Assembly: GCA_026413325.1 (NCBI GenBank)
Contig: JANZYW010000003.1
Location: forward strand, 1 to 62,317
From: Bacteroidia bacterium
GTDB lineage: Bacteria; Bacteroidota; Bacteroidia; SpSt-205
Length of the DNA: 62,317 nt
Reading direction: 5' to 3'
In this document: positions 1 through 62,317 of the stretch, one piece after another
Numbering within the stretch: position 1 is the first letter of the stretch
How the letters are laid out: each line of letters opens with the position of its first letter
Position numbers and translations under genes: made by a program
Notes under the pieces: generated by a model
Database searches by the model: none
What the model was told of the DNA's origin: nothing
The model's input: only the letters and a program-made list of their open reading frames with translations

Positions 1-416
1 TCATCTACCACCCGAGCTCCTTCTGCCTCTACGTAGTAAAACTGACCAGGCGAGAGAGGAGGCAAGAAAGAACGCGGGAGATAGAGTTCTGCCCGCACAA
101 GAGCATCTGCTGCCTCACGATCTACACAGCCCTGGAATCGGAGACGCCACTTCGAGCTTCTCCCCTGGTTTTTCCTAGCGGATGAAGTATGCGCCTCCCG
201 AAAAACTACTCGATGGGGAACTGCTTGCGACTGATGCGCAAATGCGACCCAGAAAACAGAGCAATCGTAGGCCTCAGGCTGCTCCGAGAAAGTCTCCACG
301 ATGACGTGGCCCCGCAAACCATGGGAGCGGAGCACGCGACCCCATAAAAAAAGCTCCGATAAGGGAAGAGGCCTTAGCTCCGAGCTGTAGTTTGGCTTGT
401 CTTCTGCGACTTCCAC
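1..416 (-). CDS. rimM: Ribosome maturation factor RimM (partial; runs off the window start)
   Basis: Not in the ORF track. Manual translation gives ...LWGRVLRSHGLRGHVIVE...WRLRFQGCVDREAADALVRAELYLPRSFLPPLSPGQFYYVEAEGARVVD, which has RimM N-domain and PRC-linker motifs. It lies directly downstream of rpsP. The only nearby in-frame start is GTG at 416, inside rpsP, so the start is uncertain. Confidence 0.85.
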   Translation of the reverse strand, partial: MEVAEDKPNYSSELRPLPLSELFLWGRVLRSHGLRGHVIVETFSEQPEAYDCSVFWVAFAHQSQAVPHRVVFREAHTSSARKNQGRSSKWRLRFQGCVDREAADALVRAELYLPRSFLPPLSPGQFYYVEAEGARVVD

Positions 417-718
417 GCCTGATAAGCCGCTTCGATTTCCTCGGCGGTCTTGCCCTTACGCCAGAGATGGAGCTTTAGAAGTATGCCCTCTCGAGAAAGA
501 AGAGAGCGAACTGTCTCTGTGGGTTGGGCCCCCTTTTTTAGCCAGTATAAAACCCGCTCATGATCAAAACGAATCTCGGCTGGGTGGGTATTTGGGTTAT
601 AAAACCCGAGTTTCTCTATAAAACGGCCATCTCTTGGAGAACGACTATCTGCCGCTACCAGATGAAAGAAAGCATGATGTCTGCGTCCATCTCTGCGCAA
701 ACGGAGTTTCACTGCCAT
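374..718 (-). CDS. rpsP: 30S ribosomal protein S16
   Basis: MAVKLRLRRDGRRHHAFFHLVAADSRSPRDGRFIEKLGFYNP...WLKKGAQPTETVRSLL is the S16 signature. ATG at 718. Confidence 0.97.
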   Translation of the reverse strand: MAVKLRLRRDGRRHHAFFHLVAADSRSPRDGRFIEKLGFYNPNTHPAEIRFDHERVLYWLKKGAQPTETVRSLLSREGILLKLHLWRKGKTAEEIEAAYQAWKSQKTSQTTARS

Positions 719-724
719 GGGGGG

Positions 725-732
725 CAAAGGTA
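725..732 (-). promoter_or_regulatory. Bacteroidota sigma70 -7 element (TACCTTTG) of rpsP
   Basis: Perfect TAnnTTTG, 6 nt before the ATG. Confidence 0.75.
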
Positions 733-785
733 AGAAGATTCCCCGAAAGGGAAAAACTCCGAAAGGAATGAGGACTGTTGCCCAG

Positions 786-1526
786 CTATGAGCGGGGTAA
801 GAACTGGGCAGTGCGGAAGACCCAGCTATTCGTTTCCTCCGGAGCAGCCAAAATAGCCCTTCCTACCACCAGAAAAGCGGGAAACCATCTGCTATCTTCC
901 GAGAGCGTGCCTCCTTGTGCTCCCAATCCCGGGACTAAAAGCCAGTCTTCTGGACAAAGCGAGCGAAAAAATCCCATGTCTGCAGCATGATGGGCTCCCC
1001 ACACCCATCCAATCGTAGCCGAGGCGTCTTTCGGTCGCTCCCGTATGATCGAGGGCCAAATCGTTTCTTGCCAGGGAGGACATTCCGTAGTGCGGAGAAG
1101 AACAAATACCCACTTCCCTCCCCAGCTCCAGAAAGGCTGCAAGGCTTCCCATCCCATATACGGATGTACAGTTATGGCATCAAACGATAAATCCTCAAAA
1201 AAGGCTCGAGCATAGGCCTTACTGGTATAAGCGATATCCCCTCGCTTTGCATCTGCGATGGCCAAGGCTTCGGAAGGAAGCGCTTGCCGAAGTCGGCGCA
1301 AAAGACCCCACCCCGCTTCCCCCCACTGCTCATAAAAGGCGGTATTCAGCTTGTAGGCGATGGCCTGCGAACTCGTTATGTCGATTACTTCTCGAAGGTA
1401 TCTCTCTATCTGCGATAGTCCTCCCTTCCATACTGAAGGGGGAAGCGCTTCTGGAGCTGGGTCAAGCGCCACACACAATAAACTCCTTTTAGCTTGAGCC
1501 AGCTGATACACCTCGCCTGGGCTCAC
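786..1526 (-). CDS. pyrF: Orotidine-5'-phosphate decarboxylase
   Basis: LCVALDP, AYKLNTAFYE, IADAKRGDI (DxKxxDI), DAITVHPYMG and LLVPGLGAQGG motifs. Confidence 0.93.
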   Translation of the reverse strand: MSPGEVYQLAQAKRSLLCVALDPAPEALPPSVWKGGLSQIERYLREVIDITSSQAIAYKLNTAFYEQWGEAGWGLLRRLRQALPSEALAIADAKRGDIAYTSKAYARAFFEDLSFDAITVHPYMGWEALQPFWSWGGKWVFVLLRTTECPPWQETIWPSIIRERPKDASATIGWVWGAHHAADMGFFRSLCPEDWLLVPGLGAQGGTLSEDSRWFPAFLVVGRAILAAPEETNSWVFRTAQFLPRS

Positions 1527-2158
1527 CGCAGATCGATTATTTGTACGCCTGGATGCTGCTTTACATCAAAAACAAAGGCAGAATCCGGAATAGGCTGAGT
1601 ATCATAAGATTTGAGTTCATATTCGACGACCGTCCCATCTCGATGAGAGATCCGCATACGCTGAGGAAGCTCTGTCTGCGCATCTATCCATACTTCCACA
1701 CGGAAGTAATCGGTCGTATCGCTAATGGGGAAAAGTGACACCTTATGAACAGTTCTTCCCTTGTATGTCTCGGTACGATCGTGACGTACTTTCATGTCCT
1801 GATCATAGATCCGAAATACTCGCTCGAGACTGAATCCCTCTTTTGGGTCATACGTAGAAACGTTGACCTCTTTTTCTTTCTTGAGAAACTGCCAGACTGT
1901 TTTGCCATCGGAGAGGATAGCAATATCTCCCAGATCCACTGCGAAGCGATTTTTCTTAGGGTGATACCGAAGTGTACCGGTGCGACTGATGCGTTTCTGA
2001 GTAGTATCGGCCCGATTCTCTACTACGTACGTAAACTGAACTGTCATGTACTCCATTGATTTCAGCTTCTTCCGTGAGCGGCGGACAAGATCGTTGGCTC
2101 TTGGATCCACCTGAGCGAGGAGGATTCCGATACAAGCACCTTTCCAAAGCCAAGTCAT
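1523..2158 (-). CDS. lolA: Outer-membrane lipoprotein carrier LolA family protein
   Basis: Signal peptide, SDGKTVWQF...EVNV and C-terminal FVFDVKQHPGVQIIDLR, typical of Bacteroidota LolA-like proteins. TATCTTTG at 2163-2170 is 4 nt upstream. Confidence 0.8.
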   Translation of the reverse strand: MTWLWKGACIGILLAQVDPRANDLVRRSRKKLKSMEYMTVQFTYVVENRADTTQKRISRTGTLRYHPKKNRFAVDLGDIAILSDGKTVWQFLKKEKEVNVSTYDPKEGFSLERVFRIYDQDMKVRHDRTETYKGRTVHKVSLFPISDTTDYFRVEVWIDAQTELPQRMRISHRDGTVVEYELKSYDTQPIPDSAFVFDVKQHPGVQIIDLR

Positions 2159-2245
2159 CGCTCAAAGATACGATGAGCCCAAAGGTCTCTGCCCTTAGGT
2201 TTCTTTCTCCCGATTGCCCACCGGCTCGCTTACTCACCCCGAGGC

Positions 2246-3943
2246 TTATCCTATTTCCATCGCTAAGAGGAGCAGATCGTCTGTCTGCGTCCGCCCAGAA
2301 GCCCAGAGTCGTATCGCCTCCCTCAAGTGAGCTATCTGTTCCTTCAAAGTAAGGTTGCTATATGTCTGAAGAAATGCTTTCAAACGACTACTGGAAAATC
2401 GCTTGCCCTCCATGTTGAGCTGATCGACCAGCCCATCTGAAAATAGGTAGATTCGATCCCCAGGCTGGAGAGTGAGTCGCTGGAGAGTAGGAGGGGTGCG
2501 CTGCTGATCATTTCTCGTGACGCTTATATCTTGCAAGCCGCCTGAGAGAGCATAGACTTCCCCTCCCCGCACCACCCACAGAGGCCTGCGAGCTCCCAAA
2601 TAAAGGGCTTTCCGTGTAGAAGAGGTATAAGAAAGCAGAGCCAACTCAAATCCATCTAAAAGAGGGGCTTCTCCGCCGAAAACCTCTTGGATATCCTTGA
2701 CGAGGTGGGCATATATTCGCTCTAAGTCACCCTGATAGTGACTTAGGATTTGTCTCAGCACTGTGGCTGCATAGATACTCAACATCGCAGCAGAAACCCC
2801 ATGTCCCGTACTATCTCCCATCGCAAGAACCAGTTGATCTCCTATCGGCTCGGCTACATAAAAATCTCCCCCCACCCCCATCTGTGGAGCATACCAAACC
2901 TCCACTACAGAAAAGAAGGGACGAAGCTGTTCTACAGGAGTGAGAAATCGACTTTGAATGCGAAAAGCGTACTGAAAAGATTGGTTGAGCTCCTCCTGAT
3001 AGATGCGGAGCCGCTCTTCACGCTCTTTTCGCTTAGTAACATTGAGCATAGAACCCAGATAATGGGTAGTATTCCCCAGTTCATCTCTTATAGGAACTAT
3101 GCTGATGAGCATCCAGTAGCCTTTTCCCTGCTTATCATACGCATAGATCTCTCGAGTAAATGGTGCTCGGCTGAGATGAGATAGAATCGAGTTCTCAGGA
3201 GTGGGACTTGTCTCCGGGGTCGGAAGTAGATACCCAAAGGTACCGCCCACGTCATCTGCTCGACGCCCTACCAGTTCTGAGGCAGGCCAGCCCGACGCCC
3301 GCTCAAACATGCGGTTTACCCAAACGATATGTCCTTGACCATCCAAAATGAACTGCATCATGTGGGAATAGGCGGTAGCAGCTGCCAGGAGACGAATCTT
3401 CTCCGACTGTTGGATGAGCTCTTCCATCACTGCTTCTTTCTCTGAGGCGAGGCGATCTGCCCGGTCTATCTGCTCCTGCAGCTGAGACGCATACCGAATA
3501 AGCTCTTCCTTCATCATCTCGAGCTCCGAGACATCCTGGAAGATTAGGAGGAAATGACTGCATGTTCCCTCTGGGGTAGGCAGCCCCATCCACAGACCAT
3601 TGATGGGTTTATCCCCTTCCACAGAACGAAAATGAACGCTATACTGCCCTTCCTGCATCCTCTCGGTGTAGAGCCGAAGAATCGGTTCAGAAGGATGAAA
3701 ATAGGTTTCTAAGAGAGAAAGAGGCGTCATTCGCCGCAGCTCTCTACCCGATATGCCCATTAAGAGCAAACTGGCAGGACTTGCCCAGCTGATACGGTCC
3801 CTCTGAACGTCAAAGACAAAGACTGGTATGGGGAAAAACTGCGCCATCTTATCGGCCAGATAGGCATCCAAAGGCATCTCTTCCAGACCCAGTTGAGATG
3901 CTTGCCCCATCATCCGCCGTACCAGATCTCCTAAGGAAGCCAT
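2246..3943 (-). CDS. PAS-domain SpoIIE/PP2C-type Ser/Thr phosphatase
   Basis: Two PAS-like segments and coiled coils, then PP2C motifs VGGDFY, GDSTGHGVSAAM, FSDGLVDQ and QTDDL. Confidence 0.88.
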   Translation of the reverse strand: MASLGDLVRRMMGQASQLGLEEMPLDAYLADKMAQFFPIPVFVFDVQRDRISWASPASLLLMGISGRELRRMTPLSLLETYFHPSEPILRLYTERMQEGQYSVHFRSVEGDKPINGLWMGLPTPEGTCSHFLLIFQDVSELEMMKEELIRYASQLQEQIDRADRLASEKEAVMEELIQQSEKIRLLAAATAYSHMMQFILDGQGHIVWVNRMFERASGWPASELVGRRADDVGGTFGYLLPTPETSPTPENSILSHLSRAPFTREIYAYDKQGKGYWMLISIVPIRDELGNTTHYLGSMLNVTKRKEREERLRIYQEELNQSFQYAFRIQSRFLTPVEQLRPFFSVVEVWYAPQMGVGGDFYVAEPIGDQLVLAMGDSTGHGVSAAMLSIYAATVLRQILSHYQGDLERIYAHLVKDIQEVFGGEAPLLDGFELALLSYTSSTRKALYLGARRPLWVVRGGEVYALSGGLQDISVTRNDQQRTPPTLQRLTLQPGDRIYLFSDGLVDQLNMEGKRFSSSRLKAFLQTYSNLTLKEQIAHLREAIRLWASGRTQTDDLLLLAMEIG

Positions 3944-3951
3944 AGACTGTG

Positions 3952-5097
3952 TCAGACCCGTTGGAGGGCAGATTGGAGATCTATTATGAGGTCCTCACTA
4001 TCCTCGATACCCACCGAAAGACGCAAGAGACCTGGCGTGATACCCAAGGTACGCCGCTCCTCTTCTGGGATAGAAGCATGCGTCATCGTAGCGGGGTGGT
4101 TCACCAGGGACTCTACCCCTCCTAAACTCTCCGCCAGAGTAAATACCTGTAAAGATTCCCAAAATCCACGCAGATCTTCTGGGTCCTGGACTGGAATCTC
4201 AAAAGACACCATCCCTCCCGGAAGGCGCATCTGCTGTTTTGCCAAAAGATATTGGGGGTGGGTCAAAAGCCCAGGATAGTACACTCGAGCCACTTTGGGG
4301 TGAGTAGCCAAAAACTCTGCCACTTTCTGAGCATTTTCACAGTGTTTCTGCATCCGCAGAGGCAACGTTTTGATACCCCTCAGCACGAGAAAACAGTCCA
4401 TAGGTCCTGGGACTGCCCCTACCGCATTTTGTAGAAAGCGAAGGCGATGATAATCCTCTTCCCGATTAAGCATAATAGCCCCCATCACAACATCAGAATG
4501 CCCACCCAGGTATTTGGTGGCAGAATGGACGACGATATCTGCCTCCATCTCTAATGGATTTTGAAGGTAGGGAGTGGCAAACGTATTATCCACAACAAGC
4601 TTTGCCCCCCGCTGATGGGCCACATCTGCCAGTGCAGGGATAGGCGAAACATGCAAGAGGGGATTGCTGGGTGTCTCTACCCACAGCAGGCGGGTTTCAG
4701 GCCGAAATGCCGATTCTACCTGCGCCACATCCGTCGTATCCACAAAGTCAAAGCTTAGCCCCCAGGGCTCAAAGACTCGACGCATGATCCGATACGTCCC
4801 TCCATACAAATCTCGGCTGACGAGCACATGGTCGCCAGGAGAGAGAAGGCGCAAGACTGCATCTGTCGCAGCTAAACCAGATGCGAAAGCTAATGCATAC
4901 GAAGCCCCCTCCAGTTGAGCCAACGCCATCTCCAAAGCCGTTCGAGTGGGGTTATGGGTACGGCTGTATTCATATCCCTTATGAACCCCAGGGGCTTCTT
5001 GGGCATACGTAGAAGTGAAGTATACGGGCACCATCACCGCTCCTGTAAGCGGATCCGGCTCTGTCCCCGCATGAACTGCCAGTGTGTGCCATTTCAC
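3952..5097 (-). CDS. Cystathionine gamma-synthase/gamma-lyase (PLP-dependent trans-sulfuration enzyme)
   Basis: YEYSRTHNPT, ETPSNP, VDNTFATP, HSATKYLGGHSD (PLP lysine), AESLGGVESL and LLRLSVGIED. Confidence 0.93.
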   Translation of the reverse strand: MKWHTLAVHAGTEPDPLTGAVMVPVYFTSTYAQEAPGVHKGYEYSRTHNPTRTALEMALAQLEGASYALAFASGLAATDAVLRLLSPGDHVLVSRDLYGGTYRIMRRVFEPWGLSFDFVDTTDVAQVESAFRPETRLLWVETPSNPLLHVSPIPALADVAHQRGAKLVVDNTFATPYLQNPLEMEADIVVHSATKYLGGHSDVVMGAIMLNREEDYHRLRFLQNAVGAVPGPMDCFLVLRGIKTLPLRMQKHCENAQKVAEFLATHPKVARVYYPGLLTHPQYLLAKQQMRLPGGMVSFEIPVQDPEDLRGFWESLQVFTLAESLGGVESLVNHPATMTHASIPEEERRTLGITPGLLRLSVGIEDSEDLIIDLQSALQRV

Positions 5098-5191
5098 GGG
5101 TACAAAGGTAGAATCTCAGACACTAAGGCCCCATCTTTCTTGCCCCAAACACAGCATGCGATTTCAAGAACATCACCCAAAGACTGTCAAC

Positions 5192-6388
5192 CTATACTCG
5201 AGTTATGATACTTCTCGTTTCCATAGCGCGCGCTCGCGCCTCTGCCGAAAAGTAATACCGAAAAGTAGCATGGACCTTGCTACGACGAGCCTGCGTAGCC
5301 TCTAACACTGCCAGCATCGCAGGGTTAAAGTCCCCTACCCAGCTGAGTTCTGCATGCGTGATGCCCATTTTCAAGGCAGAAGGTATCGGCAGATAAGCAA
5401 GGGCCGACTCTAACCCCCTGCGCTGATACCGAGGACGAACTCCCATGAGCATCACGCGAGCGCGAGTGAGGATACCCCGATGTCGATACCATGCATACTT
5501 ATTGCGCTTCCTCCATAGAAAGGTAAGCAACTGCCACAGATTAGGCTTGCCCCGCCAGGGACGAAAAATCTGATTAAGGTCAGGCAGGGCTAAAATCACC
5601 CCCGCCGGATCCCCATCCACATACGCAAAAAATATCATCTCTTCTATGAGTACAGGACGCAGCCCCTCCACCAACCGAAGCACTCTTTCTTCCGTAAGGG
5701 GTACAAAATGCTCATGAAAGCGCCACGCATCATTGTAAATCTGCATAAAGTCTAAGGCATATTTGCGGAGATGAGCTAAATCAGGATGGGCAAAAGAAAC
5801 CCCCTCTCTTTGAGCAGCTCGCAGAGCAATACGAACGATGCGATCAGGGATCTCTCGCAGATCTAACTCACGAGACTCTTGACGAAAATACACCTCGAAC
5901 CCATATCGTTCTAAAAACTCTGCATAATACGGCTTATTGTACGGCATGCCATAAGAAGGCGGACTATCAAAACCTTCTATCAGCACTCCCCAGAAGCGGT
6001 CATTTTCCCCAAAATTGATACAAGCATCCGCTGCCTCCATACCCCGGTCAGCAAGCCATGCCTGCGCGGTAGACAGTAAGTCCTCTGCGACCGAATAGTC
6101 TTCTATACATTCAAAGAAGCCTATCCCCCCAGTAGGTACGATATACTTCTGAGCCTTAGGATAATAAATGAAGGCGGCAATACGGCCCACCACTTGCCCC
6201 TTGGGAGTGGAGGCGACCCACCACTGGGCCTCTCCTGCTGAAAAATGCGGATTCTTCCGAGGATCAAAAAGGGCCCTGAGCTCCATATCCAAGGGACCCA
6301 CCCAATGAGGATCTCCTCGATAGAGCGTCCGTGGTAAGTCTAAAAAGGCAGCTTTATGAGCAGCAGTCGTAGCGGGAACTACTGGCAT
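5192..6388 (-). CDS. GNAT-fold protein (YghO-like)
   Basis: VVGRIAAF, GGIGFFEC, GVLIEGF, MPYNKPYY, LPDLNQ, MGVRPRYQRRGLE (acetyl-CoA-binding-like) and ELSWV. Confidence 0.7.
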   Translation of the reverse strand: MPVVPATTAAHKAAFLDLPRTLYRGDPHWVGPLDMELRALFDPRKNPHFSAGEAQWWVASTPKGQVVGRIAAFIYYPKAQKYIVPTGGIGFFECIEDYSVAEDLLSTAQAWLADRGMEAADACINFGENDRFWGVLIEGFDSPPSYGMPYNKPYYAEFLERYGFEVYFRQESRELDLREIPDRIVRIALRAAQREGVSFAHPDLAHLRKYALDFMQIYNDAWRFHEHFVPLTEERVLRLVEGLRPVLIEEMIFFAYVDGDPAGVILALPDLNQIFRPWRGKPNLWQLLTFLWRKRNKYAWYRHRGILTRARVMLMGVRPRYQRRGLESALAYLPIPSALKMGITHAELSWVGDFNPAMLAVLEATQARRSKVHATFRYYFSAEARARAMETRSIITRV

Positions 6389-6400
6389 GTAAAGACAAAG

Positions 6401-7351
6401 TTAGCGATGCCGCCTGGCAGAAGATACCTGCCAAAAGCGCCTGTCCCATCGACCTTCGATCCGTTCTTCTACCGAATCGGGTAAAGCCGCATAAAAATCG
6501 ATACCTGTTATCTTTTCTACTGAATCGACTCTCACCAGAAAGTCTACCGGACTCTTGCGAGAAGCTGCATGAGGCACCAAAAAAGCTACCGCTTGAGGGG
6601 CTTTTTCATCCTCTAACCAATACACAACCTTATAGAAAGCAGTAGGAACGGTCACTCGATTGAGACCGATTGCGTCTTTGTTTTTGTCTAAAACAGGGCC
6701 GGTGTACACCACGAGCCGCTTTTTTTCCCTTGCCCAGCGCCGAACCGTACTTTCTACCTCCTCCCAGATACCCGCATTGAACTCATGAAGCTGAGGACTC
6801 ATGTTAGAGAGATAAAAAGTTTCACTCATTCCCACAGAGTCCCACTTGAAATCTCCCGCCGGTACGAGATGCCCTCTGTCGTATCCCGAACGCCGATAGT
6901 CCTCAAGCTGGGCCGACCCCGTAGTGACATACGGATCAGGACGAAAATCCTGTGTACGAGCTACTCGCCCAGCCGATAACCTCTTCCCCTCCAGTATATG
7001 CACAGTCCATCGAGCCTGCTCGTGATGCTCATCATAACAAAGCACGTAGTAGCGGTGCCGGACCCGTACGCAGCCAGGAAACTCTGCATAGGCAAGTTCC
7101 AGCGCAATATAGTCCGACAAATGCTTCTCTTCTTTCGCTGCTATCTTTGAAAGGGGTTTCTCAGACACACCTTCTCCGCGATTCGCTACGGAGGAAGGAC
7201 CAGCTGTTCTCTCTGTAGAGGGCGAGAGAGTGTCCACTTCAGGCATGGAAGGAGAAGAAGCAGACACAGAGGGAGGCGTCATTTTGTGTAGCCATAACCA
7301 CATGGCTGCCCCCACCAACCCCAAGAGGAACACGATAAGGAAAGGACGCAC
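6401..7351 (-). CDS. DNA/RNA non-specific endonuclease (NucA/EndoG family), membrane-anchored
   Basis: SGYDRGHL active-site motif, ETFYLSNMSPQ and N-terminal hydrophobic anchor. Confidence 0.92.
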   Translation of the reverse strand: MRPFLIVFLLGLVGAAMWLWLHKMTPPSVSASSPSMPEVDTLSPSTERTAGPSSVANRGEGVSEKPLSKIAAKEEKHLSDYIALELAYAEFPGCVRVRHRYYVLCYDEHHEQARWTVHILEGKRLSAGRVARTQDFRPDPYVTTGSAQLEDYRRSGYDRGHLVPAGDFKWDSVGMSETFYLSNMSPQLHEFNAGIWEEVESTVRRWAREKKRLVVYTGPVLDKNKDAIGLNRVTVPTAFYKVVYWLEDEKAPQAVAFLVPHAASRKSPVDFLVRVDSVEKITGIDFYAALPDSVEERIEGRWDRRFWQVSSARRHR

Positions 7352-7368
7352 TCTACAAAGGTATCCTC

Positions 7369-8094
7369 TTATTCCCGCAACCCTACTGTCCTCAGAAGTC
7401 CCGGAGCGAAGTCACGGCTACACATGTAGACAGTTCCAGTGTGCAAAACCACCTTATACCGCCCTGAAAACCAGGTGAGGACCTCTTGTATCGCTTCGCT
7501 ATTTACGATAGCGTCCCGAGCGATCCGAATAAAAGGAGGATGAGGAAGCTTTTCTTCTACCTGCTGGAGCGTATAGGCACGAGTGGTATGCACCTCCCCA
7601 GAACGCGTCTCGATATAAAGGGTTCTATCTTCTATACGAACCCCCACGATGTCAGTGCAAGACAAAATGAGATGGCCTTCTTTCTGCGGGATAGGAAGGC
7701 GCATACTGCCTCCGCCCCCTTCTCGCATGACTTGGACTCGACGCTGAGCTCGAGCCAGGGCTTGACGCAGTCGGTCCAGAGAAAAAGGTTTGAGAAGGTA
7801 ATCTACAGCTCCTCCCTCAAAAGCCTTAACGGCATGCTCCGCATAAGCCGTCGTGAATATAACAGCAGGGGGATGGGGAAGGCTTGCAGCAAAATGCATA
7901 AGAGAAACGCCATCAACCCCCGGCATCTCAATATCCAGGAGGACGATATCCCAGCTCTCTTCTTGCAACCGCTGCAAAGCCGACTCTCCATCCACCGCTT
8001 CCTTTACCTGCATATCCCCTATCTGAGCCAGGTACCGCTGAAGAAGCCGACGAGCCGGTTCTTCATCCTCCACGACCAAAACGCGCCATGCCAT
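7369..8094 (-). CDS. LytTR-family DNA-binding response regulator
   Basis: REC domain (VVEDE, LLDIEMP, FTTAY, DYLLKP) plus LytTR domain (FIRIARDAIVN). Confidence 0.92.
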   Translation of the reverse strand: MAWRVLVVEDEEPARRLLQRYLAQIGDMQVKEAVDGESALQRLQEESWDIVLLDIEMPGVDGVSLMHFAASLPHPPAVIFTTAYAEHAVKAFEGGAVDYLLKPFSLDRLRQALARAQRRVQVMREGGGGSMRLPIPQKEGHLILSCTDIVGVRIEDRTLYIETRSGEVHTTRAYTLQQVEEKLPHPPFIRIARDAIVNSEAIQEVLTWFSGRYKVVLHTGTVYMCSRDFAPGLLRTVGLRE

Positions 8095-8105
8095 CTACGC
8101 CAATA

Positions 8106-8672
8106 TTAGGATTTTTCTGGGGATTCTACACGGCCCACTGCCATCAACCACCCTTCCCCATGGAAAAAAGCCAAACCAATCTCACAGCTACCCCCTGATT
8201 TCATAGAAACAACTCTCTCTCCAAGAAATAATAAATCATGCCTAAATGACAAACTGTCAAATTTAGAGGATAAAATCTTGTAAGCAACCTCTTTAGAGCA
8301 CCATACTTTCCATATTGAAATGTTTTCATTCATAAATCTCTCCTTTTCAGATGGATGCATAAAATACTCGCATACCCCCGCAGGAAAAGGACGCAGGCGC
8401 TCAATGTCTATAGCTACTGGATAGGGCGCAGAGATGGCGGCTGCCCAAGGGTAGCTATGGGAAAGAGAATAAAAGCCAGAAGAGGAGAGCATAGCTCGAG
8501 CCGCCCGGGCAGCGAGAGACTCTTTCCTCCGACGCTCGTGCGTAATCTGCCCGATATGGGCGGCCTCTTCTGCAGAAAGTCTTGAGAGATCCCACAACTG
8601 CTCTTCGGACTCCGCGATTTTCCACACAGCCCATTCTGCCTCGTCCCAACTTCCCCTGTATATTAGAGGCAT
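8106..8672 (-). CDS. 4'-phosphopantetheinyl transferase family protein
   Basis: SLSHS, VAIDIE and WCSKEVAYK motifs of Sfp-type PPTases. Confidence 0.85.
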   Translation of the reverse strand: MPLIYRGSWDEAEWAVWKIAESEEQLWDLSRLSAEEAAHIGQITHERRRKESLAARAARAMLSSSGFYSLSHSYPWAAAISAPYPVAIDIERLRPFPAGVCEYFMHPSEKERFMNENISIWKVWCSKEVAYKILSSKFDSLSFRHDLLFLGERVVSMKSGGSCEIGLAFFHGEGWLMAVGRVESPEKS

Positions 8673-9102
8673 GCAGCGAAGATGGCACTTTCTCCTGGCC
8701 CATCCTCTCGAACCCAGCCAAGAATCTGCGCTTCGGACCTATCTTACCCATCACCTCCGAGAATGGAAAACCCACGGACGCCCCATCAGCTGGAATTTGC
8801 AGTTTCCGTACCAGCATTTCATCGAGATTACTGCCTACGGCCCTGTGTCAGGATGCGCCACAGATACGCTGTTTCGTACAGTACAAGAAGCCTCTCAAAT
8901 CTGCCACATACCCCTTCTGAAGACAGAGTGGATAGCAGTCGTAAAAGAAGGAAAAGTTTTTGTAAAAAAGTTTTATGAAATAATAAAAGAATATAGTCTC
9001 AATCAGTGGGATCCCACCTGGCAAATTTTAGAGCCTTCGGAGGAGGGTATCCAACCTGTATCACTGACCGAGAGCCGTTTAGCTATCCACTTGTCCAAAT
9101 GA
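8671..9102 (+). CDS. Conserved hypothetical Bacteroidota protein
   Basis: WKTHG and VSGCATD resemble the WxAHG/SGCSID motifs of an uncharacterised Bacteroidota family. Its stop overlaps the next ATG. Confidence 0.6.
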   Translation: MQRRWHFLLAHPLEPSQESALRTYLTHHLREWKTHGRPISWNLQFPYQHFIEITAYGPVSGCATDTLFRTVQEASQICHIPLLKTEWIAVVKEGKVFVKKFYEIIKEYSLNQWDPTWQILEPSEEGIQPVSLTESRLAIHLSK

Positions 9103-10283
9103 AGATAGCCATAGTAGGTCCTCCAAGAGACCTCCATCTTCAGCGATGGGGCAAGGCACTGGAAACTGCAGGGGCTCAAATCGTATATGTGGGAGTAGAG
9201 CCTCCCCCTGTGGAGTTATCGCCTTACGAATGTATAGGCCCCCCTACACCTCACCCTACATGGATCACCTTCTGGATGCGACGCCACCTTTTGAAAACAG
9301 TATTAGAGAAACACAATGTCACGGTAGCCCACCCCATCCACCTGACTCCTTCAGCCCTGTGGGTGTGGGCGAGTGGATTTCGACCCTATATTCCTTTCGC
9401 GATGGGAGCCGATCTCTTTGAGTACAGCCCCTCTCCTCCCCCTCTAAAAAGAAGTTGGACCCTACAGAGTCGGAATCCTTCTCTTTGGGGAGGTGCTACC
9501 GTCCACCTGCGCCGCTTGCTTTACCCTGCCCTCCTCCAAAAAATCCTCCGGGATAGCCTCCTCGCAGTAGGAGACAACTACGAGATTTGTTTTATGAAAA
9601 AATTTTTTGAAAAAGAAAAAAAATATATTGAACTTCCGACTGGTATTGTTTTTCCTTCAGAGGAAAGCTTTTTACCGGCAGGCTCTCGGCGCCTTCTCCT
9701 GGCCCCACGAGGGGCTACTCTTCTCTACCAAGCCGATATCATCCTTGAGGCATTCCAAAAATACTTACAGGCAGGGGGAGCCTTTTTCTCTCTCTCCCTC
9801 CTGGCCGGCCCTTATCCTATCCACCCCACCATCAAAGCCAAGGCTGCACATTTGAAAAAACATTATCCTGATTTGTTTTTCTTTTTAGAAAAAAAAATAT
9901 CTTACATAGAAATGAAAAGTTTGTGGAAACAGGCCGCCGCCTTCATTTCTGCTCCCGTCTATGACGGATATAGCTACGCTGTAGCAGAAGGGCGCCTGTA
10001 CGGTGCCCTCCCCATCGTCAATAGCATCCCGGCTCATCGAGAAATCCTCACCCACGGATACAATGCCTGGTTCGTGGAACCTTTCTCCTCTGATAAACTT
10101 GCAGAAACCCTATTTTCCCTAGAAAGCCTATTCCAAAATAACACAGCTCCTTTTTGGGAAGAGAGAAATCGCCGCTGGATACACCGCTTTTCAGACCTTC
10201 AAACCAACGCTACCCTCTTCCTCCAGCATACAGAGGCTGCCCTCCACCACAACAAGCTATACCTGCATCGTCAAACCAAATAA
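9099..10283 (+). CDS. Glycosyltransferase family 4 (GT-B)
   Basis: MKIAIVG start at 9099, HLQRW, MGAD and DGYSYAVAEGRLYGALPIVNSIPAHREIL (GT4-like donor-binding segment). Confidence 0.8.
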   Translation: MKIAIVGPPRDLHLQRWGKALETAGAQIVYVGVEPPPVELSPYECIGPPTPHPTWITFWMRRHLLKTVLEKHNVTVAHPIHLTPSALWVWASGFRPYIPFAMGADLFEYSPSPPPLKRSWTLQSRNPSLWGGATVHLRRLLYPALLQKILRDSLLAVGDNYEICFMKKFFEKEKKYIELPTGIVFPSEESFLPAGSRRLLLAPRGATLLYQADIILEAFQKYLQAGGAFFSLSLLAGPYPIHPTIKAKAAHLKKHYPDLFFFLEKKISYIEMKSLWKQAAAFISAPVYDGYSYAVAEGRLYGALPIVNSIPAHREILTHGYNAWFVEPFSSDKLAETLFSLESLFQNNTAPFWEERNRRWIHRFSDLQTNATLFLQHTEAALHHNKLYLHRQTK

Positions 10284-11525
10284 CTCGGGCCACCCTATCA
10301 GCAATAACAGCGTCAGCAGCAAACCCACTAAAAAAGTCACACTTGCTCGAACGACCTGTCCCATGCTCCGCTGAAAATAGCCCATCGCTACGAATAAATT
10401 AAGCCCTACAGGAGGCGTTAGATACCCTACTTCCAAAGCCAAGATGAAGATAACCCCAAGCCACAAAGGGGAAATGCCCAAATTCTGCGCAGCCGGCAAA
10501 AAAGCAGGAGCAAAAACAAGTATTGCAGATAAAACATCCATTACCATCCCCGCTACCAGAAGCGTACCTACTACCGCCAAAACGAATGACAGGGCCGTAA
10601 GCTGCAAACGCTCCACCTGCTCCACCACAAGAAATGGAAGCTCCGTCAAAAGAAGAAAATAACTCAACAAAGCCGCCATTAATACTACAGCCAATATACT
10701 CCCTAATGCTGTAGTAGCCTCCGCAAGCGTATCTCTCAGAACTGACCAACGCAGAGAGCGATACACTATCCCTTCCAGTAAAAGCAAGTACAAGACTGCA
10801 ATACCCGCCGCTTCGGTTACATTGTACAAACCCGCATATATGCCCCCCAAAACCACAAAAGGCAAACCCATTCCTGGTAAAGCCTGTATCGTCCTCTTAG
10901 CCGCAGTGCGAAACCGAAACGACTCCCGAGGCAATCGATATCGGATACCCAGCAAGATAGCTATCGCTATCAAGATACCCCCCGCCCATAAGCCGGGTAA
11001 GACGCTCGCTACGAACAATTTTTCTATATCTGTCCGCGTAACAATCCCATATACAATCATGGGTATACTGGGAGGGATTAGTATTCCCAACGACCCCCCC
11101 ACCGTGACGCTTCCAAGCGCTAAGGAATCTGGATAACCTGCCCTCCGCATGGCAGGATAGAGAAAACTGCCTATCGCTACCATCGTTACAGGGGAAGAAC
11201 CAGATATAGCTCCAAAGATCATACATGCCAATATGGCCGCCACCGAAAGCCCCCCAGGAAGCCACCCTAACCAAGCCTGTGCTACTTCTACCAGCTGCTG
11301 CGCAGTCCGACCTCGCGCCACCAAAGCCCCCGATAAGATGTATAAGGGTATCGCGAGAAAAGCAGGCTTGGTAAGAGTCTCCAGCACATATTTCAACAAG
11401 GCTTCCGAAGGCAAATCCTCATAAGCCGCAAATAGGCCAAAGCTCAGCCCCCCCAAAAGCACAAAGAGGGGAACTCCCACAACAATCAACACAAAGAGGC
11501 CCCCACCCAATAAAATCCCCTTCAT
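10257..11525 (-). CDS. dctM: TRAP transporter large permease DctM
   Basis: LAIPLYIL, FGAISGSS, GSLGILIPPSIPMIVYG and GYLTPPVGLNLFV; multi-TM. Confidence 0.93.
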   Translation of the reverse strand: MKGILLGGGLFVLIVVGVPLFVLLGGLSFGLFAAYEDLPSEALLKYVLETLTKPAFLAIPLYILSGALVARGRTAQQLVEVAQAWLGWLPGGLSVAAILACMIFGAISGSSPVTMVAIGSFLYPAMRRAGYPDSLALGSVTVGGSLGILIPPSIPMIVYGIVTRTDIEKLFVASVLPGLWAGGILIAIAILLGIRYRLPRESFRFRTAAKRTIQALPGMGLPFVVLGGIYAGLYNVTEAAGIAVLYLLLLEGIVYRSLRWSVLRDTLAEATTALGSILAVVLMAALLSYFLLLTELPFLVVEQVERLQLTALSFVLAVVGTLLVAGMVMDVLSAILVFAPAFLPAAQNLGISPLWLGVIFILALEVGYLTPPVGLNLFVAMGYFQRSMGQVVRASVTFLVGLLLTLLLLIGWPELFGLTMQV

Positions 11526-12058
11526 ACCAGTGATTTGCGCTGGAATGCCTCAGGTCGCAAACGCCCCCGAGCCACTTCTATCCAGAGATACACCCCGATC
11601 ATATACCGAAAGGCAGAAATACACGCCGCCATCACGAAGAAACTATATACTGTCCAAAGGGGAAGGCGCAAAACCAAATCTACTTCTTGATTGTCATACA
11701 AAAACCGAACAAAACCATATGCTGCCCAGGAAAGATAGAACAAAAATAAGGCAGATAGGAATGAGGCTATCGCAGAAAAAATCGCATTCCACAAAGGGCC
11801 GACCCAATTTTTGACAACGGATACGCTGATATGCTCGTAATACCCACTCGCCATCTGAATACCCCAAAAGCTCAATATCACAAAGAGGTAGGTAGCCAGG
11901 CGATCCGTTCCATAAAAGGGATCCTTCAACAAATACCGCGAAAAAACCCCCCCTAATACTACCCCACTGATACTCAACATAAGGACAGCAGCTATCCCCC
12001 TCTCCCAGCGATAGATACGAGCTTGCCAGCGCTGGTAGAGCTGAACAAACCGACTCAC
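11522..12058 (-). CDS. dctQ: TRAP transporter small permease DctQ
   Basis: Four TM helices, VFSRY and EHISV motifs; lies between dctP and dctM. Confidence 0.88.
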   Translation of the reverse strand: MSRFVQLYQRWQARIYRWERGIAAVLMLSISGVVLGGVFSRYLLKDPFYGTDRLATYLFVILSFWGIQMASGYYEHISVSVVKNWVGPLWNAIFSAIASFLSALFLFYLSWAAYGFVRFLYDNQEVDLVLRLPLWTVYSFFVMAACISAFRYMIGVYLWIEVARGRLRPEAFQRKSLV

Positions 12059-13068
12059 TTCTCAGCGGCTTTCTTTTTTCGGTACTCAGCGATTTTTGCC
12101 CTCACCTGATGGAGGAGCGCTTTCCCCTGTACTCCGAGGTGGGCCTCCAGCCGAGGCATATTCGCTTCTATAACTTTACGAAAAGCCTCTCGCTGCTGAG
12201 GAGTCAGACGATGAAACTTCACATTCCCCTCCTTCTCAGTAGAGGCTAAAATAGACTGCTCTTCATCCCGAACTAACTTTCGACCTGTAGCTTGGATTTC
12301 TATCCGTTTCTCCCGAACCAAAAGCGCTTTTTGCAGGTCAGGGGGGAGACCATCAAATACCTTTTTAGAAATGACGATAGCTCCTGGCTGGAAAACGTGT
12401 CGAGTGAGGGTGTAATGCTTAATCTGCCCCATCCACCCTGTAGAAACCGAAAACACCAGACTCTGATCAAAGCCCTCCACCATGCGATTCTTCAAGGCCA
12501 TGAGTACATCTGGAGTGGGCATCGGAACGGGAGTCGCTCCCAATATCTTGTACATCTCTATGTAAAGGGGAGTTTCCTGAGCCCGCATCTTGAGCCCTTT
12601 GAGGTCTGAAGGGGATAGTATGGGCTTCGTAGCACAACCAAAGTTGCGCCAACCATTAACCCCCCATAACACCAGTACCACCCCTTTGTCGGATAACCTC
12701 CTATAAAACTCATCGAAAAGCGCATCCATCACATAGTCAACTTCTTCATCACTTTCAAAAAGAAACGGCATTTCCAGCACTAAAAGCTCCGGCATGGAAA
12801 GACCTTCAGCCAGGCCTCCGATCGAGAGAACTCCCACATCCAGTGTTCCCATTCGAAGGCTCCGGACCATTTCCACCTCACCGCCTAACTGACCGCTGAG
12901 AAACTTTCGGAAGGAAAGCTTCCCTGGACCTGCCATTTGATTTACAGCCTTGATATAACTGTCTAACGCCTCTTCCCAAGGACTATCATAAGGGATGCTG
13001 GAACCTACGCGCAGCTTAACTTGGGCCCAAAGCCCAGCTATGAAGACAAGAAAAAATAGGCTTCTCAT
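12055..13068 (-). CDS. dctP: TRAP transporter substrate-binding protein (DctP/TatP type)
   Basis: GQLGGEVEMV, LEMPFLF, DLKGLKMR and GATPVPM; signal peptide. Confidence 0.92.
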   Translation of the reverse strand: MRSLFFLVFIAGLWAQVKLRVGSSIPYDSPWEEALDSYIKAVNQMAGPGKLSFRKFLSGQLGGEVEMVRSLRMGTLDVGVLSIGGLAEGLSMPELLVLEMPFLFESDEEVDYVMDALFDEFYRRLSDKGVVLVLWGVNGWRNFGCATKPILSPSDLKGLKMRAQETPLYIEMYKILGATPVPMPTPDVLMALKNRMVEGFDQSLVFSVSTGWMGQIKHYTLTRHVFQPGAIVISKKVFDGLPPDLQKALLVREKRIEIQATGRKLVRDEEQSILASTEKEGNVKFHRLTPQQREAFRKVIEANMPRLEAHLGVQGKALLHQVRAKIAEYRKKKAAEK

Positions 13069-13074
13069 AGAAGA

Positions 13075-13857
13075 TTAATCTTCGAAAAGCTCGTTTTCCT
13101 GCGCTAAAAGAGCCCGGGCTTTCCGCTGCGCGAGACGATTTTCCGCGGATTTATCTTTATCGGCTCCAGGCTCTGCTTGCAAAACCTCCTGCAGGAGCCG
13201 CCGAAATAACTCTCTGTTGCGCACTTTTGGGTGAGCTGCATAGGCCTCTGCATACAGTACCTTCGTTTCCAGATAGTCTGGTGCGACCGCAAGGGCTTTC
13301 TCGAACATCTCCCGAGACTTGTTTACATCTTGCTCTCCCGTAATAGCAGGCACGAGGGCATAGTAGCCTCCAAAAAAGCGATACCCCCCTCCATAATAAT
13401 AGTCGGGTTTGATCTCCATGACCCGATCCCAATATAGACGGATAGTAGAACGAGCTTGTACCTTCTGACGAAAGGGCGCATGCTTGCCCCACCGAGCTAT
13501 CGATGCTGCCGACCAGTATAGAAGAGGCAAATGTGTTTCCACAGCTTTCTTGACGATTTCTTCGTCCTTAGCCGACTCGGACAAACCAAGCTGATGAATA
13601 AGAGCTCCCCTACACAGCTTGAAAGCTCTGTCATATCGCTCTAAGCGAAGTGCTTTGTCCTCCGTCTGCTCCCCTAATAGATAGTATAGGCGGGCCAGCC
13701 GAACAACCTTCTCGGGGTCATGTGGCTTGTCTTTGAGCTGCCCTTCCAGGATCTCTATGGCTTGCTTGGCCCTGTCAGGATTGTCTCGCTCGGCCCAGAG
13801 TATCTCCTCATCGATTTGTGCCCATAGGCAGGCTATTCCTACGAGAAAATATCGCAT
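13075..13857 (-). CDS. TRAP transporter TatT component (TPR-like protein)
   Basis: LLYWSAAS, PDYYYGG...YY...P...G..D..KS...FEKAL and YLETKVLYAEAYA resemble TatT; first gene of the TRAP operon. Confidence 0.78.
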   Translation of the reverse strand: MRYFLVGIACLWAQIDEEILWAERDNPDRAKQAIEILEGQLKDKPHDPEKVVRLARLYYLLGEQTEDKALRLERYDRAFKLCRGALIHQLGLSESAKDEEIVKKAVETHLPLLYWSAASIARWGKHAPFRQKVQARSTIRLYWDRVMEIKPDYYYGGGYRFFGGYYALVPAITGEQDVNKSREMFEKALAVAPDYLETKVLYAEAYAAHPKVRNRELFRRLLQEVLQAEPGADKDKSAENRLAQRKARALLAQENELFED

Positions 13858-14033
13858 GGGGCAATACTACAAAAAACCCTGTTATCTCCTTTTTTCCCTA
13901 TGGTACATTCCCAATAGGATAGATAGGTGGAAAACAGAGGATTTATATACAGATCGCTTCCCTTTCCTTTCTGTGACTGGGGAAAAGTCCGACAAACAAG
14001 AAATCTCTTCGAGAGCCTATCTTTATCGATACA

Positions 14034-14609
14034 ATGAGTTACCTCTGTGGGGTTATAGGATTAATGCTGGTACAGAAGATACTATCATGCGATACGGTGG
14101 CTTTGAGTTTGCGGATTTGGGGGCTTAGCTACCACCCGCGGGGAGAAGTTGCAAATGCACACTTGATGCCATGGAAGTTGGATGCACAGGCCTATCTCGT
14201 TCTAAATCTGGGGGCTGGACTCTATGGAGAGCTTCCTCTCACCTACCCTTGGCTTACTTTTCGATGGGCTTCCGCCTTTTACTTTGATTGCGCAAGGCAG
14301 AGGGCGGGAATGTTCTTTATCGGAATGCAATCCCCCACCGTACACTGGGGCTCTCATGCCCTTCAGGGTTCATTTGGGGTCGCTTATCTATGGAGATGCT
14401 CCTGGGAGCGGTTATCTGGTTATCAGAATCCGGGATTTTTTCGAGACAGTCGGATTGCTCCCCTTCAGTATCGTTGGATACCCGCGGGTGAACTGTGTTA
14501 CTTATATACATGGCATCCTTCTTGGGCCTTTAGTATAGGGATCGTGCCCGGCTGGCCACATCTGATCCATCTTTCCATAGGGATACAAAAAAGATTCACG
14601 GAAACGTAA
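14034..14609 (+). CDS. Hypothetical protein, possibly outer-membrane beta-strand rich
   Basis: 191-aa ORF with signal-like N-terminus and alternating aromatic strands. TATCTTTA lies 8 nt upstream. Confidence 0.5.
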   Translation: MSYLCGVIGLMLVQKILSCDTVALSLRIWGLSYHPRGEVANAHLMPWKLDAQAYLVLNLGAGLYGELPLTYPWLTFRWASAFYFDCARQRAGMFFIGMQSPTVHWGSHALQGSFGVAYLWRCSWERLSGYQNPGFFRDSRIAPLQYRWIPAGELCYLYTWHPSWAFSIGIVPGWPHLIHLSIGIQKRFTET

Positions 14610-14632
14610 CTTTTTTAGAACTACCTTCGAGT

Positions 14633-15133
14633 ATGTTCCCTCTTCGGAAAACTTTCGTAGCTTTGGACTTCGAAACGGCGAACTCTGGGAGACACACAGT
14701 CTGCGCCGTTGGGGCAGTGGCGGTAGAAAGAGGAAAAATCGTACAGGAGTGGGATACGCTCGTCCGCCCCCCTACGGAAGATTTCAGCCACTCTGACATC
14801 CATGGTATTACGGCCGAGAAGGTTCTTTATGCTCCCACCTTTTCAGAAGTATGGCGGACGCTCCGTCCTCTTCTCAGAGAGTACGGGTTAGTCATCGCTC
14901 ATAATGCGGCCTTTGAGAAGAGTGTACTGGAGACGTGTCGGAGCTATTTCAATCTGCGCTTACCCGACTTAGAATGGGGGTGTACCCTTCGATTAGCTCG
15001 AGCAAAGCTTCCTTATCTGACGGGCCACCGTCTCCCCACCGTATGCAAGCACCTTCGGATACCATTAGGTAGGCATCATGACGCTCTGTCGGATGCCCGG
15101 GCATGTGCCCAAGTTTGGTTAGCTCTTGTTTAG
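14633..15133 (+). CDS. DEDDh 3'-5' exonuclease (DNA Pol III epsilon-like)
   Basis: VALDFETAN, IHGIT, IAHNAAFE and HHDALSDARAC. Confidence 0.9.
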   Translation: MFPLRKTFVALDFETANSGRHTVCAVGAVAVERGKIVQEWDTLVRPPTEDFSHSDIHGITAEKVLYAPTFSEVWRTLRPLLREYGLVIAHNAAFEKSVLETCRSYFNLRLPDLEWGCTLRLARAKLPYLTGHRLPTVCKHLRIPLGRHHDALSDARACAQVWLALV

Positions 15134-15156
15134 TAAAAAGGTATTTCCTAAATAAC

Positions 15157-15609
15157 TTATTCCCCCTGGGAGAGCCGACTCAATACGATAACCGTATGCC
15201 GAACGATAGCCACCAGTTTATCCGTGCCCTCCTCATACAAGCGGACATCCCATACATGGGTGGAACGTCCCAAGTGCAGAGGACGGGCCTCTGCCCAGAC
15301 GTACCCCTCTCTCACGGCACGGAGATGGTTGCCATTTATCTCCAGACCTACGCAATAGTGAGTCTGCGGATTTACAACGAGATTGGAGCCAGTGCTGGCG
15401 ACTGTCTCAGCTAAAGCCACCGATGCTCCTCCATGGAGCATACCGAGGTATTGACGGGTACGCCCATCAACAGGCATACGGGCCCGAATATAGTTGGAAC
15501 CAATTTCGGTAAAAGTGATCCCCAGCGCTTCCACTAAAGTCCCCCGAGCCATTTCGTTGAGAACTGCAGGTGTGGCTTCTACCACCCAGATGTGTTCGGT
15601 CTTCTTCAC
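15157..15609 (-). CDS. Hotdog-fold thioesterase (PaaI/MenI-like)
   Basis: MPVDGRTRQYLGMLHGGASVALAET and VGLEINGNHLR. Confidence 0.9.
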   Translation of the reverse strand: MKKTEHIWVVEATPAVLNEMARGTLVEALGITFTEIGSNYIRARMPVDGRTRQYLGMLHGGASVALAETVASTGSNLVVNPQTHYCVGLEINGNHLRAVREGYVWAEARPLHLGRSTHVWDVRLYEEGTDKLVAIVRHTVIVLSRLSQGE

Positions 15610-16448
15610 AGGTCGGCTAACAAAAAGGTTTCCCCTCGCTCATACCGGCCCGGCTCTTTTTCCGTGACGGTACTACACTCTACAGCTGCGTCGTGTTCAT
15701 AAAACAGTACTACTTGCTCTTGAACGAGCCATGGAAGGAACTGTTGTCTTTCCTCAAAAGTAACCAAAGGACGAACATCATAGGCCATGACATAGGGTAA
15801 AGGAAGATGGGCACTCGTCGGAAATAGGTCTGCTCCGTAGAGGATCTTTTTATCTCGATAGGCGACCTCTACAAGCTGTTGCCCTTCTGTATGGCCATGG
15901 ACGACTCGGAGTCTCACACCTGGAAGGAGTTCCTGCTCTCCTTCTACCAAAATAAGCTGTCCTGATTGTGCGAGGGGGTCGTAGTTTTCGGAAAAAAAAC
16001 TGGCTCGCTCCCTCGGATTGGGTGCATGAGCCCATTCCCAATGTGTACGTTGGACATAGTAGCGGGCTTGTGGAAACGTAGGGAGGATTTCCCCTTTTGA
16101 GGTCCTCCGAGTGCTTCCCCCCGCATGGTCAAAATGAAGATGCGTCAAGATCACATCGGTAACATCGTTCACTCCGAATCCCAGTTTCTGCAGCTCCCCC
16201 TCCAGCGTGTATACAGAATGGTCAATCGCATAGAGGTCCCCAAACTTAGGAGTATACTTATGCCCTACGCCGACATCTACCAGCAGAAGCCGATTCCCCT
16301 CTTGTATCAGGAGAGCTCGCATGGCCATGGGGATGCGATTTCGTTCATCGGGGGAAATGAGTTTCGACCAGATCACCTTGGGTACGACACCAAACATAGC
16401 TCCCCCGTCCAGGGCAAAATACCCTGTATTAAGGCTGTAGAGCTGCAT
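15606..16448 (-). CDS. MBL-fold metallo-hydrolase (YtnP-like)
   Basis: LDGGAMFGVVPK, THLHFDHAGG (HxHxDH), GHTEGQQ and FYEHD. Confidence 0.9.
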   Translation of the reverse strand: MQLYSLNTGYFALDGGAMFGVVPKVIWSKLISPDERNRIPMAMRALLIQEGNRLLLVDVGVGHKYTPKFGDLYAIDHSVYTLEGELQKLGFGVNDVTDVILTHLHFDHAGGSTRRTSKGEILPTFPQARYYVQRTHWEWAHAPNPRERASFFSENYDPLAQSGQLILVEGEQELLPGVRLRVVHGHTEGQQLVEVAYRDKKILYGADLFPTSAHLPLPYVMAYDVRPLVTFEERQQFLPWLVQEQVVLFYEHDAAVECSTVTEKEPGRYERGETFLLADL

Positions 16449-16455
16449 TCGCAGG

Positions 16456-16617
16456 CTACTTCTTACGTTGCGCTAAGAAGCCTTGTAGCTGATCAGAAGA
16501 AATCAGTTTTTTATGAAATCGGGTGCGACCCTGCTCGTCCTTTACAGGATAGATAACCCGAGTGAGCCCTGACTTCCTGTCCCCAGAGCGGAAAGTTGCT
16601 ACGGTTTTCTTCGCCAT
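16456..16617 (-). CDS. DUF4295-family small protein
   Basis: Below the ORF-track cutoff. Manual translation is MAKKTVATFRSGDRKSGLTRVIYPVKDEQGRTRFHKKLISSDQLQGFLAQRKK (53 aa). The MAKKxVATx start and position right after rpmG match Bacteroidota DUF4295. Confidence 0.8.
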   Translation of the reverse strand: MAKKTVATFRSGDRKSGLTRVIYPVKDEQGRTRFHKKLISSDQLQGFLAQRKK

Positions 16618-16625
16618 AGATTTGG

Positions 16626-16811
16626 TTATTTTACTTCTCGATGTAACGTATGTTTGCGTAAGATGGGATTATACTTCTTGAGCTCCAGTCGGCCAGAAGT
16701 ATTTTTTCGATTTTTCCAGGTATAGTATCGAGAGGTGCCGGGCAGACCACTGGAAGCATGCTCCGTGCACTCCAAAATGACTTGTATCCGATTCCCCCTT
16801 TTCTTAGCCAT
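16626..16811 (-). CDS. rpmG: 50S ribosomal protein L33
   Basis: [18 protein letters not shown]...[41 protein letters not shown] at 16816-16823 is 4 nt upstream. Confidence 0.96.
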
Positions 16812-16968
16812 GCGGCAAAAGTAAGAAGAAGTTCGAAGCCCCAAGTGTATCAACGAAGAGGAAGTGCGAAGCGATACATTCTTAGATTCGGTATACCTCG
16901 TGCCAGAAAGGCTAAGGGCAGCAAAAAAGGAAACGAGCCCGCTTCGATTAGCACCTTACCTTTGGGCT

Positions 16969-18753
16969 ATGTTGGAGGTACGGAATCTCTCGGTGGGATT
17001 TGAGACTCGGGCTGGGTATATACATGCAGTAGAGGGGGTGAGCTTTTCCCTGAAAAAAGGACAAACGTTGGGCATCGTGGGAGAATCGGGGTCAGGCAAA
17101 AGTGTCTCCTCTCTGGCTATCATGCGTCTCATCCCTACCCCACCGGGTCGGATCACGGCAGGAGAAATCTGGTTTGACTCTCCCTCTCTGGGACAAGTAG
17201 ACTTGGTGCGCCTGCCCGAAAAACAAATGCGACACCTCAGGGGCAATGAAATTGCGATGATCTTCCAAGAACCGATGACGTCTCTAAACCCTGTCTTCAC
17301 CTGCGGAGAGCAAGTGGTAGAGGCGATCCGCCTCCACCAAAAAGTCTCTTCTCGAGAAGCTAAAACGCGAGCTATAGCCCTTTTTGAGGAGGTAAAGCTA
17401 CCCAATCCTACCCGCATCTTCGATGCATACCCTCACCAGCTCTCTGGGGGCCAGAAACAGCGGGTCATGATCGCCATGGCCATCAGCTGTGAGCCCGCTC
17501 TCCTCATCGCAGATGAACCTACGACTGCTCTGGATGTGACAGTACAGAAAACCATCCTCGACCTCCTCATGGAGCTCCAAGCTCGCCACGGTATGAGCCT
17601 TATATTTATCTCTCATGACTTAGGGGTTATTGGGGAGATCTGTGATGAGGTAATGGTCATGTATAAAGGAAAGGTCGTCGAGCAGGGAAGCGTACTAGAC
17701 ATTTTCAATCACCCAAAAGATGCCTATACCAAAGGACTCATCGCATGTCGCCCCCCTTTAGACCGCCGGCTTCACCGTCTCCCTACTCTAACGGATTTCT
17801 TGAAAGCACCTGACAAACTCACAGTAGAGGAGGCCCTTCAAGCAGAAACGCTTACCGAAAAAGTTTATCAAGAAAGGCAGCAAAAGTTGGCCCAGCAGAC
17901 TCCTCTACTTCGGGTGGAAAACCTACAAGTCTATTTTCCTGTTACCAAAGGAGTTCTGGGACGTGTGGTGGATTATGTAAAAGCAGTAGACGAAGTGAGC
18001 TTCCACGTCTATCCTGGAGAAACGGTAGGCTTGGTGGGGGAATCAGGCTCGGGAAAGACAACTACAGGAAGAGCTATCCTGCGACTCATAGAACCCACAA
18101 GTGGTCGGGTCTATTTCATGGGACAGGAGGTGACCTCTCTCCCCACTGAAGCCCTTCGCAAACTGAGACGCCACATGCAGATTATCTTCCAAGACCCGTA
18201 CAGTTCCCTCAATCCGCGTTTGACAGTAGGAACAGCGATCACTGAACCTCTTCTCTACCATCGAATCGCAACGACGCCAGCACAAGCCAAAGAAAAAGCC
18301 ATCGCCCTCCTCGAGAAAGTCGGCTTAGAACCGGATCACTTTTACCGTTACCCACATGAGTTCTCCGGCGGACAACGACAGCGCATCGCTATCGCTCGAG
18401 CCCTCGCTGTAGAACCCACTTTTATCGTGTGCGACGAAAGTGTATCTGCCTTAGATGTTTCTGTTCAAGCTCAGGTGCTTAACTTACTTTTAGACCTGCA
18501 AGAACAATATGGCCTCTCCTACATCTTCATCTCACATGATTTGAGCGTGGTGAAATTCATGAGCGACCGACTCTTGGTCATGAATGCAGGGAAAGTAGTC
18601 GAGAGCGGCTACTCCGAAGACATTTATCGAGCTCCGCAGCACCCCTACACGCAGAAACTTATCGAGGCTATCCCCAAAGGAAGGCTTCAGGACATAGAAG
18701 CCGCTCTGAAACGGCGAGAAAGGTATCGAAGAGCTCCCCTCCTTGGCTCCTAA
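16969..18753 (+). CDS. Dipeptide/oligopeptide-type ABC transporter ATP-binding protein with two fused NBDs
   Basis: Two Walker A motifs (GESGSGKS/T), two signatures ([16 protein letters not shown]) and HPYT motif. Start MLEV at 16969, 4 nt after TACCTTTG. Confidence 0.92.
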
Positions 18754-18788
18754 TCTCCACTTTTCTAAGGGTACCTATCTTTGCTAAA

Positions 18789-19151
18789 ATGCCTGACTTT
18801 GTCTCTATCCGAGCTTTTATAGAAGGAGGAATACGCTTGATCATCCTCCTAACTCCCCTTGTCCTCTTGATCTTACCTGCAGACTTCTTCGATGAGGGCC
18901 CTGTCATATGCCCTTCTCGTCTTCTGCTCGAGGTGGAATGCCCCGGTTGCGGGCTTACCCGAGCCACGCAGCACCTCATCCACTGGGATTGGCAAACAGC
19001 ATTAGATTTCAATCCCCTCGTACTCCTGACTACTCCTATCCTGGCCTGGTTATGGGTGGAAAACCTACGAGTTGTCCACAAAAAATATGCTCCTCTGCGC
19101 CTTCCCTCCGTTCCACTCCCTTTTCTTAACTCAAAGGTTACAAAGAACTAA
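18789..19151 (+). CDS. DUF2752-family membrane protein
   Basis: C...CPGCGLTRA...H......A..FNP motif. Confidence 0.85.
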   Translation: MPDFVSIRAFIEGGIRLIILLTPLVLLILPADFFDEGPVICPSRLLLEVECPGCGLTRATQHLIHWDWQTALDFNPLVLLTTPILAWLWVENLRVVHKKYAPLRLPSVPLPFLNSKVTKN

Positions 19152-19200
19152 TACTTGTATTACTCGAAAACACCTATCTTTGCTCAAACTATCATCGCGT

Positions 19201-19575
19201 ATGAAGCACGTAGCTTTTCTATTCGGGATCATCGTCCTCGGGACGGTTACTTTGTCAGCGAACGCTGTGCTCGCTGCCTCTGCAAATGGATCAGGTGTCA
19301 TTTCCGTGAGCACCGAAACTTCTCAAAAGACCGAGAAAAAGGTTAGCTTCTTCCAAAAAGTGAAGACCTATCTCCAAGCATGGAAGGATTTATTCCGCCT
19401 ACCCCCCTCCAAAGGTTTGCTGATCGTGCTGGCTATCCTTATACCCTGGCTTGCAGTCGGCTTAGCCACAGATTGGGACCTCAAGCATGTGGTGATAAAT
19501 CTTCTCCTGGGCATTTTTACCTGCATAGGAGGTATTATTCATGCCATCATTATTGTGAATAAATACGCATCCTAA
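19201..19575 (+). CDS. YqaE/Pmp3-family membrane protein with N-terminal signal/extension
   Basis: C-terminal LIVLAILIPWLAVGL...INLLLGIFTCIGGIIHAIIIV is the Pmp3 pattern. ATG at 19201. Confidence 0.75.
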   Translation: MKHVAFLFGIIVLGTVTLSANAVLAASANGSGVISVSTETSQKTEKKVSFFQKVKTYLQAWKDLFRLPPSKGLLIVLAILIPWLAVGLATDWDLKHVVINLLLGIFTCIGGIIHAIIIVNKYAS

Positions 19576-19606
19576 CCTTTCTCAACTCCTCCAGATTGTA
19601 ACCTCA

Positions 19607-19639
19607 GAAGGGGTGGTGTTTGAATGGCACCACCCCTTC
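19607..19639 (+). terminator. Stem-loop between the two Pmp3-like genes
   Basis: GAAGGGGTGGTG-9 nt-CACCACCCCTTC perfect 12-bp stem. It is followed by a C/T-rich run rather than poly-U. Confidence 0.45.
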
Positions 19640-19660
19640 CTCCTTCTCCTATACTCAGCC

Positions 19661-20131
19661 ATGAAGAAGATAAGCTTTCGATGGATTATTTCCCTCCTCC
19701 TATTAGCTGGTATCTACATACAGAGCCGAGAATCACTCTTCGCCCCCCAAGTAAGTCTGCTCTCTGAACCGTCTTCGACTGTTTTTATATCCGTTTCGGA
19801 GAGACCTAATACACCTCCTAAGCTCTCCTGGTGGAAGAAAGTCCAGCGATTTATCCACACCCTACTACAAAAAGTTTCGGATGAAGAGACCTTGTCACTC
19901 GTTTTGGGGGTTGCATTCATTGCCTTTGGCCTTTTCCCCGTAGCTATCCTAATCGTAGGTATCATAAGAAACCGGGAAGACTGGATACTCCACTTTATCT
20001 TGAATGTGCTGGTAACCATAGCGGCTTGGGCTTTGTTTTTCCTAACCTGCGGTCTGGGAGTGTGGATTACCATCACCCTTTTGGCGGTTTGCCTAATCCA
20101 TGCGCTGTGGTACGTCATCACTCGGTCATAA
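19661..20131 (+). CDS. Divergent Pmp3-like membrane protein
   Basis: Same architecture as the upstream gene: signal, K(L/V)S(W/F)(W/F)xKV, D-W, LN, TCG, IHA. Confidence 0.6.
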   Translation: MKKISFRWIISLLLLAGIYIQSRESLFAPQVSLLSEPSSTVFISVSERPNTPPKLSWWKKVQRFIHTLLQKVSDEETLSLVLGVAFIAFGLFPVAILIVGIIRNREDWILHFILNVLVTIAAWALFFLTCGLGVWITITLLAVCLIHALWYVITRS

Positions 20132-20478
20132 AAATTTTTCTTATTTTAGAGCTACTTTTTCGGGTGGGATTTTTATTAGGAGGGTTCTACCTCTGGCTTC
20201 TTCCTGCTTCTTACTTCGATACGGGCGTCTCCTCCTGTATCTGGAAAAGAGCGTGGGGAATCGAATGTCCTGGATGTGGCCTCACGCGCGGAACACAGCA
20301 CATGCTCCATGGAGAGTGGGAAATAGCCATAGATTACCATCCCTTCTCTCCTTTTACTACTCTGCTTCTGACCTTTGCCTGGGGAGCTAATATCGTCAGT
20401 CTTTACCGGCTTTGGAGAAATAGGGAAAAAACGTACCTTCCTCTATGGTGTAGATTGAAGCGCTGGTTTTCCTCCTGA
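20107..20478 (+). CDS. DUF2752-family membrane protein (second copy)
   Basis: LLPASYFD...C...ECPGCGLTRGTQH..HGEWEIAIDYHP; paralog of 18789-19151. Start is uncertain (GTG 20107). Confidence 0.8.
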   Translation: MVRHHSVIKIFLILELLFRVGFLLGGFYLWLLPASYFDTGVSSCIWKRAWGIECPGCGLTRGTQHMLHGEWEIAIDYHPFSPFTTLLLTFAWGANIVSLYRLWRNREKTYLPLWCRLKRWFSS

Positions 20479-20524
20479 AAACTTCATAGCGACTTTTGCT
20501 CTAGAACAGTGCGAGTCTACTATT

Positions 20525-21073
20525 TTATACCACCTTAACTGAATCCCAAAATAGCCGAGGAGCCTCTTCTCGGTAATACTTTTCCCATTTCTCCTTAGGC
20601 TCCTCAAACCACAGGGGAAGGAGGGCCAGGCTCCACTGCTGGGCCAAAATGTAGGGTATAGGCAGAGAACGCACCAACCCAAACTGCTGAGCACTTTTGA
20701 GAGCATCTATCCATTCTGGAAGCTGCAGAGGACGAGGACTCATAAGCAGAGGAGGAAGAAGGGTCGCAGACGGCCCCTCCACATTCCAGGAAAGAGAACT
20801 GATCCCAGTATAGAAGCGCTCATAGAAAACTTGTACCCGTTCTGGGAGGGGCTTTCCCATTTCCCGAAGGGGCAGAAGTACCTCTTCCAGCGAAGGAGGC
20901 GAAAGAAGAGATTGAACAACTTCATACAGCCCCCGTTTATTGCGGAAGTAATAATGAATCTGAGCGGTGTGAACCCCGGCAGCCCGAGCGATGCGTTCCA
21001 AGCGAGCACCATCATACCCGTACTGCGCAAACTCCCGAATCGCTGCCTCCTTTATCCGCTGAGCTACATCCAC
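20525..21073 (-). CDS. TetR/AcrR-family transcriptional regulator
   Basis: AAIREFAQYGYDGARLERIARAAGVHTAQIHYYFRNKRGLY HTH. Confidence 0.9.
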   Translation of the reverse strand: MDVAQRIKEAAIREFAQYGYDGARLERIARAAGVHTAQIHYYFRNKRGLYEVVQSLLSPPSLEEVLLPLREMGKPLPERVQVFYERFYTGISSLSWNVEGPSATLLPPLLMSPRPLQLPEWIDALKSAQQFGLVRSLPIPYILAQQWSLALLPLWFEEPKEKWEKYYREEAPRLFWDSVKVV

Positions 21074-21216
21074 CCCCGCAAAGATAGAAGATGCATCTCA
21101 TGACGTGCCATTCTCATAGAAAACGAATAGAATAGGTTTATCTCCACTCCCACTGAATGCAAAAATCCTTCGATAAAACCTCTCTTATCCTCTTTCACAG
21201 TAAGTACCTTTGTGAG

Positions 21217-22425
21217 GTGGAAAAGTCTGCAGAATTACTTCGGCTGCGCCGCTCTCAAGTGGTAGGATGGCTCATCTTTCTCTCCTACTTACTCAATCTT
21301 TTTCTCAGTGAGATGTTCATCCCTTCCTCTCAGGTTCATGCAAAATGGCTGTATCGGTATCTGTATGGACTGGGGATTTTGTACCCCGCCGGGATTCTTT
21401 TTGCTCTTTATCATCCAAGCACCCGCCAAAATCCGCTTATCCGAATCCTTTGCGTTTACGGGAGTACCCTTCCTATTCTGGCGGAAGCTGTCCTCACGTA
21501 TCCTCTGCCAGGAGGTACTTTTTGGTGGGTATGCTTTACAGGAGGTTACGGCGCTATTCTACTCCTTGAGCCTAAAGCTCGCACTTGGCAAATTCATCTT
21601 CTTATCGGAGGGCATATTTTACTCGCTATCATAGGGGTTTTTTTGCACCGCTGGCTCAACTATATCCCCGCAAATGAGGTCAGCAACGGACATCTCCGAT
21701 TTGGAACACTTAGCGTATTCGTAGGAATAGCTGCCTACTTAGGATACTTTCAATACAAAGACGTATTGTCTGAAATCTTACGAGCCAAAGAAGAGCAAGA
21801 GATGCTGATAAGCGATCAGAGAAGCCTCCTAATAGAAGCGACCATCCAGCGGGAAGAGGCCATAAAGCGCCGGGAAGAAGCCGAAGCCGCCATCCGAGAA
21901 GTACAGAAACTCCGAGAAGAAGAGCGACAGCGGAGCCAAAGAGAAGCATTCATCGTGCGCTATGAGGCCCTCATGCGAAGCAGCTATTCGCTGAGCTCTG
22001 AGGCGTTTGCCCGCCTTCTGCTGGAGTACTTCGCGGAGGACTTACAGGCAGTGGGAGGCGTTTTCTATCTAAGGAGAGCGGATGCCTGGCATGTCCTCCG
22101 TACCTACGCCTATCCTTTTCATGAAGGAAAGATCGGAAAAGGAGGCGCCCTGGACATAGCCGCCCATCTCCGCAAACCTTATCTCCTGCATCCTGTCCCC
22201 GCAGGTACTCCCAAGCCTTCTTCTGCTCTCTGTACGGTAACTCCTCAAGCCCTTTTGTACCTTCCTTTCTACAGTGAAGCCACTCAAGAAACCATGGCTA
22301 TTACCGAGCTCTTGCTGGGCAGCCTGCCCACAGACGATTTCCTTCTTCTCCTCGAAGCAATCCTCCCTCGAATAGGGACCTATATCTGGGCCCGAGAAAG
22401 ACAAGTAGCAAATGCACCCTCATAA
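21217..22425 (+). CDS. Membrane sensor-like protein (about 6 TM + coiled coil + GAF-like domain)
   Basis: Hydrophobic N-half, E/R-rich coiled coil, and GVFY...TYAY...LLYLPF...ELL GAF-like C-terminus. Start likely GTG 21217, 4 nt after TACCTTTG. Confidence 0.6.
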   Translation: MEKSAELLRLRRSQVVGWLIFLSYLLNLFLSEMFIPSSQVHAKWLYRYLYGLGILYPAGILFALYHPSTRQNPLIRILCVYGSTLPILAEAVLTYPLPGGTFWWVCFTGGYGAILLLEPKARTWQIHLLIGGHILLAIIGVFLHRWLNYIPANEVSNGHLRFGTLSVFVGIAAYLGYFQYKDVLSEILRAKEEQEMLISDQRSLLIEATIQREEAIKRREEAEAAIREVQKLREEERQRSQREAFIVRYEALMRSSYSLSSEAFARLLLEYFAEDLQAVGGVFYLRRADAWHVLRTYAYPFHEGKIGKGGALDIAAHLRKPYLLHPVPAGTPKPSSALCTVTPQALLYLPFYSEATQETMAITELLLGSLPTDDFLLLLEAILPRIGTYIWARERQVANAPS

Positions 22426-22580
22426 GCAAAAGATACGATGAATGACGAGGTAGTTCTTCCAAAAAGCTCTTGTATTACCCGATAAGAGATACATTTTTCA
22501 TAATGGAAATCTTAGCTGGGCGAGAATACTCTTTTCCTCTACGGGTAGGGGCATGTAGGTGAGTTGTAAGAAAAAAGTGC

Positions 22581-22588
22581 TACCTTTG
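22581..22588 (+). promoter_or_regulatory. -7 promoter element (TACCTTTG) of the tRNA-Ile/tRNA-Ala pair
   Basis: Perfect TAnnTTTG 8 nt before tRNA-Ile, with TTG further upstream. Confidence 0.7.
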
Positions 22589-22596
22589 CGCCCGCT

Positions 22597-22670
22597 GGGC
22601 CTGTAGCTCAGATGGTTAGAGCGCGACACTGATAATGTCGAGGTCCGTGGTTCGATTCCACGCAGGCCCA
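22597..22670 (+). tRNA. tRNA-Ile(GAT)
   Basis: GGGCCTG acceptor stem pairs with CAGGCCC; anticodon arm CGACA-CTGATAA-TGTCG; TTCGATT T-loop. CCA not encoded. Confidence 0.96.
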
Positions 22671-22683
22671 CTACTCAATCTTG

Positions 22684-22756
22684 GGGGAGTTAGCTCAGTT
22701 GGTAGAGCGTCGGCTTTGCAAGCCGAAGGCCAGCGGTTCGAATCCGCTACTCTCCA
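22684..22756 (+). tRNA. tRNA-Ala(TGC)
   Basis: GGGGAGT/ACTCTCC acceptor stem with G3:U70; anticodon arm TCGGC-TTTGCAA-GCCGA; TTCGAAT T-loop. Confidence 0.96.
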
Positions 22757-22851
22757 CCCTCCCCTCTAAAAGCCTTCTTATCCACAGATTATATTCAACT
22801 GCCTGTACAGGGGAGGATACGCCCCTGTCCTAACCTGTATATTTGCTTTGG

Positions 22852-25800
22852 ATGAAACATAGTATGACCTGGAGAGAGAGTAGGTATCAATCCTATCCTT
22901 CTCTGTGCCCGATAGTATTATCTATACAGATTGCAAGTCTTGTTTTCTTCTGCCAAGCTCAGACGCCTTCCTGGCAGGCTTCTGTCCCGCGAGGTGCTGC
23001 TATAGACCTATTACCTGATGGAAATCTTTTAGTAATGGCTGGGAAAGAAGGCGTATACGCTGTTTCTTCCAAAGATGGCCAGAAACTTTGGCACTGCAGT
23101 GCTTGCAATCGAGCTGGCTCGAAGGAGTGGCGACAAATACAAAATCTTCCCCTGTGGGAGGCGGGAAGGTTGCTCCTGGGCCCTCCAGGAGTGTCTGGAG
23201 ACAGTTTGAGGCGGCTCTATCCCGACTGGTGGAGCCGTCCCTACCTACTGCTCAATGCAGCTACGGGTAGGTTGATCTTCGATGCAGAGCAGGAGCGGCG
23301 AAGCTGGAGTGTAGTGAGTGGACGCGCAGTTTTACCTGAGCAGGGTACATTGATACTATTCGGCCTGGGACCTAAAGAACCCGGGCGCTTTTTGTCTACA
23401 GAGACTTCTATCCTTGCAGCTTATGATCTGCGTAGTGGAAGTCAGCTTTGGCGCCGACCTGCGGGCGAAAAAGCAGCTTTAGAAAACTTACAAAGCAATT
23501 TGGCAGCTTTCGAAGGAAGGGTGTATTTCCTCACCAATAAAGCCCTCTATGCCGTCGAAGCTCGAACTGGAGCCCAACTCTGGCGAGTTCCTATCGTGAA
23601 AGATTTTAGCCTCCGAGCCACAACAGGTACTTACGTCTTCGTGGACCCAGAAAAAGATTTAGTAGTTGCTTTCGGACGGGGACGTATAGTCGCTGTACAG
23701 CGTAGCAGCGGCCAACCTGTCTGGAGTAAGCCTGTGAATGTTCCTCGAGATAATATCTTGCACGCATTTAGTACGTCTGCAGGGATTCTTTTATTTACAG
23801 ATGACCTCACACCAGGCTCCCCGAATCGACCTACTGGCCGCAATCTTCTCTCCCCTCCCCTGGCTCTCTTGCTTCGATACGAAAGCGGGGAAAACGTCTG
23901 GGGAGAGCGTCTGAAAACCCCAGGTTTACTTGCTGGGTACATTCCACTCACAGAAAATCGCCTTTTTTGCCTCTTCCAACGCGAGCGGTTCTGGAGCTCT
24001 GGACAAGGTCGCCCTGAAGACTGGGCAGCGGTAGAAATAGATGTATTAGACATTCAACGGGGCCAATTCCTCTTTAAGAATCCCCTTCGACTTCAAGGAG
24101 CGCTTCTTACTGCCCAGAATGTACCAGGGGGATTTTTGGTACAGACTGCCCGCCGAATTCAATATCTCAGTGAGGAAGGCCAGGTTTTATGGGAAAAACC
24201 TATTCGTCGACCCTTTCGGCTCCCATTTGCAGTGCGAGACGAAGGAGGCGTATTTCAAGCCTATTTTATCGATGAGGGTGGCCAGCTGTACCGATGGGAT
24301 GGTCCTGGGCGGGAGCCTCAATCAATAGGCAAGCCTTTATCTGCTTTTCTCTCCGACCCTGCACAAGGCATAGCCTGGGAAAAAGGAAAGTTATACGTAT
24401 GGGGAGGTTCCAGTTTATACCTTCTCACTTCAGAAGGAGACATCCTGTGCGAGTTTCGGCGCCCTCCCCCTGCCTACTCCCCTGCCATACGACTCCTTGG
24501 CACTACGATAAGCATTGCGGGTTATGCCACTTCCGCCTATCTAACTTACAAAGCCCTTCAAACCTTATCTTACGACCCCGAAAGAGAATGGGACAGACCC
24601 GATCAAGCTACCTCCCTCCGACAGGCTCTCACAGCAGCTGGATATCTAACAGGAGCCGTAGCCACCGAGTTCATCGCTGATGTCTCCTGGGAAGCCATAG
24701 TCAAAAGACGCCAGACTCAAATAAAAGACATAGAAAATCATGCATTCCTCTTAGGAATGAACAAAAACAGTGCTATATTCTTTATCTTAGATAAGACAAC
24801 ATGTGAAGTCAAAGGACAAACAGATTTAGGGCCGCTTCGGCTCTTTCAATCCCTGGAGATGGAAGTCGATCCCTTGGAAAAGCGCGTCTATGTGTTAGAT
24901 GATGAGCAAATCCTGGCTTTCGAGATGCCTGGGGGAGTCAGGAATCCCCCCCCCCTACTTCGAGCGCTGGTTATCCGCATCCAAGGGCCGCTGGAAAGCC
25001 CAGAACAAAGTGAAGAATACGTAGAGGAACTCCTCTTTCTGACGAGAAGCGCTGGCTATGTCGTCTCTCATGCTCTCTCTTATTCGTGGAGAAGGCCTGA
25101 CCCCGCCACTTTTCTCACTCGAGGGCGAGTAGAAGAGATCTTGGGCTTCTTACGGGAACGAGAATCAGAAATAGACTTCATTCTCGTAGATGCTGAGCTT
25201 TCCGCCGTACAAGTTCGAAACTTAGAAAAAACATGGAATAAGCCAGTAACAGACCGAGAAGGGCTCATTTTAGAAATTTTTGCCCGAAATGCTCGTACAG
25301 CTCAAGCGAAAGCCCAAGTTGAGTTAGCACGATTGGAGTACGAGCTGCCTCGGTTAGCGCATCGATGGACCCATTTATCTCGGGAACGGGGAGGCATTGG
25401 CTTGCGAGGGGGAGGAGGGGAGCAACAGCTGGAGACCGATCGTCGCAAAGTGCGGCAGCAGATCGCGCGACTTCGACAGAAAGTGGCCGAGTTTCAACGT
25501 CAAGCGGAAATCCGACGAGAACGGCGAGAAAATCTCCCCCGAGTCGCTCTTGTAGGATACACAAACGTGGGAAAATCGACTCTCATGCGGCTCATCACCA
25601 AATCCCCCGTTCTCGTCGCTGATCGGCTCTTCGCTACGCTCGATACCACCACCCGTCGAGTAGTCTTAGATGGGATGGCCTTTCTTCTCTCTGATACGGT
25701 AGGATTCATCCGGAAACTACCCCCTACCTTATTAGAGGCTTTCCATACAACTTTAGAGGAGGTTCGAGAAGCGGATCTTCTCCTACTCGTCGTAGATGCC

Positions 25801-26079
25801 AGCTCCCCTGGCTATCTGGAGCAGATCCGCACTGTAGAGCGGACGCTTGAAATGATAGGAGCGGCTCATATCCCCATTCTCATCGTAATGAACAAGATCG
25901 ATCGCTTACCTCCCGAGCAGAAGGAGCTATTAGAAGAAAGTTGGCGAGCCCAAAGCGCATATCCCACTGTTTTCCTTTCAGCTACCGAGAAGTATAATGT
26001 AGAACAGCTACATCGCCAGATCATAGAGCTTCTCCGTGCTCTCCCCCGCTACCAGAAACAAATTCCCTCAACTGTATGA
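22852..26079 (+). CDS. hflX: PQQ/BamB-like beta-propeller fused to GTPase HflX
   Basis: First ~690 aa have repeated A.D..TG..LW propeller motifs after a signal-like peptide. The C-terminal ~370 aa are HflX (LILEIF...A.T..AK.QVELA.L.Y.LPRL, GYTNVGKST, LFATLDTT, DTVG, NKID). The fusion may depend on a C10 tract (see findings). Confidence 0.85.
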   Translation: MKHSMTWRESRYQSYPSLCPIVLSIQIASLVFFCQAQTPSWQASVPRGAAIDLLPDGNLLVMAGKEGVYAVSSKDGQKLWHCSACNRAGSKEWRQIQNLPLWEAGRLLLGPPGVSGDSLRRLYPDWWSRPYLLLNAATGRLIFDAEQERRSWSVVSGRAVLPEQGTLILFGLGPKEPGRFLSTETSILAAYDLRSGSQLWRRPAGEKAALENLQSNLAAFEGRVYFLTNKALYAVEARTGAQLWRVPIVKDFSLRATTGTYVFVDPEKDLVVAFGRGRIVAVQRSSGQPVWSKPVNVPRDNILHAFSTSAGILLFTDDLTPGSPNRPTGRNLLSPPLALLLRYESGENVWGERLKTPGLLAGYIPLTENRLFCLFQRERFWSSGQGRPEDWAAVEIDVLDIQRGQFLFKNPLRLQGALLTAQNVPGGFLVQTARRIQYLSEEGQVLWEKPIRRPFRLPFAVRDEGGVFQAYFIDEGGQLYRWDGPGREPQSIGKPLSAFLSDPAQGIAWEKGKLYVWGGSSLYLLTSEGDILCEFRRPPPAYSPAIRLLGTTISIAGYATSAYLTYKALQTLSYDPEREWDRPDQATSLRQALTAAGYLTGAVATEFIADVSWEAIVKRRQTQIKDIENHAFLLGMNKNSAIFFILDKTTCEVKGQTDLGPLRLFQSLEMEVDPLEKRVYVLDDEQILAFEMPGGVRNPPPLLRALVIRIQGPLESPEQSEEYVEELLFLTRSAGYVVSHALSYSWRRPDPATFLTRGRVEEILGFLRERESEIDFILVDAELSAVQVRNLEKTWNKPVTDREGLILEIFARNARTAQAKAQVELARLEYELPRLAHRWTHLSRERGGIGLRGGGGEQQLETDRRKVRQQIARLRQKVAEFQRQAEIRRERRENLPRVALVGYTNVGKSTLMRLITKSPVLVADRLFATLDTTTRRVVLDGMAFLLSDTVGFIRKLPPTLLEAFHTTLEEVREADLLLLVVDASSPGYLEQIRTVERTLEMIGAAHIPILIVMNKIDRLPPEQKELLEESWRAQSAYPTVFLSATEKYNVEQLHRQIIELLRALPRYQKQIPSTV

Positions 26080-26549
26080 ACAATAATTTCTTATTATTGC
26101 TTTTGTTCCCTCTCATCACACTGAGCCAGTCGATGAGTGATTCCATTCAAGTTCGACGCGTACAGCGCAGTCTCTTCATCCATCTTGGAGGGTGGGCTGG
26201 GGCTGGGATCGCTACAGGTACCTGGCAGACCCTCTCCCGCAGGAATACTATTACCCAGTACATGGGATATCAAAATCTAGCCTGGGGAGGAGTCAATGCT
26301 GCTATTACCGTCATCGGAGCGATCTCCTCCAGAAAGCAAGCAAAACAAATGATAGATTGGTCAGCGAACAAACAGAGACTTCGCCGATGGCTATGGATAA
26401 ATGCAGGCTTAGACTTGGGGTATATGGCTGTGGGTACGTTTTTGGCTACTCGGCCAGATCCCCGTCTCAAAGGAACGGGATACGGGGTCATTCTGCAAGG
26501 GGGAGGCCTTTTCGTTCTGGATGCGTGGCACGCACTTCGGCTTCGATAG
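26076..26549 (+). CDS. Hypothetical membrane protein (DUF6992-like)
   Basis: QNLAWG.VN, WINAGLDLGYM and G.G.GVILQG..LFVLD hydrophobic motifs; overlaps the hflX stop. Confidence 0.55.
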   Translation: MNNNFLLLLLFPLITLSQSMSDSIQVRRVQRSLFIHLGGWAGAGIATGTWQTLSRRNTITQYMGYQNLAWGGVNAAITVIGAISSRKQAKQMIDWSANKQRLRRWLWINAGLDLGYMAVGTFLATRPDPRLKGTGYGVILQGGGLFVLDAWHALRLR

Positions 26550-26644
26550 CGTAGCATTTCGCTTTCTGGACGTGAAAGGGAGCCTGTGTGCAGCATCGCC
26601 AAAGGAGATGCAGGCTTTCTCTAACGCATTTGAAACGTTCTATC

Positions 26645-28987
26645 TTAGGGCAACCATTTTATCCTACACCACGAGAAGCGATACTGAGAACCCACTCGGA
26701 CCCAAAAATGCAGTGTCGTATCTATGGGAGGAGGAGCATACCACCGGACCTGTCCGATCCGCTGCCATCCGATCGTGTCGTGCCCTACCCCCCACAGCAG
26801 AGGAGTAGGAGGGCTACTTCTCGCCTGTAAGGGAAGGCGTCCTTTTCGACGAGAGAGCCACAGTGTACTTCCACGAGGAGGAAAGTCTACTTCCACCTCC
26901 AGCCCAGGACACGATGGGGCGTGGGGAGGAAGGTCTATCGTGTCGGGGCTCCCTCCAATCAGTCCCCACGGTACATTAGGAAATGCAACCCTCTTAAGCT
27001 GTAGACCACTCGTATCGCGGGGAAGACAAAGCTCACAATAGCTAAAAGAAGCGTTCTTCCACAATACGCGGGTATGCCTACACACAGGTAGGATACTACC
27101 TTCTTTCACTCGCCAGGCTTCAAGAGAGGCACTGCAGCTTTCTCCTATGCGATGCCCCGTAAGAGGGCAGATACGGACTCTCTCTACACAAAAGGGAGGG
27201 GACTCTTTCTTTCCTTCCCCCAAGAGAGCGGTTATTTCCTGCGCAAGGGGTAGAGCTACAAGAGAACCTTTGAGACAACCACTGGGAGAAGCATCAGGAT
27301 TTCCTATCCATACCCCCACCACATACCGGCTGTCATATGCGATACACCATGCATCTCGCAGCTGCGCAGAAGTTCCTGTTTTGTAGCTCCAGCCATCTTC
27401 CCTGCAGAGGATACCCCGAACTATCCAAGGCCCTCCTTTCCCCCATACAATACGCTTTTCAGGCGAATCGGAAGCCTTTCGGCGGAGACGAATCCATACT
27501 CCCCCACTTGCCAGGGCAGTATAGGCCTGAACTATATTGAAAAGAGAGGCCTCCGCTGCACCGACTATCACCGCATATCCCCCTTTTCTCGAAAGAACAA
27601 TACCCAGCGCTTCCATCGTGGAGAAAAAAGATTCAAGCCCCACCTGTCCCAGCAGATCAACCGCTGGAGCGTTAAGAGAGTAGAAAAGAGCTTTTGAGGC
27701 ACTCACGAGACCTTTGTACTCCCTCCGTTGGAAGTTTACAGGTGTATAGCCTCTATAATCTCGAGGCCAGTCCAAGAGGGGAGTCTCCGAGTGGATGATC
27801 CCCTGCTCTAAAGCTTCTGACCACAAAAAGGGCTTGAGTGTGCTGCCAACTGCGCGAGGCGATCGGATAAGATCGATCGCACAAGAAGAATAGGCGCTAC
27901 TGGGTACGTAGGCTCGCACCTTTCCCGTCGTCACTTCAGCTATCAGTACGGCTCCTTCTTGGATACCACATGTACGCCAGAAGTGAAGATATCTTAGGAG
28001 ACGACGGCGTACCTCCTGTTGTAGAGGATTCTCTATGTATAGGGTATCTGTGGATGAAAAGATGGGGGGGAGAACATGGGATTCTAAGCGGGGGCAAGAA
28101 TGCCTCTTAGGTCGCAGATAGGTGGAAATAGCCTGTTGATATACTGCTGCGGATAGGAAGCCGGCTTGGTACCAACGATGGACCCAGCCGAGGGCCTGCT
28201 CTCGGAATCCAGGCTCCCCCTTTTCAAAGGACCTACGCAGACGAGGACGCTGAGATACCAGCAGCAAAGAAGCGATTTCCAAGGGGGTAAGCCTGTCGGC
28301 TCCTTTCCCAAAGTACCGCAAAGCCGCAGCTTCTATACCTTCTATGTTTCCACCAAAAGGGGCATAGGTCAGATAAAATCGCAGGATATCTTCCTTCGTA
28401 TATCGAAGCTCCAGTCCAAAAGCCCAGAAAATCTCCTTGAGCTTTCTTCCGAGAGTACGAGGACCTGGACGCCACAGACGAGCAAGTTGCATAGTCAGCG
28501 TAGATCCGCCTTGGCGTTCTCCGAGGAGAGTCTTACCCAAAGCACGGACAAGTGCAAAAGGATTGACACCTATGTGATACCAGAAAGCCTTATCTTCTTT
28601 GTAGAGCAAGAGGGGAGCCACCCGTCGAATAGTTGCCTCATTGGGAGGAAACCGCCACTTCCCATCGGCCGAAAGCGATGAGTGAAGGAGATTCCCTTTA
28701 TCGTCATACCATCGAGGGCTTAGAGGAGGAGGGGAAGGAGCCGCCTCCCAAGCAGCCCCCAAGAGGAGAAGAATACCTAAAAGCCCATATACCCCCGCCT
28801 CTATCCACGAGACCGACTCTGTGCCAAGAAGGCGCCTTATGAGGACATACTTTTTCGGCCCAGCGGCCGCCGCCACAGGCGGCGGCCGCCCAACCCTAAA
28901 CAAACCAGCACCAGAATCACCAAAGCACCCCAGCCCCCACACAAGACAAAAAACAAGCCCCTCCTCTACATCCCCCCGCCACTTCAT
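26645..28987 (-). CDS. pbpC: Penicillin-binding protein 1C
   Basis: Transglycosylase motifs EDKAFWYHIGVNP, GGSTLTMQLAR, RKLKE and PFGGNIEG; transpeptidase motifs STLK, SLN and KTG. Downstream of alpha-2-macroglobulin. Start uncertain. Confidence 0.9.
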   Translation of the reverse strand: MKWRGDVEEGLVFCLVWGLGCFGDSGAGLFRVGRPPPVAAAAGPKKYVLIRRLLGTESVSWIEAGVYGLLGILLLLGAAWEAAPSPPPLSPRWYDDKGNLLHSSLSADGKWRFPPNEATIRRVAPLLLYKEDKAFWYHIGVNPFALVRALGKTLLGERQGGSTLTMQLARLWRPGPRTLGRKLKEIFWAFGLELRYTKEDILRFYLTYAPFGGNIEGIEAAALRYFGKGADRLTPLEIASLLLVSQRPRLRRSFEKGEPGFREQALGWVHRWYQAGFLSAAVYQQAISTYLRPKRHSCPRLESHVLPPIFSSTDTLYIENPLQQEVRRRLLRYLHFWRTCGIQEGAVLIAEVTTGKVRAYVPSSAYSSCAIDLIRSPRAVGSTLKPFLWSEALEQGIIHSETPLLDWPRDYRGYTPVNFQRREYKGLVSASKALFYSLNAPAVDLLGQVGLESFFSTMEALGIVLSRKGGYAVIVGAAEASLFNIVQAYTALASGGVWIRLRRKASDSPEKRIVWGKGGPWIVRGILCREDGWSYKTGTSAQLRDAWCIAYDSRYVVGVWIGNPDASPSGCLKGSLVALPLAQEITALLGEGKKESPPFCVERVRICPLTGHRIGESCSASLEAWRVKEGSILPVCRHTRVLWKNASFSYCELCLPRDTSGLQLKRVAFPNVPWGLIGGSPDTIDLPPHAPSCPGLEVEVDFPPRGSTLWLSRRKGRLPLQARSSPPTPLLWGVGHDTIGWQRIGQVRWYAPPPIDTTLHFWVRVGSQYRFSWCRIKWLP
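28863..28889. repeat. Perfect GC-only inverted repeat (12-bp stem, 3-nt loop)
   Basis: GCGGCCGCCGCC-ACA-GGCGGCGGCCGC. Confidence 0.85.
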
Positions 28988-29035
28988 GTAGAAATAATAG
29001 CTATTTTCTTTCCTCTTCGCATCAGGGCAGACAGA

Positions 29036-32000
29036 TTATGGGATACCCCCTACAATAATCTGTTGAGAACTCGTCGTCCCATACAAAGTCGGGTCATACA
29101 AAGCCTCCACACTTACAGAAGGAAGCGCATACCTACCCGCATGGACGACCTGGATAGGAATCTCAAACGTAGCCTTCCTGTCTGTCAAAGTAAGATAATA
29201 CAAGAGTCTGTCTTCCCGTCTGTCCACATACACTACCTCTGCCCCACGAACGGGAGATTCCTCTACTCCAGAAAGAAGGCGAGGATTATCTGCTTGCCAT
29301 CCTGCCGGTAAGGGGACGGTAACCGCTATATTGGCTGCTGGGAGAGAGAGCTCTTCTCGAGCATGAATCTGAAGAACCCAACGAAAGCGTCTCCCGACTT
29401 CTATTTGAGAAAAGGAGATGGCCTTGCTACTTCCTTCCGCCTCCCAGGTAGAATGCAAACGCAGCCCCTTTTCTTGCGCAGGCTGAGTAGCCAAAGGAAG
29501 GCCTTCCGCTATCACAGCTACATACAGAGGGCCCATCCCCTTTACGTGTCGGATACGACACATTTGTCCTGCTAAGGGAGCCACCTCATACCCCTCTATC
29601 GTTTGCTGAGGGGAGAAACGCTTCTCTCCTACCTCGATGAGAGCAGCATACGGTTTACTTTTTGCTACTCCGATAGCGGCTAAGACCAACCAGGCAGCTT
29701 CCTGGGTAGAAAGGTGAGATAGACGAGATGCTAAAAGTGTCCGCGCATCCTGATTGACTGTAGATACTCGATGCTCGGGGGGCACTTGGCTTTCCGCATA
29801 AATCCATAAAGCCTGTTCTCGGTAATGAGAAATGAGCTCTCCCCCTAGTTGGCGCGTCCATTGCACATCCTGAACGGCAGGTTTTGGGAGGGGTAACTTT
29901 AGCTGAGCGAAAGCGCCTCGCCACAGAGATCGTATCACAGGGTCAGCTATCTTCTCTACCTCTGTGATAGAGGGCATACTCGCTTTCACCTTTTCACCCA
30001 TTACTTGACTCAAAAGCAAGGCTCGATAGGCCTGGGTCCGACTAGAAGGGGCATAAGCGGGAAGCAGCGCAGACTGATAGGCTATCGCTTTATCCAGGAG
30101 AGGCTGTACTTCCGTATATCCAGCTTTTTTGGCTTCATGTAAGAAGTGGGTCACATACACACTTAGCCAGCCATCCGCATTGCCTCCTGGCCAGTAGGAA
30201 AAGCCCCCTTCCGATGTATGGAGTGCTTGTAGAAGAGTGATAGTCGCACGAATCCGTGCACGCAAAGTGTCATCAGGTAAACCAGTTATGGCCTTCAGCC
30301 ACTCACCAGCCATGAGAGCAGCAAAAGCCTGAGAAGTAATCTGCTCTCCACATCCATGGGGAAATTTCATAAGTTCCCATAAGGGACCTGCTAAGGAAAG
30401 TCCCTCTATACTTCCTACCACGAGTCGCACCCGACGAGTGGGCGGAATGTACATCTCTCCAGGGAGAGAGAAGGTCAGGCTGTCTCCTGGAGAGAGGGTA
30501 TAAACCGAAAATACTCGCTGCGGTGCCTCAGCAGGTCGGATGCGTATCTCTCTCTCTTGCACACGCTGCCCCTGAACGACAAGGGTCACTTTTACTCTCC
30601 CGAGAGGAGCCGTAGCTCGGACATATATTTTTTCTACCGACTGTACATGGGGAGCAAGGGAAAAAGCTCCCGAGTAGCGAGAAAGAGACACCCCGGCACC
30701 TTCTACCGAAAGCGTCCAGGTACCTTGTTGAACCGCTCCTGTTGTATTTCGTAAGCGCAAAGGCATCTCCACCTCATCTCCTCCACTGAGAAAGAAGGGA
30801 ATACTCAAACGAGCTACTACCGGGAGAGCTACCGTCGTATGAGCCTCTCCCATGCCAAAGCGATCCTCTTCTAAGACATAGGCTCGCCAACGAAGACGCC
30901 CTGTGAAAGCAGGTAATGAAACTTCCACTTGTACACTGCCTTTGTTATCCGCTTGAAGGTCCGGCCAGAAAAACGCAATAGCCTTCTCCTCTACTTCTGA
31001 TAACCCTAAAAGCTCCGGGGAAGGGGCCTCAGCGGTACGCTGTTCTGAATCTCCTCCCCCGACAGTTCGAGGACCCCACGGCGCACTGTATGGAAGCTGC
31101 TCGGAGACTCGTAGCCCATAGGCTCGTTTCTGATAGAAGAAATCATATGGGCTACCCACCTCTCCCCGCTGAAGGGCGAGAAGCCCCTGATCGACACCAG
31201 CCAAAACAATACGAGAGCCAGGCCTCCCCGTTCGCACCTGTAGCACGATCTTTTCTCCAGGAAGGGCTCTTTCGGGAGCCTGTACCTCGACAGAAAGCTT
31301 TTTATCTGGAGACTCAACAGGGATGTATATGAGACCCCGAGAGACTCGAAAAGGAATCTTATTTCCCGCTTTATGGATAGCTAAAGCATGCACGTAGATA
31401 CCGGGCGCATAGCCCTCTTTCAAAGGAAATCGAACCTCTGCTACCCGATTCTCAGAGCGTACCCATCGACTCCACAGAACCTGGTCTCGCTCTACAGTTA
31501 CAAGGACTCGACCTTCTACTGGCAGTTTGAGTAGTAGAGCAACCTCTTCTCCGACCGAATAGGAACTTTTCTTCTGAGGGGTAAGTTCTACCCACCCTTC
31601 TGGATCTCCCTGCAGGCTTACATCCCCTCCATACTCCCAAGCTTCCACCCGTTGCACGGTGGGATACAGCTGTTCAGGACCCCAGAGGCGGATTTCATAC
31701 TCTCCCGACCGAGGTGTGAAAACCAGTTGCCCCTCCCCTCTCTGTAGTTCTACTTTTCCGCTGTAGTAGAGCCGCTCGAGAGGTTTATATTCATGTCGAA
31801 GGCTCCCCCAAGGTGTTTCCACGATCAAAGGCTCGTAGATACGCTCCCAAACTTCGACTCGGACACTCAAAGATGCGGTAGCCTGCTTGAAAGTCTCCCG
31901 TTGGAGGGCTCGAATCGGCACAATCACAGGAGTTCCCCCTTCTACGAAGCTCGGCAACCGCTTCATCCCTACGAGATAGGGCTGTGTCATCTGGGGGAAA

Positions 32001-34282
32001 GTTCGCACCACAGGATTAGGCCTCCCTTCATCATCTCTCACTTGTGCCTGGAGTACGACCTCCCCATAGCCCCACCCGATGGGAAGGGGGAAAGGCACAG
32101 TCGCCACTCCGCGAGCGTCTGTGATAAAAGGAATCTGCCGCCGAAAAGACCCCAAAGCAGAATCGGGCACCTGTACCTCCCACACATACCCTGCTGCGAG
32201 CTCTCCTGGAGGGGGCAAAGAACGCCACCGTATTTCCATTTCCCCCTGGAGACCTGCCCCCACTGCACCATAGAAAAAGGCGGACTGGAGCGTCGCATCA
32301 AGAACCTGTTCTCTCCTCTGGACCTGGATAGCAACACTCAGACGATTCGGTCGAAAAAACTCCACCTGTAAGGTGAGCTGGCCTATCAGTTCTTCTCCTT
32401 TTTCCCCCTCCATAAGAGAGGTTTGCCGGAACACTTCCCAGTTGTAAAGACCAGTAGGGGCAGACAATGGGAGAAGATGACGCCAAACCCACCTTCCCTC
32501 CTTATTTTTAGGAAGAGGGCCTTCCCATCTCGTCTGTCCCCGAGGATCTCGCAACCTCCCCCACAAAGGGATAGGTTGGTCAGGGTAACGCACATCTACC
32601 TTTCGTAGAAATCCTGCGATTATGATTTCCTCTCCGGGGCGGAAGAGCGTACGACCCGGCTGCATATACACCAGCCATCCTCCTCGAGAAGGCTGGACAC
32701 CCTGTGTTTCAAATGCCCATCGACCTGGACGCAACAGCCTTAGGGAAAGATAGTTCACCTCCCCTCCCCATTCCGCCCATATGCCTTCTGCATCTATCCC
32801 TTCGGGTAGAGCGAATGTAGCTTGTCCCTGTCTATCCGTCTTTCCCGCAGCCAACTGCTGACCGGCTGGTCCCCATACTTGTAAGCTTACACTGGAAAGA
32901 GGCTCTCCCGTTTCTTGATGGACAGCCCAGAGAGTTACCTCCCTTTCCCCTCTTCGAGCCAACAGAGCATAATGACCTACCACGATCCAGGTCCGTAAGG
33001 TGGTCCAACTTTCCTTTCCCTGAATCTCCACATAGTACATCCCGGGGGGAAGGTCTTCCCCCAAGCCATATACCGTCTGGCCTTTTACTCTTAAGCGAGG
33101 AAGAGCTCGAACAGGAATTTTGGCTTTCCGTATAAGCTGGCCGTAGCTCTCCATAGGGGTATCCCCTCCCCACCAGTCATATGAGAGATCCCACCAGGGA
33201 CTATCTGACTCCAAAGGATAGTTGGTCCATAAGTCTTCTGCTTTCTGACGAAAGAAAAGACGCGCATTTTGAGGGAAAATACGCCAAATCGCCAGTTGAA
33301 CCTCCTCAGAACCATCCGAATAAAAGAGCAGGGGGGTACCAGGAGGCAGAAAATGTACGTAGGGATGATACCAGGCCAGCTGGGCATTTCCAGGAGGCGT
33401 GAGCAGGAAACTCTGCGTATCGGAGAGCCTTTCTCCTTCTCCTGGGAAGCCAGCTAACACCTCTACCCGAAAGGAAGTGAGAGGCCGCTCCTGAAGGTAT
33501 AGATACACATCGATCCCTTTCACTTCGACCGAAAAAGGAAGATAATTCCCAATCCGAATGTACGAAGAAAGGACTTCAGGAGGAAGCTGTAACCACCTAT
33601 TGAGACGGAGACGGACACGCAGCTGTCCTCCTTCTTCCTCTGTAGATATCTCCCGGACCGCTAATCCCGGGTACGGAGGCATAGCATATTTCCCCCCTTG
33701 GATCTCTATTCCCTCTTCCATCTTTCCGACTACTTGCAGCTCCCCGACCGAAGAGGGTGGAACTAACAAAGCCTCTCTTTTAGAAATCCACAACCATTCC
33801 ACAGAAAGGGGAGAGCCATCGACGGCGCGTACAGAGGAGCATATCTGAGCAGAGTCGAGCGGACCGTTTGCACGGGCGAGCAGAGCAGGTTGCAAGGAGC
33901 CATCGTAGTAAGGCTGCTTGTCTATCTCGACCCGAAGCGGCTGTACAGGCAACTCTATAGTACCCCGTAGGCCCGTCCCTTCTACTGCCTCTATCCGATA
34001 GGTCCTGCCCGCCTCCAAAGGAGATCCCGTAAAAACCAGAACCGCATCTTCCCCTATCTGACGATGAGAAAGCTCTTGTCCTTCAGGCCCTAACCGAAAC
34101 AATACAGAAGGCAACGGAAAAGGTAATGGACCTTTGCAGCGAACGACAAAAGCCTGCGAACCGGGTGGGATACCAACCCGTGCCGCAGGAACTTCAAAAT
34201 TAGCCCGTCGCTTCCCCCAGAAAATAGTGGCTAATCCCAAGAAAATCAGTCCGAAGAAAACGTAGAGAATTTCCCTGCGCAT
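29036..34282 (-). CDS. Bacterial alpha-2-macroglobulin family protein
   Basis: MG-domain motifs (RTLFRPGE, VEFFRP, VDQGLL), thioester motif PHGCGEQ, GGFSYWPG and C-terminal VEALYDP; N-terminal TM anchor. Confidence 0.93.
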   Translation of the reverse strand: MRREILYVFFGLIFLGLATIFWGKRRANFEVPAARVGIPPGSQAFVVRCKGPLPFPLPSVLFRLGPEGQELSHRQIGEDAVLVFTGSPLEAGRTYRIEAVEGTGLRGTIELPVQPLRVEIDKQPYYDGSLQPALLARANGPLDSAQICSSVRAVDGSPLSVEWLWISKREALLVPPSSVGELQVVGKMEEGIEIQGGKYAMPPYPGLAVREISTEEEGGQLRVRLRLNRWLQLPPEVLSSYIRIGNYLPFSVEVKGIDVYLYLQERPLTSFRVEVLAGFPGEGERLSDTQSFLLTPPGNAQLAWYHPYVHFLPPGTPLLFYSDGSEEVQLAIWRIFPQNARLFFRQKAEDLWTNYPLESDSPWWDLSYDWWGGDTPMESYGQLIRKAKIPVRALPRLRVKGQTVYGLGEDLPPGMYYVEIQGKESWTTLRTWIVVGHYALLARRGEREVTLWAVHQETGEPLSSVSLQVWGPAGQQLAAGKTDRQGQATFALPEGIDAEGIWAEWGGEVNYLSLRLLRPGRWAFETQGVQPSRGGWLVYMQPGRTLFRPGEEIIIAGFLRKVDVRYPDQPIPLWGRLRDPRGQTRWEGPLPKNKEGRWVWRHLLPLSAPTGLYNWEVFRQTSLMEGEKGEELIGQLTLQVEFFRPNRLSVAIQVQRREQVLDATLQSAFFYGAVGAGLQGEMEIRWRSLPPPGELAAGYVWEVQVPDSALGSFRRQIPFITDARGVATVPFPLPIGWGYGEVVLQAQVRDDEGRPNPVVRTFPQMTQPYLVGMKRLPSFVEGGTPVIVPIRALQRETFKQATASLSVRVEVWERIYEPLIVETPWGSLRHEYKPLERLYYSGKVELQRGEGQLVFTPRSGEYEIRLWGPEQLYPTVQRVEAWEYGGDVSLQGDPEGWVELTPQKKSSYSVGEEVALLLKLPVEGRVLVTVERDQVLWSRWVRSENRVAEVRFPLKEGYAPGIYVHALAIHKAGNKIPFRVSRGLIYIPVESPDKKLSVEVQAPERALPGEKIVLQVRTGRPGSRIVLAGVDQGLLALQRGEVGSPYDFFYQKRAYGLRVSEQLPYSAPWGPRTVGGGDSEQRTAEAPSPELLGLSEVEEKAIAFFWPDLQADNKGSVQVEVSLPAFTGRLRWRAYVLEEDRFGMGEAHTTVALPVVARLSIPFFLSGGDEVEMPLRLRNTTGAVQQGTWTLSVEGAGVSLSRYSGAFSLAPHVQSVEKIYVRATAPLGRVKVTLVVQGQRVQEREIRIRPAEAPQRVFSVYTLSPGDSLTFSLPGEMYIPPTRRVRLVVGSIEGLSLAGPLWELMKFPHGCGEQITSQAFAALMAGEWLKAITGLPDDTLRARIRATITLLQALHTSEGGFSYWPGGNADGWLSVYVTHFLHEAKKAGYTEVQPLLDKAIAYQSALLPAYAPSSRTQAYRALLLSQVMGEKVKASMPSITEVEKIADPVIRSLWRGAFAQLKLPLPKPAVQDVQWTRQLGGELISHYREQALWIYAESQVPPEHRVSTVNQDARTLLASRLSHLSTQEAAWLVLAAIGVAKSKPYAALIEVGEKRFSPQQTIEGYEVAPLAGQMCRIRHVKGMGPLYVAVIAEGLPLATQPAQEKGLRLHSTWEAEGSSKAISFSQIEVGRRFRWVLQIHAREELSLPAANIAVTVPLPAGWQADNPRLLSGVEESPVRGAEVVYVDRREDRLLYYLTLTDRKATFEIPIQVVHAGRYALPSVSVEALYDPTLYGTTSSQQIIVGGIP

Positions 34283-34339
34283 GCTTAAAGGTACGCAAAT
34301 ATGTCTTTCTAATAAGAAAATATGTAAGTTTGTAAAGTT

Positions 34340-37300
34340 ATGAAAAAGGTATCTCTGTTGGGCTTGCTACTTTTCTCCTGGATTTCAGCTCAGAATGCAT
34401 GGATTCGGTGCGGGACGATGCAACATGACAGCTTGATGCGGGCTCTCTACCCAGACTGGCCTAAGCTTGAAGAGTACGAGCCTTACCTACGAGACAAAGT
34501 ACGAGCTATCAAAGCACTCTACGAGAATGCCCGTGTGATAGGGGGCGTCTATCGGATACCTGTAGTGGTCCATGTCATACACAACGGAGAGGCGGTAGGG
34601 AGTGGAACTAATATTCCCGACCAAAATATCTTGGACCAAATAGAGGTACTGAACGAAGACTTTCGCCGCTTGGCAAATACCCCTGGTTGGAATGATGACC
34701 CTCGCGGAGCCGATACCCGGATAGAATTTGTTCTGGCCAAACGAGACCCGAATGGGAACCCGACCACAGGTATCGTCCGCTGGAATCGCAATACTCAAGG
34801 GTGGCCAGCCCCCCCCTATAATACGGGCACCATGGATGGCACCATCAAACCCGCTACCCAGTGGGACCCGAATCGATACTTTAACATTTGGGTCGCTCAT
34901 CTTTCCGGAGGTCTTTTGGGGTATGCGCAGTTTCCCGATGCTTCCAGTCTATTAGGAATGCCAGGGGACGATGGAATGGGGGCTCCGGCTTGCGCCCAAG
35001 CAGCAAATACCGATGGGGTAGTTATTCTATACAGCGCATTTGGTTCAGCTCGGAAAAATTCCACTGGCTTGAATGCCCCTTACCACCTCGGACGGACTAC
35101 CACCCATGAAGTAGGTCACTGGCTGGGCTTGCGTCACACATGGGGAGATGGAGACTGCAGCGTAGACGACTTTTGCGATGATACTCCTCTTTGCAATGGC
35201 TCCCAATATGGCTGCGCAGCTAATCCCGCTTCTTGCACGCCGGGCGTGCGGCGAATGATAGAAAACTACATGGACTACTCCGATGATGGGTGCATGAATA
35301 TTTTTACGTTAGACCAGGCCCTTCGGATGCGGGTCGTGCTGGAATACTGCCCTCGTCGGCGGTCTCTTATCACTTCTCCAGCTCTTGTTCCCCCAGCGAC
35401 CACCGATGCCGCTCTCATCGACCTGCCTCTCCCGCGAGACCTCTGCCCTGGTACTTATAATATCGCCACGGTCCTCCGAAATAACGGAACTGCTAATCTC
35501 ACTTCCATACCTGTCGCATACCGTCTAAATGCGGGGCCCTGGCAGACGCAAACCTGGACTGGGTCGCTCGCTGGAGGCGCCACTACCACGTTCAATCTCA
35601 CAGGAATCGATCTCAACACTCCAGGAGAGTATCTCCTCACTGCTTGCACCAATTTGGCAAGTGATCCCGATCGCACAGAAGATACCACGGCTACCCGTAT
35701 CGTCATACACAACGGGTTCTATCCCCTCTTCGAAACATTCGAGCACGGCTGGGAGGGGCAACCTGTGCCCTCTAACTTGTGGCGGGTAGTGAATCCAGAC
35801 AACGACTGCGTCACGTGGCGTCCTGGCCACTGCGTAGGTAGCAATGGACAACGTACCATTGCCATGTTCATGAATTGCTGGGCCTATAACCAGACAGGAC
35901 GAAGAGATGAGCTCTACACACCTATCATAGACTTAACAGGGGCTCCTGGCACCGTCCAGCTCCAGTTTGACGTGGCCTATCGTCGGTATGACAACAGCAG
36001 CAACGATGAGCTCCGAGTCGAAATCTCGACAGATTGCGGAAACACCTGGAGCACTACCCCCATCTTCCAGCAAGCAGGGGCCACTTTGGCGACGGGAGCT
36101 AATACAACTGCTCGATTCATCCCGAGTGCTGCTGGGGAATGGCAAAATCGGGTAGTCAACCTCTCCGCCTATACAGGACAGCGCATCCGACTCCGTTTCG
36201 TGACCATAAATGGTTATGGAAATTGTATATGGCTCGACAACGTCCGCATCACTCATCAACCGATCGTCTTTTGGCAGGATACTGGCCAAGTAATCCGAGA
36301 GGAGCTCACCTGGACCCCTCTGGCAGGGGACTGTAGGCGATACCGAGATATATCTATCCCCGTCCGCATTTCATCTGCTCCCACCAGTAATGTAACGGTA
36401 TCCGTATCAGCCGCTCCCTCCAGTACGGCAAGAGTAGGTGTAGACTTCGCCATCCTCACTCCGACCCTCACTTTCCCCGCTGGAAGTACCACCCCTCAAA
36501 ACGCTATCATACGGGTGTTCGAAGACCAAGCTATAGAACCCACACGTGAGGCAGACCTGGCCATAGCCATCACCAGCGGCCCCGCCTCTGTAGCCGATAA
36601 CCGCCGAGTGCATCGCCTCTGGGTAGAAGACAACGACTTTTTCCCTCCTGAAGTCATCCTCTGGCAGGAAAACTTCGAAACAGGTACAGGAGGCTTTACT
36701 CAGCTCGTGGTCACTGCAGGAACCAACGAATGGAGGCGCGGCACAGGCGCAACCATGGGCTCTGGCAACTCCCTTTACATTACTAACAATCCCAGCGGTT
36801 CTCCTCCTCCGCATCAATACGCTACAGGCTCCACCAGCCGAGTCGCTGCGGTCTCCCCCTCTATCAATACAACAGACGCGACAGATCTGCTTTTAGCCTT
36901 CGACGTGCTGGTCGGAGGGGAGTACACTTCTCCCACCTTAGAAGATTTTGGACGCCTTTTTTACTCTACCACGTCGGCGACCACCGGCTTTCAACCTATT
37001 ATAGGCTGCGCCTGGGCTAACAACACCTGCGCACTGGGAAGTATGCTTCGAGGGCAAAGCCTCTATGGGTATCCTGGTGTCGTGCGACGCTTGTATGTCC
37101 CTCTCCCCACCGCTACATGGAACCAACCGAACTTATGGCTCGCCTGGCGATGGGATAACAACGGGGATAATCAAGGCACACAACCTCCTCTCGCTATCGA
37201 CAATATCGTCTTATACGGTCGGAGAACCCCTCCCATCGAAACCACATTGGCAAACACAGTCGTATACTTTGGCCCAGGAGATTCCCTCTATGCATACAGT

Positions 37301-38014
37301 AGCACAGACGGAGACCTAATCCTCCGCCTGGTAAATAGAGGCAATGCAGACTACGGGTGCACCCAAGTCCAGGTCGACCGAACGGGTACTAACGCACAAG
37401 CGCTGCGCCCCGGCCATCTCCCCGCCGAATACGTCACAGATAAAACTTTTCGGGTCATCCCTACCTATGACATAGCTAACCCTTATCACATTACCCTCTA
37501 TTACACAAACGCCGAGGTAACGGGATACCAAACCACCACGGGAGTCTCTTGGAATACAGGCCCCTATGTCGTCAAAACCAGTGGAAGTATCGCCTCTGAG
37601 TTCACCGCTCCCGTACCTACGTATTCTATGAGTTCGAGCCGAGCAGTGGGTACGTATGGCACGACCGGCAGATGGATATGGGGGCAGTTCAACACCTTCT
37701 CTGGCTTCGCTGCAGGGTCTCCTCCCCCTCTTGCTTACCGAGAAGAGACAAGCTCTCCCCCCGAAAAGTATTTACAAGGCTTTCATGCAGCATCCCCCTT
37801 CCAAGATGTGCTTCACTTTTCCGCTGAAGAGGCCTTTCTTACCCTCCGATTGCGAAGCCTGACAGGCACGGTCCTATGGGAAGCCTCAGGACCTTATCAG
37901 CCCGGCAGATATGCTCTTGCAGCTCCGAACCTCCCCGCAGGTTTATACCTTATAGAGTGGGTGGGAACGGGAAATACCTCGCTCGCTCATCAAAAGGTAC
38001 TACATCTGCCCTAA
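34340..38014 (+). CDS. T9SS-secreted M43 (pappalysin/ulilysin-like) zinc metalloprotease
   Basis: Signal peptide, RCGT Cys-switch, IPVVVHVIH, HEVGHWLGLRH zinc motif and NYMDYS Met-turn; beta-rich accessory domains; CTD LPAGLYLI...KVLH. Confidence 0.9.
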   Translation: MKKVSLLGLLLFSWISAQNAWIRCGTMQHDSLMRALYPDWPKLEEYEPYLRDKVRAIKALYENARVIGGVYRIPVVVHVIHNGEAVGSGTNIPDQNILDQIEVLNEDFRRLANTPGWNDDPRGADTRIEFVLAKRDPNGNPTTGIVRWNRNTQGWPAPPYNTGTMDGTIKPATQWDPNRYFNIWVAHLSGGLLGYAQFPDASSLLGMPGDDGMGAPACAQAANTDGVVILYSAFGSARKNSTGLNAPYHLGRTTTHEVGHWLGLRHTWGDGDCSVDDFCDDTPLCNGSQYGCAANPASCTPGVRRMIENYMDYSDDGCMNIFTLDQALRMRVVLEYCPRRRSLITSPALVPPATTDAALIDLPLPRDLCPGTYNIATVLRNNGTANLTSIPVAYRLNAGPWQTQTWTGSLAGGATTTFNLTGIDLNTPGEYLLTACTNLASDPDRTEDTTATRIVIHNGFYPLFETFEHGWEGQPVPSNLWRVVNPDNDCVTWRPGHCVGSNGQRTIAMFMNCWAYNQTGRRDELYTPIIDLTGAPGTVQLQFDVAYRRYDNSSNDELRVEISTDCGNTWSTTPIFQQAGATLATGANTTARFIPSAAGEWQNRVVNLSAYTGQRIRLRFVTINGYGNCIWLDNVRITHQPIVFWQDTGQVIREELTWTPLAGDCRRYRDISIPVRISSAPTSNVTVSVSAAPSSTARVGVDFAILTPTLTFPAGSTTPQNAIIRVFEDQAIEPTREADLAIAITSGPASVADNRRVHRLWVEDNDFFPPEVILWQENFETGTGGFTQLVVTAGTNEWRRGTGATMGSGNSLYITNNPSGSPPPHQYATGSTSRVAAVSPSINTTDATDLLLAFDVLVGGEYTSPTLEDFGRLFYSTTSATTGFQPIIGCAWANNTCALGSMLRGQSLYGYPGVVRRLYVPLPTATWNQPNLWLAWRWDNNGDNQGTQPPLAIDNIVLYGRRTPPIETTLANTVVYFGPGDSLYAYSSTDGDLILRLVNRGNADYGCTQVQVDRTGTNAQALRPGHLPAEYVTDKTFRVIPTYDIANPYHITLYYTNAEVTGYQTTTGVSWNTGPYVVKTSGSIASEFTAPVPTYSMSSSRAVGTYGTTGRWIWGQFNTFSGFAAGSPPPLAYREETSSPPEKYLQGFHAASPFQDVLHFSAEEAFLTLRLRSLTGTVLWEASGPYQPGRYALAAPNLPAGLYLIEWVGTGNTSLAHQKVLHLP

Positions 38015-38139
38015 AAGTTTCTGTTCTTTTCCACCCAGGACGGCTCCGGCAGTCTCTGCTTTTCCTCCTTTAGCCTTACTGGAACCAGCAAAAGGAGCTG
38101 CCCGAACCCGAGATACACTTCTACCCGTCCAGAATATAT

Positions 38140-38805
38140 TCAGCGCAGATCAGCCCAGGAATCCCTCTCAAGACGACTGTCTCTCAGGAAGACTGCGAGG
38201 CCCCATCCTACTCCAAATCCGCCGACATGTGCCCAGAAAGCCACTCCAGAAGCCTCACCCATCATCCAGTTCAAATACCGGTCGACTACCCCCTGCACCA
38301 CCTGCAAAACAAACCACAATATCAAGAATACCCGAGCTGGAAGGCTGGTGATGAACCAGGGAGGCACCCAAGTCAGGATCCGAGCTCTGGGATAGAGGGA
38401 CAGATAAGCTCCCATCACTCCCGATATGGCTCCCGATGCTCCCACTACAGGTACCTCTGAAGTAGGATACAGAAAGGAATGCAGAAGCACCGCACCCACA
38501 CCAGCAGCAGCATATAACAATAAATACCCCAGCTTACCTAATGCTTCTTCTATATTGTCCCCAAAAACCCACAGCGTCCACATATTGAAAAGAAGATGAG
38601 CCCAGCTTCCATGCATGAACATAGAGGTAATGGCCCTTTCAAGCGAGAATCCCAGCGCAGGAATATACCCCAGCTGATAAAGGGCCTCCTCGAAAAATAC
38701 CCCTTCCTGATAGTGCTCTATAAAAACCCAAGCATTGATAGCTATGATCATGCCCGTCAGGAGAGGAAAAGCACGAGACGGATTAATATCACGTAGGGGT
38801 AGCAT
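38140..38805 (-). CDS. Rhomboid-family intramembrane serine protease
   Basis: MLPLRD start, FMHGSWAHLLFNM, VGASGAISG (catalytic Ser) and VAFWAHVGGF (catalytic His). Confidence 0.93.
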   Translation of the reverse strand: MLPLRDINPSRAFPLLTGMIIAINAWVFIEHYQEGVFFEEALYQLGYIPALGFSLERAITSMFMHGSWAHLLFNMWTLWVFGDNIEEALGKLGYLLLYAAAGVGAVLLHSFLYPTSEVPVVGASGAISGVMGAYLSLYPRARILTWVPPWFITSLPARVFLILWFVLQVVQGVVDRYLNWMMGEASGVAFWAHVGGFGVGWGLAVFLRDSRLERDSWADLR

Positions 38806-38911
38806 CGCAGTATGCACAAAATAATACCTTTTCCTTCTCTTGAGAACCACGACGGGAGCCGTTTCCTCTCGCTCTCCCCAAGCGTTTATGGTCCTTCGGT
38901 GCGCTCCGGAC

Positions 38912-39814
38912 TCAACCTACAGAGGTTGAGGAGAGGAAACTATCTATCCTCTCCTGCGCAAGTCTTACATACGTCGGGTTATTCTCGTAGCCTACATAAT
39001 AGCGTCCGGCTTTCAAGCTGGCTATCGCGGTCTGACCGCTTCCCATAAAAGGGTCGAGCACGATTTCCTGCGAAAAAGTATACAGTTGAATCAACCGATA
39101 CGGTAGTTCTAAGGGAAAAGGGGCGGGATGCCCTATCTTTCGTGCAGATTCAGGACGAATACGCCACACGCTTCGGGTACACTCCAAAAATTCATCTCGA
39201 CGGATAGTATCTTTTCTACCCAAGTCCTTTTTCCGCTAATAAGTACCTTTCGAAAAAATGAGAATATACTCATGCTCATCCCGAATGATAGGATTTTTAG
39301 CCGACATCCAAGAACCCCATGCCGTAGAAGAAGCTCCTCCCCCCTCCTTCACCCAGATGATTTCTCCCCGCATAAGAAATCCCAGTTCTAACATATCCTG
39401 GATAACGAAAGCATGTAAAGGAATATATGGCTTCCGTCCGAGATTGGCGAGATTGATACATGCACGCCCACCCGGCACAAGTACTCTATACACTTCCTTC
39501 CAAACCTGCCCAAGGAAGCGTCGATACTCCCCAAAAGACCTGTCTTCATCATACTCCTTCCCCACATTATAAGGAGGAGAAGTCACCATGAGATGAATAC
39601 TATTATCGGGGATTTCCTCCATATGGACAGCAGACTTACAGAAAATCTGATTGCGCAGCGTGAAAGGCAAACTTACCTCGGAGACATCTGCAGTAGTGAA
39701 ATTATAAGCCGCTGCATAACTGGCGATAAATTTCCGGGCATAGAAACGACGAGCGTCATGCGTCACCTTTTCTGACGCACCAAAAGAACTGGTGGAGGTG
39801 GATTTCTTTCTCAT
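38912..39814 (-). pseudogene. N4/N6 site-specific DNA methyltransferase interrupted by one in-frame TAG
   Basis: TSPPY motif IV in the 5' part; HPAPFP and LDPFMGSG in the 3' part. Both parts are in the same frame, separated only by TAG at 39236-39238. Confidence 0.8.
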
Positions 39815-40755
39815 TCTCCTTTGAGATTGCCTATCAGGAAGGGAAGAGGAAACTGTCGCTGAGGAGCTATCCAGATGATTCTCTCCGAGGAGCCTAATCT
39901 GGACTGCTTCACCTCTATGGCGGGGGTATGGTGCTCAACGAAGAATGACCTTCTCGCTAATTCCACCGCAGCGACACCCTCCATACCACTTTCGGCAAAA
40001 AATCCAACACAATTCCCTCCTTCGGAAAAAAGGCCTACGCTATCCTTTGCATGGCGCCTAAGGGCTTCTGGGTGGGATATCCTGTCTTTTCTCGGCTGCG
40101 AGTCGGTACGATGGTAGGCCATCATATACCTGTAGAAAGTTTCCCCTTAGCCGCTTTTTCTGCCCTGACAGGCCTGGGGACTACATAGGGAATTCGACCG
40201 ACCTTCTCTCGACTAAGTATGTCGACCCCGCCCTCTTGCATACCCAAAAATCGGATCATGCTTAGCAGGCCAACAGTCCCAAAGATGCCCTCCATAATCC
40301 TAAGCCCAGATAATCCTATTCAGGAAGTTCTCCCGGCCAAATATGAGAGCCAATAAAAGTACTTTACAATCATGCGTTTCTCGGCAATCAATGTGGAGGT
40401 GCAGGAAGCCGAAGGGCTTGAAAATACGATGAGTTTCTATCAGTCGAGATTCTATAAAAGACAGACAGTCATGCAAACTGCCTTCGTAAGAAGTATAAAA
40501 GGGGATATACGACTTGTATCGTTTACCTCCACAACCTACCCAATTCCCTTCCTGGGCATTTGACACCCGAAGGGTGAGGTGGGTCTGGATCTTCCTGGTA
40601 TTAGGAGGAGGATCGATGTAGATTAAGTCTACATCCTTATCCGGTAAGGCATACAGCAAAGGCCAATTATCAGAAAAAACGACGGCTTCTACCTGTTGAG
40701 GATGAGAAAGAAAATCCCGTACAGCTGTTTTGAGCATGGATTCGGCTATTGACAA
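39811..40755 (-). pseudogene. Degraded N6-adenine DNA methyltransferase
   Basis: DLIYIDPP, IIWA*DYG, EKTGYPTQKP and VLD/FFAESG remnants. Premature stops at 40300, 40122 and 40035; frameshifts near 40215 and 40000. Confidence 0.8.
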
Positions 40756-43700
40756 GCCTCACACTCCTCTCCCCCGATTTCTGCATTCCAGCGACAGAGC
40801 AACGCTGAAAGGGAAGCTTCATTTGATCCTTCCAACCCTTTTTCTGAAGGAGAAAGGGCACTCATAGGTATCTCCGCCTTGGAAACGGTGCTTTTCTCTA
40901 TCGCTGACGCACCTAAAGTGCGCAGGTAATAAGTAGTCTTCAGGCCAGTGTGCCAAGCATATCGATACATGTGGCTCAGCTCCTTCATGTCAGGGGTAGC
41001 TAAGAAGAGGTTGAGGGACTGGGCCTGATCTATCCACTTTTGCCGACGGGCAGCTGCATCGATGAGACGGCGCCATGGAATCTGAAAAGCGGTTTTATAT
41101 CGTTCCTTCAAGTGGAGTGGTATGCCCTCTACTTGCGAGAGATCTCCATCGAAGTATTTGAGCTGCTTTCGAATCTCTTCAGTCCAGAGGCCTGCTTCCT
41201 TGAGGTCACGTACTAAATAGGGATTAAGGACCACAAAATCCCCGGAGAGATTGCTTTTTACGTACATATTGCTGTATAGAGGTTCTATGGAAGGAGAGCT
41301 TCCCATGATATTAGATATAGTAGCGGTGGGAGCGATGGCCAGCACATTAGAGTTTCGCATGCCTTGTTGTTGAATCTTAAGACGTAAAGCATCCCAATCT
41401 TTTCTCTTTTTTCTGTCTACTTGGATAGGCAAACCTCGTTCCTGCTCAAGCAGTTCTAAAGTATCGGGGGGAAGGAGTCCTCTATCCCACTTTGAACCTT
41501 TGAAAGAAGGATAAGGCCCGCGTTCCCCTGCGAGGTCCGAAGAGGCAGCGTAAGCCTCATATGCGATAAACTCCATCAGCTCGTCTGCCAGCTCCACCGC
41601 TTCAGAAGAGTCAAAAGCAATACGCTTTGCCATCAGAAGATAGTGCCAACCCATAATCCCCAATCCAATGGGACGATGACGAAGATTGGAGCGACGAGCT
41701 GCCTCGACCGGGTAAAAGTTGATGTCTATGACATTATCTAAAGCCCGGACGGCGATGCGGATAGTCTCTCGAAGGAGTTCCCAATCTATGGAGCCGTCCT
41801 CCCTAAGATGGTTTTCTAAAACAATGGAGCCAAGATTGCAGACAGCAGTCTCTTCGGCGCTGGTATTCAACGTAATCTCCGTGCACAGATTAGAGGAGTG
41901 CACTACTCCCATATGATCTTGAGGACTCCGGATATTCGAGGGGTCTTTGAAGGTCATCCAAGGATGGCCCGTCTCGAAGAGCATGCGAAGCATTTGCTTC
42001 CAGAGCTCTATCGCTTCTATGCGCTGGCCCCATATCTCTCCTTTCTCGGCTTGTTTTTCATAATATTCATATCGTTCCTCAAATGCTTTCCCATATAGCT
42101 CATGGAGATCTGGAACTTCGTTGGAGCGAAACAGGGTCCAGTGTTGGCGGGTCTCCATTCGTTTCATAAAAAGATCGGGGATCCAGCTGGCCGTATTGAG
42201 ATCATGCGTACGACGCCGTTCATCCCCTGTATTGCGACGCAGCTCCAAAAAATCAAAAATATCATTGTGCCAAACCTCCAGGTAAGCGCAGCCAGATCCA
42301 GCCCTCTTACCCCCCTGATTGACAGCGACGAGTTGGTCGTTATGCATCTTGAGAAAGGGGATAACCCCCTGACTTTCACCGTTCGTACCCTTTATATAGG
42401 CACCCGTACCTCGAACCGCTGTCCAGGATCCTCCTAAACCGCCTGCCCACTTCGAGAGAAAGGCATTCTCTGCTATCCCCCGCAGCATGATAGACTCGAT
42501 AGAATCATCTACCTTGTACAAATAGCAAGAAGAAAGCTGCGGCCGAACGGTACCGCTATTGAAGAGGGTAGGAGTAGATGAGCAGAATAAGCGACGCCTG
42601 TATCGATCGTACAAAGCAAGTACTCGACTTTCCCTTTCATCCCCCTCCAGAACGTGAAGCCCCATCGCTACTCGCATCCAGAAAAACTGAGGAGTTTCAA
42701 TTCGACGAGGTCTTTTACTGGTTTTGTCTACAATAAGATATCGGTCATAAAGCGTTTGTATGCCCAAATAAGTAAAGTCTTTATCATAGGTGGGATCTAT
42801 CTCCTGTGAGAGGCGCTGAATATCAAAGTCAAGTAAGCGTGAATCTAATCTTTCAATCGCAACCCCCCGTTCAAGGTAAGGACGAAAGCCTCTTTGATGA
42901 AACTCTGGCAGTGCCTCTGGTCCATGCCTGAGAATATCCCATCCCAATGTTTCCTCATAAATATAACTTAGCAAGATTCTCCCTGCAAATATAGCAAAAT
43001 CAGAGTCATATTCCATGAGGGATTTGGCATTCAATATAAGTGTTTTCTGAAGATTTTCACGAGATATGCCTGAATAAAGGCTTTTACGTAAGGCTGTCTC
43101 GATAGCGGTCTCGGAGAGAGGGAGGGATAGGCCTTGTACAGCGTAAGCGAGACGAGCTCTCAGCTCTGCACCATCCCAGAAGGTGACGCTGCCGTTCGGC
43201 TCGACTACCTCCAAGAGGGAAAGCTGAAGGGGGGCCTGCCTCACCGCTTCCAAGCGTTCCTGTGCTCGCTTAGCCCGATAAAGCGCGTATGCACGAGCGA
43301 TCGCCCAGCGCTCCTCTAACAGTAAAGCCTCTATGACCAGGTCCTGGATGGTTTCTAACTCAACAACAGGGGTCCCTAAGCGGAAGACCCGTTCAGTAAT
43401 GCGCTGGACAAGTCGAGGAATGGGTTCGGGGCTATGACCTACTGCTCGGAAAGCTTTTTCCAATGCTCGGTATATCTTATTTTCCATCCATGGAACTACC
43501 TGCCCAGTCCTGCGACGAACCAGGGGAAGGACACCAAGGGGTTCTTTTTCTCCATGCTCTTGGGCTCGAAGGAGCAAGAAAGCGTATGCTACGACATCTT
43601 GACCCTGTTCAAAAAGACTGCGCGCAATCAAAGCTACGATATCGGCTTCAGTTGGTTTTACCATGGGAGGGAGCTGGTCTAACCAGCTAATCACAGGGCC

Positions 43701-43952
43701 AAGCCAAGCCTGCATGAGCTGACGAAGCTGGTCATAATCCACGGCTTCCTCCAGTCGGGTACTGAGCCAGGCCTGAGCCAGAAGCTTCATGTAAGGATCA
43801 GCCTCGAAGTAATGAGGTACTTCTCCGTTAGCAAGCTCTCGGGGAAAGCTGGTGAGCAGCCCCCAGGCAGAAGACTGCGGCAGGATAAGTACACTGGAGC
43901 GAGCCTGACGGAGACTCTCTTCTATCCAATGAAAGGACAAGGTCGATTGCAT
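40746..43952 (-). CDS. nrdA: Ribonucleoside-diphosphate reductase alpha subunit with multiple ATP-cones
   Basis: STPTLFNSG, QLSSCY, SNLCTEI, AVCNLGS, AIAPTATI, KTTYYLR and C-terminal CEACQ. Confidence 0.96.
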   Translation of the reverse strand: MQSTLSFHWIEESLRQARSSVLILPQSSAWGLLTSFPRELANGEVPHYFEADPYMKLLAQAWLSTRLEEAVDYDQLRQLMQAWLGPVISWLDQLPPMVKPTEADIVALIARSLFEQGQDVVAYAFLLLRAQEHGEKEPLGVLPLVRRRTGQVVPWMENKIYRALEKAFRAVGHSPEPIPRLVQRITERVFRLGTPVVELETIQDLVIEALLLEERWAIARAYALYRAKRAQERLEAVRQAPLQLSLLEVVEPNGSVTFWDGAELRARLAYAVQGLSLPLSETAIETALRKSLYSGISRENLQKTLILNAKSLMEYDSDFAIFAGRILLSYIYEETLGWDILRHGPEALPEFHQRGFRPYLERGVAIERLDSRLLDFDIQRLSQEIDPTYDKDFTYLGIQTLYDRYLIVDKTSKRPRRIETPQFFWMRVAMGLHVLEGDERESRVLALYDRYRRRLFCSSTPTLFNSGTVRPQLSSCYLYKVDDSIESIMLRGIAENAFLSKWAGGLGGSWTAVRGTGAYIKGTNGESQGVIPFLKMHNDQLVAVNQGGKRAGSGCAYLEVWHNDIFDFLELRRNTGDERRRTHDLNTASWIPDLFMKRMETRQHWTLFRSNEVPDLHELYGKAFEERYEYYEKQAEKGEIWGQRIEAIELWKQMLRMLFETGHPWMTFKDPSNIRSPQDHMGVVHSSNLCTEITLNTSAEETAVCNLGSIVLENHLREDGSIDWELLRETIRIAVRALDNVIDINFYPVEAARRSNLRHRPIGLGIMGWHYLLMAKRIAFDSSEAVELADELMEFIAYEAYAASSDLAGERGPYPSFKGSKWDRGLLPPDTLELLEQERGLPIQVDRKKRKDWDALRLKIQQQGMRNSNVLAIAPTATISNIMGSSPSIEPLYSNMYVKSNLSGDFVVLNPYLVRDLKEAGLWTEEIRKQLKYFDGDLSQVEGIPLHLKERYKTAFQIPWRRLIDAAARRQKWIDQAQSLNLFLATPDMKELSHMYRYAWHTGLKTTYYLRTLGASAIEKSTVSKAEIPMSALSPSEKGLEGSNEASLSALLCRWNAEIGGEECEACQ

Positions 43953-43964
43953 ATCCGAAAGATT

Positions 43965-45050
43965 TTATAGCTCATCATCACTAGCGGGAACCAGGGCGGA
44001 AGCTTTTCGATACTCAGTCACCCTCCCTTCGAAGAAATTCTGCTCCTTCCGAATGTCCATCAGCTCGGCAAGCCATGGCAACGTATTTCGAGCGCCAGGA
44101 TATAACGGCTCAAGTCCCACACTTTGGAGACGACGGTTAGCGATATATCGAATGTACTCTATAAACTCTTCTGCCTTGAGCCCAACCGCAGGAAGGGGAA
44201 GGCAATCTCGAATGAACGCAACTTCCAGGTCGACCCCCTCCGCCATGGTTGCCCGCAGCTCCTCCTGGAAGGCAAGCGTCCAAATATCAGGGTTTTCTTC
44301 TATCAACTCCAAGAGAAGGCGACGGAAAAGCTCAATGTGGTTACTCTCATCACGAAGGGTATAGCGAAACATTTGACCGATACCTGGAAACTTCCCTTGT
44401 CGATAGAGACTCAGCACCATCCCAAAAAGCCCATAAAACTGGGTACCTTCCATCACCAGGCCGAAGGTGAAGATATTCCTGGCTAATAGCTGCTTGTTCT
44501 CTGTTTGCTGGAGATCTATATCCCTGCGGAGCGCATGGGAAATGCGCGTGACAAAAGCATTCTTGGCTTGGATAGTGGGAACGTCCACAAACATAGCCTC
44601 ACACTCATAGGGATCAATACCGAGGGAGGAGATCATATAGAGTAAGGAATCTGCATGTACATTTTCTTCATGAGCATGTCGGCCCAGGACGAGCTTGAGC
44701 TCACTGGCTGTCACCAGCTCTCGCACGACATGAATGATGTTATCCCCTACTATCCCTTCCGCCGCTGAAAAGTAGCCCACCGCCATTCGAATAATCCAGC
44801 GGTCGATATCTGATACCTCTGTACTTTTCCACTGGGCTACGTCTTTGTTCATGGGGATATCTTCTGGCTCCCAGTGATTAGCTTTCATCGTACGATAGAG
44901 ATCATATGCCCAGGGATACTTTAGCGGAAGGAGATTGAATGCCATGGTGATGCGACCATTGATGACGCGCTTCTCTGCTATCGCCTGTTCCGCTTTATCT
45001 ACATCGAGTATGAACTCACGTCCGCCGAAGGTGTATGCTCGAGTCGCCAT
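43965..45050 (-). CDS. nrdB: Ribonucleotide reductase beta subunit, class Ic (R2c)-type
   Basis: NHWEPEDI, FSAAEGIV, EENVHADSL, MEGTQFY, RDESNH and KEQNFFEGRVTEY. Confidence 0.93.
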   Translation of the reverse strand: MATRAYTFGGREFILDVDKAEQAIAEKRVINGRITMAFNLLPLKYPWAYDLYRTMKANHWEPEDIPMNKDVAQWKSTEVSDIDRWIIRMAVGYFSAAEGIVGDNIIHVVRELVTASELKLVLGRHAHEENVHADSLLYMISSLGIDPYECEAMFVDVPTIQAKNAFVTRISHALRRDIDLQQTENKQLLARNIFTFGLVMEGTQFYGLFGMVLSLYRQGKFPGIGQMFRYTLRDESNHIELFRRLLLELIEENPDIWTLAFQEELRATMAEGVDLEVAFIRDCLPLPAVGLKAEEFIEYIRYIANRRLQSVGLEPLYPGARNTLPWLAELMDIRKEQNFFEGRVTEYRKASALVPASDDEL

Positions 45051-45411
45051 ACAACGAAGTTAACGGAAGAGCGGCCGATTCCCTCTCTAACCCATCTTGT
45101 GGAAAAGTGGATGGATAGGTGAAAAACACAAAGACGGAAAGTTGTATGTAGAGGCTCAATGCCCTTGATATACTCTCCAGGAAAGAGAGGCGTAGGAAGG
45201 GATATATTCACATCCTTGGAGGCTTTTCCTGACCAGATAGATGACTCTACTGGTACCCTATTTGACTCGAAGAAAGACCGTTTATGTAGATTCGGAGCAA
45301 GGGAAGGCATAACATATAACATAAGTCGGATTCAGCCATGTATTGGACCTCCCCTAATGAACCCAGTGCAGCTGAGAGGGCATGGACCGCATCCAACCCT
45401 ACTCCCCTCCC

Positions 45412-45451
45412 TAAAAAGGAAGAGAGAGGGAGGAGTATCCCTCTCTCTTCC
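45412..45451 (-). terminator. Rho-independent terminator downstream of the T9SS-cargo gene
   Basis: 14-bp perfect stem GGAAGAGAGAGGGA/TCCCTCTCTCTTCC with a 6-nt loop, followed by TTTTTA on the minus strand, about 25 nt past the stop at 45476. Confidence 0.8.
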
Positions 45452-45475
45452 TGCTTGCCGAAAAGCTTCGAAGTC

Positions 45476-46888
45476 TCAATGAATAATGGAAACCTGGAAA
45501 GCTGCTCGCCCCAGTTCGCTTTGTACCCGAAGCAGATAGGTCCCCGCCGAAATATCCTGGACATCCACCACGACTTGAGCCTCTCCGGCGGGTATAGAAT
45601 GCACAGGCCAGCTTTTCACAAAGCGGCCATCCAGCGTGTATAGACTTAGCTGGAGCGAGCAGGAACCTTCACTCTGTAACTTTAGGTGGAAACAGTCAGT
45701 GGTGGGGTTGGGATAAGGGGTCATGAAATGCTGCCTATCACCTCTGATCCAAGTGCCCGTGGTAACATCCTGAGAATACACAATCGGGAAAAGCACCCAG
45801 TTGAGGCCGTTTTTCAAGGGAGGATTATAAGCGACGTGTGTGGGTATCCAGTTAGGCCAGGTAGGTACCAAACCAGACGGCAAAGAATAAAAATCACCCG
45901 ATACCGTATCATAAATAGCCCAGGAAATGAGGCTACGACCGATCCGAGTGGTATCTCCATTGTAGCAAGGATGCGTAGCAGGATTGAAACCTGTATTAGC
46001 GGGTCCGTACAAGAAATACAAAGTATCGGATAAAGTGAAGGAGTTTACATTATATCGCTCAGTACTCAACGCTACATAATACGAAGTAGAGTCCGTTACA
46101 TCTACCGGTGTAGGGAAATACACAAAATCAAAGACCTCTGTTATGCTGGGATTACTCCCCTGCGGGGGAGGACAGTTTGGACCACTATCCCCCAAAATGG
46201 CGTTCCCAATCCGCACATCTGAAAGCGGTTTAGAAACCGTACGAACAGCTGTCGAGGCAGGCACGGTACCCGACCGAGAAGGGCTGTAAAAAGGAGACCC
46301 CCATGTATATGACTGAGAGGCATGTAGGCTGTAAATGAGGGAGTATTCACCGTCTCCATTGTCAGGGACAGGAGCGGCAGTAGTAGGGCTACATGGGTTG
46401 GCAGCAAAATTCACTATCCAGGCGGCTATACCTTTGATGGTCACAGTGCGATTGGTACCTCCCAGATCAGGAGCGATATCATATCGCTCCGCGATAGCCC
46501 CATCTATGTATGCGCACCAGCCGTTGGCCTGGCTTACGGTACCTATTTTGAAACGCTCATTCGAAACAGCGATATAAGCCCCCACCGATTCAAGTGAGTC
46601 AAAGAAAGTACCTACACATGCCGCAGGAGGATTGCTGCGGGTATTGGGTCCTGTTCCGTTACTCAGAAGTGTATCCCCTGCATAGTTCGGATCGTTGGTC
46701 GGGGTTGGGACGATCCTGTAGTCTTGATTAGGGAGAAGCCAGGGGAGACTCTGGGTCCGTAGTTGGGAAGGAACTGTTAGAGGGCGCAAAGCGGGATATC
46801 TAATTGAAGCAGGGAGGGTAAATCCCGCTCCGATTTGCTGAGCCCAAATAAGGGCTGCCAAGCCAGCAGAAAAAAGTATTCGTGACAT
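45476..46888 (-). CDS. T9SS type A sorting-domain secreted protein of unknown function
   Basis: Signal peptide (IWA|Q), Cys/Pro/Thr-rich body and CTD PYPNPT...GTYLLRV...QVSIIH. Confidence 0.8.
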   Translation of the reverse strand: MSRILFSAGLAALIWAQQIGAGFTLPASIRYPALRPLTVPSQLRTQSLPWLLPNQDYRIVPTPTNDPNYAGDTLLSNGTGPNTRSNPPAACVGTFFDSLESVGAYIAVSNERFKIGTVSQANGWCAYIDGAIAERYDIAPDLGGTNRTVTIKGIAAWIVNFAANPCSPTTAAPVPDNGDGEYSLIYSLHASQSYTWGSPFYSPSRSGTVPASTAVRTVSKPLSDVRIGNAILGDSGPNCPPPQGSNPSITEVFDFVYFPTPVDVTDSTSYYVALSTERYNVNSFTLSDTLYFLYGPANTGFNPATHPCYNGDTTRIGRSLISWAIYDTVSGDFYSLPSGLVPTWPNWIPTHVAYNPPLKNGLNWVLFPIVYSQDVTTGTWIRGDRQHFMTPYPNPTTDCFHLKLQSEGSCSLQLSLYTLDGRFVKSWPVHSIPAGEAQVVVDVQDISAGTYLLRVQSELGRAAFQVSIIH

Positions 46889-47786
46889 ATCGCAGCAAAT
46901 GTACTGAAATTACATTCACTATATATATTGCATGCGATAAGTTGGAAAGTTCCAATGTTGAAAAACTGTGTAGCATCGCTACTTTCTATCTGCGACAGAG
47001 AGGGGTAGCTCAAAAACCCATAGCTGCAGTAGAGGTTTTTCCCACCTGGACACCATTTAGGTACACCTTCTGACTGCACGGAAAGACCATCAAGCCTGTC
47101 TATCCATCCCCCCTCCACTCGAGAGCGCAAGAGGGGAGTGGACTCTGCCATAGCGATATCTGGGCAGAAGGGAGTATTCTCGGGAGATATAGTGCACCAC
47201 TTCTACTGGACACTACCACTTCTCCCCGATCAGTTCCTTTTTCTCATATCAATAGCCTATACCGTAGAGTCCTATCGTCGAACTTTACGATGAAAGTATT
47301 CTTCCCCTCCATGGTATCAACCCGTCATAACTACGGAGAAAGCGAGTAACGACTCTGATGAAAGGGTATCCTGTGAGATAGATTCCCACTTCTCCCTTAT
47401 TTTTCTGAGAAAGTAATAGAGTCACTCCTCCCCCCTCCCTCATGGCCCACTGGTGGCTTACAACGAAAACTGCTCATTCCTCCGCCCCTTCAGTTTGTGG
47501 AGGCAGCAGATGAGGTTGTGCTATGAGTAGAACGGGGAAATCCTGGAATCCACTTCGTCCTCTTCCTCGCACAAGGGAGCCTAAGATAATCACAGTCGTA
47601 CCCGTCGCTCCTTTTCCCTCCACGATAGGTGACCCACACGGTAATCCTCCTCTTAGGGGGAACGGACGATGAGCACATTCTACCATCCTCATTTGTAGGG
47701 CATCTAAGGCGGAAAGGCCAGAACAAACTCCGTGGCAGTGGTATACCTCACCGAGGGGGAGAGATATTCTACACTGGCAGCAAGCT

Positions 47787-49697
47787 TCAAAAGGAAAGAC
47801 GAACAAAGAAACTTCTGCCAGGGAAGTCTATGCCCCCAGGCACCCACTGGCGATATAGGCTGAGGTGTGACTGATAACGAGCTCCCAATAGATTCTGTAC
47901 TCCCATACTGAGAGATTTACAGCTGCCAGCGATGTTTACCAAGAAATATCCAGGAGTCCTGACCTCTGTGTTATGGAGTGCATATACACGAAGCTGAGAG
48001 GCATAAAAGAGTACCTCCGGCGTTAGACTCCATGTGCTCCCAGTGACTTGATAGCGAATCTGGAGCCGCAAGGGGGGCATCCGAGGTACGAAGCGATCTT
48101 CTGGATGTTTTGACCGGAGAAATTCTCCTTGTACATAGGACAGGCCTACTATTAGTCCTCTATACTGCCATTCTCCCTCAGCACCGATGAGCCATGCAGC
48201 TCGAACTCCATATGTAAAGACAGCGCCCACAGCCGTGGGCAGCGTATCAGGTAGCCGCTCTACAAATAGATACCGAGGGAAATATTGAACGAAAGGACGC
48301 AGCTCTCCTCCTCTTACTCTGTAAGTCAGCTCTCCAGTCCAAGCCACCTCGGAGGGGAGATTCTTTCGACCCAGCTCATAGCGTTTAGCTCCTTCATGAT
48401 AGCCATTCGCCCATAACTCAGCGGGGTGTGGGATTCGAAAAGAACGGGTTAGTCGAGCAATCCACGTTTTCCTTTCATACGCCAGCTCCGCTGCCCAGTC
48501 CACCAGCGTACGAGGAGAGGCAGCTGTCTCTGCTTTACTTGTCGCTCCGTGCAATCGAGCTCCCATGGCTATGCGACCAAGACCGAGAGCCCAGGCTCGT
48601 CGGAGCCAAACTCCCCCTTCCCCCTGCCATATTCGAGGGAGAAAGGGCGCTTCTCCTCTATCAGTGGTCCGGCGAAAAAAACCTGTTACCCCTCCTTCCC
48701 AGGTTCTCCAACTGTGCGCCATATCCACATCAAGCCGTTGCGTTTCTATACATACTTCGGGTTCGGTCGCATTCTCGCCATATTCCGCCCGTTGGCTCAT
48801 CTGAAGCCCTACCAGGAGGGTCGTCGTGCTTCCCTCCTTATGGGCGTACAGGGTACGCATTTGTCCCCCTGCGGTTGTGATCCGCTGAAAGGGAAGATCT
48901 CGCTGAAAACGCCAAGCTTCCCGTCGGGAAATGAGTCGTTGCTGTGTTTCCGAAAACCACAGCTGTTCTTCTGAATCCCAGATAGGAGAAGGAAGACCGA
49001 TCCCTTCCCGTGAAAAAAATGCTGCGAATTCCACCAGGCCTTGTGCATGGGAAAGCCTCCCAGAGAAAGCGCCATATCCCCCCCGTAAACCTGTATTCCA
49101 CACATACCCTTGTCGAGGGGTATGAAAGTTCTCAGCAGTTCGAACAATCCCTTCCATAAGGAGAAAACGATCGGGTGTGCCCCTTGCGCTTGCGACTTGG
49201 AGCATCCCACCGAGTGGATTGGAATACAGACGAGCCTCCCCCTTCAAGAAAGACCGCTGAGGGATAAGAGGTTGAAAACGCAGCACTCCCCCTATCGCAT
49301 CACTTCCATAGCGAACGCTCTGAGGACCCAACAGGACCTCGGGCTGGAAAGTCATCCAGGTAGGAGGGCTCTCATACCCGTGATCTTCGCCCCAGTAGGC
49401 TCCTTCACGGGGAAGCCCACCGAAGAGCCATAAAACACGGGTGTAGCTATGGCCCCGTAATACGGGCCTTCCCGTCAATGCCCCTGTCTGTATCCAGTCA
49501 ACCCCTGGTGTACTCCGCAGAAGCTCACCCAGTGACAACTCTCCTCCCAAGGCTCCCCGAACCTCTAAAGGCCTTAGCAAGGGCACCCGTTCCGCTTGAA
49601 GGGTCACCGCATCAAGCTCCAAGTACCCAAGAGTATCATCGGGGGAAGTTTGTGCCCAGAGAAGGGTCCCCGTAAGCAGAAAAAAAGCTACTCGCAC
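47787..49697 (-). CDS. TonB-dependent receptor (probably metal uptake)
   Basis: LDAVTL TonB-box-like segment, plug motifs (GRPVLRG, WGEDHG, GPQSVRYGSDAIGGV), ANGYHEG, YQSHLS and C-terminal Phe. Confidence 0.85.
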   Translation of the reverse strand: MRVAFFLLTGTLLWAQTSPDDTLGYLELDAVTLQAERVPLLRPLEVRGALGGELSLGELLRSTPGVDWIQTGALTGRPVLRGHSYTRVLWLFGGLPREGAYWGEDHGYESPPTWMTFQPEVLLGPQSVRYGSDAIGGVLRFQPLIPQRSFLKGEARLYSNPLGGMLQVASARGTPDRFLLMEGIVRTAENFHTPRQGYVWNTGLRGGYGAFSGRLSHAQGLVEFAAFFSREGIGLPSPIWDSEEQLWFSETQQRLISRREAWRFQRDLPFQRITTAGGQMRTLYAHKEGSTTTLLVGLQMSQRAEYGENATEPEVCIETQRLDVDMAHSWRTWEGGVTGFFRRTTDRGEAPFLPRIWQGEGGVWLRRAWALGLGRIAMGARLHGATSKAETAASPRTLVDWAAELAYERKTWIARLTRSFRIPHPAELWANGYHEGAKRYELGRKNLPSEVAWTGELTYRVRGGELRPFVQYFPRYLFVERLPDTLPTAVGAVFTYGVRAAWLIGAEGEWQYRGLIVGLSYVQGEFLRSKHPEDRFVPRMPPLRLQIRYQVTGSTWSLTPEVLFYASQLRVYALHNTEVRTPGYFLVNIAGSCKSLSMGVQNLLGARYQSHLSLYRQWVPGGIDFPGRSFFVRLSF

Positions 49698-49701
49698 AAT
49701 G

Positions 49702-49728
49702 CAAAGTTAGCATAACTTTTTTTATGCT
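49702..49728 (-). promoter_or_regulatory. -7 promoter element with overlapping palindromic operator candidates
   Basis: TAACTTTG (49702-49709) is 4 nt before the GTG. AAAGTTA-gca-TAACTTT and AGCATAA...TTATGCT inverted repeats overlap it. Confidence 0.55.
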
Positions 49729-49930
49729 TACAAAAAAGTCGGGCTGTAGCTTCATGGGGAGGAAGTTTAGCCTTGCCAAAGGATAGGATGGCACCCCATC
49801 TATTTTTTGATAAGGCTACAGACTTCATTAGTCTCTACCACGCCCGGAGAAAAGCCATGGCCTCACACCCGATTACGGGCTTCCGGTATACCTCTTATAC
49901 CTCTTGGTAAAGCCTAAGAATCTGATAAGG

Positions 49931-51349
49931 CTACGCCATCTGGCCAGGGGCGCGAAAGAAAGGAACTACATCCCGAACATTCGTCATCCCTGTGAGAAAC
50001 AAGAGTATTCGCTCTAATCCCAATCCGAAGCCACTATGAGGTACAGTGCCGAAGCGACGCGTATCCAGATAGTTCTCATAAGTGAAAAGGTCCATCCCCA
50101 ACTCTTGTATACGGGAAAGAAGATACTCATATCTCTCCTCCCTTTGAGACCCTCCGATTACCTCTCCGATTCGAGGGAAAAGCACATCGAAAGCAGCGAC
50201 GGTCTTCTCATCTGGATTTTGTCGCATGTAAAACGCCTTGATAGCTTTGGGATAGTCATATAGGATAACTGGGCGCTGGGCGTACTCCTCTACGAGATAT
50301 CGTTCATGCTCAGCCTGCAGGTCACTGCCCCAATGAGTAGGGAATTGAAATTCTTTCCCGCTCTTCTGTAAAATCTCTATGGCTTCTGTGTAAGATAGGC
50401 GAAGGAAAGCACTTTCCTTGGCATGCTCCAGCTCTGCTAAAAGAAGAGGTTCGTAGCGTTCTGCAAGAAAGGCTAACTCTTCCGAAAAGTTTCGGAGGGT
50501 GTATCGAATCAAATACTTGAGAAAATCTTCGGCTAAATCCATTGTCATGGAGAGATCATAGAAAGCCATCTCGGGCTCGATCATCCAGAATTCTGCCAAA
50601 TGGCGAGGAGTATGGGAAGGTTCTGCTCGGAACGTAGGACCAAAGGTGTAAATCCGTCCCAACCCCGTAGCTAAGAGCTCTCCTTCTAACTGTCCGCTGA
50701 CCGTGAGGTAAGCGGGCCTTCCGAAGAAATCGTACTCATAAGCAACTCGGCCGTCGGGGTGAGTAGGTATCTGCTGAAGAGGCAAAGTCGTCACCTGAAA
50801 AAGCTGTCCTCCCCCTTCACAATCAGAAGGAGTAAGAATAGGAGTGTGTACATAGACAAAACCCCGTTCCTGAAAGTACTGGTGTATAGCAAAGGAAATC
50901 CCGCTTCGAATCCGAAAAATAGCTTGAAACGTGCGAGTACGTGGCCGAAGATGCGCTATCTCTCTAAGAAACTCTAGTGAGTGTGTTTTTTTTTGGAGAG
51001 GATAGGCCTCTGGATCGGCAGAACCATACAACTCATATCCTTCTGCTACCAGCTCAAACGGCTGAGGTCGCTCGGGAGTAGGAGTCAGTTCCCCCCATAC
51101 CCCTATGCTTGCCCCCGTATGAAGCTCAGATTCAATCCGTTCACGCGGGATTAGGTTGTGGGATAAAACAACCTGCAGAGCTCTCAAAGTAGAACCGTCC
51201 TGAAGTTCTAAGAAACTAACAGCTCGAGTCGTACGCCGGGTACGAACCCATCCCTTCACAGTGAGTTTCTCACCCAAGGGAGGATTCTTGTATAAATCGG
51301 AAAGGGTTTCCCGTAAAATCGGTGCATAGAGTCCAGGAGGCTTCGCCAT
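49931..51349 (-). CDS. asnS: Asparagine--tRNA ligase
   Basis: GWVRT, LTVSGQL, YTFGPTFRAE...RHLAEFWMIEPE, KAFYM, GEVIGGSQRE and PHSGFGLGLER. Confidence 0.96.
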   Translation of the reverse strand: MAKPPGLYAPILRETLSDLYKNPPLGEKLTVKGWVRTRRTTRAVSFLELQDGSTLRALQVVLSHNLIPRERIESELHTGASIGVWGELTPTPERPQPFELVAEGYELYGSADPEAYPLQKKTHSLEFLREIAHLRPRTRTFQAIFRIRSGISFAIHQYFQERGFVYVHTPILTPSDCEGGGQLFQVTTLPLQQIPTHPDGRVAYEYDFFGRPAYLTVSGQLEGELLATGLGRIYTFGPTFRAEPSHTPRHLAEFWMIEPEMAFYDLSMTMDLAEDFLKYLIRYTLRNFSEELAFLAERYEPLLLAELEHAKESAFLRLSYTEAIEILQKSGKEFQFPTHWGSDLQAEHERYLVEEYAQRPVILYDYPKAIKAFYMRQNPDEKTVAAFDVLFPRIGEVIGGSQREERYEYLLSRIQELGMDLFTYENYLDTRRFGTVPHSGFGLGLERILLFLTGMTNVRDVVPFFRAPGQMA

Positions 51350-51419
51350 GAGGCAAAGGTATGGCCTCCCCTTTTATCCCTCATACACGAGACAGAGGGA
51401 TTTTCGATATATTTGAGAC

Positions 51420-51848
51420 GTGTTGATCGATACCCTGAGATATGTCAAACGCTTAGAGGAGGCAGGCTACACCCGTCAGCAGGCGGAAGCCCAAGTTTCA
51501 CTCCTGGTTGAAATCCTATTAGACACTTTGGCAACCCGAGCAGATGTAGAAAATCTCCGTAAAAAAATCGACACCGAAGTAGCTTCCCGCCACGACCTCG
51601 AAACCCTCCAACGAAAAATCGACACTGAAGTAGCCTCCCGCCACGACCTCGAAAATCTCCAAAAAGAAACCGCCAGACAGTCCGCTTTGGAAAAGGTGGA
51701 GAGCGAGATGACCCGCCGCTCTGATTTGGAGGTACTGGAGAGCCGGATCATCATGCGAGTAGGTCGCATGCTCGTAGCAGCCGTTTCGATAACGATAACG
51801 TTAGTAGGGCTCTTGATGACGCTATTTAGATTCCTTTCCCATTCTTGA
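51420..51848 (+). CDS. DUF1640/CCDC90-like coiled-coil protein with C-terminal TM anchor
   Basis: IDTLRYVKRLEEAGYTRQQAEA head, LATRADV neck, repeated neck/coiled-coil units and C-terminal hydrophobic helix. Confidence 0.8.
   Translation: MLIDTLRYVKRLEEAGYTRQQAEAQVSLLVEILLDTLATRADVENLRKKIDTEVASRHDLETLQRKIDTEVASRHDLENLQKETARQSALEKVESEMTRRSDLEVLESRIIMRVGRMLVAAVSITITLVGLLMTLFRFLSHS
51563..51661 (+). repeat. Intragenic 51-bp tandem repeat (about 2 copies)
   Basis: KIDTEVASRHDLE(T/N)LQ repeated; atcgacac starts at 51567 and 51618. Confidence 0.85.
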
Positions 51849-51944
51849 CCCAGTCCCTATCAGATCCGACAGACAGTGCGAAGCTATCCACCTCTCCAAA
51901 AGGCACCTCTTCTTTAGAGAAGACCAAAACCTTATCTTTGTGGC

Positions 51945-53060
51945 ATGCGAACAGGGTACACGGCTCTGGTGCTTTTTTCTCTGACATTTGCGCAAGTCAC
52001 TTTCGATAAAATCGAACACGACTTTGGAGAGATCGTAGAAGGTCCTCCAGCAATCCACACCTTCACCTTTAGAAACACAGGAGACAAACCCGTCAAACTT
52101 ACTTCTGTAAAAGCCTCCTGTGGCTGTACTACACCCAGTTGGACGCAAGAAGAGATCGCTCCTGGAGGGAGCGGGACAGTCCAAGCAGCTTACGACACCA
52201 AAGGACGCCCCGGGAACTTTATCAAGACGATCACCGTACAGCACAGTGCGAGTGAAACCCCCATCGTACTTACTATAAAGGGAGTGGTGAAGGCCTCTAC
52301 CCAGCCCCAAGACAAATACAGCGAAATCGACGGCAGCTTAGCATGGGCTAAACGCCGAGAATCTTTCGGCATGGTTAAGTCTACCGAATCGCCCACTCTC
52401 ACTTTCGAAGTAAAAAACATCGGGCAATCGCCTGTGGAATTTATAGAAGTACTTGAATCTAAACCGATGTTCAAATTTACTTTCTCCCCGAAGATTTTAG
52501 CTCCAGGACAAGAGGGCAAACTAGCCATAACGTTAGACGGTAAAGCTGCCCGCTCTGCAGGATGGAAGCATCAATCTGGGTTTTATGAGGTCCTAAAGAT
52601 ACGTACCAGTGATCCAGTAAGTGCGGAAAAGCAGCTTGTGGTCAATGGGAGCTATGAGATCGTATATTCCGCAGAGGAGTTAGCCAAGGCTCCCAAAGCG
52701 GTCTTCCCTGTCACAGAGTTCGATGGAGGAGAAGTGTTAGAGGGACAAACGGTTGAGTACCGTTTTGTCATACGGAACGAGGGGAAAAGTGACCTTACCA
52801 TCGAGAGTGTCAAAGCATCCTGTGGCTGCACAGCAGTCGAACCCACCGAAAAAGTCCTGAAACCCGGCCAAAGCACCGAGATCGTCGCTCGTTTTGATTC
52901 CCGCGGGCGACTGGGGCAGCAGCACAAAACCATCACTGTAGAAACAAACGACCCTGTCAATGGACGGGCCATCCTCCATCTCAAGGCTAATGTGGTAGCG
53001 GCTGCTGGCTTCGGGATAGGGGGGAGTGCCCCTGTCAATACGGCTACTTCTGGCTATTGA
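51945..53060 (+). CDS. DUF1573 (Ig-like) repeat protein
   Basis: HDFG...FTFRNTG...VKASCGCT in two clear copies plus a degenerate middle copy; signal peptide. Confidence 0.88.
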   Translation: MRTGYTALVLFSLTFAQVTFDKIEHDFGEIVEGPPAIHTFTFRNTGDKPVKLTSVKASCGCTTPSWTQEEIAPGGSGTVQAAYDTKGRPGNFIKTITVQHSASETPIVLTIKGVVKASTQPQDKYSEIDGSLAWAKRRESFGMVKSTESPTLTFEVKNIGQSPVEFIEVLESKPMFKFTFSPKILAPGQEGKLAITLDGKAARSAGWKHQSGFYEVLKIRTSDPVSAEKQLVVNGSYEIVYSAEELAKAPKAVFPVTEFDGGEVLEGQTVEYRFVIRNEGKSDLTIESVKASCGCTAVEPTEKVLKPGQSTEIVARFDSRGRLGQQHKTITVETNDPVNGRAILHLKANVVAAAGFGIGGSAPVNTATSGY

Positions 53061-54358
53061 TGCTCGATGCACTTATAGTCGGTGCAGGTCCTTCTGGCCT
53101 GGCAGCACTTCGCCGATTGACAGAAGCAGGCGTACGCGTCCTCGCTCTGGAAAAAAGGCACGATGTCGGAGGTGTCTGGCTCTTTGAAGAAGATCCCGAA
53201 AGCCATTCCAGCGCCTATCGTACCCTCGTCACTATCACCTCTAAAAGCTGCTCCGAGATGGAAGGCTTCCCTTTCCCAAAAGAATGGCCAGACTATCTCC
53301 CTCACTCCCTCGTCCAGGCCTATTTCCGACAATACGCAGAGAAGTTGGGGCTTTTAGCGCACATTCACTTCTCAGAAGAAGTCACCCGAGCGCATCGGAC
53401 TGCAGCAGGTTGGGAAGTGCATACCTCTACAGGAGCTTGCTACCACGCTCGATACCTTATCGCAGCTTCAGGGCACCATTGGAAGCCCTTCCTCCCTTCT
53501 TATCCTGGGAACTTCCAAGGAGAGAGTTACCACTCTCATGCATATAAAGACCCTATACAACTCAAAAATCGCCGCATTCTCATCGTAGGAGCTGGCAACT
53601 CTGGTGCAGATATCGCCACAGACGCTGTACGAACCGCTCAGAGCGTAGATATCTCCCTGCGTCGAGGCTATCATATCCTCCCTAAGTTTGGTTTCTTTGG
53701 AGAGCCTACGGACTTTTTGTATAAAAAGCTGGTAGCTCCCCTCCCCCGCTTTCTTCGCGGGCCTATGACAGACCTTACTCTACACCTTCTCAGGGGACCC
53801 ATGAAACGCTATGGGATGCCTGAACCCCAAGAGCCGCTCTTCTATACCCATCCCCTCGTCAATAGCGAACTCCTCTATCATCTCCGTCACGGAAAAGTAC
53901 GCATCCGCCCTGGTATCAACCGATTAGAAGGAACGACCGTTTACTTCACGGATGGGACAGCCGGAGAATACGATACGCTCATCTGGGCCACTGGATATGA
54001 GGTGGATTTCCCTTACCTACCACAAGACTTGGTGCCCACAGGAGAAAAAGCCCGAAGGCTATACCTCCATATCTTCTCTTTGGACGAACCTTCTCTCCTG
54101 TTCTTAGGTCTAATCCAACCAAATGGGTGTTTATGGAATCTTTCGGAGAAACAAGCGGCGCTGGCAGCTCGATACATCACTGGCAGCTATACTCTTCCTC
54201 CACAGGCAGCCGAGGAGGCCGAAGCATACTGGCAAGAACATGAGAAACAATATGCAGGAAGCGCTCGCCACCTGTGGGAAGTAGACTGGTTTGAATACGC
54301 CGCTCGCATGGATAAACTCGTTCGACGCCACCCCCTCCCTGCTCGTACTCATGCCTAA
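53057..54358 (+). CDS. Flavin-containing monooxygenase (FMO family)
   Basis: GAGPSG (FAD), FQGESYHSHAYK (FMO fingerprint), GAGNSG (NADP) and ATGY. Confidence 0.92.
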   Translation: MMLDALIVGAGPSGLAALRRLTEAGVRVLALEKRHDVGGVWLFEEDPESHSSAYRTLVTITSKSCSEMEGFPFPKEWPDYLPHSLVQAYFRQYAEKLGLLAHIHFSEEVTRAHRTAAGWEVHTSTGACYHARYLIAASGHHWKPFLPSYPGNFQGESYHSHAYKDPIQLKNRRILIVGAGNSGADIATDAVRTAQSVDISLRRGYHILPKFGFFGEPTDFLYKKLVAPLPRFLRGPMTDLTLHLLRGPMKRYGMPEPQEPLFYTHPLVNSELLYHLRHGKVRIRPGINRLEGTTVYFTDGTAGEYDTLIWATGYEVDFPYLPQDLVPTGEKARRLYLHIFSLDEPSLLFLGLIQPNGCLWNLSEKQAALAARYITGSYTLPPQAAEEAEAYWQEHEKQYAGSARHLWEVDWFEYAARMDKLVRRHPLPARTHA

Positions 54359-55160
54359 AGCTCTTCTCACAGGCGCAGCAGGCGGGATAGGACAAGCTAC
54401 AGCTCATCTCCTGTGGGAAAAAGGCTTTTCTCTTCTTCTTACTGACGTGCAGGAAGAGGCCCTCATTCGAGCTTTTCCAGAGCTCCCTGCAGGTTCACAA
54501 AGGATCCTATTGGATGTTACGAATCCTTCTTCTTGGAAGGAAATCGCAGCTAACCACTCAGAGGTTGACGTTCTTATCCAACTTGCAGGCGTCATGCGAG
54601 TGGGCACTTTTATAGAACAGCCCCTCGAGGAATGGCTGCTTCAAGTCGATATAAACCTTCATGGAGTAGCCTACGGTTCCTGGACATTCGGTAGACTATT
54701 TGCTGAGCGGGGAAAAGGCCACATCATCAATATTGCGTCCATGGCCGGAGTGGCTCCTATCCCAGGGATCGCGGGATATACCGCTACAAAGTTTGGGGTT
54801 CGGGGACTGAGCTTAGCCTTAGATGCTGAGCTGCGGCCCAGAGGAGTACCAGTCACTGTCATCGGACCCGGACCGGTAGAAACCCCTCTCATCCTGAGAG
54901 AGCTACCTAAGCCTGAAAGCGTCTATACTCTGGTGGCAGGAGGACTCCTGAAACCGCAAGCCGTGGCTCAGGCGGTATGGCGAGCCATTCGTCACCGCCC
55001 AAAAGAGATTTTGCTCCCCTCCTCTAAAGCCGTAGCAGCTCGGCTCGTTTCCATTTTCCCCAGCTTACAGGACGTAGCCGCCCGTACCTTTCTCAAAGGG
55101 GCTGTTCGGCGAAGAAACGCTTATCTACGAGAAGGGACCCCTTCGGAAAGCCCCTCGTAG
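54351..55160 (+). CDS. SDR-family NAD(P)-dependent oxidoreductase
   Basis: TGAAGGIG, NIASMAG and YTATK; ATG 54351 overlaps the FMO stop. Confidence 0.9.
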   Translation: MPKALLTGAAGGIGQATAHLLWEKGFSLLLTDVQEEALIRAFPELPAGSQRILLDVTNPSSWKEIAANHSEVDVLIQLAGVMRVGTFIEQPLEEWLLQVDINLHGVAYGSWTFGRLFAERGKGHIINIASMAGVAPIPGIAGYTATKFGVRGLSLALDAELRPRGVPVTVIGPGPVETPLILRELPKPESVYTLVAGGLLKPQAVAQAVWRAIRHRPKEILLPSSKAVAARLVSIFPSLQDVAARTFLKGAVRRRNAYLREGTPSESPS

Positions 55161-55173
55161 CGGCCTCATATAG

Positions 55174-55914
55174 ATGGCCTCTTATTTCGATACCATAGGC
55201 AGCACCTATCAAGCAGCTCGACCCGATTATCCTCCACTCCTCTTTGCCTGGATAGCCCAGCAAGCACCTGCTACCGACTGTGTGTGGGAACCAGGATGTG
55301 GAAGTGGGCAAGCTACGCTGGAGTTAGCAAAACACTTCCAGCTTGTGATCGCCACTGACACAAGCATATCCCAACTCAAAGCGGCTCCTACCCATCCGCG
55401 GGTACTATACAGGTACGAACCTGCAGAAAATCCTTCCCTTCCCCCACACACCGTCAGTGCTATCGTGGTAGCTCAAGCTTACCACTGGTTTCATCCTCTT
55501 TTATTTTGGCAGGCAGCGCAGAAAGTCGCCAAGCCAGGAGCTATCATAGCTCTCATTGGGTATGGAAAATGCTCTTCTCAGCACCCTCTCATCGACTCCT
55601 TTCTTGCAGAGCTCTATAGAGAAACAGAGCCATTCTGGCCTCCAGAGAGGCACCATGTAGACAACCGTTACACCAACCTACCATTTCCAGTGAGAGAAAT
55701 CTCTATCCCTCCGGAAATCCGACATCTTTCTATCCAGAAGCAGTGGAATCTCTCTCACCTTTTTGCATACATAGAGAGCTGGTCTGTCTGGCAAAAGTGG
55801 CCCGAAGGGAAAAGCCTACTTCAGCATCGCAAAGAATGTATCCGCCTCAAAATAGCTCAGGTAGAGACCTTTGAGCTAACCTGGCCCCTTTTTCTTCGGG
55901 CCGGTTATTTGTGA
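55174..55914 (+). CDS. Class I SAM-dependent methyltransferase
   Basis: YQAARPDYP, WEPGCGSGQA and VAQAYHWF. Confidence 0.88.
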   Translation: MASYFDTIGSTYQAARPDYPPLLFAWIAQQAPATDCVWEPGCGSGQATLELAKHFQLVIATDTSISQLKAAPTHPRVLYRYEPAENPSLPPHTVSAIVVAQAYHWFHPLLFWQAAQKVAKPGAIIALIGYGKCSSQHPLIDSFLAELYRETEPFWPPERHHVDNRYTNLPFPVREISIPPEIRHLSIQKQWNLSHLFAYIESWSVWQKWPEGKSLLQHRKECIRLKIAQVETFELTWPLFLRAGYL

Positions 55915-56019
55915 AATAAACTAACCTCTCTGGCTCTTCTCTGCAATCTCTATAATCGGCTTGAGTAGGGCATACTTCCTGTATGCAAGTCAGCAGGTAG
56001 GCTTCCAACAAAGAGCCAG

Positions 56020-56688
56020 TCAGAAGTACAGCTTGCCTCTCTTTAGCGGTTCATCTTGATACCACATCACAACGTGTGTCTCTTCTATACCCGCAATAAA
56101 TCCTGCCTTTCGAAGCTCCCGGACAAAGCCATATCTGTACCGTTCATCTGCACAGGCTAAATCCCATAAGGTCCAGAATACCTCCGTATCCTCGACAGCC
56201 AACCAAAATAGCTTTGAATGACAGCTTTCAAGATAATCCTCTAAGCATTCTGGCGTGTCGGGAGATAGACCTGTTTGGAGCTCCCACGATACTTCTTCAA
56301 CATACCCTCGGAAAAGACCTTCTTCATTTCCATTCTCCCGCTCGTATCGGGCCTTTGCTATGAAGGTCGAGAGGTTCTCTTGAGCATAGGCTTCGCCTTC
56401 AGCGGCGGCAAAATCTTGGATCTCGTGTATGAGATACCCCGGAAGAGGAATATTCCGCCTTATTAGGTACTTCACCATAGCTGCCTCGACTTCAGCCTTA
56501 TTACAGGTGCGCTTTTCTAGCAAAAACCAGAAGGGAAGCTTTCCTTTCACGGCAAAGTATCGTCCCAATCGCCTACCAAACGCTTGAAGAGCCTCGATTT
56601 CGTCCTCATCGATCATCCAGAAAGCTTTCCGACTGAGTTTTCGTTGCCCGAAGCTGGAACCCTTGGATTTTTCTTCGTCTGCTTTCAT
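56020..56688 (-). CDS. Hypothetical protein
   Basis: 222-aa acidic ORF with no recognised motif. It is preceded by a Shine-Dalgarno-like AGGGA. Confidence 0.5.
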   Translation of the reverse strand: MKADEEKSKGSSFGQRKLSRKAFWMIDEDEIEALQAFGRRLGRYFAVKGKLPFWFLLEKRTCNKAEVEAAMVKYLIRRNIPLPGYLIHEIQDFAAAEGEAYAQENLSTFIAKARYERENGNEEGLFRGYVEEVSWELQTGLSPDTPECLEDYLESCHSKLFWLAVEDTEVFWTLWDLACADERYRYGFVRELRKAGFIAGIEETHVVMWYQDEPLKRGKLYF

Positions 56689-57191
56689 ATGCTTATCCCT
56701 TTTTTTCCGATGATGAATACGCCATCAGGGCTATTTTTGCATCTTTGCATCTATAATGACAAGTAGAAATGTTCATAAAAAGGGGAAAAGTACCAAGTGC
56801 CGGATCAGATGACCCGCTAAGACTTCTCGGGCATTAACTCCGCTGGGTAAGCTCCATCCCGATATGCACCTTGAAAAGACAAGGAAGCGAAATCTTATCA
56901 ACCCAAAACTAAGCCTATCTCCCCACAGTTTGGAGAATTTCTCTCCCATAAAACAACCGGGCCCTTTCCCCATGGCCCTCAGGAAGAGACGAGTATTCGA
57001 TAGGCCATTCGACAAGGTAGTCGCATAGATACAAAATGGCCGCTTTCTACCAGTGTAGGCTATGCATTATTCCGCACAGGGACCTCTCAATCTCTTTCTC
57101 TTAGTTTCTTCTCCAGAGAGCCGTTCAGAGAAAGTAAGAAAGGATAAAGAGCTGATTCACTTTCACCCCCGCGGACAATGTAATAATATGC

Positions 57192-58142
57192 TCAAATTCC
57201 TACTTCATCGAACGGATCATCCACAAGCTGCTGCTGAAGCCCCCATCTAAATCGGTAGTATTGTAGCCGAGCACGTATCCTCCCAGCAAGAGTATGCGGA
57301 AGCATGAGATGCCGCTCATAGGCTGTATTAGGCTGCATACACAGCGGTCCTTTCCCCTTTCTCCAGCGCTGAAGGGGAAGGTAACTCGTCCAGTTGCCTT
57401 TTCGAGTATGGGTGGCTAAAGGATGCGCATGACCCAGATTTCGGACGAGATTCTGCTCAGGAATGACACATAACTGTCCCTCCCGCAAAAGAAGGTAGCT
57501 CAGCTGATAATCCCAGGTATCGATTGCGCCCGAGGTGACCCCCGCCATCGCCTTCCATAAAAACCGTACGTATGAGCGAAGGGAGCCCACCCGATTTTCC
57601 AAGAGAGCTGAGTCCTTCAGTTCTTCCCACCCTACCGGCTCTGCTTGATAGGTAGACCAAACCCGCTGCCAAGTGCCCCATCCCCATATAAAAGGTATCC
57701 GAATAAAGTCCCACCCTGAGCTCAACTGAGAGAAACCGGGCTGAAGCTGCGTCCCACTCACCATACCGACCCGCGAATCATCCGCATATCGAGCAAGCAT
57801 CTCATGCATGTAGGTGAAGAAAGAAGGATGGGGAAGCGTATCATCCTCTAAAATTATCCCAGCCTTCACATGAGAAAAGAACCAGGTAATCCCTCCTGAT
57901 ACAGCTCGCTTGCATCCTTCATTTTCGGAAAGAAAATTAAAATAGGCATCACAGGGCCAATCTATCTGAGATTGTACAAACTTTCTGACTGCCTCTGTCC
58001 GAAGAACATCTTCTGGAGCGGACTTGGGCCCATCTGCACTGATGAAAAGAATACGAGGCTTAACCCGCCGAAGTACATCCCAAACCCTCTTGAGCGTATC
58101 CAATCGATTATACACCAGGAGAAGGACAGGCTCTGCTGCCAT
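57192..58142 (-). CDS. Glycosyltransferase (GT-A, nucleotide-diphospho-sugar transferase)
   Basis: PVLLLVYNR, SADGP, GIILEDD (DxD-like), IWGWGTW and DTWDYQ. Start likely ATG 58142. Confidence 0.88.
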   Translation of the reverse strand: MAAEPVLLLVYNRLDTLKRVWDVLRRVKPRILFISADGPKSAPEDVLRTEAVRKFVQSQIDWPCDAYFNFLSENEGCKRAVSGGITWFFSHVKAGIILEDDTLPHPSFFTYMHEMLARYADDSRVGMVSGTQLQPGFSQLSSGWDFIRIPFIWGWGTWQRVWSTYQAEPVGWEELKDSALLENRVGSLRSYVRFLWKAMAGVTSGAIDTWDYQLSYLLLREGQLCVIPEQNLVRNLGHAHPLATHTRKGNWTSYLPLQRWRKGKGPLCMQPNTAYERHLMLPHTLAGRIRARLQYYRFRWGLQQQLVDDPFDEVGI

Positions 58143-58313
58143 ATAGGACGCAAAAATAGAACGCCTTCTATGGGAACAAACCAAAAGAGACTTCAGACCA
58201 TATTCTCGCAAAACTGCCCCCTCATGGAAAAGAACCCGCTCCTAAGCCACCGGTATGCTGTCGCTCTTGGGTATGAGGAATCTCCCCTCCGCTCTTACCC
58301 TGCAGAAATGATC

Positions 58314-61300
58314 CTACCGCATCACCACGAACGCCCCCCAGTAGTAGGGATGAGCATATTTCTGTCGAAACCGCCGTATTGCCTCCTTAAAGATCGAATC
58401 CACTTCTCTACCCCAATCTTGCACCGCTGAGAGGTCATACTTAGACGCCAGCTTTTTATAAAAGGTTAGCATCAGCTTTTGGGTGGCCTGGTCGTCTATC
58501 ACCCATAAAGTAGCAATAACGCGTTGAGCCCCCGCTTCTAAGAATGCGCGCTGTAGACCATACAATCCTTCCCTCGTTATTTCCCCCAAGCCAGTCTCAC
58601 AAGCCGAGAGGACCACCAGTTGAGTCCCCCATAGGTTCATAACCGATACTTCTCGAGCAGTTAGATAGCCGTCTTCTATATTCAGAGGGGGATATACACT
58701 ATCCCAAACCGCTGCTCCTGCTAAGAGCAAACCTGAGCGCAGCATTTCTGGGCCTGCTCCTCGAAAGTAGTAACCGTGCGTAGCTATATGAAGGATGACC
58801 GGGCCTTTTATTCGTTTCAATTTCTCTTCGGTAGCTTCTCTGCCGATGATGGGCTTTACATTCAGAAGATGCGCTACCTTCTTAGCTTCTTCTTCGGCCC
58901 CTGGCAAAGGGGGTATCCCACTCTCAAATAGCCTCAGATTCCGGATACCCTCCCCTGGCACATCAACCGTATGAAAACTGGGATTACCGATTATAAAAGC
59001 TTTTTGGGCTGCGGACGGCTTTCTATGCTTCAAAATAAGCCTGCGACTAGTAGCAGTATATCTCACTTCATATCGGTCTATGATAAAACTGCTTCCATCA
59101 TGCAATGCACCTATATTAACACGGTGATAAACCCCGTCTGGGGAAATGTAGACCCGATTCGTACCCGAAGGCAATAAGCTATCTATAAAGCGCCACAGTA
59201 GCCCATAAGATACTGGACTCACCTGCGAGCCAGGCGTACGCAGTATCTCAAAAGCCCTCTCTGCTTGTTTCTCCCACCTCTCATCTACTCGGTGCACATA
59301 CAAGCTCAAAGCAACTCCTTGCTTAGCAGGAAAGAGGAGGTAGAAAAGGTATAAAACGCTGTCGCCTTGGGTAGGAACTCGAAGTATTTCTACCACAGCC
59401 TCGCCTTTACGTAAAGGGGGATCGGGTTCATGGAGGGGGTCAGGTAGAAAACTACCCACTTCAGGGAGCTTTTGGAGCAAAGCTCTTTCAGTACTAACCA
59501 AAACCTGCTCAACAGAATCAGCCTCTCTTTGACGGTTCTGTAGATTTAACATGGCATACTGTGTAGAAAGACCACTCCATATCCGATAAAGCTGGCGAAC
59601 TGTACTATCTGGATTGGCCTCTGCTAGAAAACGCAGACCTTCACTGGAGACGAGTATCAGTCCTTTTATACTGCGACCTGCGCGATAGCCGAGCCGGAGC
59701 AAAGCGGGATTATCTCTACCCCGCAGGCCTACATATTTCTGGAACTCATTCATTCCCGGAAGCAGGGTCTTTTCCAAAAAACGCAGCTTATGGGACTCTG
59801 GCAGCCCCCAAGCTTCCTGACGCAAATAAGCGAACTGAATAGCTACAGCCTTCTGCCAAAGAGAGTCAGCCTGAGAATACATCTGCCTTTTAGCCCTAAT
59901 CAGAGCCAATCTGTACATGGAAGAAAGAGATTGGGTGTGCCGCTCACCTAAAAGCTCTATTTGATGATGAACCATTTGAAGGTATAAGCTATCAGCTTCC
60001 GCTAAACGCCCTTGTTGTTCTCGCAGAAGGGCCAGCTCACGGACACTCATCCAATAATCTGGGTGTCGCTCGCCTATTACCTCTCGCAGCTGGTCCAGAA
60101 CCCGCAAAAGGATACCTTCTGCTTGATCGTACTTAGCTCGCCTTATGTAGAACCCAGCTAACTTGCCGAGAGTCATAAAATAGTAGTGATGCCTCTCTCC
60201 CAAAGCATCAGGCAAAAGCCGTAGTGCTTCTTTGTACAAACTCTCCGCTTGATCGTATTTTTTATCTTCTTCGTACAATCCTGCTAATATCTGTAACGTA
60301 TTGATGTAATCTGGATGTTTGTTGCCCAGAACTTCAGCTTTTATGGCAGATAAATGATTTTGGATATCTATAGCCTCTTTGCGTCTCCCCTGGGCAGAAT
60401 AGTTTATAGCGAGGTTGTGTAGAGTAGTAAGATAGTGGGAGTGCCTGGGACCTAACGTTTCCTTACGCCTCTCTGCTACCATAAGATAGAGCTTTTCAGC
60501 TTCGGTGTATCGGGCTTGAAAGTCTAAGACCAAAGCCAAGTTATTCAGGGTGGTAAGGTATTCTGGATGTCTTTCTCCCACTACCTTCTTGCGAAGCATA
60601 CCTACCCGATTCAGCAGAGTTTCCGCTTCCTTATAGCGACCCTGTCTGATATAGAGGGAAGCCAAGTTATGCAGCACCGTGCAGGAGAATGGATGCTCCT
60701 CCTTTAGATTTTGCTGCGAATTGTAGGCGACCTTCTGTAGAAGCGCTTCAGCCTCCGAGTATTTGCCCATATGCACATATAAGCAACCCAAGTTATGAGC
60801 CGTAGCTAAGTAATCCATGTGACCTTCGCCTAAAACTTGCGCTCTCTTCCGCGCAGCTTCCTTATAGAACTCTTCCGCTTGAGCATATTTCCCACGGTAC
60901 TCGTAGGTCAATGCTAAGTTGTGAAGAGTAATAAGATAGAGGGGGTGATTTTCTCCTAAGGACCTTAGCTGAATGGCAGCCGTTGCTTTGAACAGAGATT
61001 CAGCTTCACTATACCGACTCTGATAATTCCGAAGCATAGCGAGACCCCCTAAAAGAGAAGCATATAAGCCTTCTTCTGCCGCCCGATAAGCACATAGACC
61101 AAGAGCTAAGCCAAATAGACTGTCCGCTTCGGCGTATTCAGCTTTTTCTGTGGACAGTCGCGCTTTGCCGTGAAGGGATTTTATCCAGCCCAAGGTATCC
61201 GCGATTTTTACCGCCAAGGACTCAGCTCGCATAAGCCAGTTGCCTGCGTCATAAAGCTCATGTAGCTGGAGGAGACATTCTGAACCTTTTAGAGAAACAT

Positions 61301-61469
61301 AGAGCCGGAGGGTATCTGGAGTGTCCTCTTGTCGACAGAGAGAATCACACAGCCGAAAGGCGGAAGCATATTCCCCTCGTTGGAAAAGCGAGTCTATTTC
61401 ACGGATGGTTTGCGCTCCTATGATGCCTCCCCAGTAGAGGAGAGCATACGCGAACCTTAGCCGAAGCAT
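58314..61469 (-). CDS. TPR-repeat CHAT-domain (caspase/HetF-like) protease
   Basis: Many GE.HP.Y..TL.NLA TPR repeats; CHAT motifs ISPDG, HIATHG (His), LSACETG (Cys) and HPYYWGAF; signal peptide. Confidence 0.92.
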   Translation of the reverse strand: MLRLRFAYALLYWGGIIGAQTIREIDSLFQRGEYASAFRLCDSLCRQEDTPDTLRLYVSLKGSECLLQLHELYDAGNWLMRAESLAVKIADTLGWIKSLHGKARLSTEKAEYAEADSLFGLALGLCAYRAAEEGLYASLLGGLAMLRNYQSRYSEAESLFKATAAIQLRSLGENHPLYLITLHNLALTYEYRGKYAQAEEFYKEAARKRAQVLGEGHMDYLATAHNLGCLYVHMGKYSEAEALLQKVAYNSQQNLKEEHPFSCTVLHNLASLYIRQGRYKEAETLLNRVGMLRKKVVGERHPEYLTTLNNLALVLDFQARYTEAEKLYLMVAERRKETLGPRHSHYLTTLHNLAINYSAQGRRKEAIDIQNHLSAIKAEVLGNKHPDYINTLQILAGLYEEDKKYDQAESLYKEALRLLPDALGERHHYYFMTLGKLAGFYIRRAKYDQAEGILLRVLDQLREVIGERHPDYWMSVRELALLREQQGRLAEADSLYLQMVHHQIELLGERHTQSLSSMYRLALIRAKRQMYSQADSLWQKAVAIQFAYLRQEAWGLPESHKLRFLEKTLLPGMNEFQKYVGLRGRDNPALLRLGYRAGRSIKGLILVSSEGLRFLAEANPDSTVRQLYRIWSGLSTQYAMLNLQNRQREADSVEQVLVSTERALLQKLPEVGSFLPDPLHEPDPPLRKGEAVVEILRVPTQGDSVLYLFYLLFPAKQGVALSLYVHRVDERWEKQAERAFEILRTPGSQVSPVSYGLLWRFIDSLLPSGTNRVYISPDGVYHRVNIGALHDGSSFIIDRYEVRYTATSRRLILKHRKPSAAQKAFIIGNPSFHTVDVPGEGIRNLRLFESGIPPLPGAEEEAKKVAHLLNVKPIIGREATEEKLKRIKGPVILHIATHGYYFRGAGPEMLRSGLLLAGAAVWDSVYPPLNIEDGYLTAREVSVMNLWGTQLVVLSACETGLGEITREGLYGLQRAFLEAGAQRVIATLWVIDDQATQKLMLTFYKKLASKYDLSAVQDWGREVDSIFKEAIRRFRQKYAHPYYWGAFVVMR

Positions 61470-61519
61470 AGACTTTTACGACCTGAGACAAAGATACCTC
61501 CTCACTTTTAGATTTTCTT

Positions 61520-62317
61520 CCCCCCCTTGGCGAAATCCTCTCTATCGCAGAGAAGCGACGATTGCGAGACCCTGTAAGAGGTACTCGCTTGGAGTGGCTC
61601 ATGGACACGCTCCTGGAGATGAAGAGCTATGCCGAAGAGAAGTTATACAAAGCCTATAAGCGGGCTTTTCCCCGCTCTAATCCGGAGCTTCTGCGCAGCT
61701 ATAAACGAGAGCTGTGGACGGCGCTCCAAGATATCTTGACCCGTCCAGAAGTTCCAGAGATTGATCAAGAGGTAGAGGTGTGGAGACACTTGTGGCTCAG
61801 TGTTATTCTCTGGCGCCGAGGACTGACAAACCTTGCTTACATCCACTGGTCACAAGCTGTTCACAAGGCTACGCAAATCGGTTGGTATGAGGTAGCCTTA
61901 TGGGCATCATCGCTCCTGGAGATATACGTCAGAGATTTTCACAAGACCGCTGATGCAAAGGAAGTATCCTCTTGGGCTCAGACTCTTTTAGGTCTGGTGC
62001 GACAGCGGTATGAGGGCTTATTGAAAAACTGAGTGCAAAAGAGGACTATATCCGAACCTGATCAGCCGCCCCCCTCTACCGCCTTCCAGATTTACCCCAT
62101 ATCGATGTATGGAGCATGTATCAGCGAGAAGCGACTACTTTCCTTCGTTCAGCTATTGAGAACGACTTCGCCCATTCCTTAGAGAAGCTGACCAACATGA
62201 TAGAAGTTCTTTTGTCTGAGAAAGCTCTGCCTGAGACGTATCGGCGGTTTCGATTAGCTTTAGCTTGTTCTAACTTGGGCTCAGCTCTCATCAATCTGAG
62301 AGCTACCAGTGTGTATG
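61520..62317 (+). pseudogene. Probably disrupted helical hypothetical protein (runs off the window end)
   Basis: Coding-like frame 61562-62032 stops. The sequence resumes coding-like in another frame from about 62020, with TGA at 62059-62061, then stays open to the window end. Confidence 0.5.

Follow-up and report, generated by a model that had tools for sequence, protein, structure and literature searches.

Sigma-A promoter boxes abutting start codons suggest leaderless or near-leaderless mRNAs in a family of Bacteroidota

In the genome of this uncultured Bacteroidia bacterium, about half of the genes that require their own promoter have the promoter box TAnnTTTG 4–8 nt ahead of the start codon, which suggests that most messages carry almost no leader; near leader-free messages probably predominate in the genome and throughout its family. 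Taken as a whole, the observations seem best explained by a sigma-A −7 box that abuts start codons and would give rise to leaderless or near-leaderless mRNAs, a reading to which we assign a probability of roughly 0.8. The sequence evidence thereby supports the interpretation of the initial annotation, which had proposed a regime of initiation dominated by such messages and unusual for the phylum.

Box and start codon modules in the window

The window, i.e. the whole 62,317-nt stretch of DNA that was analysed, contains 49 perfect copies of TANNTTTG on its two strands, compared with a mean of 27.7 (sd 4.9, maximum 40) in 100 dinucleotide-preserving shuffles. When all window sites were printed, the 18 perfect modules of box and start codon reported earlier had the spacer and start codon ascribed to them in every case (18/18), and the one-mismatch sites before nrdB, TatT, the exonuclease, A2M, LytTR and the ORF at 8671 were likewise present (6/6). 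A new scan added sites at 14034 (TATCTTTA, spacer 8) and 15477 (TATATTCG, spacer 7). Pfam agrees with the gene names proposed for S16, LolA, Endonuclease_NS, L33, ABC, TonB receptor, class-II tRNA ligase, DUF1573, RNR small chain, TAtT, RNase_T, A2M and LytTR. The label 'GAF protein' at 21217 found no Pfam match at E ≤ 1e-5, and 'DUF1640' (PF07798) at 51420 scored 30 bits, under the 33.5-bit cut-off. The features are as follows, with spacers in nt and Pfam support where indicated.

716..732 (−): rpsP (S16), TACCTTTG, spacer 6, ATG 718; Pfam
2156..2170 (−): LolA-like, TATCTTTG, spacer 4, ATG 2158; Pfam
5095..5110 (−): Cys/Met PLP enzyme, TACCTTTG, spacer 5, GTG 5097; Pfam
6386..6403 (−): 398-aa protein without Pfam match, TAACTTTG, spacer 7, ATG 6388
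7349..7363 (−): Endonuclease_NS, TACCTTTG, spacer 4, GTG 7351; Pfam
8092..8108 (−): LytTR response regulator, TAATATTG, one mismatch, spacer 6, ATG 8094; Pfam
8659..8673 (+): ORF 8671, TATATTAG, one mismatch, spacer 4, ATG
13855..13869 (−): TAtT (TRAP T-component), TAGTATTG, one mismatch, spacer 4, ATG 13857; Pfam
14622..14635 (+): RNase_T exonuclease, TACCTTCG, one mismatch, enriched variant, spacer 3, ATG 14633; Pfam
16809..16823 (−): rpmG (L33), TACTTTTG, spacer 4, ATG 16811; Pfam
16957..16971 (+): ABC ATPase, TACCTTTG, spacer 4, ATG 16969, longest ORF from GTG 16864; Pfam
18776..18791 (+): DUF2752, TATCTTTG, spacer 5, ATG 18789; Pfam
21071..21086 (−): TetR regulator, TATCTTTG, spacer 5, GTG 21073; Pfam
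21205..21219 (+): 402-aa protein, TACCTTTG, spacer 4, GTG 21217, longest ORF from ATG 21157
22581..22597 (+): tRNA-Ile, first of a tRNA-Ile/tRNA-Ala pair, TACCTTTG 8 nt before the mature 5′ end (22597)
22838..22854 (+): 1075-aa BamB-like/HflX-like protein, TATATTTG, spacer 6, ATG 22852
34280..34293 (−): Alpha-2-macroglobulin, TACCTTTA, one mismatch, enriched variant, spacer 3, ATG 34282; Pfam
34325..34342 (+): Peptidase_M43 protein, TAAGTTTG, spacer 7, ATG 34340; Pfam
45048..45062 (−): nrdB, TAACTTCG, one mismatch, enriched variant, spacer 4, ATG 45050; Pfam
46886..46903 (−): T9SS sorting-domain protein, TACATTTG, spacer 7, ATG 46888; Pfam
49695..49709 (−): TonB-dependent receptor, TAACTTTG, spacer 4, GTG 49697; Pfam
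51347..51361 (−): asnS, TACCTTTG, spacer 4, ATG 51349; Pfam
51408..51422 (+): CCDC90-like (DUF1640) protein, TATATTTG, spacer 4, GTG 51420
51933..51947 (+): DUF1573 protein, TATCTTTG, spacer 4, ATG 51945; Pfam
58140..58158 (−): 316-aa protein without Pfam match, TATTTTTG, spacer 8, ATG 58142, longest ORF from TTG 58211
61467..61496 (−): TPR/CHAT protein, a short-leader contrast, TATCTTTG 19 nt before ATG 61469

The asnS and CCDC90-like genes stand back to back with their start codons 70 nt apart, and the distance within divergent pairs can be as small as ~30–80 nt.

The box as a sigma-A promoter element

In this genome, TAnnTTTG very likely serves the primary sigma factor of Bacteroidota as its −7 element. 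The initial annotation had named it as such, with transcription starting a few nucleotides past the G, and the published geometry concurs: the element spans −12 to −5 and the transcription start site (TSS) lies 4–5 nt past its G (PMC6847099; PMC9723704). G is depleted at both n positions here (0.09 and 0.04), and the revised consensus, given as TAHHTTTG, avoids G at these positions (PMC6847099). The box serves stable-RNA genes as well as mRNAs, with a perfect copy 4–16 nt before 27 of the 44 tRNAs and tandem copies upstream of the 16S/rRNA operon in two genomes of the same genus (G009 and G011). An alignment of the DNA upstream of the modules shows no informative column in the −30s and no fixed register for a −33 TTTG element, a motif described as not evident in F. 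johnsoniae either (PMC6847099). By eye, the rRNA promoters show a TTG some 18 nt ahead of the box.

Genome-wide spacing and the need for a promoter

The initial annotation had made its case depend on genome-wide enrichment at a spacing of 4–5 nt, and the enrichment is clear. The genome holds 1341 perfect motifs; an ATG follows at exactly 4 nt after 180 of them (and 91, 50, 60 and 45 times at spacers 5, 6, 7 and 8), compared with about 20 at other offsets (13–30 at spacers 9–79), and 159 of these 180 ATGs open at least 100 codons, against 0–15 at spacers 9–79. In a gene set produced by a crude ORF caller, 472 of 1795 ORFs carry a perfect motif 3–8 nt before an in-frame ATG or GTG. In-frame counts for spacers 3 to 8 are 31, 218, 95, 50, 58 and 35, compared with 0–10 for a reversed-motif control; the distance from box to start is thus short and fixed, with its mode at 4 nt. 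At this spacer the start codons (ATG 154, GTG 63, TTG 1) begin with a purine, as expected if the codon is also +1, while 33 of 617 operon-internal starts are TTG. The 7- and 8-nt spacer classes show a purine peak at G+5/G+6. A pyrimidine before the start codon is no commoner than at operon-internal starts and is therefore uninformative on the TSS.

Genes with a divergent upstream neighbour (n = 460) were taken as those that must own a promoter. A perfect motif precedes 224 of them (49%), rising to 284 (62%) when enriched variants are included, against 21 and 36 (5% and 8%) in the control. Co-directional genes with gaps of 11–50 nt are similar (42% perfect, 55% perfect or variant), whereas tightly packed co-directional genes (n = 624) stay at the control level (4% and 8%, respectively). 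The motif follows the need for a promoter, not the need for translation. The earlier claim that most first-in-operon mRNAs begin at or near the start codon is about right but borderline, given a share of 49% with perfect boxes and 62% with variants. Divergent genes without a module make up 38% of the 460. A perfect box lies 9–60 nt upstream of 58 of these; hence leadered mRNAs occur too.

Conservation in the family and contrast with the phylum

The trait is common to all 16 other genomes of the family, and its level was reached in none of 400 other Bacteroidota genomes sampled. For rpsP, every genome of the order (18 of 18) retains the module, with the box at 5–7 nt and the upstream DNA unconserved. 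The asnS module is kept in all 16 family genomes with a match, at a spacer of 4, 5 or 7 nt and with the start codon shifting by 0–12 codons; in other Bacteroidales the asnS box is 15–83 nt upstream, or absent. In both genes the adjacency of box and start is kept while the flanks, and even the position of the start, change. Among homologues from the other genus, 55 of 69 are also perfect modules, only 15 of the 55 with the same spacer and start. Those lying 4–8 nt from the start of a long ORF make up 35% of all perfect boxes here, versus 3–5% in the stretches sampled from three other genomes.

Three transcriptome studies of Bacteroidota put short or absent leaders at only 4–13%: 5′ UTRs below 10 nt account for 3.7% in B. 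thetaiotaomicron, 5.5% are reported as leaderless in F. psychrophilum (PMC9723704), and 87% of F. johnsoniae leaders exceed 10 nt (PMC6847099). The description of the arrangement as unusual for the phylum therefore holds against these transcriptomes, the 400 sampled genomes and the homologous genes in four other genomes.

Alternative explanations

The significance of the spacing depends on correct start codons. The initial annotation had re-assigned several ORF starts relative to the longest ORF, as is seen at 718, 16969, 21217, 22852 and 58142, and also at 15477. Starts are known here from the sequence alone, and in 215 of the 472 cases another in-frame candidate lies upstream of the chosen start, both of which leave room for true starts lying downstream, behind ordinary Bacteroidota leaders of 20–40 nt. 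We consider this very improbable, since chance ATG or GTG codons would produce neither a peak at a single offset nor a frame leading into long ORFs. Furthermore, S16 begins MAVKLRL and the alignment places its start at residue 1 in 17 of the 18 order genomes, start offsets in the homologue comparison centre on 0, and AsnS has no internal Met within its first 40 residues. A T periodicity resembling that of signal peptides begins directly after the ATG of modules.

The box also sits where a ribosome-binding site would be, and Bacteroidota are described as using non-SD signals (PMC6028130), so UAnnUUUG could be imagined as an RNA element for ribosome binding or stability in leadered mRNAs. There is hardly any likelihood of this: the 624 packed genes, which need translation signals and not a promoter, carry it at the control level, it precedes tRNA and rRNA genes, and it matches the sigma-A consensus including the depletion of G. 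Alternatively, the boxes could be real promoters while protein is made mostly from longer, leadered transcripts, through read-through or other promoter classes, leaving leaderless mRNAs a minor species in vivo. Of 662 motif-linked genes, 360 have a co-directional upstream neighbour from which they could also be read through, with under 20 nt separating about a quarter of these 360 from the stop codon upstream. We nevertheless regard this as unlikely, because the module is present at half of the genes whose divergent neighbour puts them beyond read-through, a second perfect box 14–120 nt upstream occurs in only 10 of the 472 motif genes, and conservation of the adjacency extends over two genera.

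Proposed leaderless initiation

The preferred reading, promoter boxes abutting start codons, takes its RNA 5′ ends from the published geometry. With the box at −12 to −5 and a 4-nt spacer, +1 would fall on the first base of the start codon, and RNA polymerase would begin on the A or G of ATG or GTG; at spacers of 5–8 nt, transcription would begin 1–4 nt before it. The predicted mRNAs are leaderless or near-leaderless, with at most 0–4 transcribed nt before the start codon and no room for a transcribed ribosome-binding site. Ribosomes would accordingly have to start on a 5′-terminal AUG or GUG, using neither Shine-Dalgarno (SD) pairing nor the A-rich leader of other Bacteroidota.

SD matches precede 66 of 617 operon-internal starts versus 96 in a control window, and no SD use is seen; nor do these starts show an A-rich 'Kozak-like' motif (information ≤0.06 bit at −25 to −2). 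The combination of an A-rich motif with ~20–30-nt leaders that characterizes leadered non-SD initiation in GeneMarkS-2 group B is not found here. In one-third of operon-internal genes the start overlaps the preceding stop codon (ATGA), an arrangement consistent with translational coupling. The 16S rRNA of two genomes of the same genus retains the anti-SD CCUCC, and bS1, IF3 and bS21 are retained with no visible change. E. coli translates 5′-terminal GUG and leaders of 1–4 nt poorly, and the ribosome here would thus need to behave in a mycobacteria-like manner. As a tentative extension, somewhat less probable than an even chance, the family may have nearly abandoned loading on leaders in favour of 5′-terminal AUG/GUG or coupling, with a recent, family-level origin and selection that glues the promoter to the start. 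If true, this would be a natural experiment on an SD-less leadered system turning leaderless, and on a ribosome that accepts 5′-GUG and 1–4-nt leaders with bS1, IF3, bS21 and anti-SD all in place.

Bacteroidota are the textbook case of leadered mRNA translation without SD pairing. A clade with at least half of its transcription units apparently leaderless would indicate that initiation regimes can change inside a single phylum, here using the divergent sigma-ABfr promoter and with no change to be seen in the anti-SD or in bS1, IF3 and bS21. In genomes of this family starts are best predicted by the promoter box itself; gene callers that look for RBS-like signals or favour the longest ORF will place them wrongly, and regulation through the 5′ UTR (riboswitches, sRNA pairing at the RBS) would find little room on module genes.

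Comparison with known systems

A leaderless regime is already known in bacteria; the evidence supports the view that its version with the Bacteroidota sigma-A box is new. Leaderless transcription in archaea (GeneMarkS-2 group D) shares the leaderless majority of operons and the fixed distance from box to start (PMC6028130), but depends on archaeal initiation factors and on an archaeal TATA box near −26, and its machinery is unrelated. B. thetaiotaomicron, F. johnsoniae and F. psychrophilum have the same sigma-A −7 box, avoid G and leave SD unused; their reported median leaders are 24–32 nt with only 3.7–5.5% below 10 nt or leaderless, whereas the boxes here lie 4–8 and not 20–40 nt from starts, and their A-rich 'Kozak-like' signal is not visible before internal starts here.

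A close likeness is to the leaderless-rich bacteria of GeneMarkS-2 group C, Actinobacteria (M. tuberculosis) and Deinococcus-Thermus, in which a short and constant distance separates a −10-type element from the starts of first genes. By prediction, 25–50% of group C operons are leaderless (PMC6028130), and the share of 49–62% of promoter-needing genes is comparable or higher. Instead of a Pribnow box, the element here is the Bacteroidota TAnnTTTG, whose G lies at −5, and operon-internal starts show none of the SD sites that the remaining group C genes are described as using (PMC6028130). The trait arose inside a phylum whose other members are placed in group B (408 of 450; PMC6028130).

Start-proximal boxes in the window and genome

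The source genome (G000; 2.19 Mb in 135 contigs, 51% G+C, with the window as contig C69) is rich in copies of the Bacteroidota sigma-A -7 element, TAnnTTTG (hereafter the box), placed directly before start codons. The window holds 49 perfect TANNTTTG, compared with 27.7 +/- 4.9 expected from shuffles. The initial annotation had described 18 genes with a perfect box 4-8 nt before the start codon and six further one-mismatch sites; when each perfect site was printed with its flanks, all 18 had exactly the spacers (nucleotides between the final G of the box and the start codon) and start codons described, and all six one-mismatch sites were found. Its gene names agree with Pfam, except that the 'GAF' protein has no match and DUF1640 falls below the cut-off. 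A module, i.e. a box 3-8 nt before an in-frame ATG or GTG (in the window, spacers of 4-8 nt and the one-mismatch sites), is present on 22 of 47 window ORFs in a crude table of ORFs of at least 90 codons, and rpmG and DUF2752 make two more. About 13 other window ORFs overlap the upstream stop codon or begin at most 13 nt from it, and a few have a short leader. Individual features of the window include:

22597-22758: tRNA-Ile/tRNA-Ala pair, isolated, with its own box
22852-26079, forward strand: 1075-aa ORF with N-terminal BamB/PQQ-like beta-propeller and C-terminal HflX-type GTPase domains (Pfam GTP-bdg_N, GTP-bdg_M, MMR_HSR1), which, if a single gene, would be an unusual fusion
51349-51420: asnS and CCDC90-like start codons of back-to-back modules, 70 nt apart
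61469: ORF with a short leader, its box lying 19 nt upstream

Back-to-back modules are common, and the 92 divergent pairs with modules on both sides in the whole genome have a median separation of 79 nt (5th percentile 28 nt).

Among the 1341 perfect boxes of the source genome, 180 are followed by an ATG at exactly 4 nt, and 91, 50, 60 and 45 by an ATG at 5, 6, 7 and 8 nt, respectively, against a background of 13-30 at each offset from 9 to 79; the genome-wide enrichment at 4-5 nt on which the initial annotation had made its reading depend is present. At least 100 codons are opened by 159 of the 180 spacer-4 ATGs, versus 0-15 at offsets 9-79. Across 1795 stop-to-stop ORFs, taken as a crude gene set, in-frame starts at spacers of 3, 4, 5, 6, 7 and 8 nt number 31, 218, 95, 50, 58 and 35, compared with 0-10 per spacer for the reversed motif. 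Enrichment at these spacers extends to five single-mismatch variants, foremost TAnnTTCG (35 versus 2.7 expected at spacer 4), followed by TTnnTTTG, CAnnTTTG, TAnnTTTA and TAnnTTAG. Overall, 472 of the 1795 ORFs have a perfect box 3-8 nt before an in-frame ATG or GTG, and the number rises to 662 when enriched variants are included, compared with 54 and 131 at control spacers of 33-38 nt.

The box as promoter and the expected transcription start

Box presence follows the need for a promoter. Co-directional genes that start at most 10 nt from the upstream stop codon (n=624) have a perfect box in 4% of cases and a box or variant in 8%, the latter being the control level; the corresponding figures are 42% and 55% for genes with an upstream gap of 11-50 nt, and 49% and 62% for genes with a divergent neighbour (n=460). 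A box also lies 4-16 nt upstream of the mature 5' end in 27 of 44 tRNAs, the remainder being mostly downstream members of clusters or equipped with the TTCG variant, and two tandem boxes lie upstream of the 16S gene in two genomes of the same genus (G009 and G011); the motif therefore also functions at untranslated genes.

In the work of Baez et al. 2019 (PMC6847099) and of Guerin et al. 2021 (PMC9723704), the -7 element occupies positions -12 to -5 and its G is separated from the transcription start site (TSS) by 4-5 nt; a 4-nt spacer would therefore make the initial base of the start codon +1. This predicted start agrees with several independent features. G is nearly absent from both n positions of the box in the modules of the source genome (0.09 and 0.04), matching the published TAHHTTTG. 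At spacer 4 the start codons comprise 154 ATG, 63 GTG and a single TTG, while TTG accounts for 33 of 617 operon-internal starts; this bias towards ATG and GTG is as expected if the first base of the codon were to double as the initiating purine. GTG accounts for 29% of start codons at spacer 4 and for 9% at spacer 8, and the 7- and 8-nt spacer classes show a purine peak at G+5/G+6, where the TSS should lie. A second perfect box 14-120 nt upstream occurs in only 10 of the 472 module genes, with a chance expectation of about 3%. No -33 box was seen in a fixed register upstream of the modules of the source genome. A pyrimidine at -1 was rejected as a mark of the TSS, since starts inside operons show it just as often. 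After module starts the second codon tends to begin with C (0.43), and after operon-internal starts with A (0.45), a difference that may reflect leaderless translation, the class of protein or the sequence transcribed first.

The tRNA genes are likewise nearly devoid of 5' leaders (the pair at 22581-22758 in the window; 27 of 44 genome-wide). The box of tRNA-Ser(tga) on contig C43 has a spacer of 4 nt, and the mature +1 may itself be the 5' end of the primary transcript. The 16S-23S spacer of G009 is only 124 nt long with no tRNA inside, and the rRNA operons of G009 and G011 have tandem promoters TTGCAAATG...TACCTTTG, read by eye, about 100-250 nt upstream of the 16S.

Conservation with turnover

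Comparison of individual genes shows how the module is kept. The rpsP box lies 5-7 nt before the ATG in 18 of 18 genomes of the order, and the DNA further upstream cannot be aligned. All 16 family genomes with an asnS match have TAC[CT]TTTG before the start codon, at 4 nt in 13 genomes, 5 nt in one and 7 nt in two. Within the family the AsnS start codon shifts by 0-12 codons, the N-terminal peptide is unconserved, and the box follows the start each time. In 44 other metagenome-assembled genomes, mostly labelled Bacteroidales or Bacteroidetes, asnS either lacks the box or has it 15-83 nt upstream, and the sole spacer-4 case among them is a relative with 72% identity. Between the source genome and G023, from another genus of the family, spacer and start position are both kept in only 15 of 55 shared modules. 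The adjacency of box and start is thus what has been conserved, not the sequence.

Start-codon assignment and translation machinery

A start codon next to the box could have arisen if a former leader had become coding, and AsnS exceeds its counterparts in other Bacteroidales by 7-11 codons. As a general account this was rejected: the start offsets between module genes and their homologues in four other genomes are centred on 0, and although the choice of the nearest ATG favours small values, an exact 0 requires an ATG at that spot. S16 starts with MAVKLRL and aligns from residue 1 in 17 of 18 genomes of the order. The second codon position shows T peaks from codon 4 onward, a pattern expected of signal peptides.

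Operon-internal starts (n=617) overlap the upstream stop codon by 4 nt in 202 cases and by 1 nt in 35. SD-like 4-mers show no excess before them (66 at -18 to -4 versus 96 in the control window), and no A-rich signal is visible upstream.

Loss of a component of the translation machinery could in principle account for the regime, and none was seen among the anti-SD, S1, IF3 and bS21. In G009 and G011 the 16S has the terminal sequence ...GGATTACCTCCTTT, and the anti-SD is therefore retained in these two genomes, from which it was taken as the source genome has no assembled 16S. S1 is present in the source genome (510 bits; 12 of the 14 control genomes likewise score under the 577-bit equivalog cut-off), and so is IF3. 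bS21 (PF01165) was not found in the source assembly; the other genomes of the order all have PF01165 (17 of 17), as do 147 of 151 of the class (a tally in which the unpublished G492 is counted, without bearing on any conclusion). The blank is read as an assembly gap because of those 17 genomes, and loss of bS21 as a co-trait was rejected.

Reach across Bacteroidota

The spacer-4 pattern TANNTTTGNNNNATG occurs 180 times in the source genome versus 23 for the pattern read backwards, and 137-223 times versus 2-18 in each of 16 other family genomes (13 of the same genus and three of a second genus). None of 400 other Bacteroidota genomes at least 90% complete (100 from the same class and 300 from other classes) comes near this level: excess matches per Mb, read from the table, are about 72 in the source genome, 43 in G122, the next, and at most about 28 in the others. 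G122 as a second lineage (128 versus 33) was not confirmed; in 163 kb only two of six matches open at least 100 codons. Family f47, of another class, reaches a ratio over control of up to about 8, but with just 28-53 matches per genome.

Table. Perfect boxes in family and comparison genomes
Genome; share of perfect boxes 4-8 nt before the nearest long-ORF start; homologues of source-genome module genes with a perfect box at 3-8 nt
G000 (source); 35%; reference
G023 (same family, other genus); 33% (400 kb); 55/69
G013 (sister family); 8% (9/111, unbiased contigs); 6/31
G122 (outside the family); 4.8%; 0/10
G035 (outside the family); 3.1%; 1/20
G051 (outside the family); 4.0%; 0/27

G013, the sole genome of the sister family, has TANNTTTGNNNNATG 55 times versus 41 backwards. 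Its share of boxes at 4-8 nt comes from the unbiased contig set C2-C21; ten contigs picked from the match list were biased and set aside. Its sequence indicates an intermediate state: the rpsP box lies at 7 nt, the shares are 6/31 homologues and 9/111 boxes, and asnS is of the ordinary type, with an upstream A-rich stretch and no TAC[CT]TTTG-type box.

Relation to known leaderless regimes

Every sequence-level test that was run agrees with the proposal of the initial annotation that these mRNAs are leaderless or near-leaderless, their 5' ends being predicted. Leaderless transcription is a known kind of phenomenon; the setting is new. Leaderless-rich bacteria are well described among Actinobacteria and Deinococcus-Thermus (GeneMarkS-2 group C), and the same study places 408 of 450 Bacteroidetes/Chlorobi in the leadered non-SD group B (PMC6028130). 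Zheng et al. 2011 reported leaderless genes in one of 37 Bacteroidetes/Chlorobi genomes, having sought only Pribnow-like boxes (PMC3160421), and 5' UTRs shorter than 10 nt make up 3.7% in B. thetaiotaomicron (PMC7366714). No earlier description of a leaderless-rich Bacteroidota lineage was found in the open full-text literature that was searched. Compared with known leaderless regimes, what is new in this family is the use of a sigma-ABfr box and an origin at the level of the family, within a phylum known for leadered, SD-less initiation, and with operon-internal genes that themselves lack an SD.

Follow-up and report, generated by a model that had tools for sequence, protein, structure and literature searches.

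Does an uncultured Bacteroidia bacterium fuse an exported beta-propeller to the ribosome-splitting GTPase HflX? The question is raised by a single open frame on the plus strand of the window, meaning the whole 62,317-nt stretch of DNA analysed here (assembly GCA_026413325.1, contig JANZYW010000003.1). The frame covers 22843..26079 and encodes 1078 residues from a TTG, or 1075 residues from the ATG at 22852. A sequence-only reading had described the 1075-residue frame as a propeller joined to HflX at a run of ten cytosines. Both elements are there: the frame is present from ATG 22852, and the C10 run lies at 24946-24955 (plus strand), at the propeller/HflX junction. If genuine, the fusion would for the first time make HflX part of an exported propeller protein, and one would have to ask how a factor that splits ribosomes can act at a membrane. 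The fused frame was seen in the window but was not reproduced in the sole other assembly of the organism that we examined, leaving it partly confirmed. Most likely the fusion is not a real feature, and the evidence points to a base-calling artefact.

We delineated the two parts of the frame separately. The downstream part is a complete hflX (24925..26079, plus strand), starting at an in-frame ATG at 24925 in the window and at ATG 24940 in the comparison contig described below. On the 1078-residue frame, the three Pfam domains of HflX follow in order (GTP-bdg_N, PF13167, 724-814; GTP-bdg_M, PF16360, 817-895; MMR_HSR1, PF01926, 900-1018), behind a PQQ_2/BamB-like match at residues 136-308, in agreement with the domain order proposed from sequence. 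The protein read from ATG 24925 scored 395.1 bits against the TIGR03156 equivalog (cut-off 216.75); the match extends over positions 3-350 of the 351 in the profile and begins at residue 15 of the protein. This copy is the only HflX of the genome. Nineteen stand-alone HflX relatives from the same genus, of 374-397 residues, were 76-81% identical to it; no near-identical stand-alone HflX was found in the protein database, the best being 81% identical. A motif conserved in 28 relatives lies at residue 8-21, and its position in the window depends on the start chosen: residue 10 from ATG 24940, 15 from ATG 24925 and 23 from ATG 24902 (the last two counted by hand). Directly after hflX is a DUF6992 gene (26076..26549, plus strand) whose ATG overlaps the hflX stop as ATGA; with the query used, the loci of relatives yielded no DUF6992 gene after hflX.

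The upstream part is an exported PQQ-like beta-propeller gene (22852..24936, plus strand; Pfam PQQ_2, 73 bits) that most likely ends at codon 24934-24936. Seven relatives align with it over the full length, their own ends coinciding exactly with the residues that read ...LAFEMPG in the window. An AF2 model placed the propeller at residues 40-536, helices of low confidence at 544-627 (pLDDT <50) and a beta module at 630-691. The signal-like N-terminus noted earlier was recovered as a hydrophobic segment ending in CQA (22903..22959, plus strand; residues 18-36). With a Kyte-Doolittle value of 1.96, it is the only segment of the whole frame above 1.6, the usual threshold. The propellers of relatives likewise carry a short hydrophobic N-terminus, ending in AQA, AQS or LQS. 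The two hydrophobic helices that had been proposed further downstream (24487..24702, plus strand, including the loop; residues 546-564 and 599-617) fared less well, reaching only 0.98 and 1.13; a G-domain segment of HflX itself reaches 1.31. Their counterparts in relatives gave 1.14-1.41 for the first helix and 1.07-1.73 for the second. Among eight aligned proteins, the window included, the value of 1.6 was exceeded by none of the first helices and two of the second. Foldseek searches of the PDB with the propeller model returned generic propellers (BamB, WD40, EMC1) at low TM-scores of 0.2-0.45, and we therefore assign no function to it.

The arrangement of these genes in relatives is uniform. 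Propeller homologues were identified in 11 of 13 genomes of the same genus, while a search of 27 other genomes of the class gave no strong match. In all 11 genomes carrying the pair, propeller and hflX are adjacent yet separate and lie in different frames, the two-gene arrangement that was one half of what the sequence-only reading had named as refuting its proposal; none of the 11 encodes a propeller-HflX fusion. In eight of them, the propeller stop and hflX start overlap as ATGA. The same separate, adjacent arrangement was present in 10 of 10 loci of relatives with downstream DNA. In 9 of 10 relatives aligned across the junction, position 24934 of the window aligns with the T of the propeller TGA stop. 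None of these 10 has a homopolymer there, and the junction of the window is unlike that of any of them. We also surveyed 2086 HflX-bearing proteins of 591-1882 residues. Among the best 120 listed, PQQ_2 and HflX were combined in one protein only in the window's own (one member, one contig); other fusions included several TPR-HflX proteins of 861-864 residues and UPRTase-HflX proteins of about 620-644 residues. Propeller and hflX are thus separate genes in all relatives, and the genus conserves the pair formed by an exported PQQ-like propeller gene and, behind it, a canonical hflX.

The junction itself was compared with a 3624-nt contig (depth 10.5) from the public hot-spring run X1 that spans 24500-25400, a comparison of one consensus contig with another from one run. 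Run X1 may be the source sample of the window, so the two may not be independent. Over this interval there were no indels and nine substitutions, seven of them within 24925-24967. Six form a tight cluster (24925..24946, plus strand; positions 24925, 24927, 24934, 24937, 24941 and 24946) in which every difference is an exchange between A and C or between G and T, giving six transversions and no transitions. The remaining three, at 24967 (C/T), 25245 and 25251, are all synonymous transitions (codons read by hand). Differences therefore number six in 22 nt within the cluster versus three in about 880 nt outside it, the flanks diverging by ~0.3% and through synonymous transitions only. This opposition of clustered A/C and G/T exchanges to synonymous transitions elsewhere has the look of miscalled bases rather than of evolution. 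In JGI metagenome contigs, neither a 27-mer that is unchanged and immediately precedes the junction nor a junction-spanning pattern carrying N at the seven differing positions gave a match. A quasi-palindromic template switch, considered by eye for the T-to-G changes, was rejected, the changes being scattered and not a contiguous copied tract.

The clustered differences decide whether one gene or two is read. By hand, codon 24934-24936 is GGA in the window and a TGA stop in the run X1 contig, codon 24940-24942 is AGG in the window and ATG in the contig, and the C10 at 24946..24955 is A followed by C9. The contig junction, also read by hand, is ...AFE-L-P-G-TGA, ttc, ATG-N-T-P-P-L-L-R-A-L: two genes in one frame, with the TGA and the hflX ATG three bases apart. 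Its hflX start (MNT-PP-LLRAL) resembles the MNSQPLRAL of four relatives (MNSRPLRAL in one). With its TGA aligned to the stop of relatives, a relative-like hflX start and the conserved motif at residue 10, the contig version shows what is expected of a genuine gene boundary. We infer that the window, rather than the run X1 contig, holds the errors, and that they arose in base calling.

Altogether, we put at roughly 80% the probability that the fusion is an assembly artefact of substitutions beside the C-run, the organism itself having two ordinary neighbouring genes. This hot-spring bacterium would then encode an exported PQQ-like propeller of about 694 residues as a gene of its own and, directly downstream and co-oriented, a canonical stand-alone hflX that is probably co-translated with it. 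Six bases in a 22-nt stretch flanking the C-run on one side would have been miscalled in the window's assembly, directly after the poly-G stretch met by minus-strand reads; if the window version is wrong, four of the six are A-to-C changes on the minus strand after the G-run. These miscalls would convert the propeller stop TGA (24934-36) to GGA and the hflX ATG (24940-42) to AGG, extend the run of nine Cs to ten and give rise by accident to the in-frame ATG 24925. Having lost both stop and start, the two genes would be read as one 1075-residue frame. Of the options offered by the sequence-only reading, a homopolymer sequencing error comes closest, but by another mechanism: in place of a wrong tract length, a cluster of substitutions beside the homopolymer most likely abolished one stop and one start codon.

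Set against the rest of the genome, a C10 run does not exceed chance expectation. There are three G/C runs of 10 and none longer, where an i.i.d. model predicts 3.0 and a second-order Markov model 8.8. Most of the genome's 24 G/C runs of at least 9 sit deep within long open frames, which remain unbroken. Around the 23 other G-runs of at least 9, G+C was 0.549 in the 22 nt that follow and 0.457 in those that precede (Fisher 0.004, Wilcoxon 0.023), a hint only, since the 22-nt window size was chosen after the junction case had been seen. The asymmetry vanishes for runs of 8 and with a 40-nt window. Four other G/C runs of 9-10 were compared with 4-5 relatives each; three showed no aberrant residues after the G-run, and the sequence around the fourth is variable. 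The assembly therefore does not generally miscall bases behind poly-G, and we treat the artefact as local, not systematic.

A genuine fused allele in one strain is unlikely, though several observations agree with it. A burst of point mutations would have abolished the stop of the propeller and the former start of hflX and generated another in-frame ATG, yielding a propeller-HflX read-through protein as well as free HflX from ATG 24925. That ATG is indeed in frame and could serve as an internal start, as had been noted (translation MPGGVRNPPPLLRALVIR), and it would give HflX a normal N-terminal lead, its motif position (hand count) falling within the range of relatives. The window frame is open with HflX intact behind the propeller, other G/C runs of the assembly lack obvious flanking errors, and HflX is fused to other domains elsewhere, as in the TPR and UPRTase proteins among the best 120 of 2086. 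Moreover, the three synonymous differences imply slightly different strains or consensus choices behind the two assemblies, so the cluster could be a strain difference too. However, six transversions without a transition in 22 nt are not the pattern of natural divergence, the junction matches that of no relative, and the fusion recurs neither in the 11 same-genus genomes nor elsewhere among the best 120. An HflX carried on a propeller whose C-terminus lies outside the cell would also be exported and useless. The fuller version, in which a strain variant lost the stop between translationally coupled genes and makes a 1075-residue chimera, tethered or exported, alongside free HflX, is a shade less probable still. 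The novel membrane-tethered HflX suggested earlier is not supported, given also the stop at the junction of the run X1 contig and the weak hydrophobicity of its supposed membrane helices.

Two further explanations give the tract length a role. As a contingency locus, the C-tract would switch hflX between fused, split and silenced forms through slipped-strand length changes, which we consider very improbable. A homopolymer just after a start codon is a classical position for phase variation, and in the contig (read by hand) the C9/C10 tract sits 6 nt after the hflX start codon, where gain or loss of a single base would shift hflX into another frame. Yet no indel separates the two assemblies (consensus sequences only), the tract is not kept in the 10 aligned relatives, runs of 10 are at or below chance expectation in a genome whose long runs mostly leave frames unbroken, and hflX is present as a single copy. 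The slippage-controlled switch between fused and split forms proposed from sequence is not supported; it also called for a C11 form with hflX opened at ATG 24902, which would put the conserved motif outside the range of all 28 relatives. The same count speaks against a mis-assembled homopolymer (true C11 or C8), the explanation to which we give the least credence, in which the propeller would end 23 codons later and hflX would start at ATG 24902. The alternative frames do exist as described: ATG 24902 in the +1 frame reads MSKSWLSRCLGESGIPPP, and an additional C leads into a frame that reads PTSSAGYPHPRAAGKPRTK and then stops. But the contig is neither longer nor shorter than the window through the tract, the propeller would become about 30 residues longer than all seven aligned relatives, and other long runs of the assembly keep their frames. 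Tract length is not the cause of the fused frame.

What remains is a modest but real result: this uncultured genus of Bacteroidia from hot springs always places an exported propeller gene of its own immediately before hflX, in most cases through an ATGA overlap. This suggests co-expression of the two. Were the strain variant real instead, the window would have captured, in nature, two genes fusing at an ATGA-type junction. For the annotation of MAGs, the lesson is that a 'fusion' seen only once, where a former stop/start junction adjoins a G/C homopolymer, calls for comparison with reads and relatives ahead of any interpretation.

The differences at the junction resemble the sequence-specific substitution errors of Illumina data in being clustered, one-sided beside a G/C homopolymer and restricted to A/C and G/T exchanges. 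According to PMC3334598, wrong Illumina calls often follow a G, no error is more frequent than A-to-C, and miscalls build up in particular regions, at strand-specific rates of up to 18.7%. The present case is known from contigs, and such errors would have to have been taken up into the MAG consensus. The propeller shares PQQ_2 repeats with the eight-bladed PQQ-like propellers, among them BamB (TIGR03300), structures of which were among its best Foldseek matches (E about 1e-13), but it scored 49.6 bits versus the equivalog cut-off of 285.2, has 694 residues versus about 390 for BamB, and is modelled with additional helices and with a beta module at its C-terminus. The HflX part departs from known HflX only in the stop-free open frame ahead of it in the window's assembly; in its full-length equivalog match, three domains, size and sequence, it is an ordinary member of this family of ribosome-splitting and rescue GTPases.

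The sequence-only reading described a secreted-type beta-propeller fused to HflX at a homopolymer. The window does carry a single open frame at 22843..26079 on the plus strand (1078 aa from a TTG, 1075 aa from the ATG at 22852 used in that reading) and a run of ten C at 24946-24955. The present frame passes through the junction as ...AFEMPGGVRNPPPLLRALVIR. Both alternative frames had been read correctly: one extra C gives PTSSAGYPHPRAAGKPRTK and a stop, and the frame from the ATG at 24902 reads MSKSWLSRCLGESGIPPP. Pfam analysis of the 1078-aa frame (plus strand) placed PQQ_2/BamB-like repeats at residues 136-308, GTP-bdg_N at 724-814, GTP-bdg_M at 817-895, and MMR_HSR1 at 900-1018. Using a 19-residue Kyte-Doolittle window, only the N-terminal signal-like segment proved clearly hydrophobic (1.96); the two proposed hydrophobic helices were weaker (0.98 and 1.13), scoring below a segment within the HflX G domain (1.31).

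Two co-oriented genes make up the locus: one for a predicted exported protein, followed by a canonical hflX. We searched 40 related genomes separately with the propeller and HflX parts. HflX was present in all 40. The propeller gene was strong in 11 of 13 same-genus genomes (completeness of the other two: 65% and 92%), with no strong match in the 27 genomes outside the genus. The question of whether relatives hold fused or adjacent genes was answered against fusion: hflX lies directly downstream of the propeller gene, sharing its strand but not its reading frame, in 11/11. Named MAG records (all uncultured Bacteroidia, mostly hot-spring bins) likewise showed differing frames in 10/10 loci with downstream DNA. 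In 8/11 the junction is GAATGA, with the propeller TGA overlapping the hflX ATG; this usual ATGA overlap suggests translational coupling of the two genes. Two of the other three junctions have few-base gaps or overlaps, and one has an insert of ~550 nt. This insert, in related genome G009 (locus L010, about 3487-4040), contains by eye a small frame with apparent heptad-like LEEK/LEKH repeats and a hydrophobic stretch.

Run X1, public DNA from a hot-spring metagenome, contained 95% of sampled words of 24000-26000. One of its contigs (3624 nt, depth 10.5) spans all of 24500-25400 with nine substitutions and no indel, in a comparison of assembled contigs that carry no strand or quality information. 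This run is possibly the source sample of the window, and hence is not independent support. Seven substitutions fall at the junction (window>contig): 24925 A>C, 24927 G>T, 24934 G>T, 24937 G>T, 24941 G>T, 24946 C>A, and 24967 C>T. Read by hand, these changes turn ATG at 24925 into CTT, GGA at 24934-36 into TGA, AGG at 24940-42 into ATG, and the first CCC into ACC. The run contig thus has both genes in one frame with a stop between them: the propeller ends ...AFELPG-stop, hflX starts three bases past that stop (MNTPPLLRALVIR), and A + C9 makes up the tract. In a MAFFT junction alignment, 9/10 relatives have the T of their TGA stop at position 24934, and window ...LAFEMPG is the exact end point of the propeller proteins in seven aligned relatives. 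By hand reading, from which automatic alignment columns partly differ, the run contig letters at 24925, 24927, 24941, and 24946 match the junction of G002, another related genome. On these sequence comparisons, the run contig appears to carry the true or ancestral junction.

We conclude that the fusion in the window is probably an assembly artefact (probability roughly 0.8). Every one of the six differences between 24925 and 24946 is an A<->C or G<->T transversion; base-calling confusions of these two types reflect shared detection channels. The six crowd into a 22-nt stretch flanking the homopolymer on one side, the base touching the run included. The remaining three of the nine differences across 901 nt are transitions, all synonymous by hand codon count (24967 at the first position of a Leu codon, 25245 and 25251 at third positions). 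Ordinary evolution cannot explain 27% divergence in the 22-nt patch, because the flanks differ by ~0.3% and at silent sites only. The patch has no resemblance to any relative's junction, which speaks against import of foreign DNA. Read on the minus strand, the differing positions directly follow the poly-G stretch, and 4/6 would be A-to-C if the window is wrong. Minoche et al. 2011 (PMC3334598) describe wrong Illumina calls as frequently preceded by G, A-to-C as the most frequent error, and wrong calls as piling up locally, with strand-specific rates reaching 18.7%. The window, rather than the run contig, would hold the errors; the converse is far less likely because it requires a chance stop at the homologous stop and an in-frame start.

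The sequencing error offered by the sequence-only reading comes closest to this account, although the fault would lie in a substitution cluster beside the tract rather than in its length. A wrong tract length is the least probable reading, given the run contig free of indels across 24500-25400 and the conserved LV[IV]R motif of HflX. By hand count, this motif falls at residue 23 in the C11/ATG 24902 version, against residues 8-21 in 28 relatives (residue 10 in the run contig version and 15 from the window ATG at 24925). A slippage switch at the C tract is scarcely more credible: the tract neither varied in length between the two assemblies compared nor was conserved in relatives. A C10 run is unremarkable in the window's genome, which has 3 G/C runs of 10, against 3.0 (i.i.d.) and 8.8 (second-order Markov) expected. 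Runs of 9 number 21 (11.7 and 29.9), runs of 8 number 124 (2.7x the i.i.d. value of 45.7 but near the Markov value of 101.8), and runs longer than 10 are absent from this genome. Several of its Gly-Gly-Gly/Pro-Pro-Pro sites (e.g. contig C22:12681-12689) are encoded by GGGGGGGGG or CCCCCCCCC, in place of the mixed synonymous codons seen in relatives. A real strain-specific read-through fusion is unlikely, though less so than either tract-based reading. The three silent differences point to slightly different strains or consensus choices in the two assemblies, and the junction cluster may therefore be a strain difference; against this, the fusion fails the recurrence test.

Signs of general trouble after long G-runs in the assembly were mixed. 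In the 22 nt that follow 23 other runs of at least 9, G+C was 0.549, compared with 0.457 in the preceding 22 nt (Fisher 0.004, Wilcoxon 0.023), a size picked once the case had been seen; runs of 8 and a 40-nt window showed no such asymmetry. Protein-level comparison with 4-5 relatives each found no aberrant residues beside 3/4 other runs, and the fourth falls in a variable region. Most of the 24 long runs lie deep inside long open frames that are unbroken; therefore, tract lengths seem well assembled and any miscalling local.

From the ATG at 24925, the HflX part scored 395 bits on the NCBIfam equivalog TIGR03156 (cut-off 216.75; profile positions 3-350 of 351), and the genome (2.19 Mb, 135 contigs) has no other HflX. 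In the protein database, 19 HflX proteins of the same genus (76-81% identical, 374-397 aa) are stand-alone. The HflX proteins of four relatives begin MNSQPLRAL (one as MNSRPLRAL). At 26076-26079 the hflX stop overlaps the start of a DUF6992 gene (157 aa) as ATGA, so these genes may be translationally coupled in the window; searching 10 relatives' loci with the query used did not recover DUF6992 downstream of hflX. A 780-aa bifunctional penicillin-binding protein (transglycosylase + transpeptidase domains; 26645-28987, minus strand) converges on this pair. Upstream of the propeller gene, a 422-aa protein (21157-22425, plus strand) has several hydrophobic stretches, a charged coiled-coil-like middle, and no Pfam match; homologues (37-41% identity) precede the propeller gene in 2/11 relatives' loci.

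The propeller protein has a hydrophobic N-terminus ending CQA in the window and AQA in relatives. Its model (mean pLDDT 70.7) predicts a large PQQ-like beta-propeller at residues 40-536, a conserved, low-confidence helix pair at 544-627, and a small beta module at 630-691. BamB was ruled out (TIGR03300, 49.6 bits against a cut-off of 285), and Foldseek matched generic propellers only. In a database search with the HflX part covering proteins of 591-1882 aa, PQQ_2 and HflX shared a protein only in the window's own among the best 120 of 2086 matches, a cluster of one member from one contig. TPR-HflX proteins (861-864 aa, several JGI clusters) and UPRTase (PF14681)-HflX proteins (about 620-644 aa, several ENA clusters) were among the matches listed. 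In contrast to the probably artefactual one in the window, some HflX fusions elsewhere may be real.
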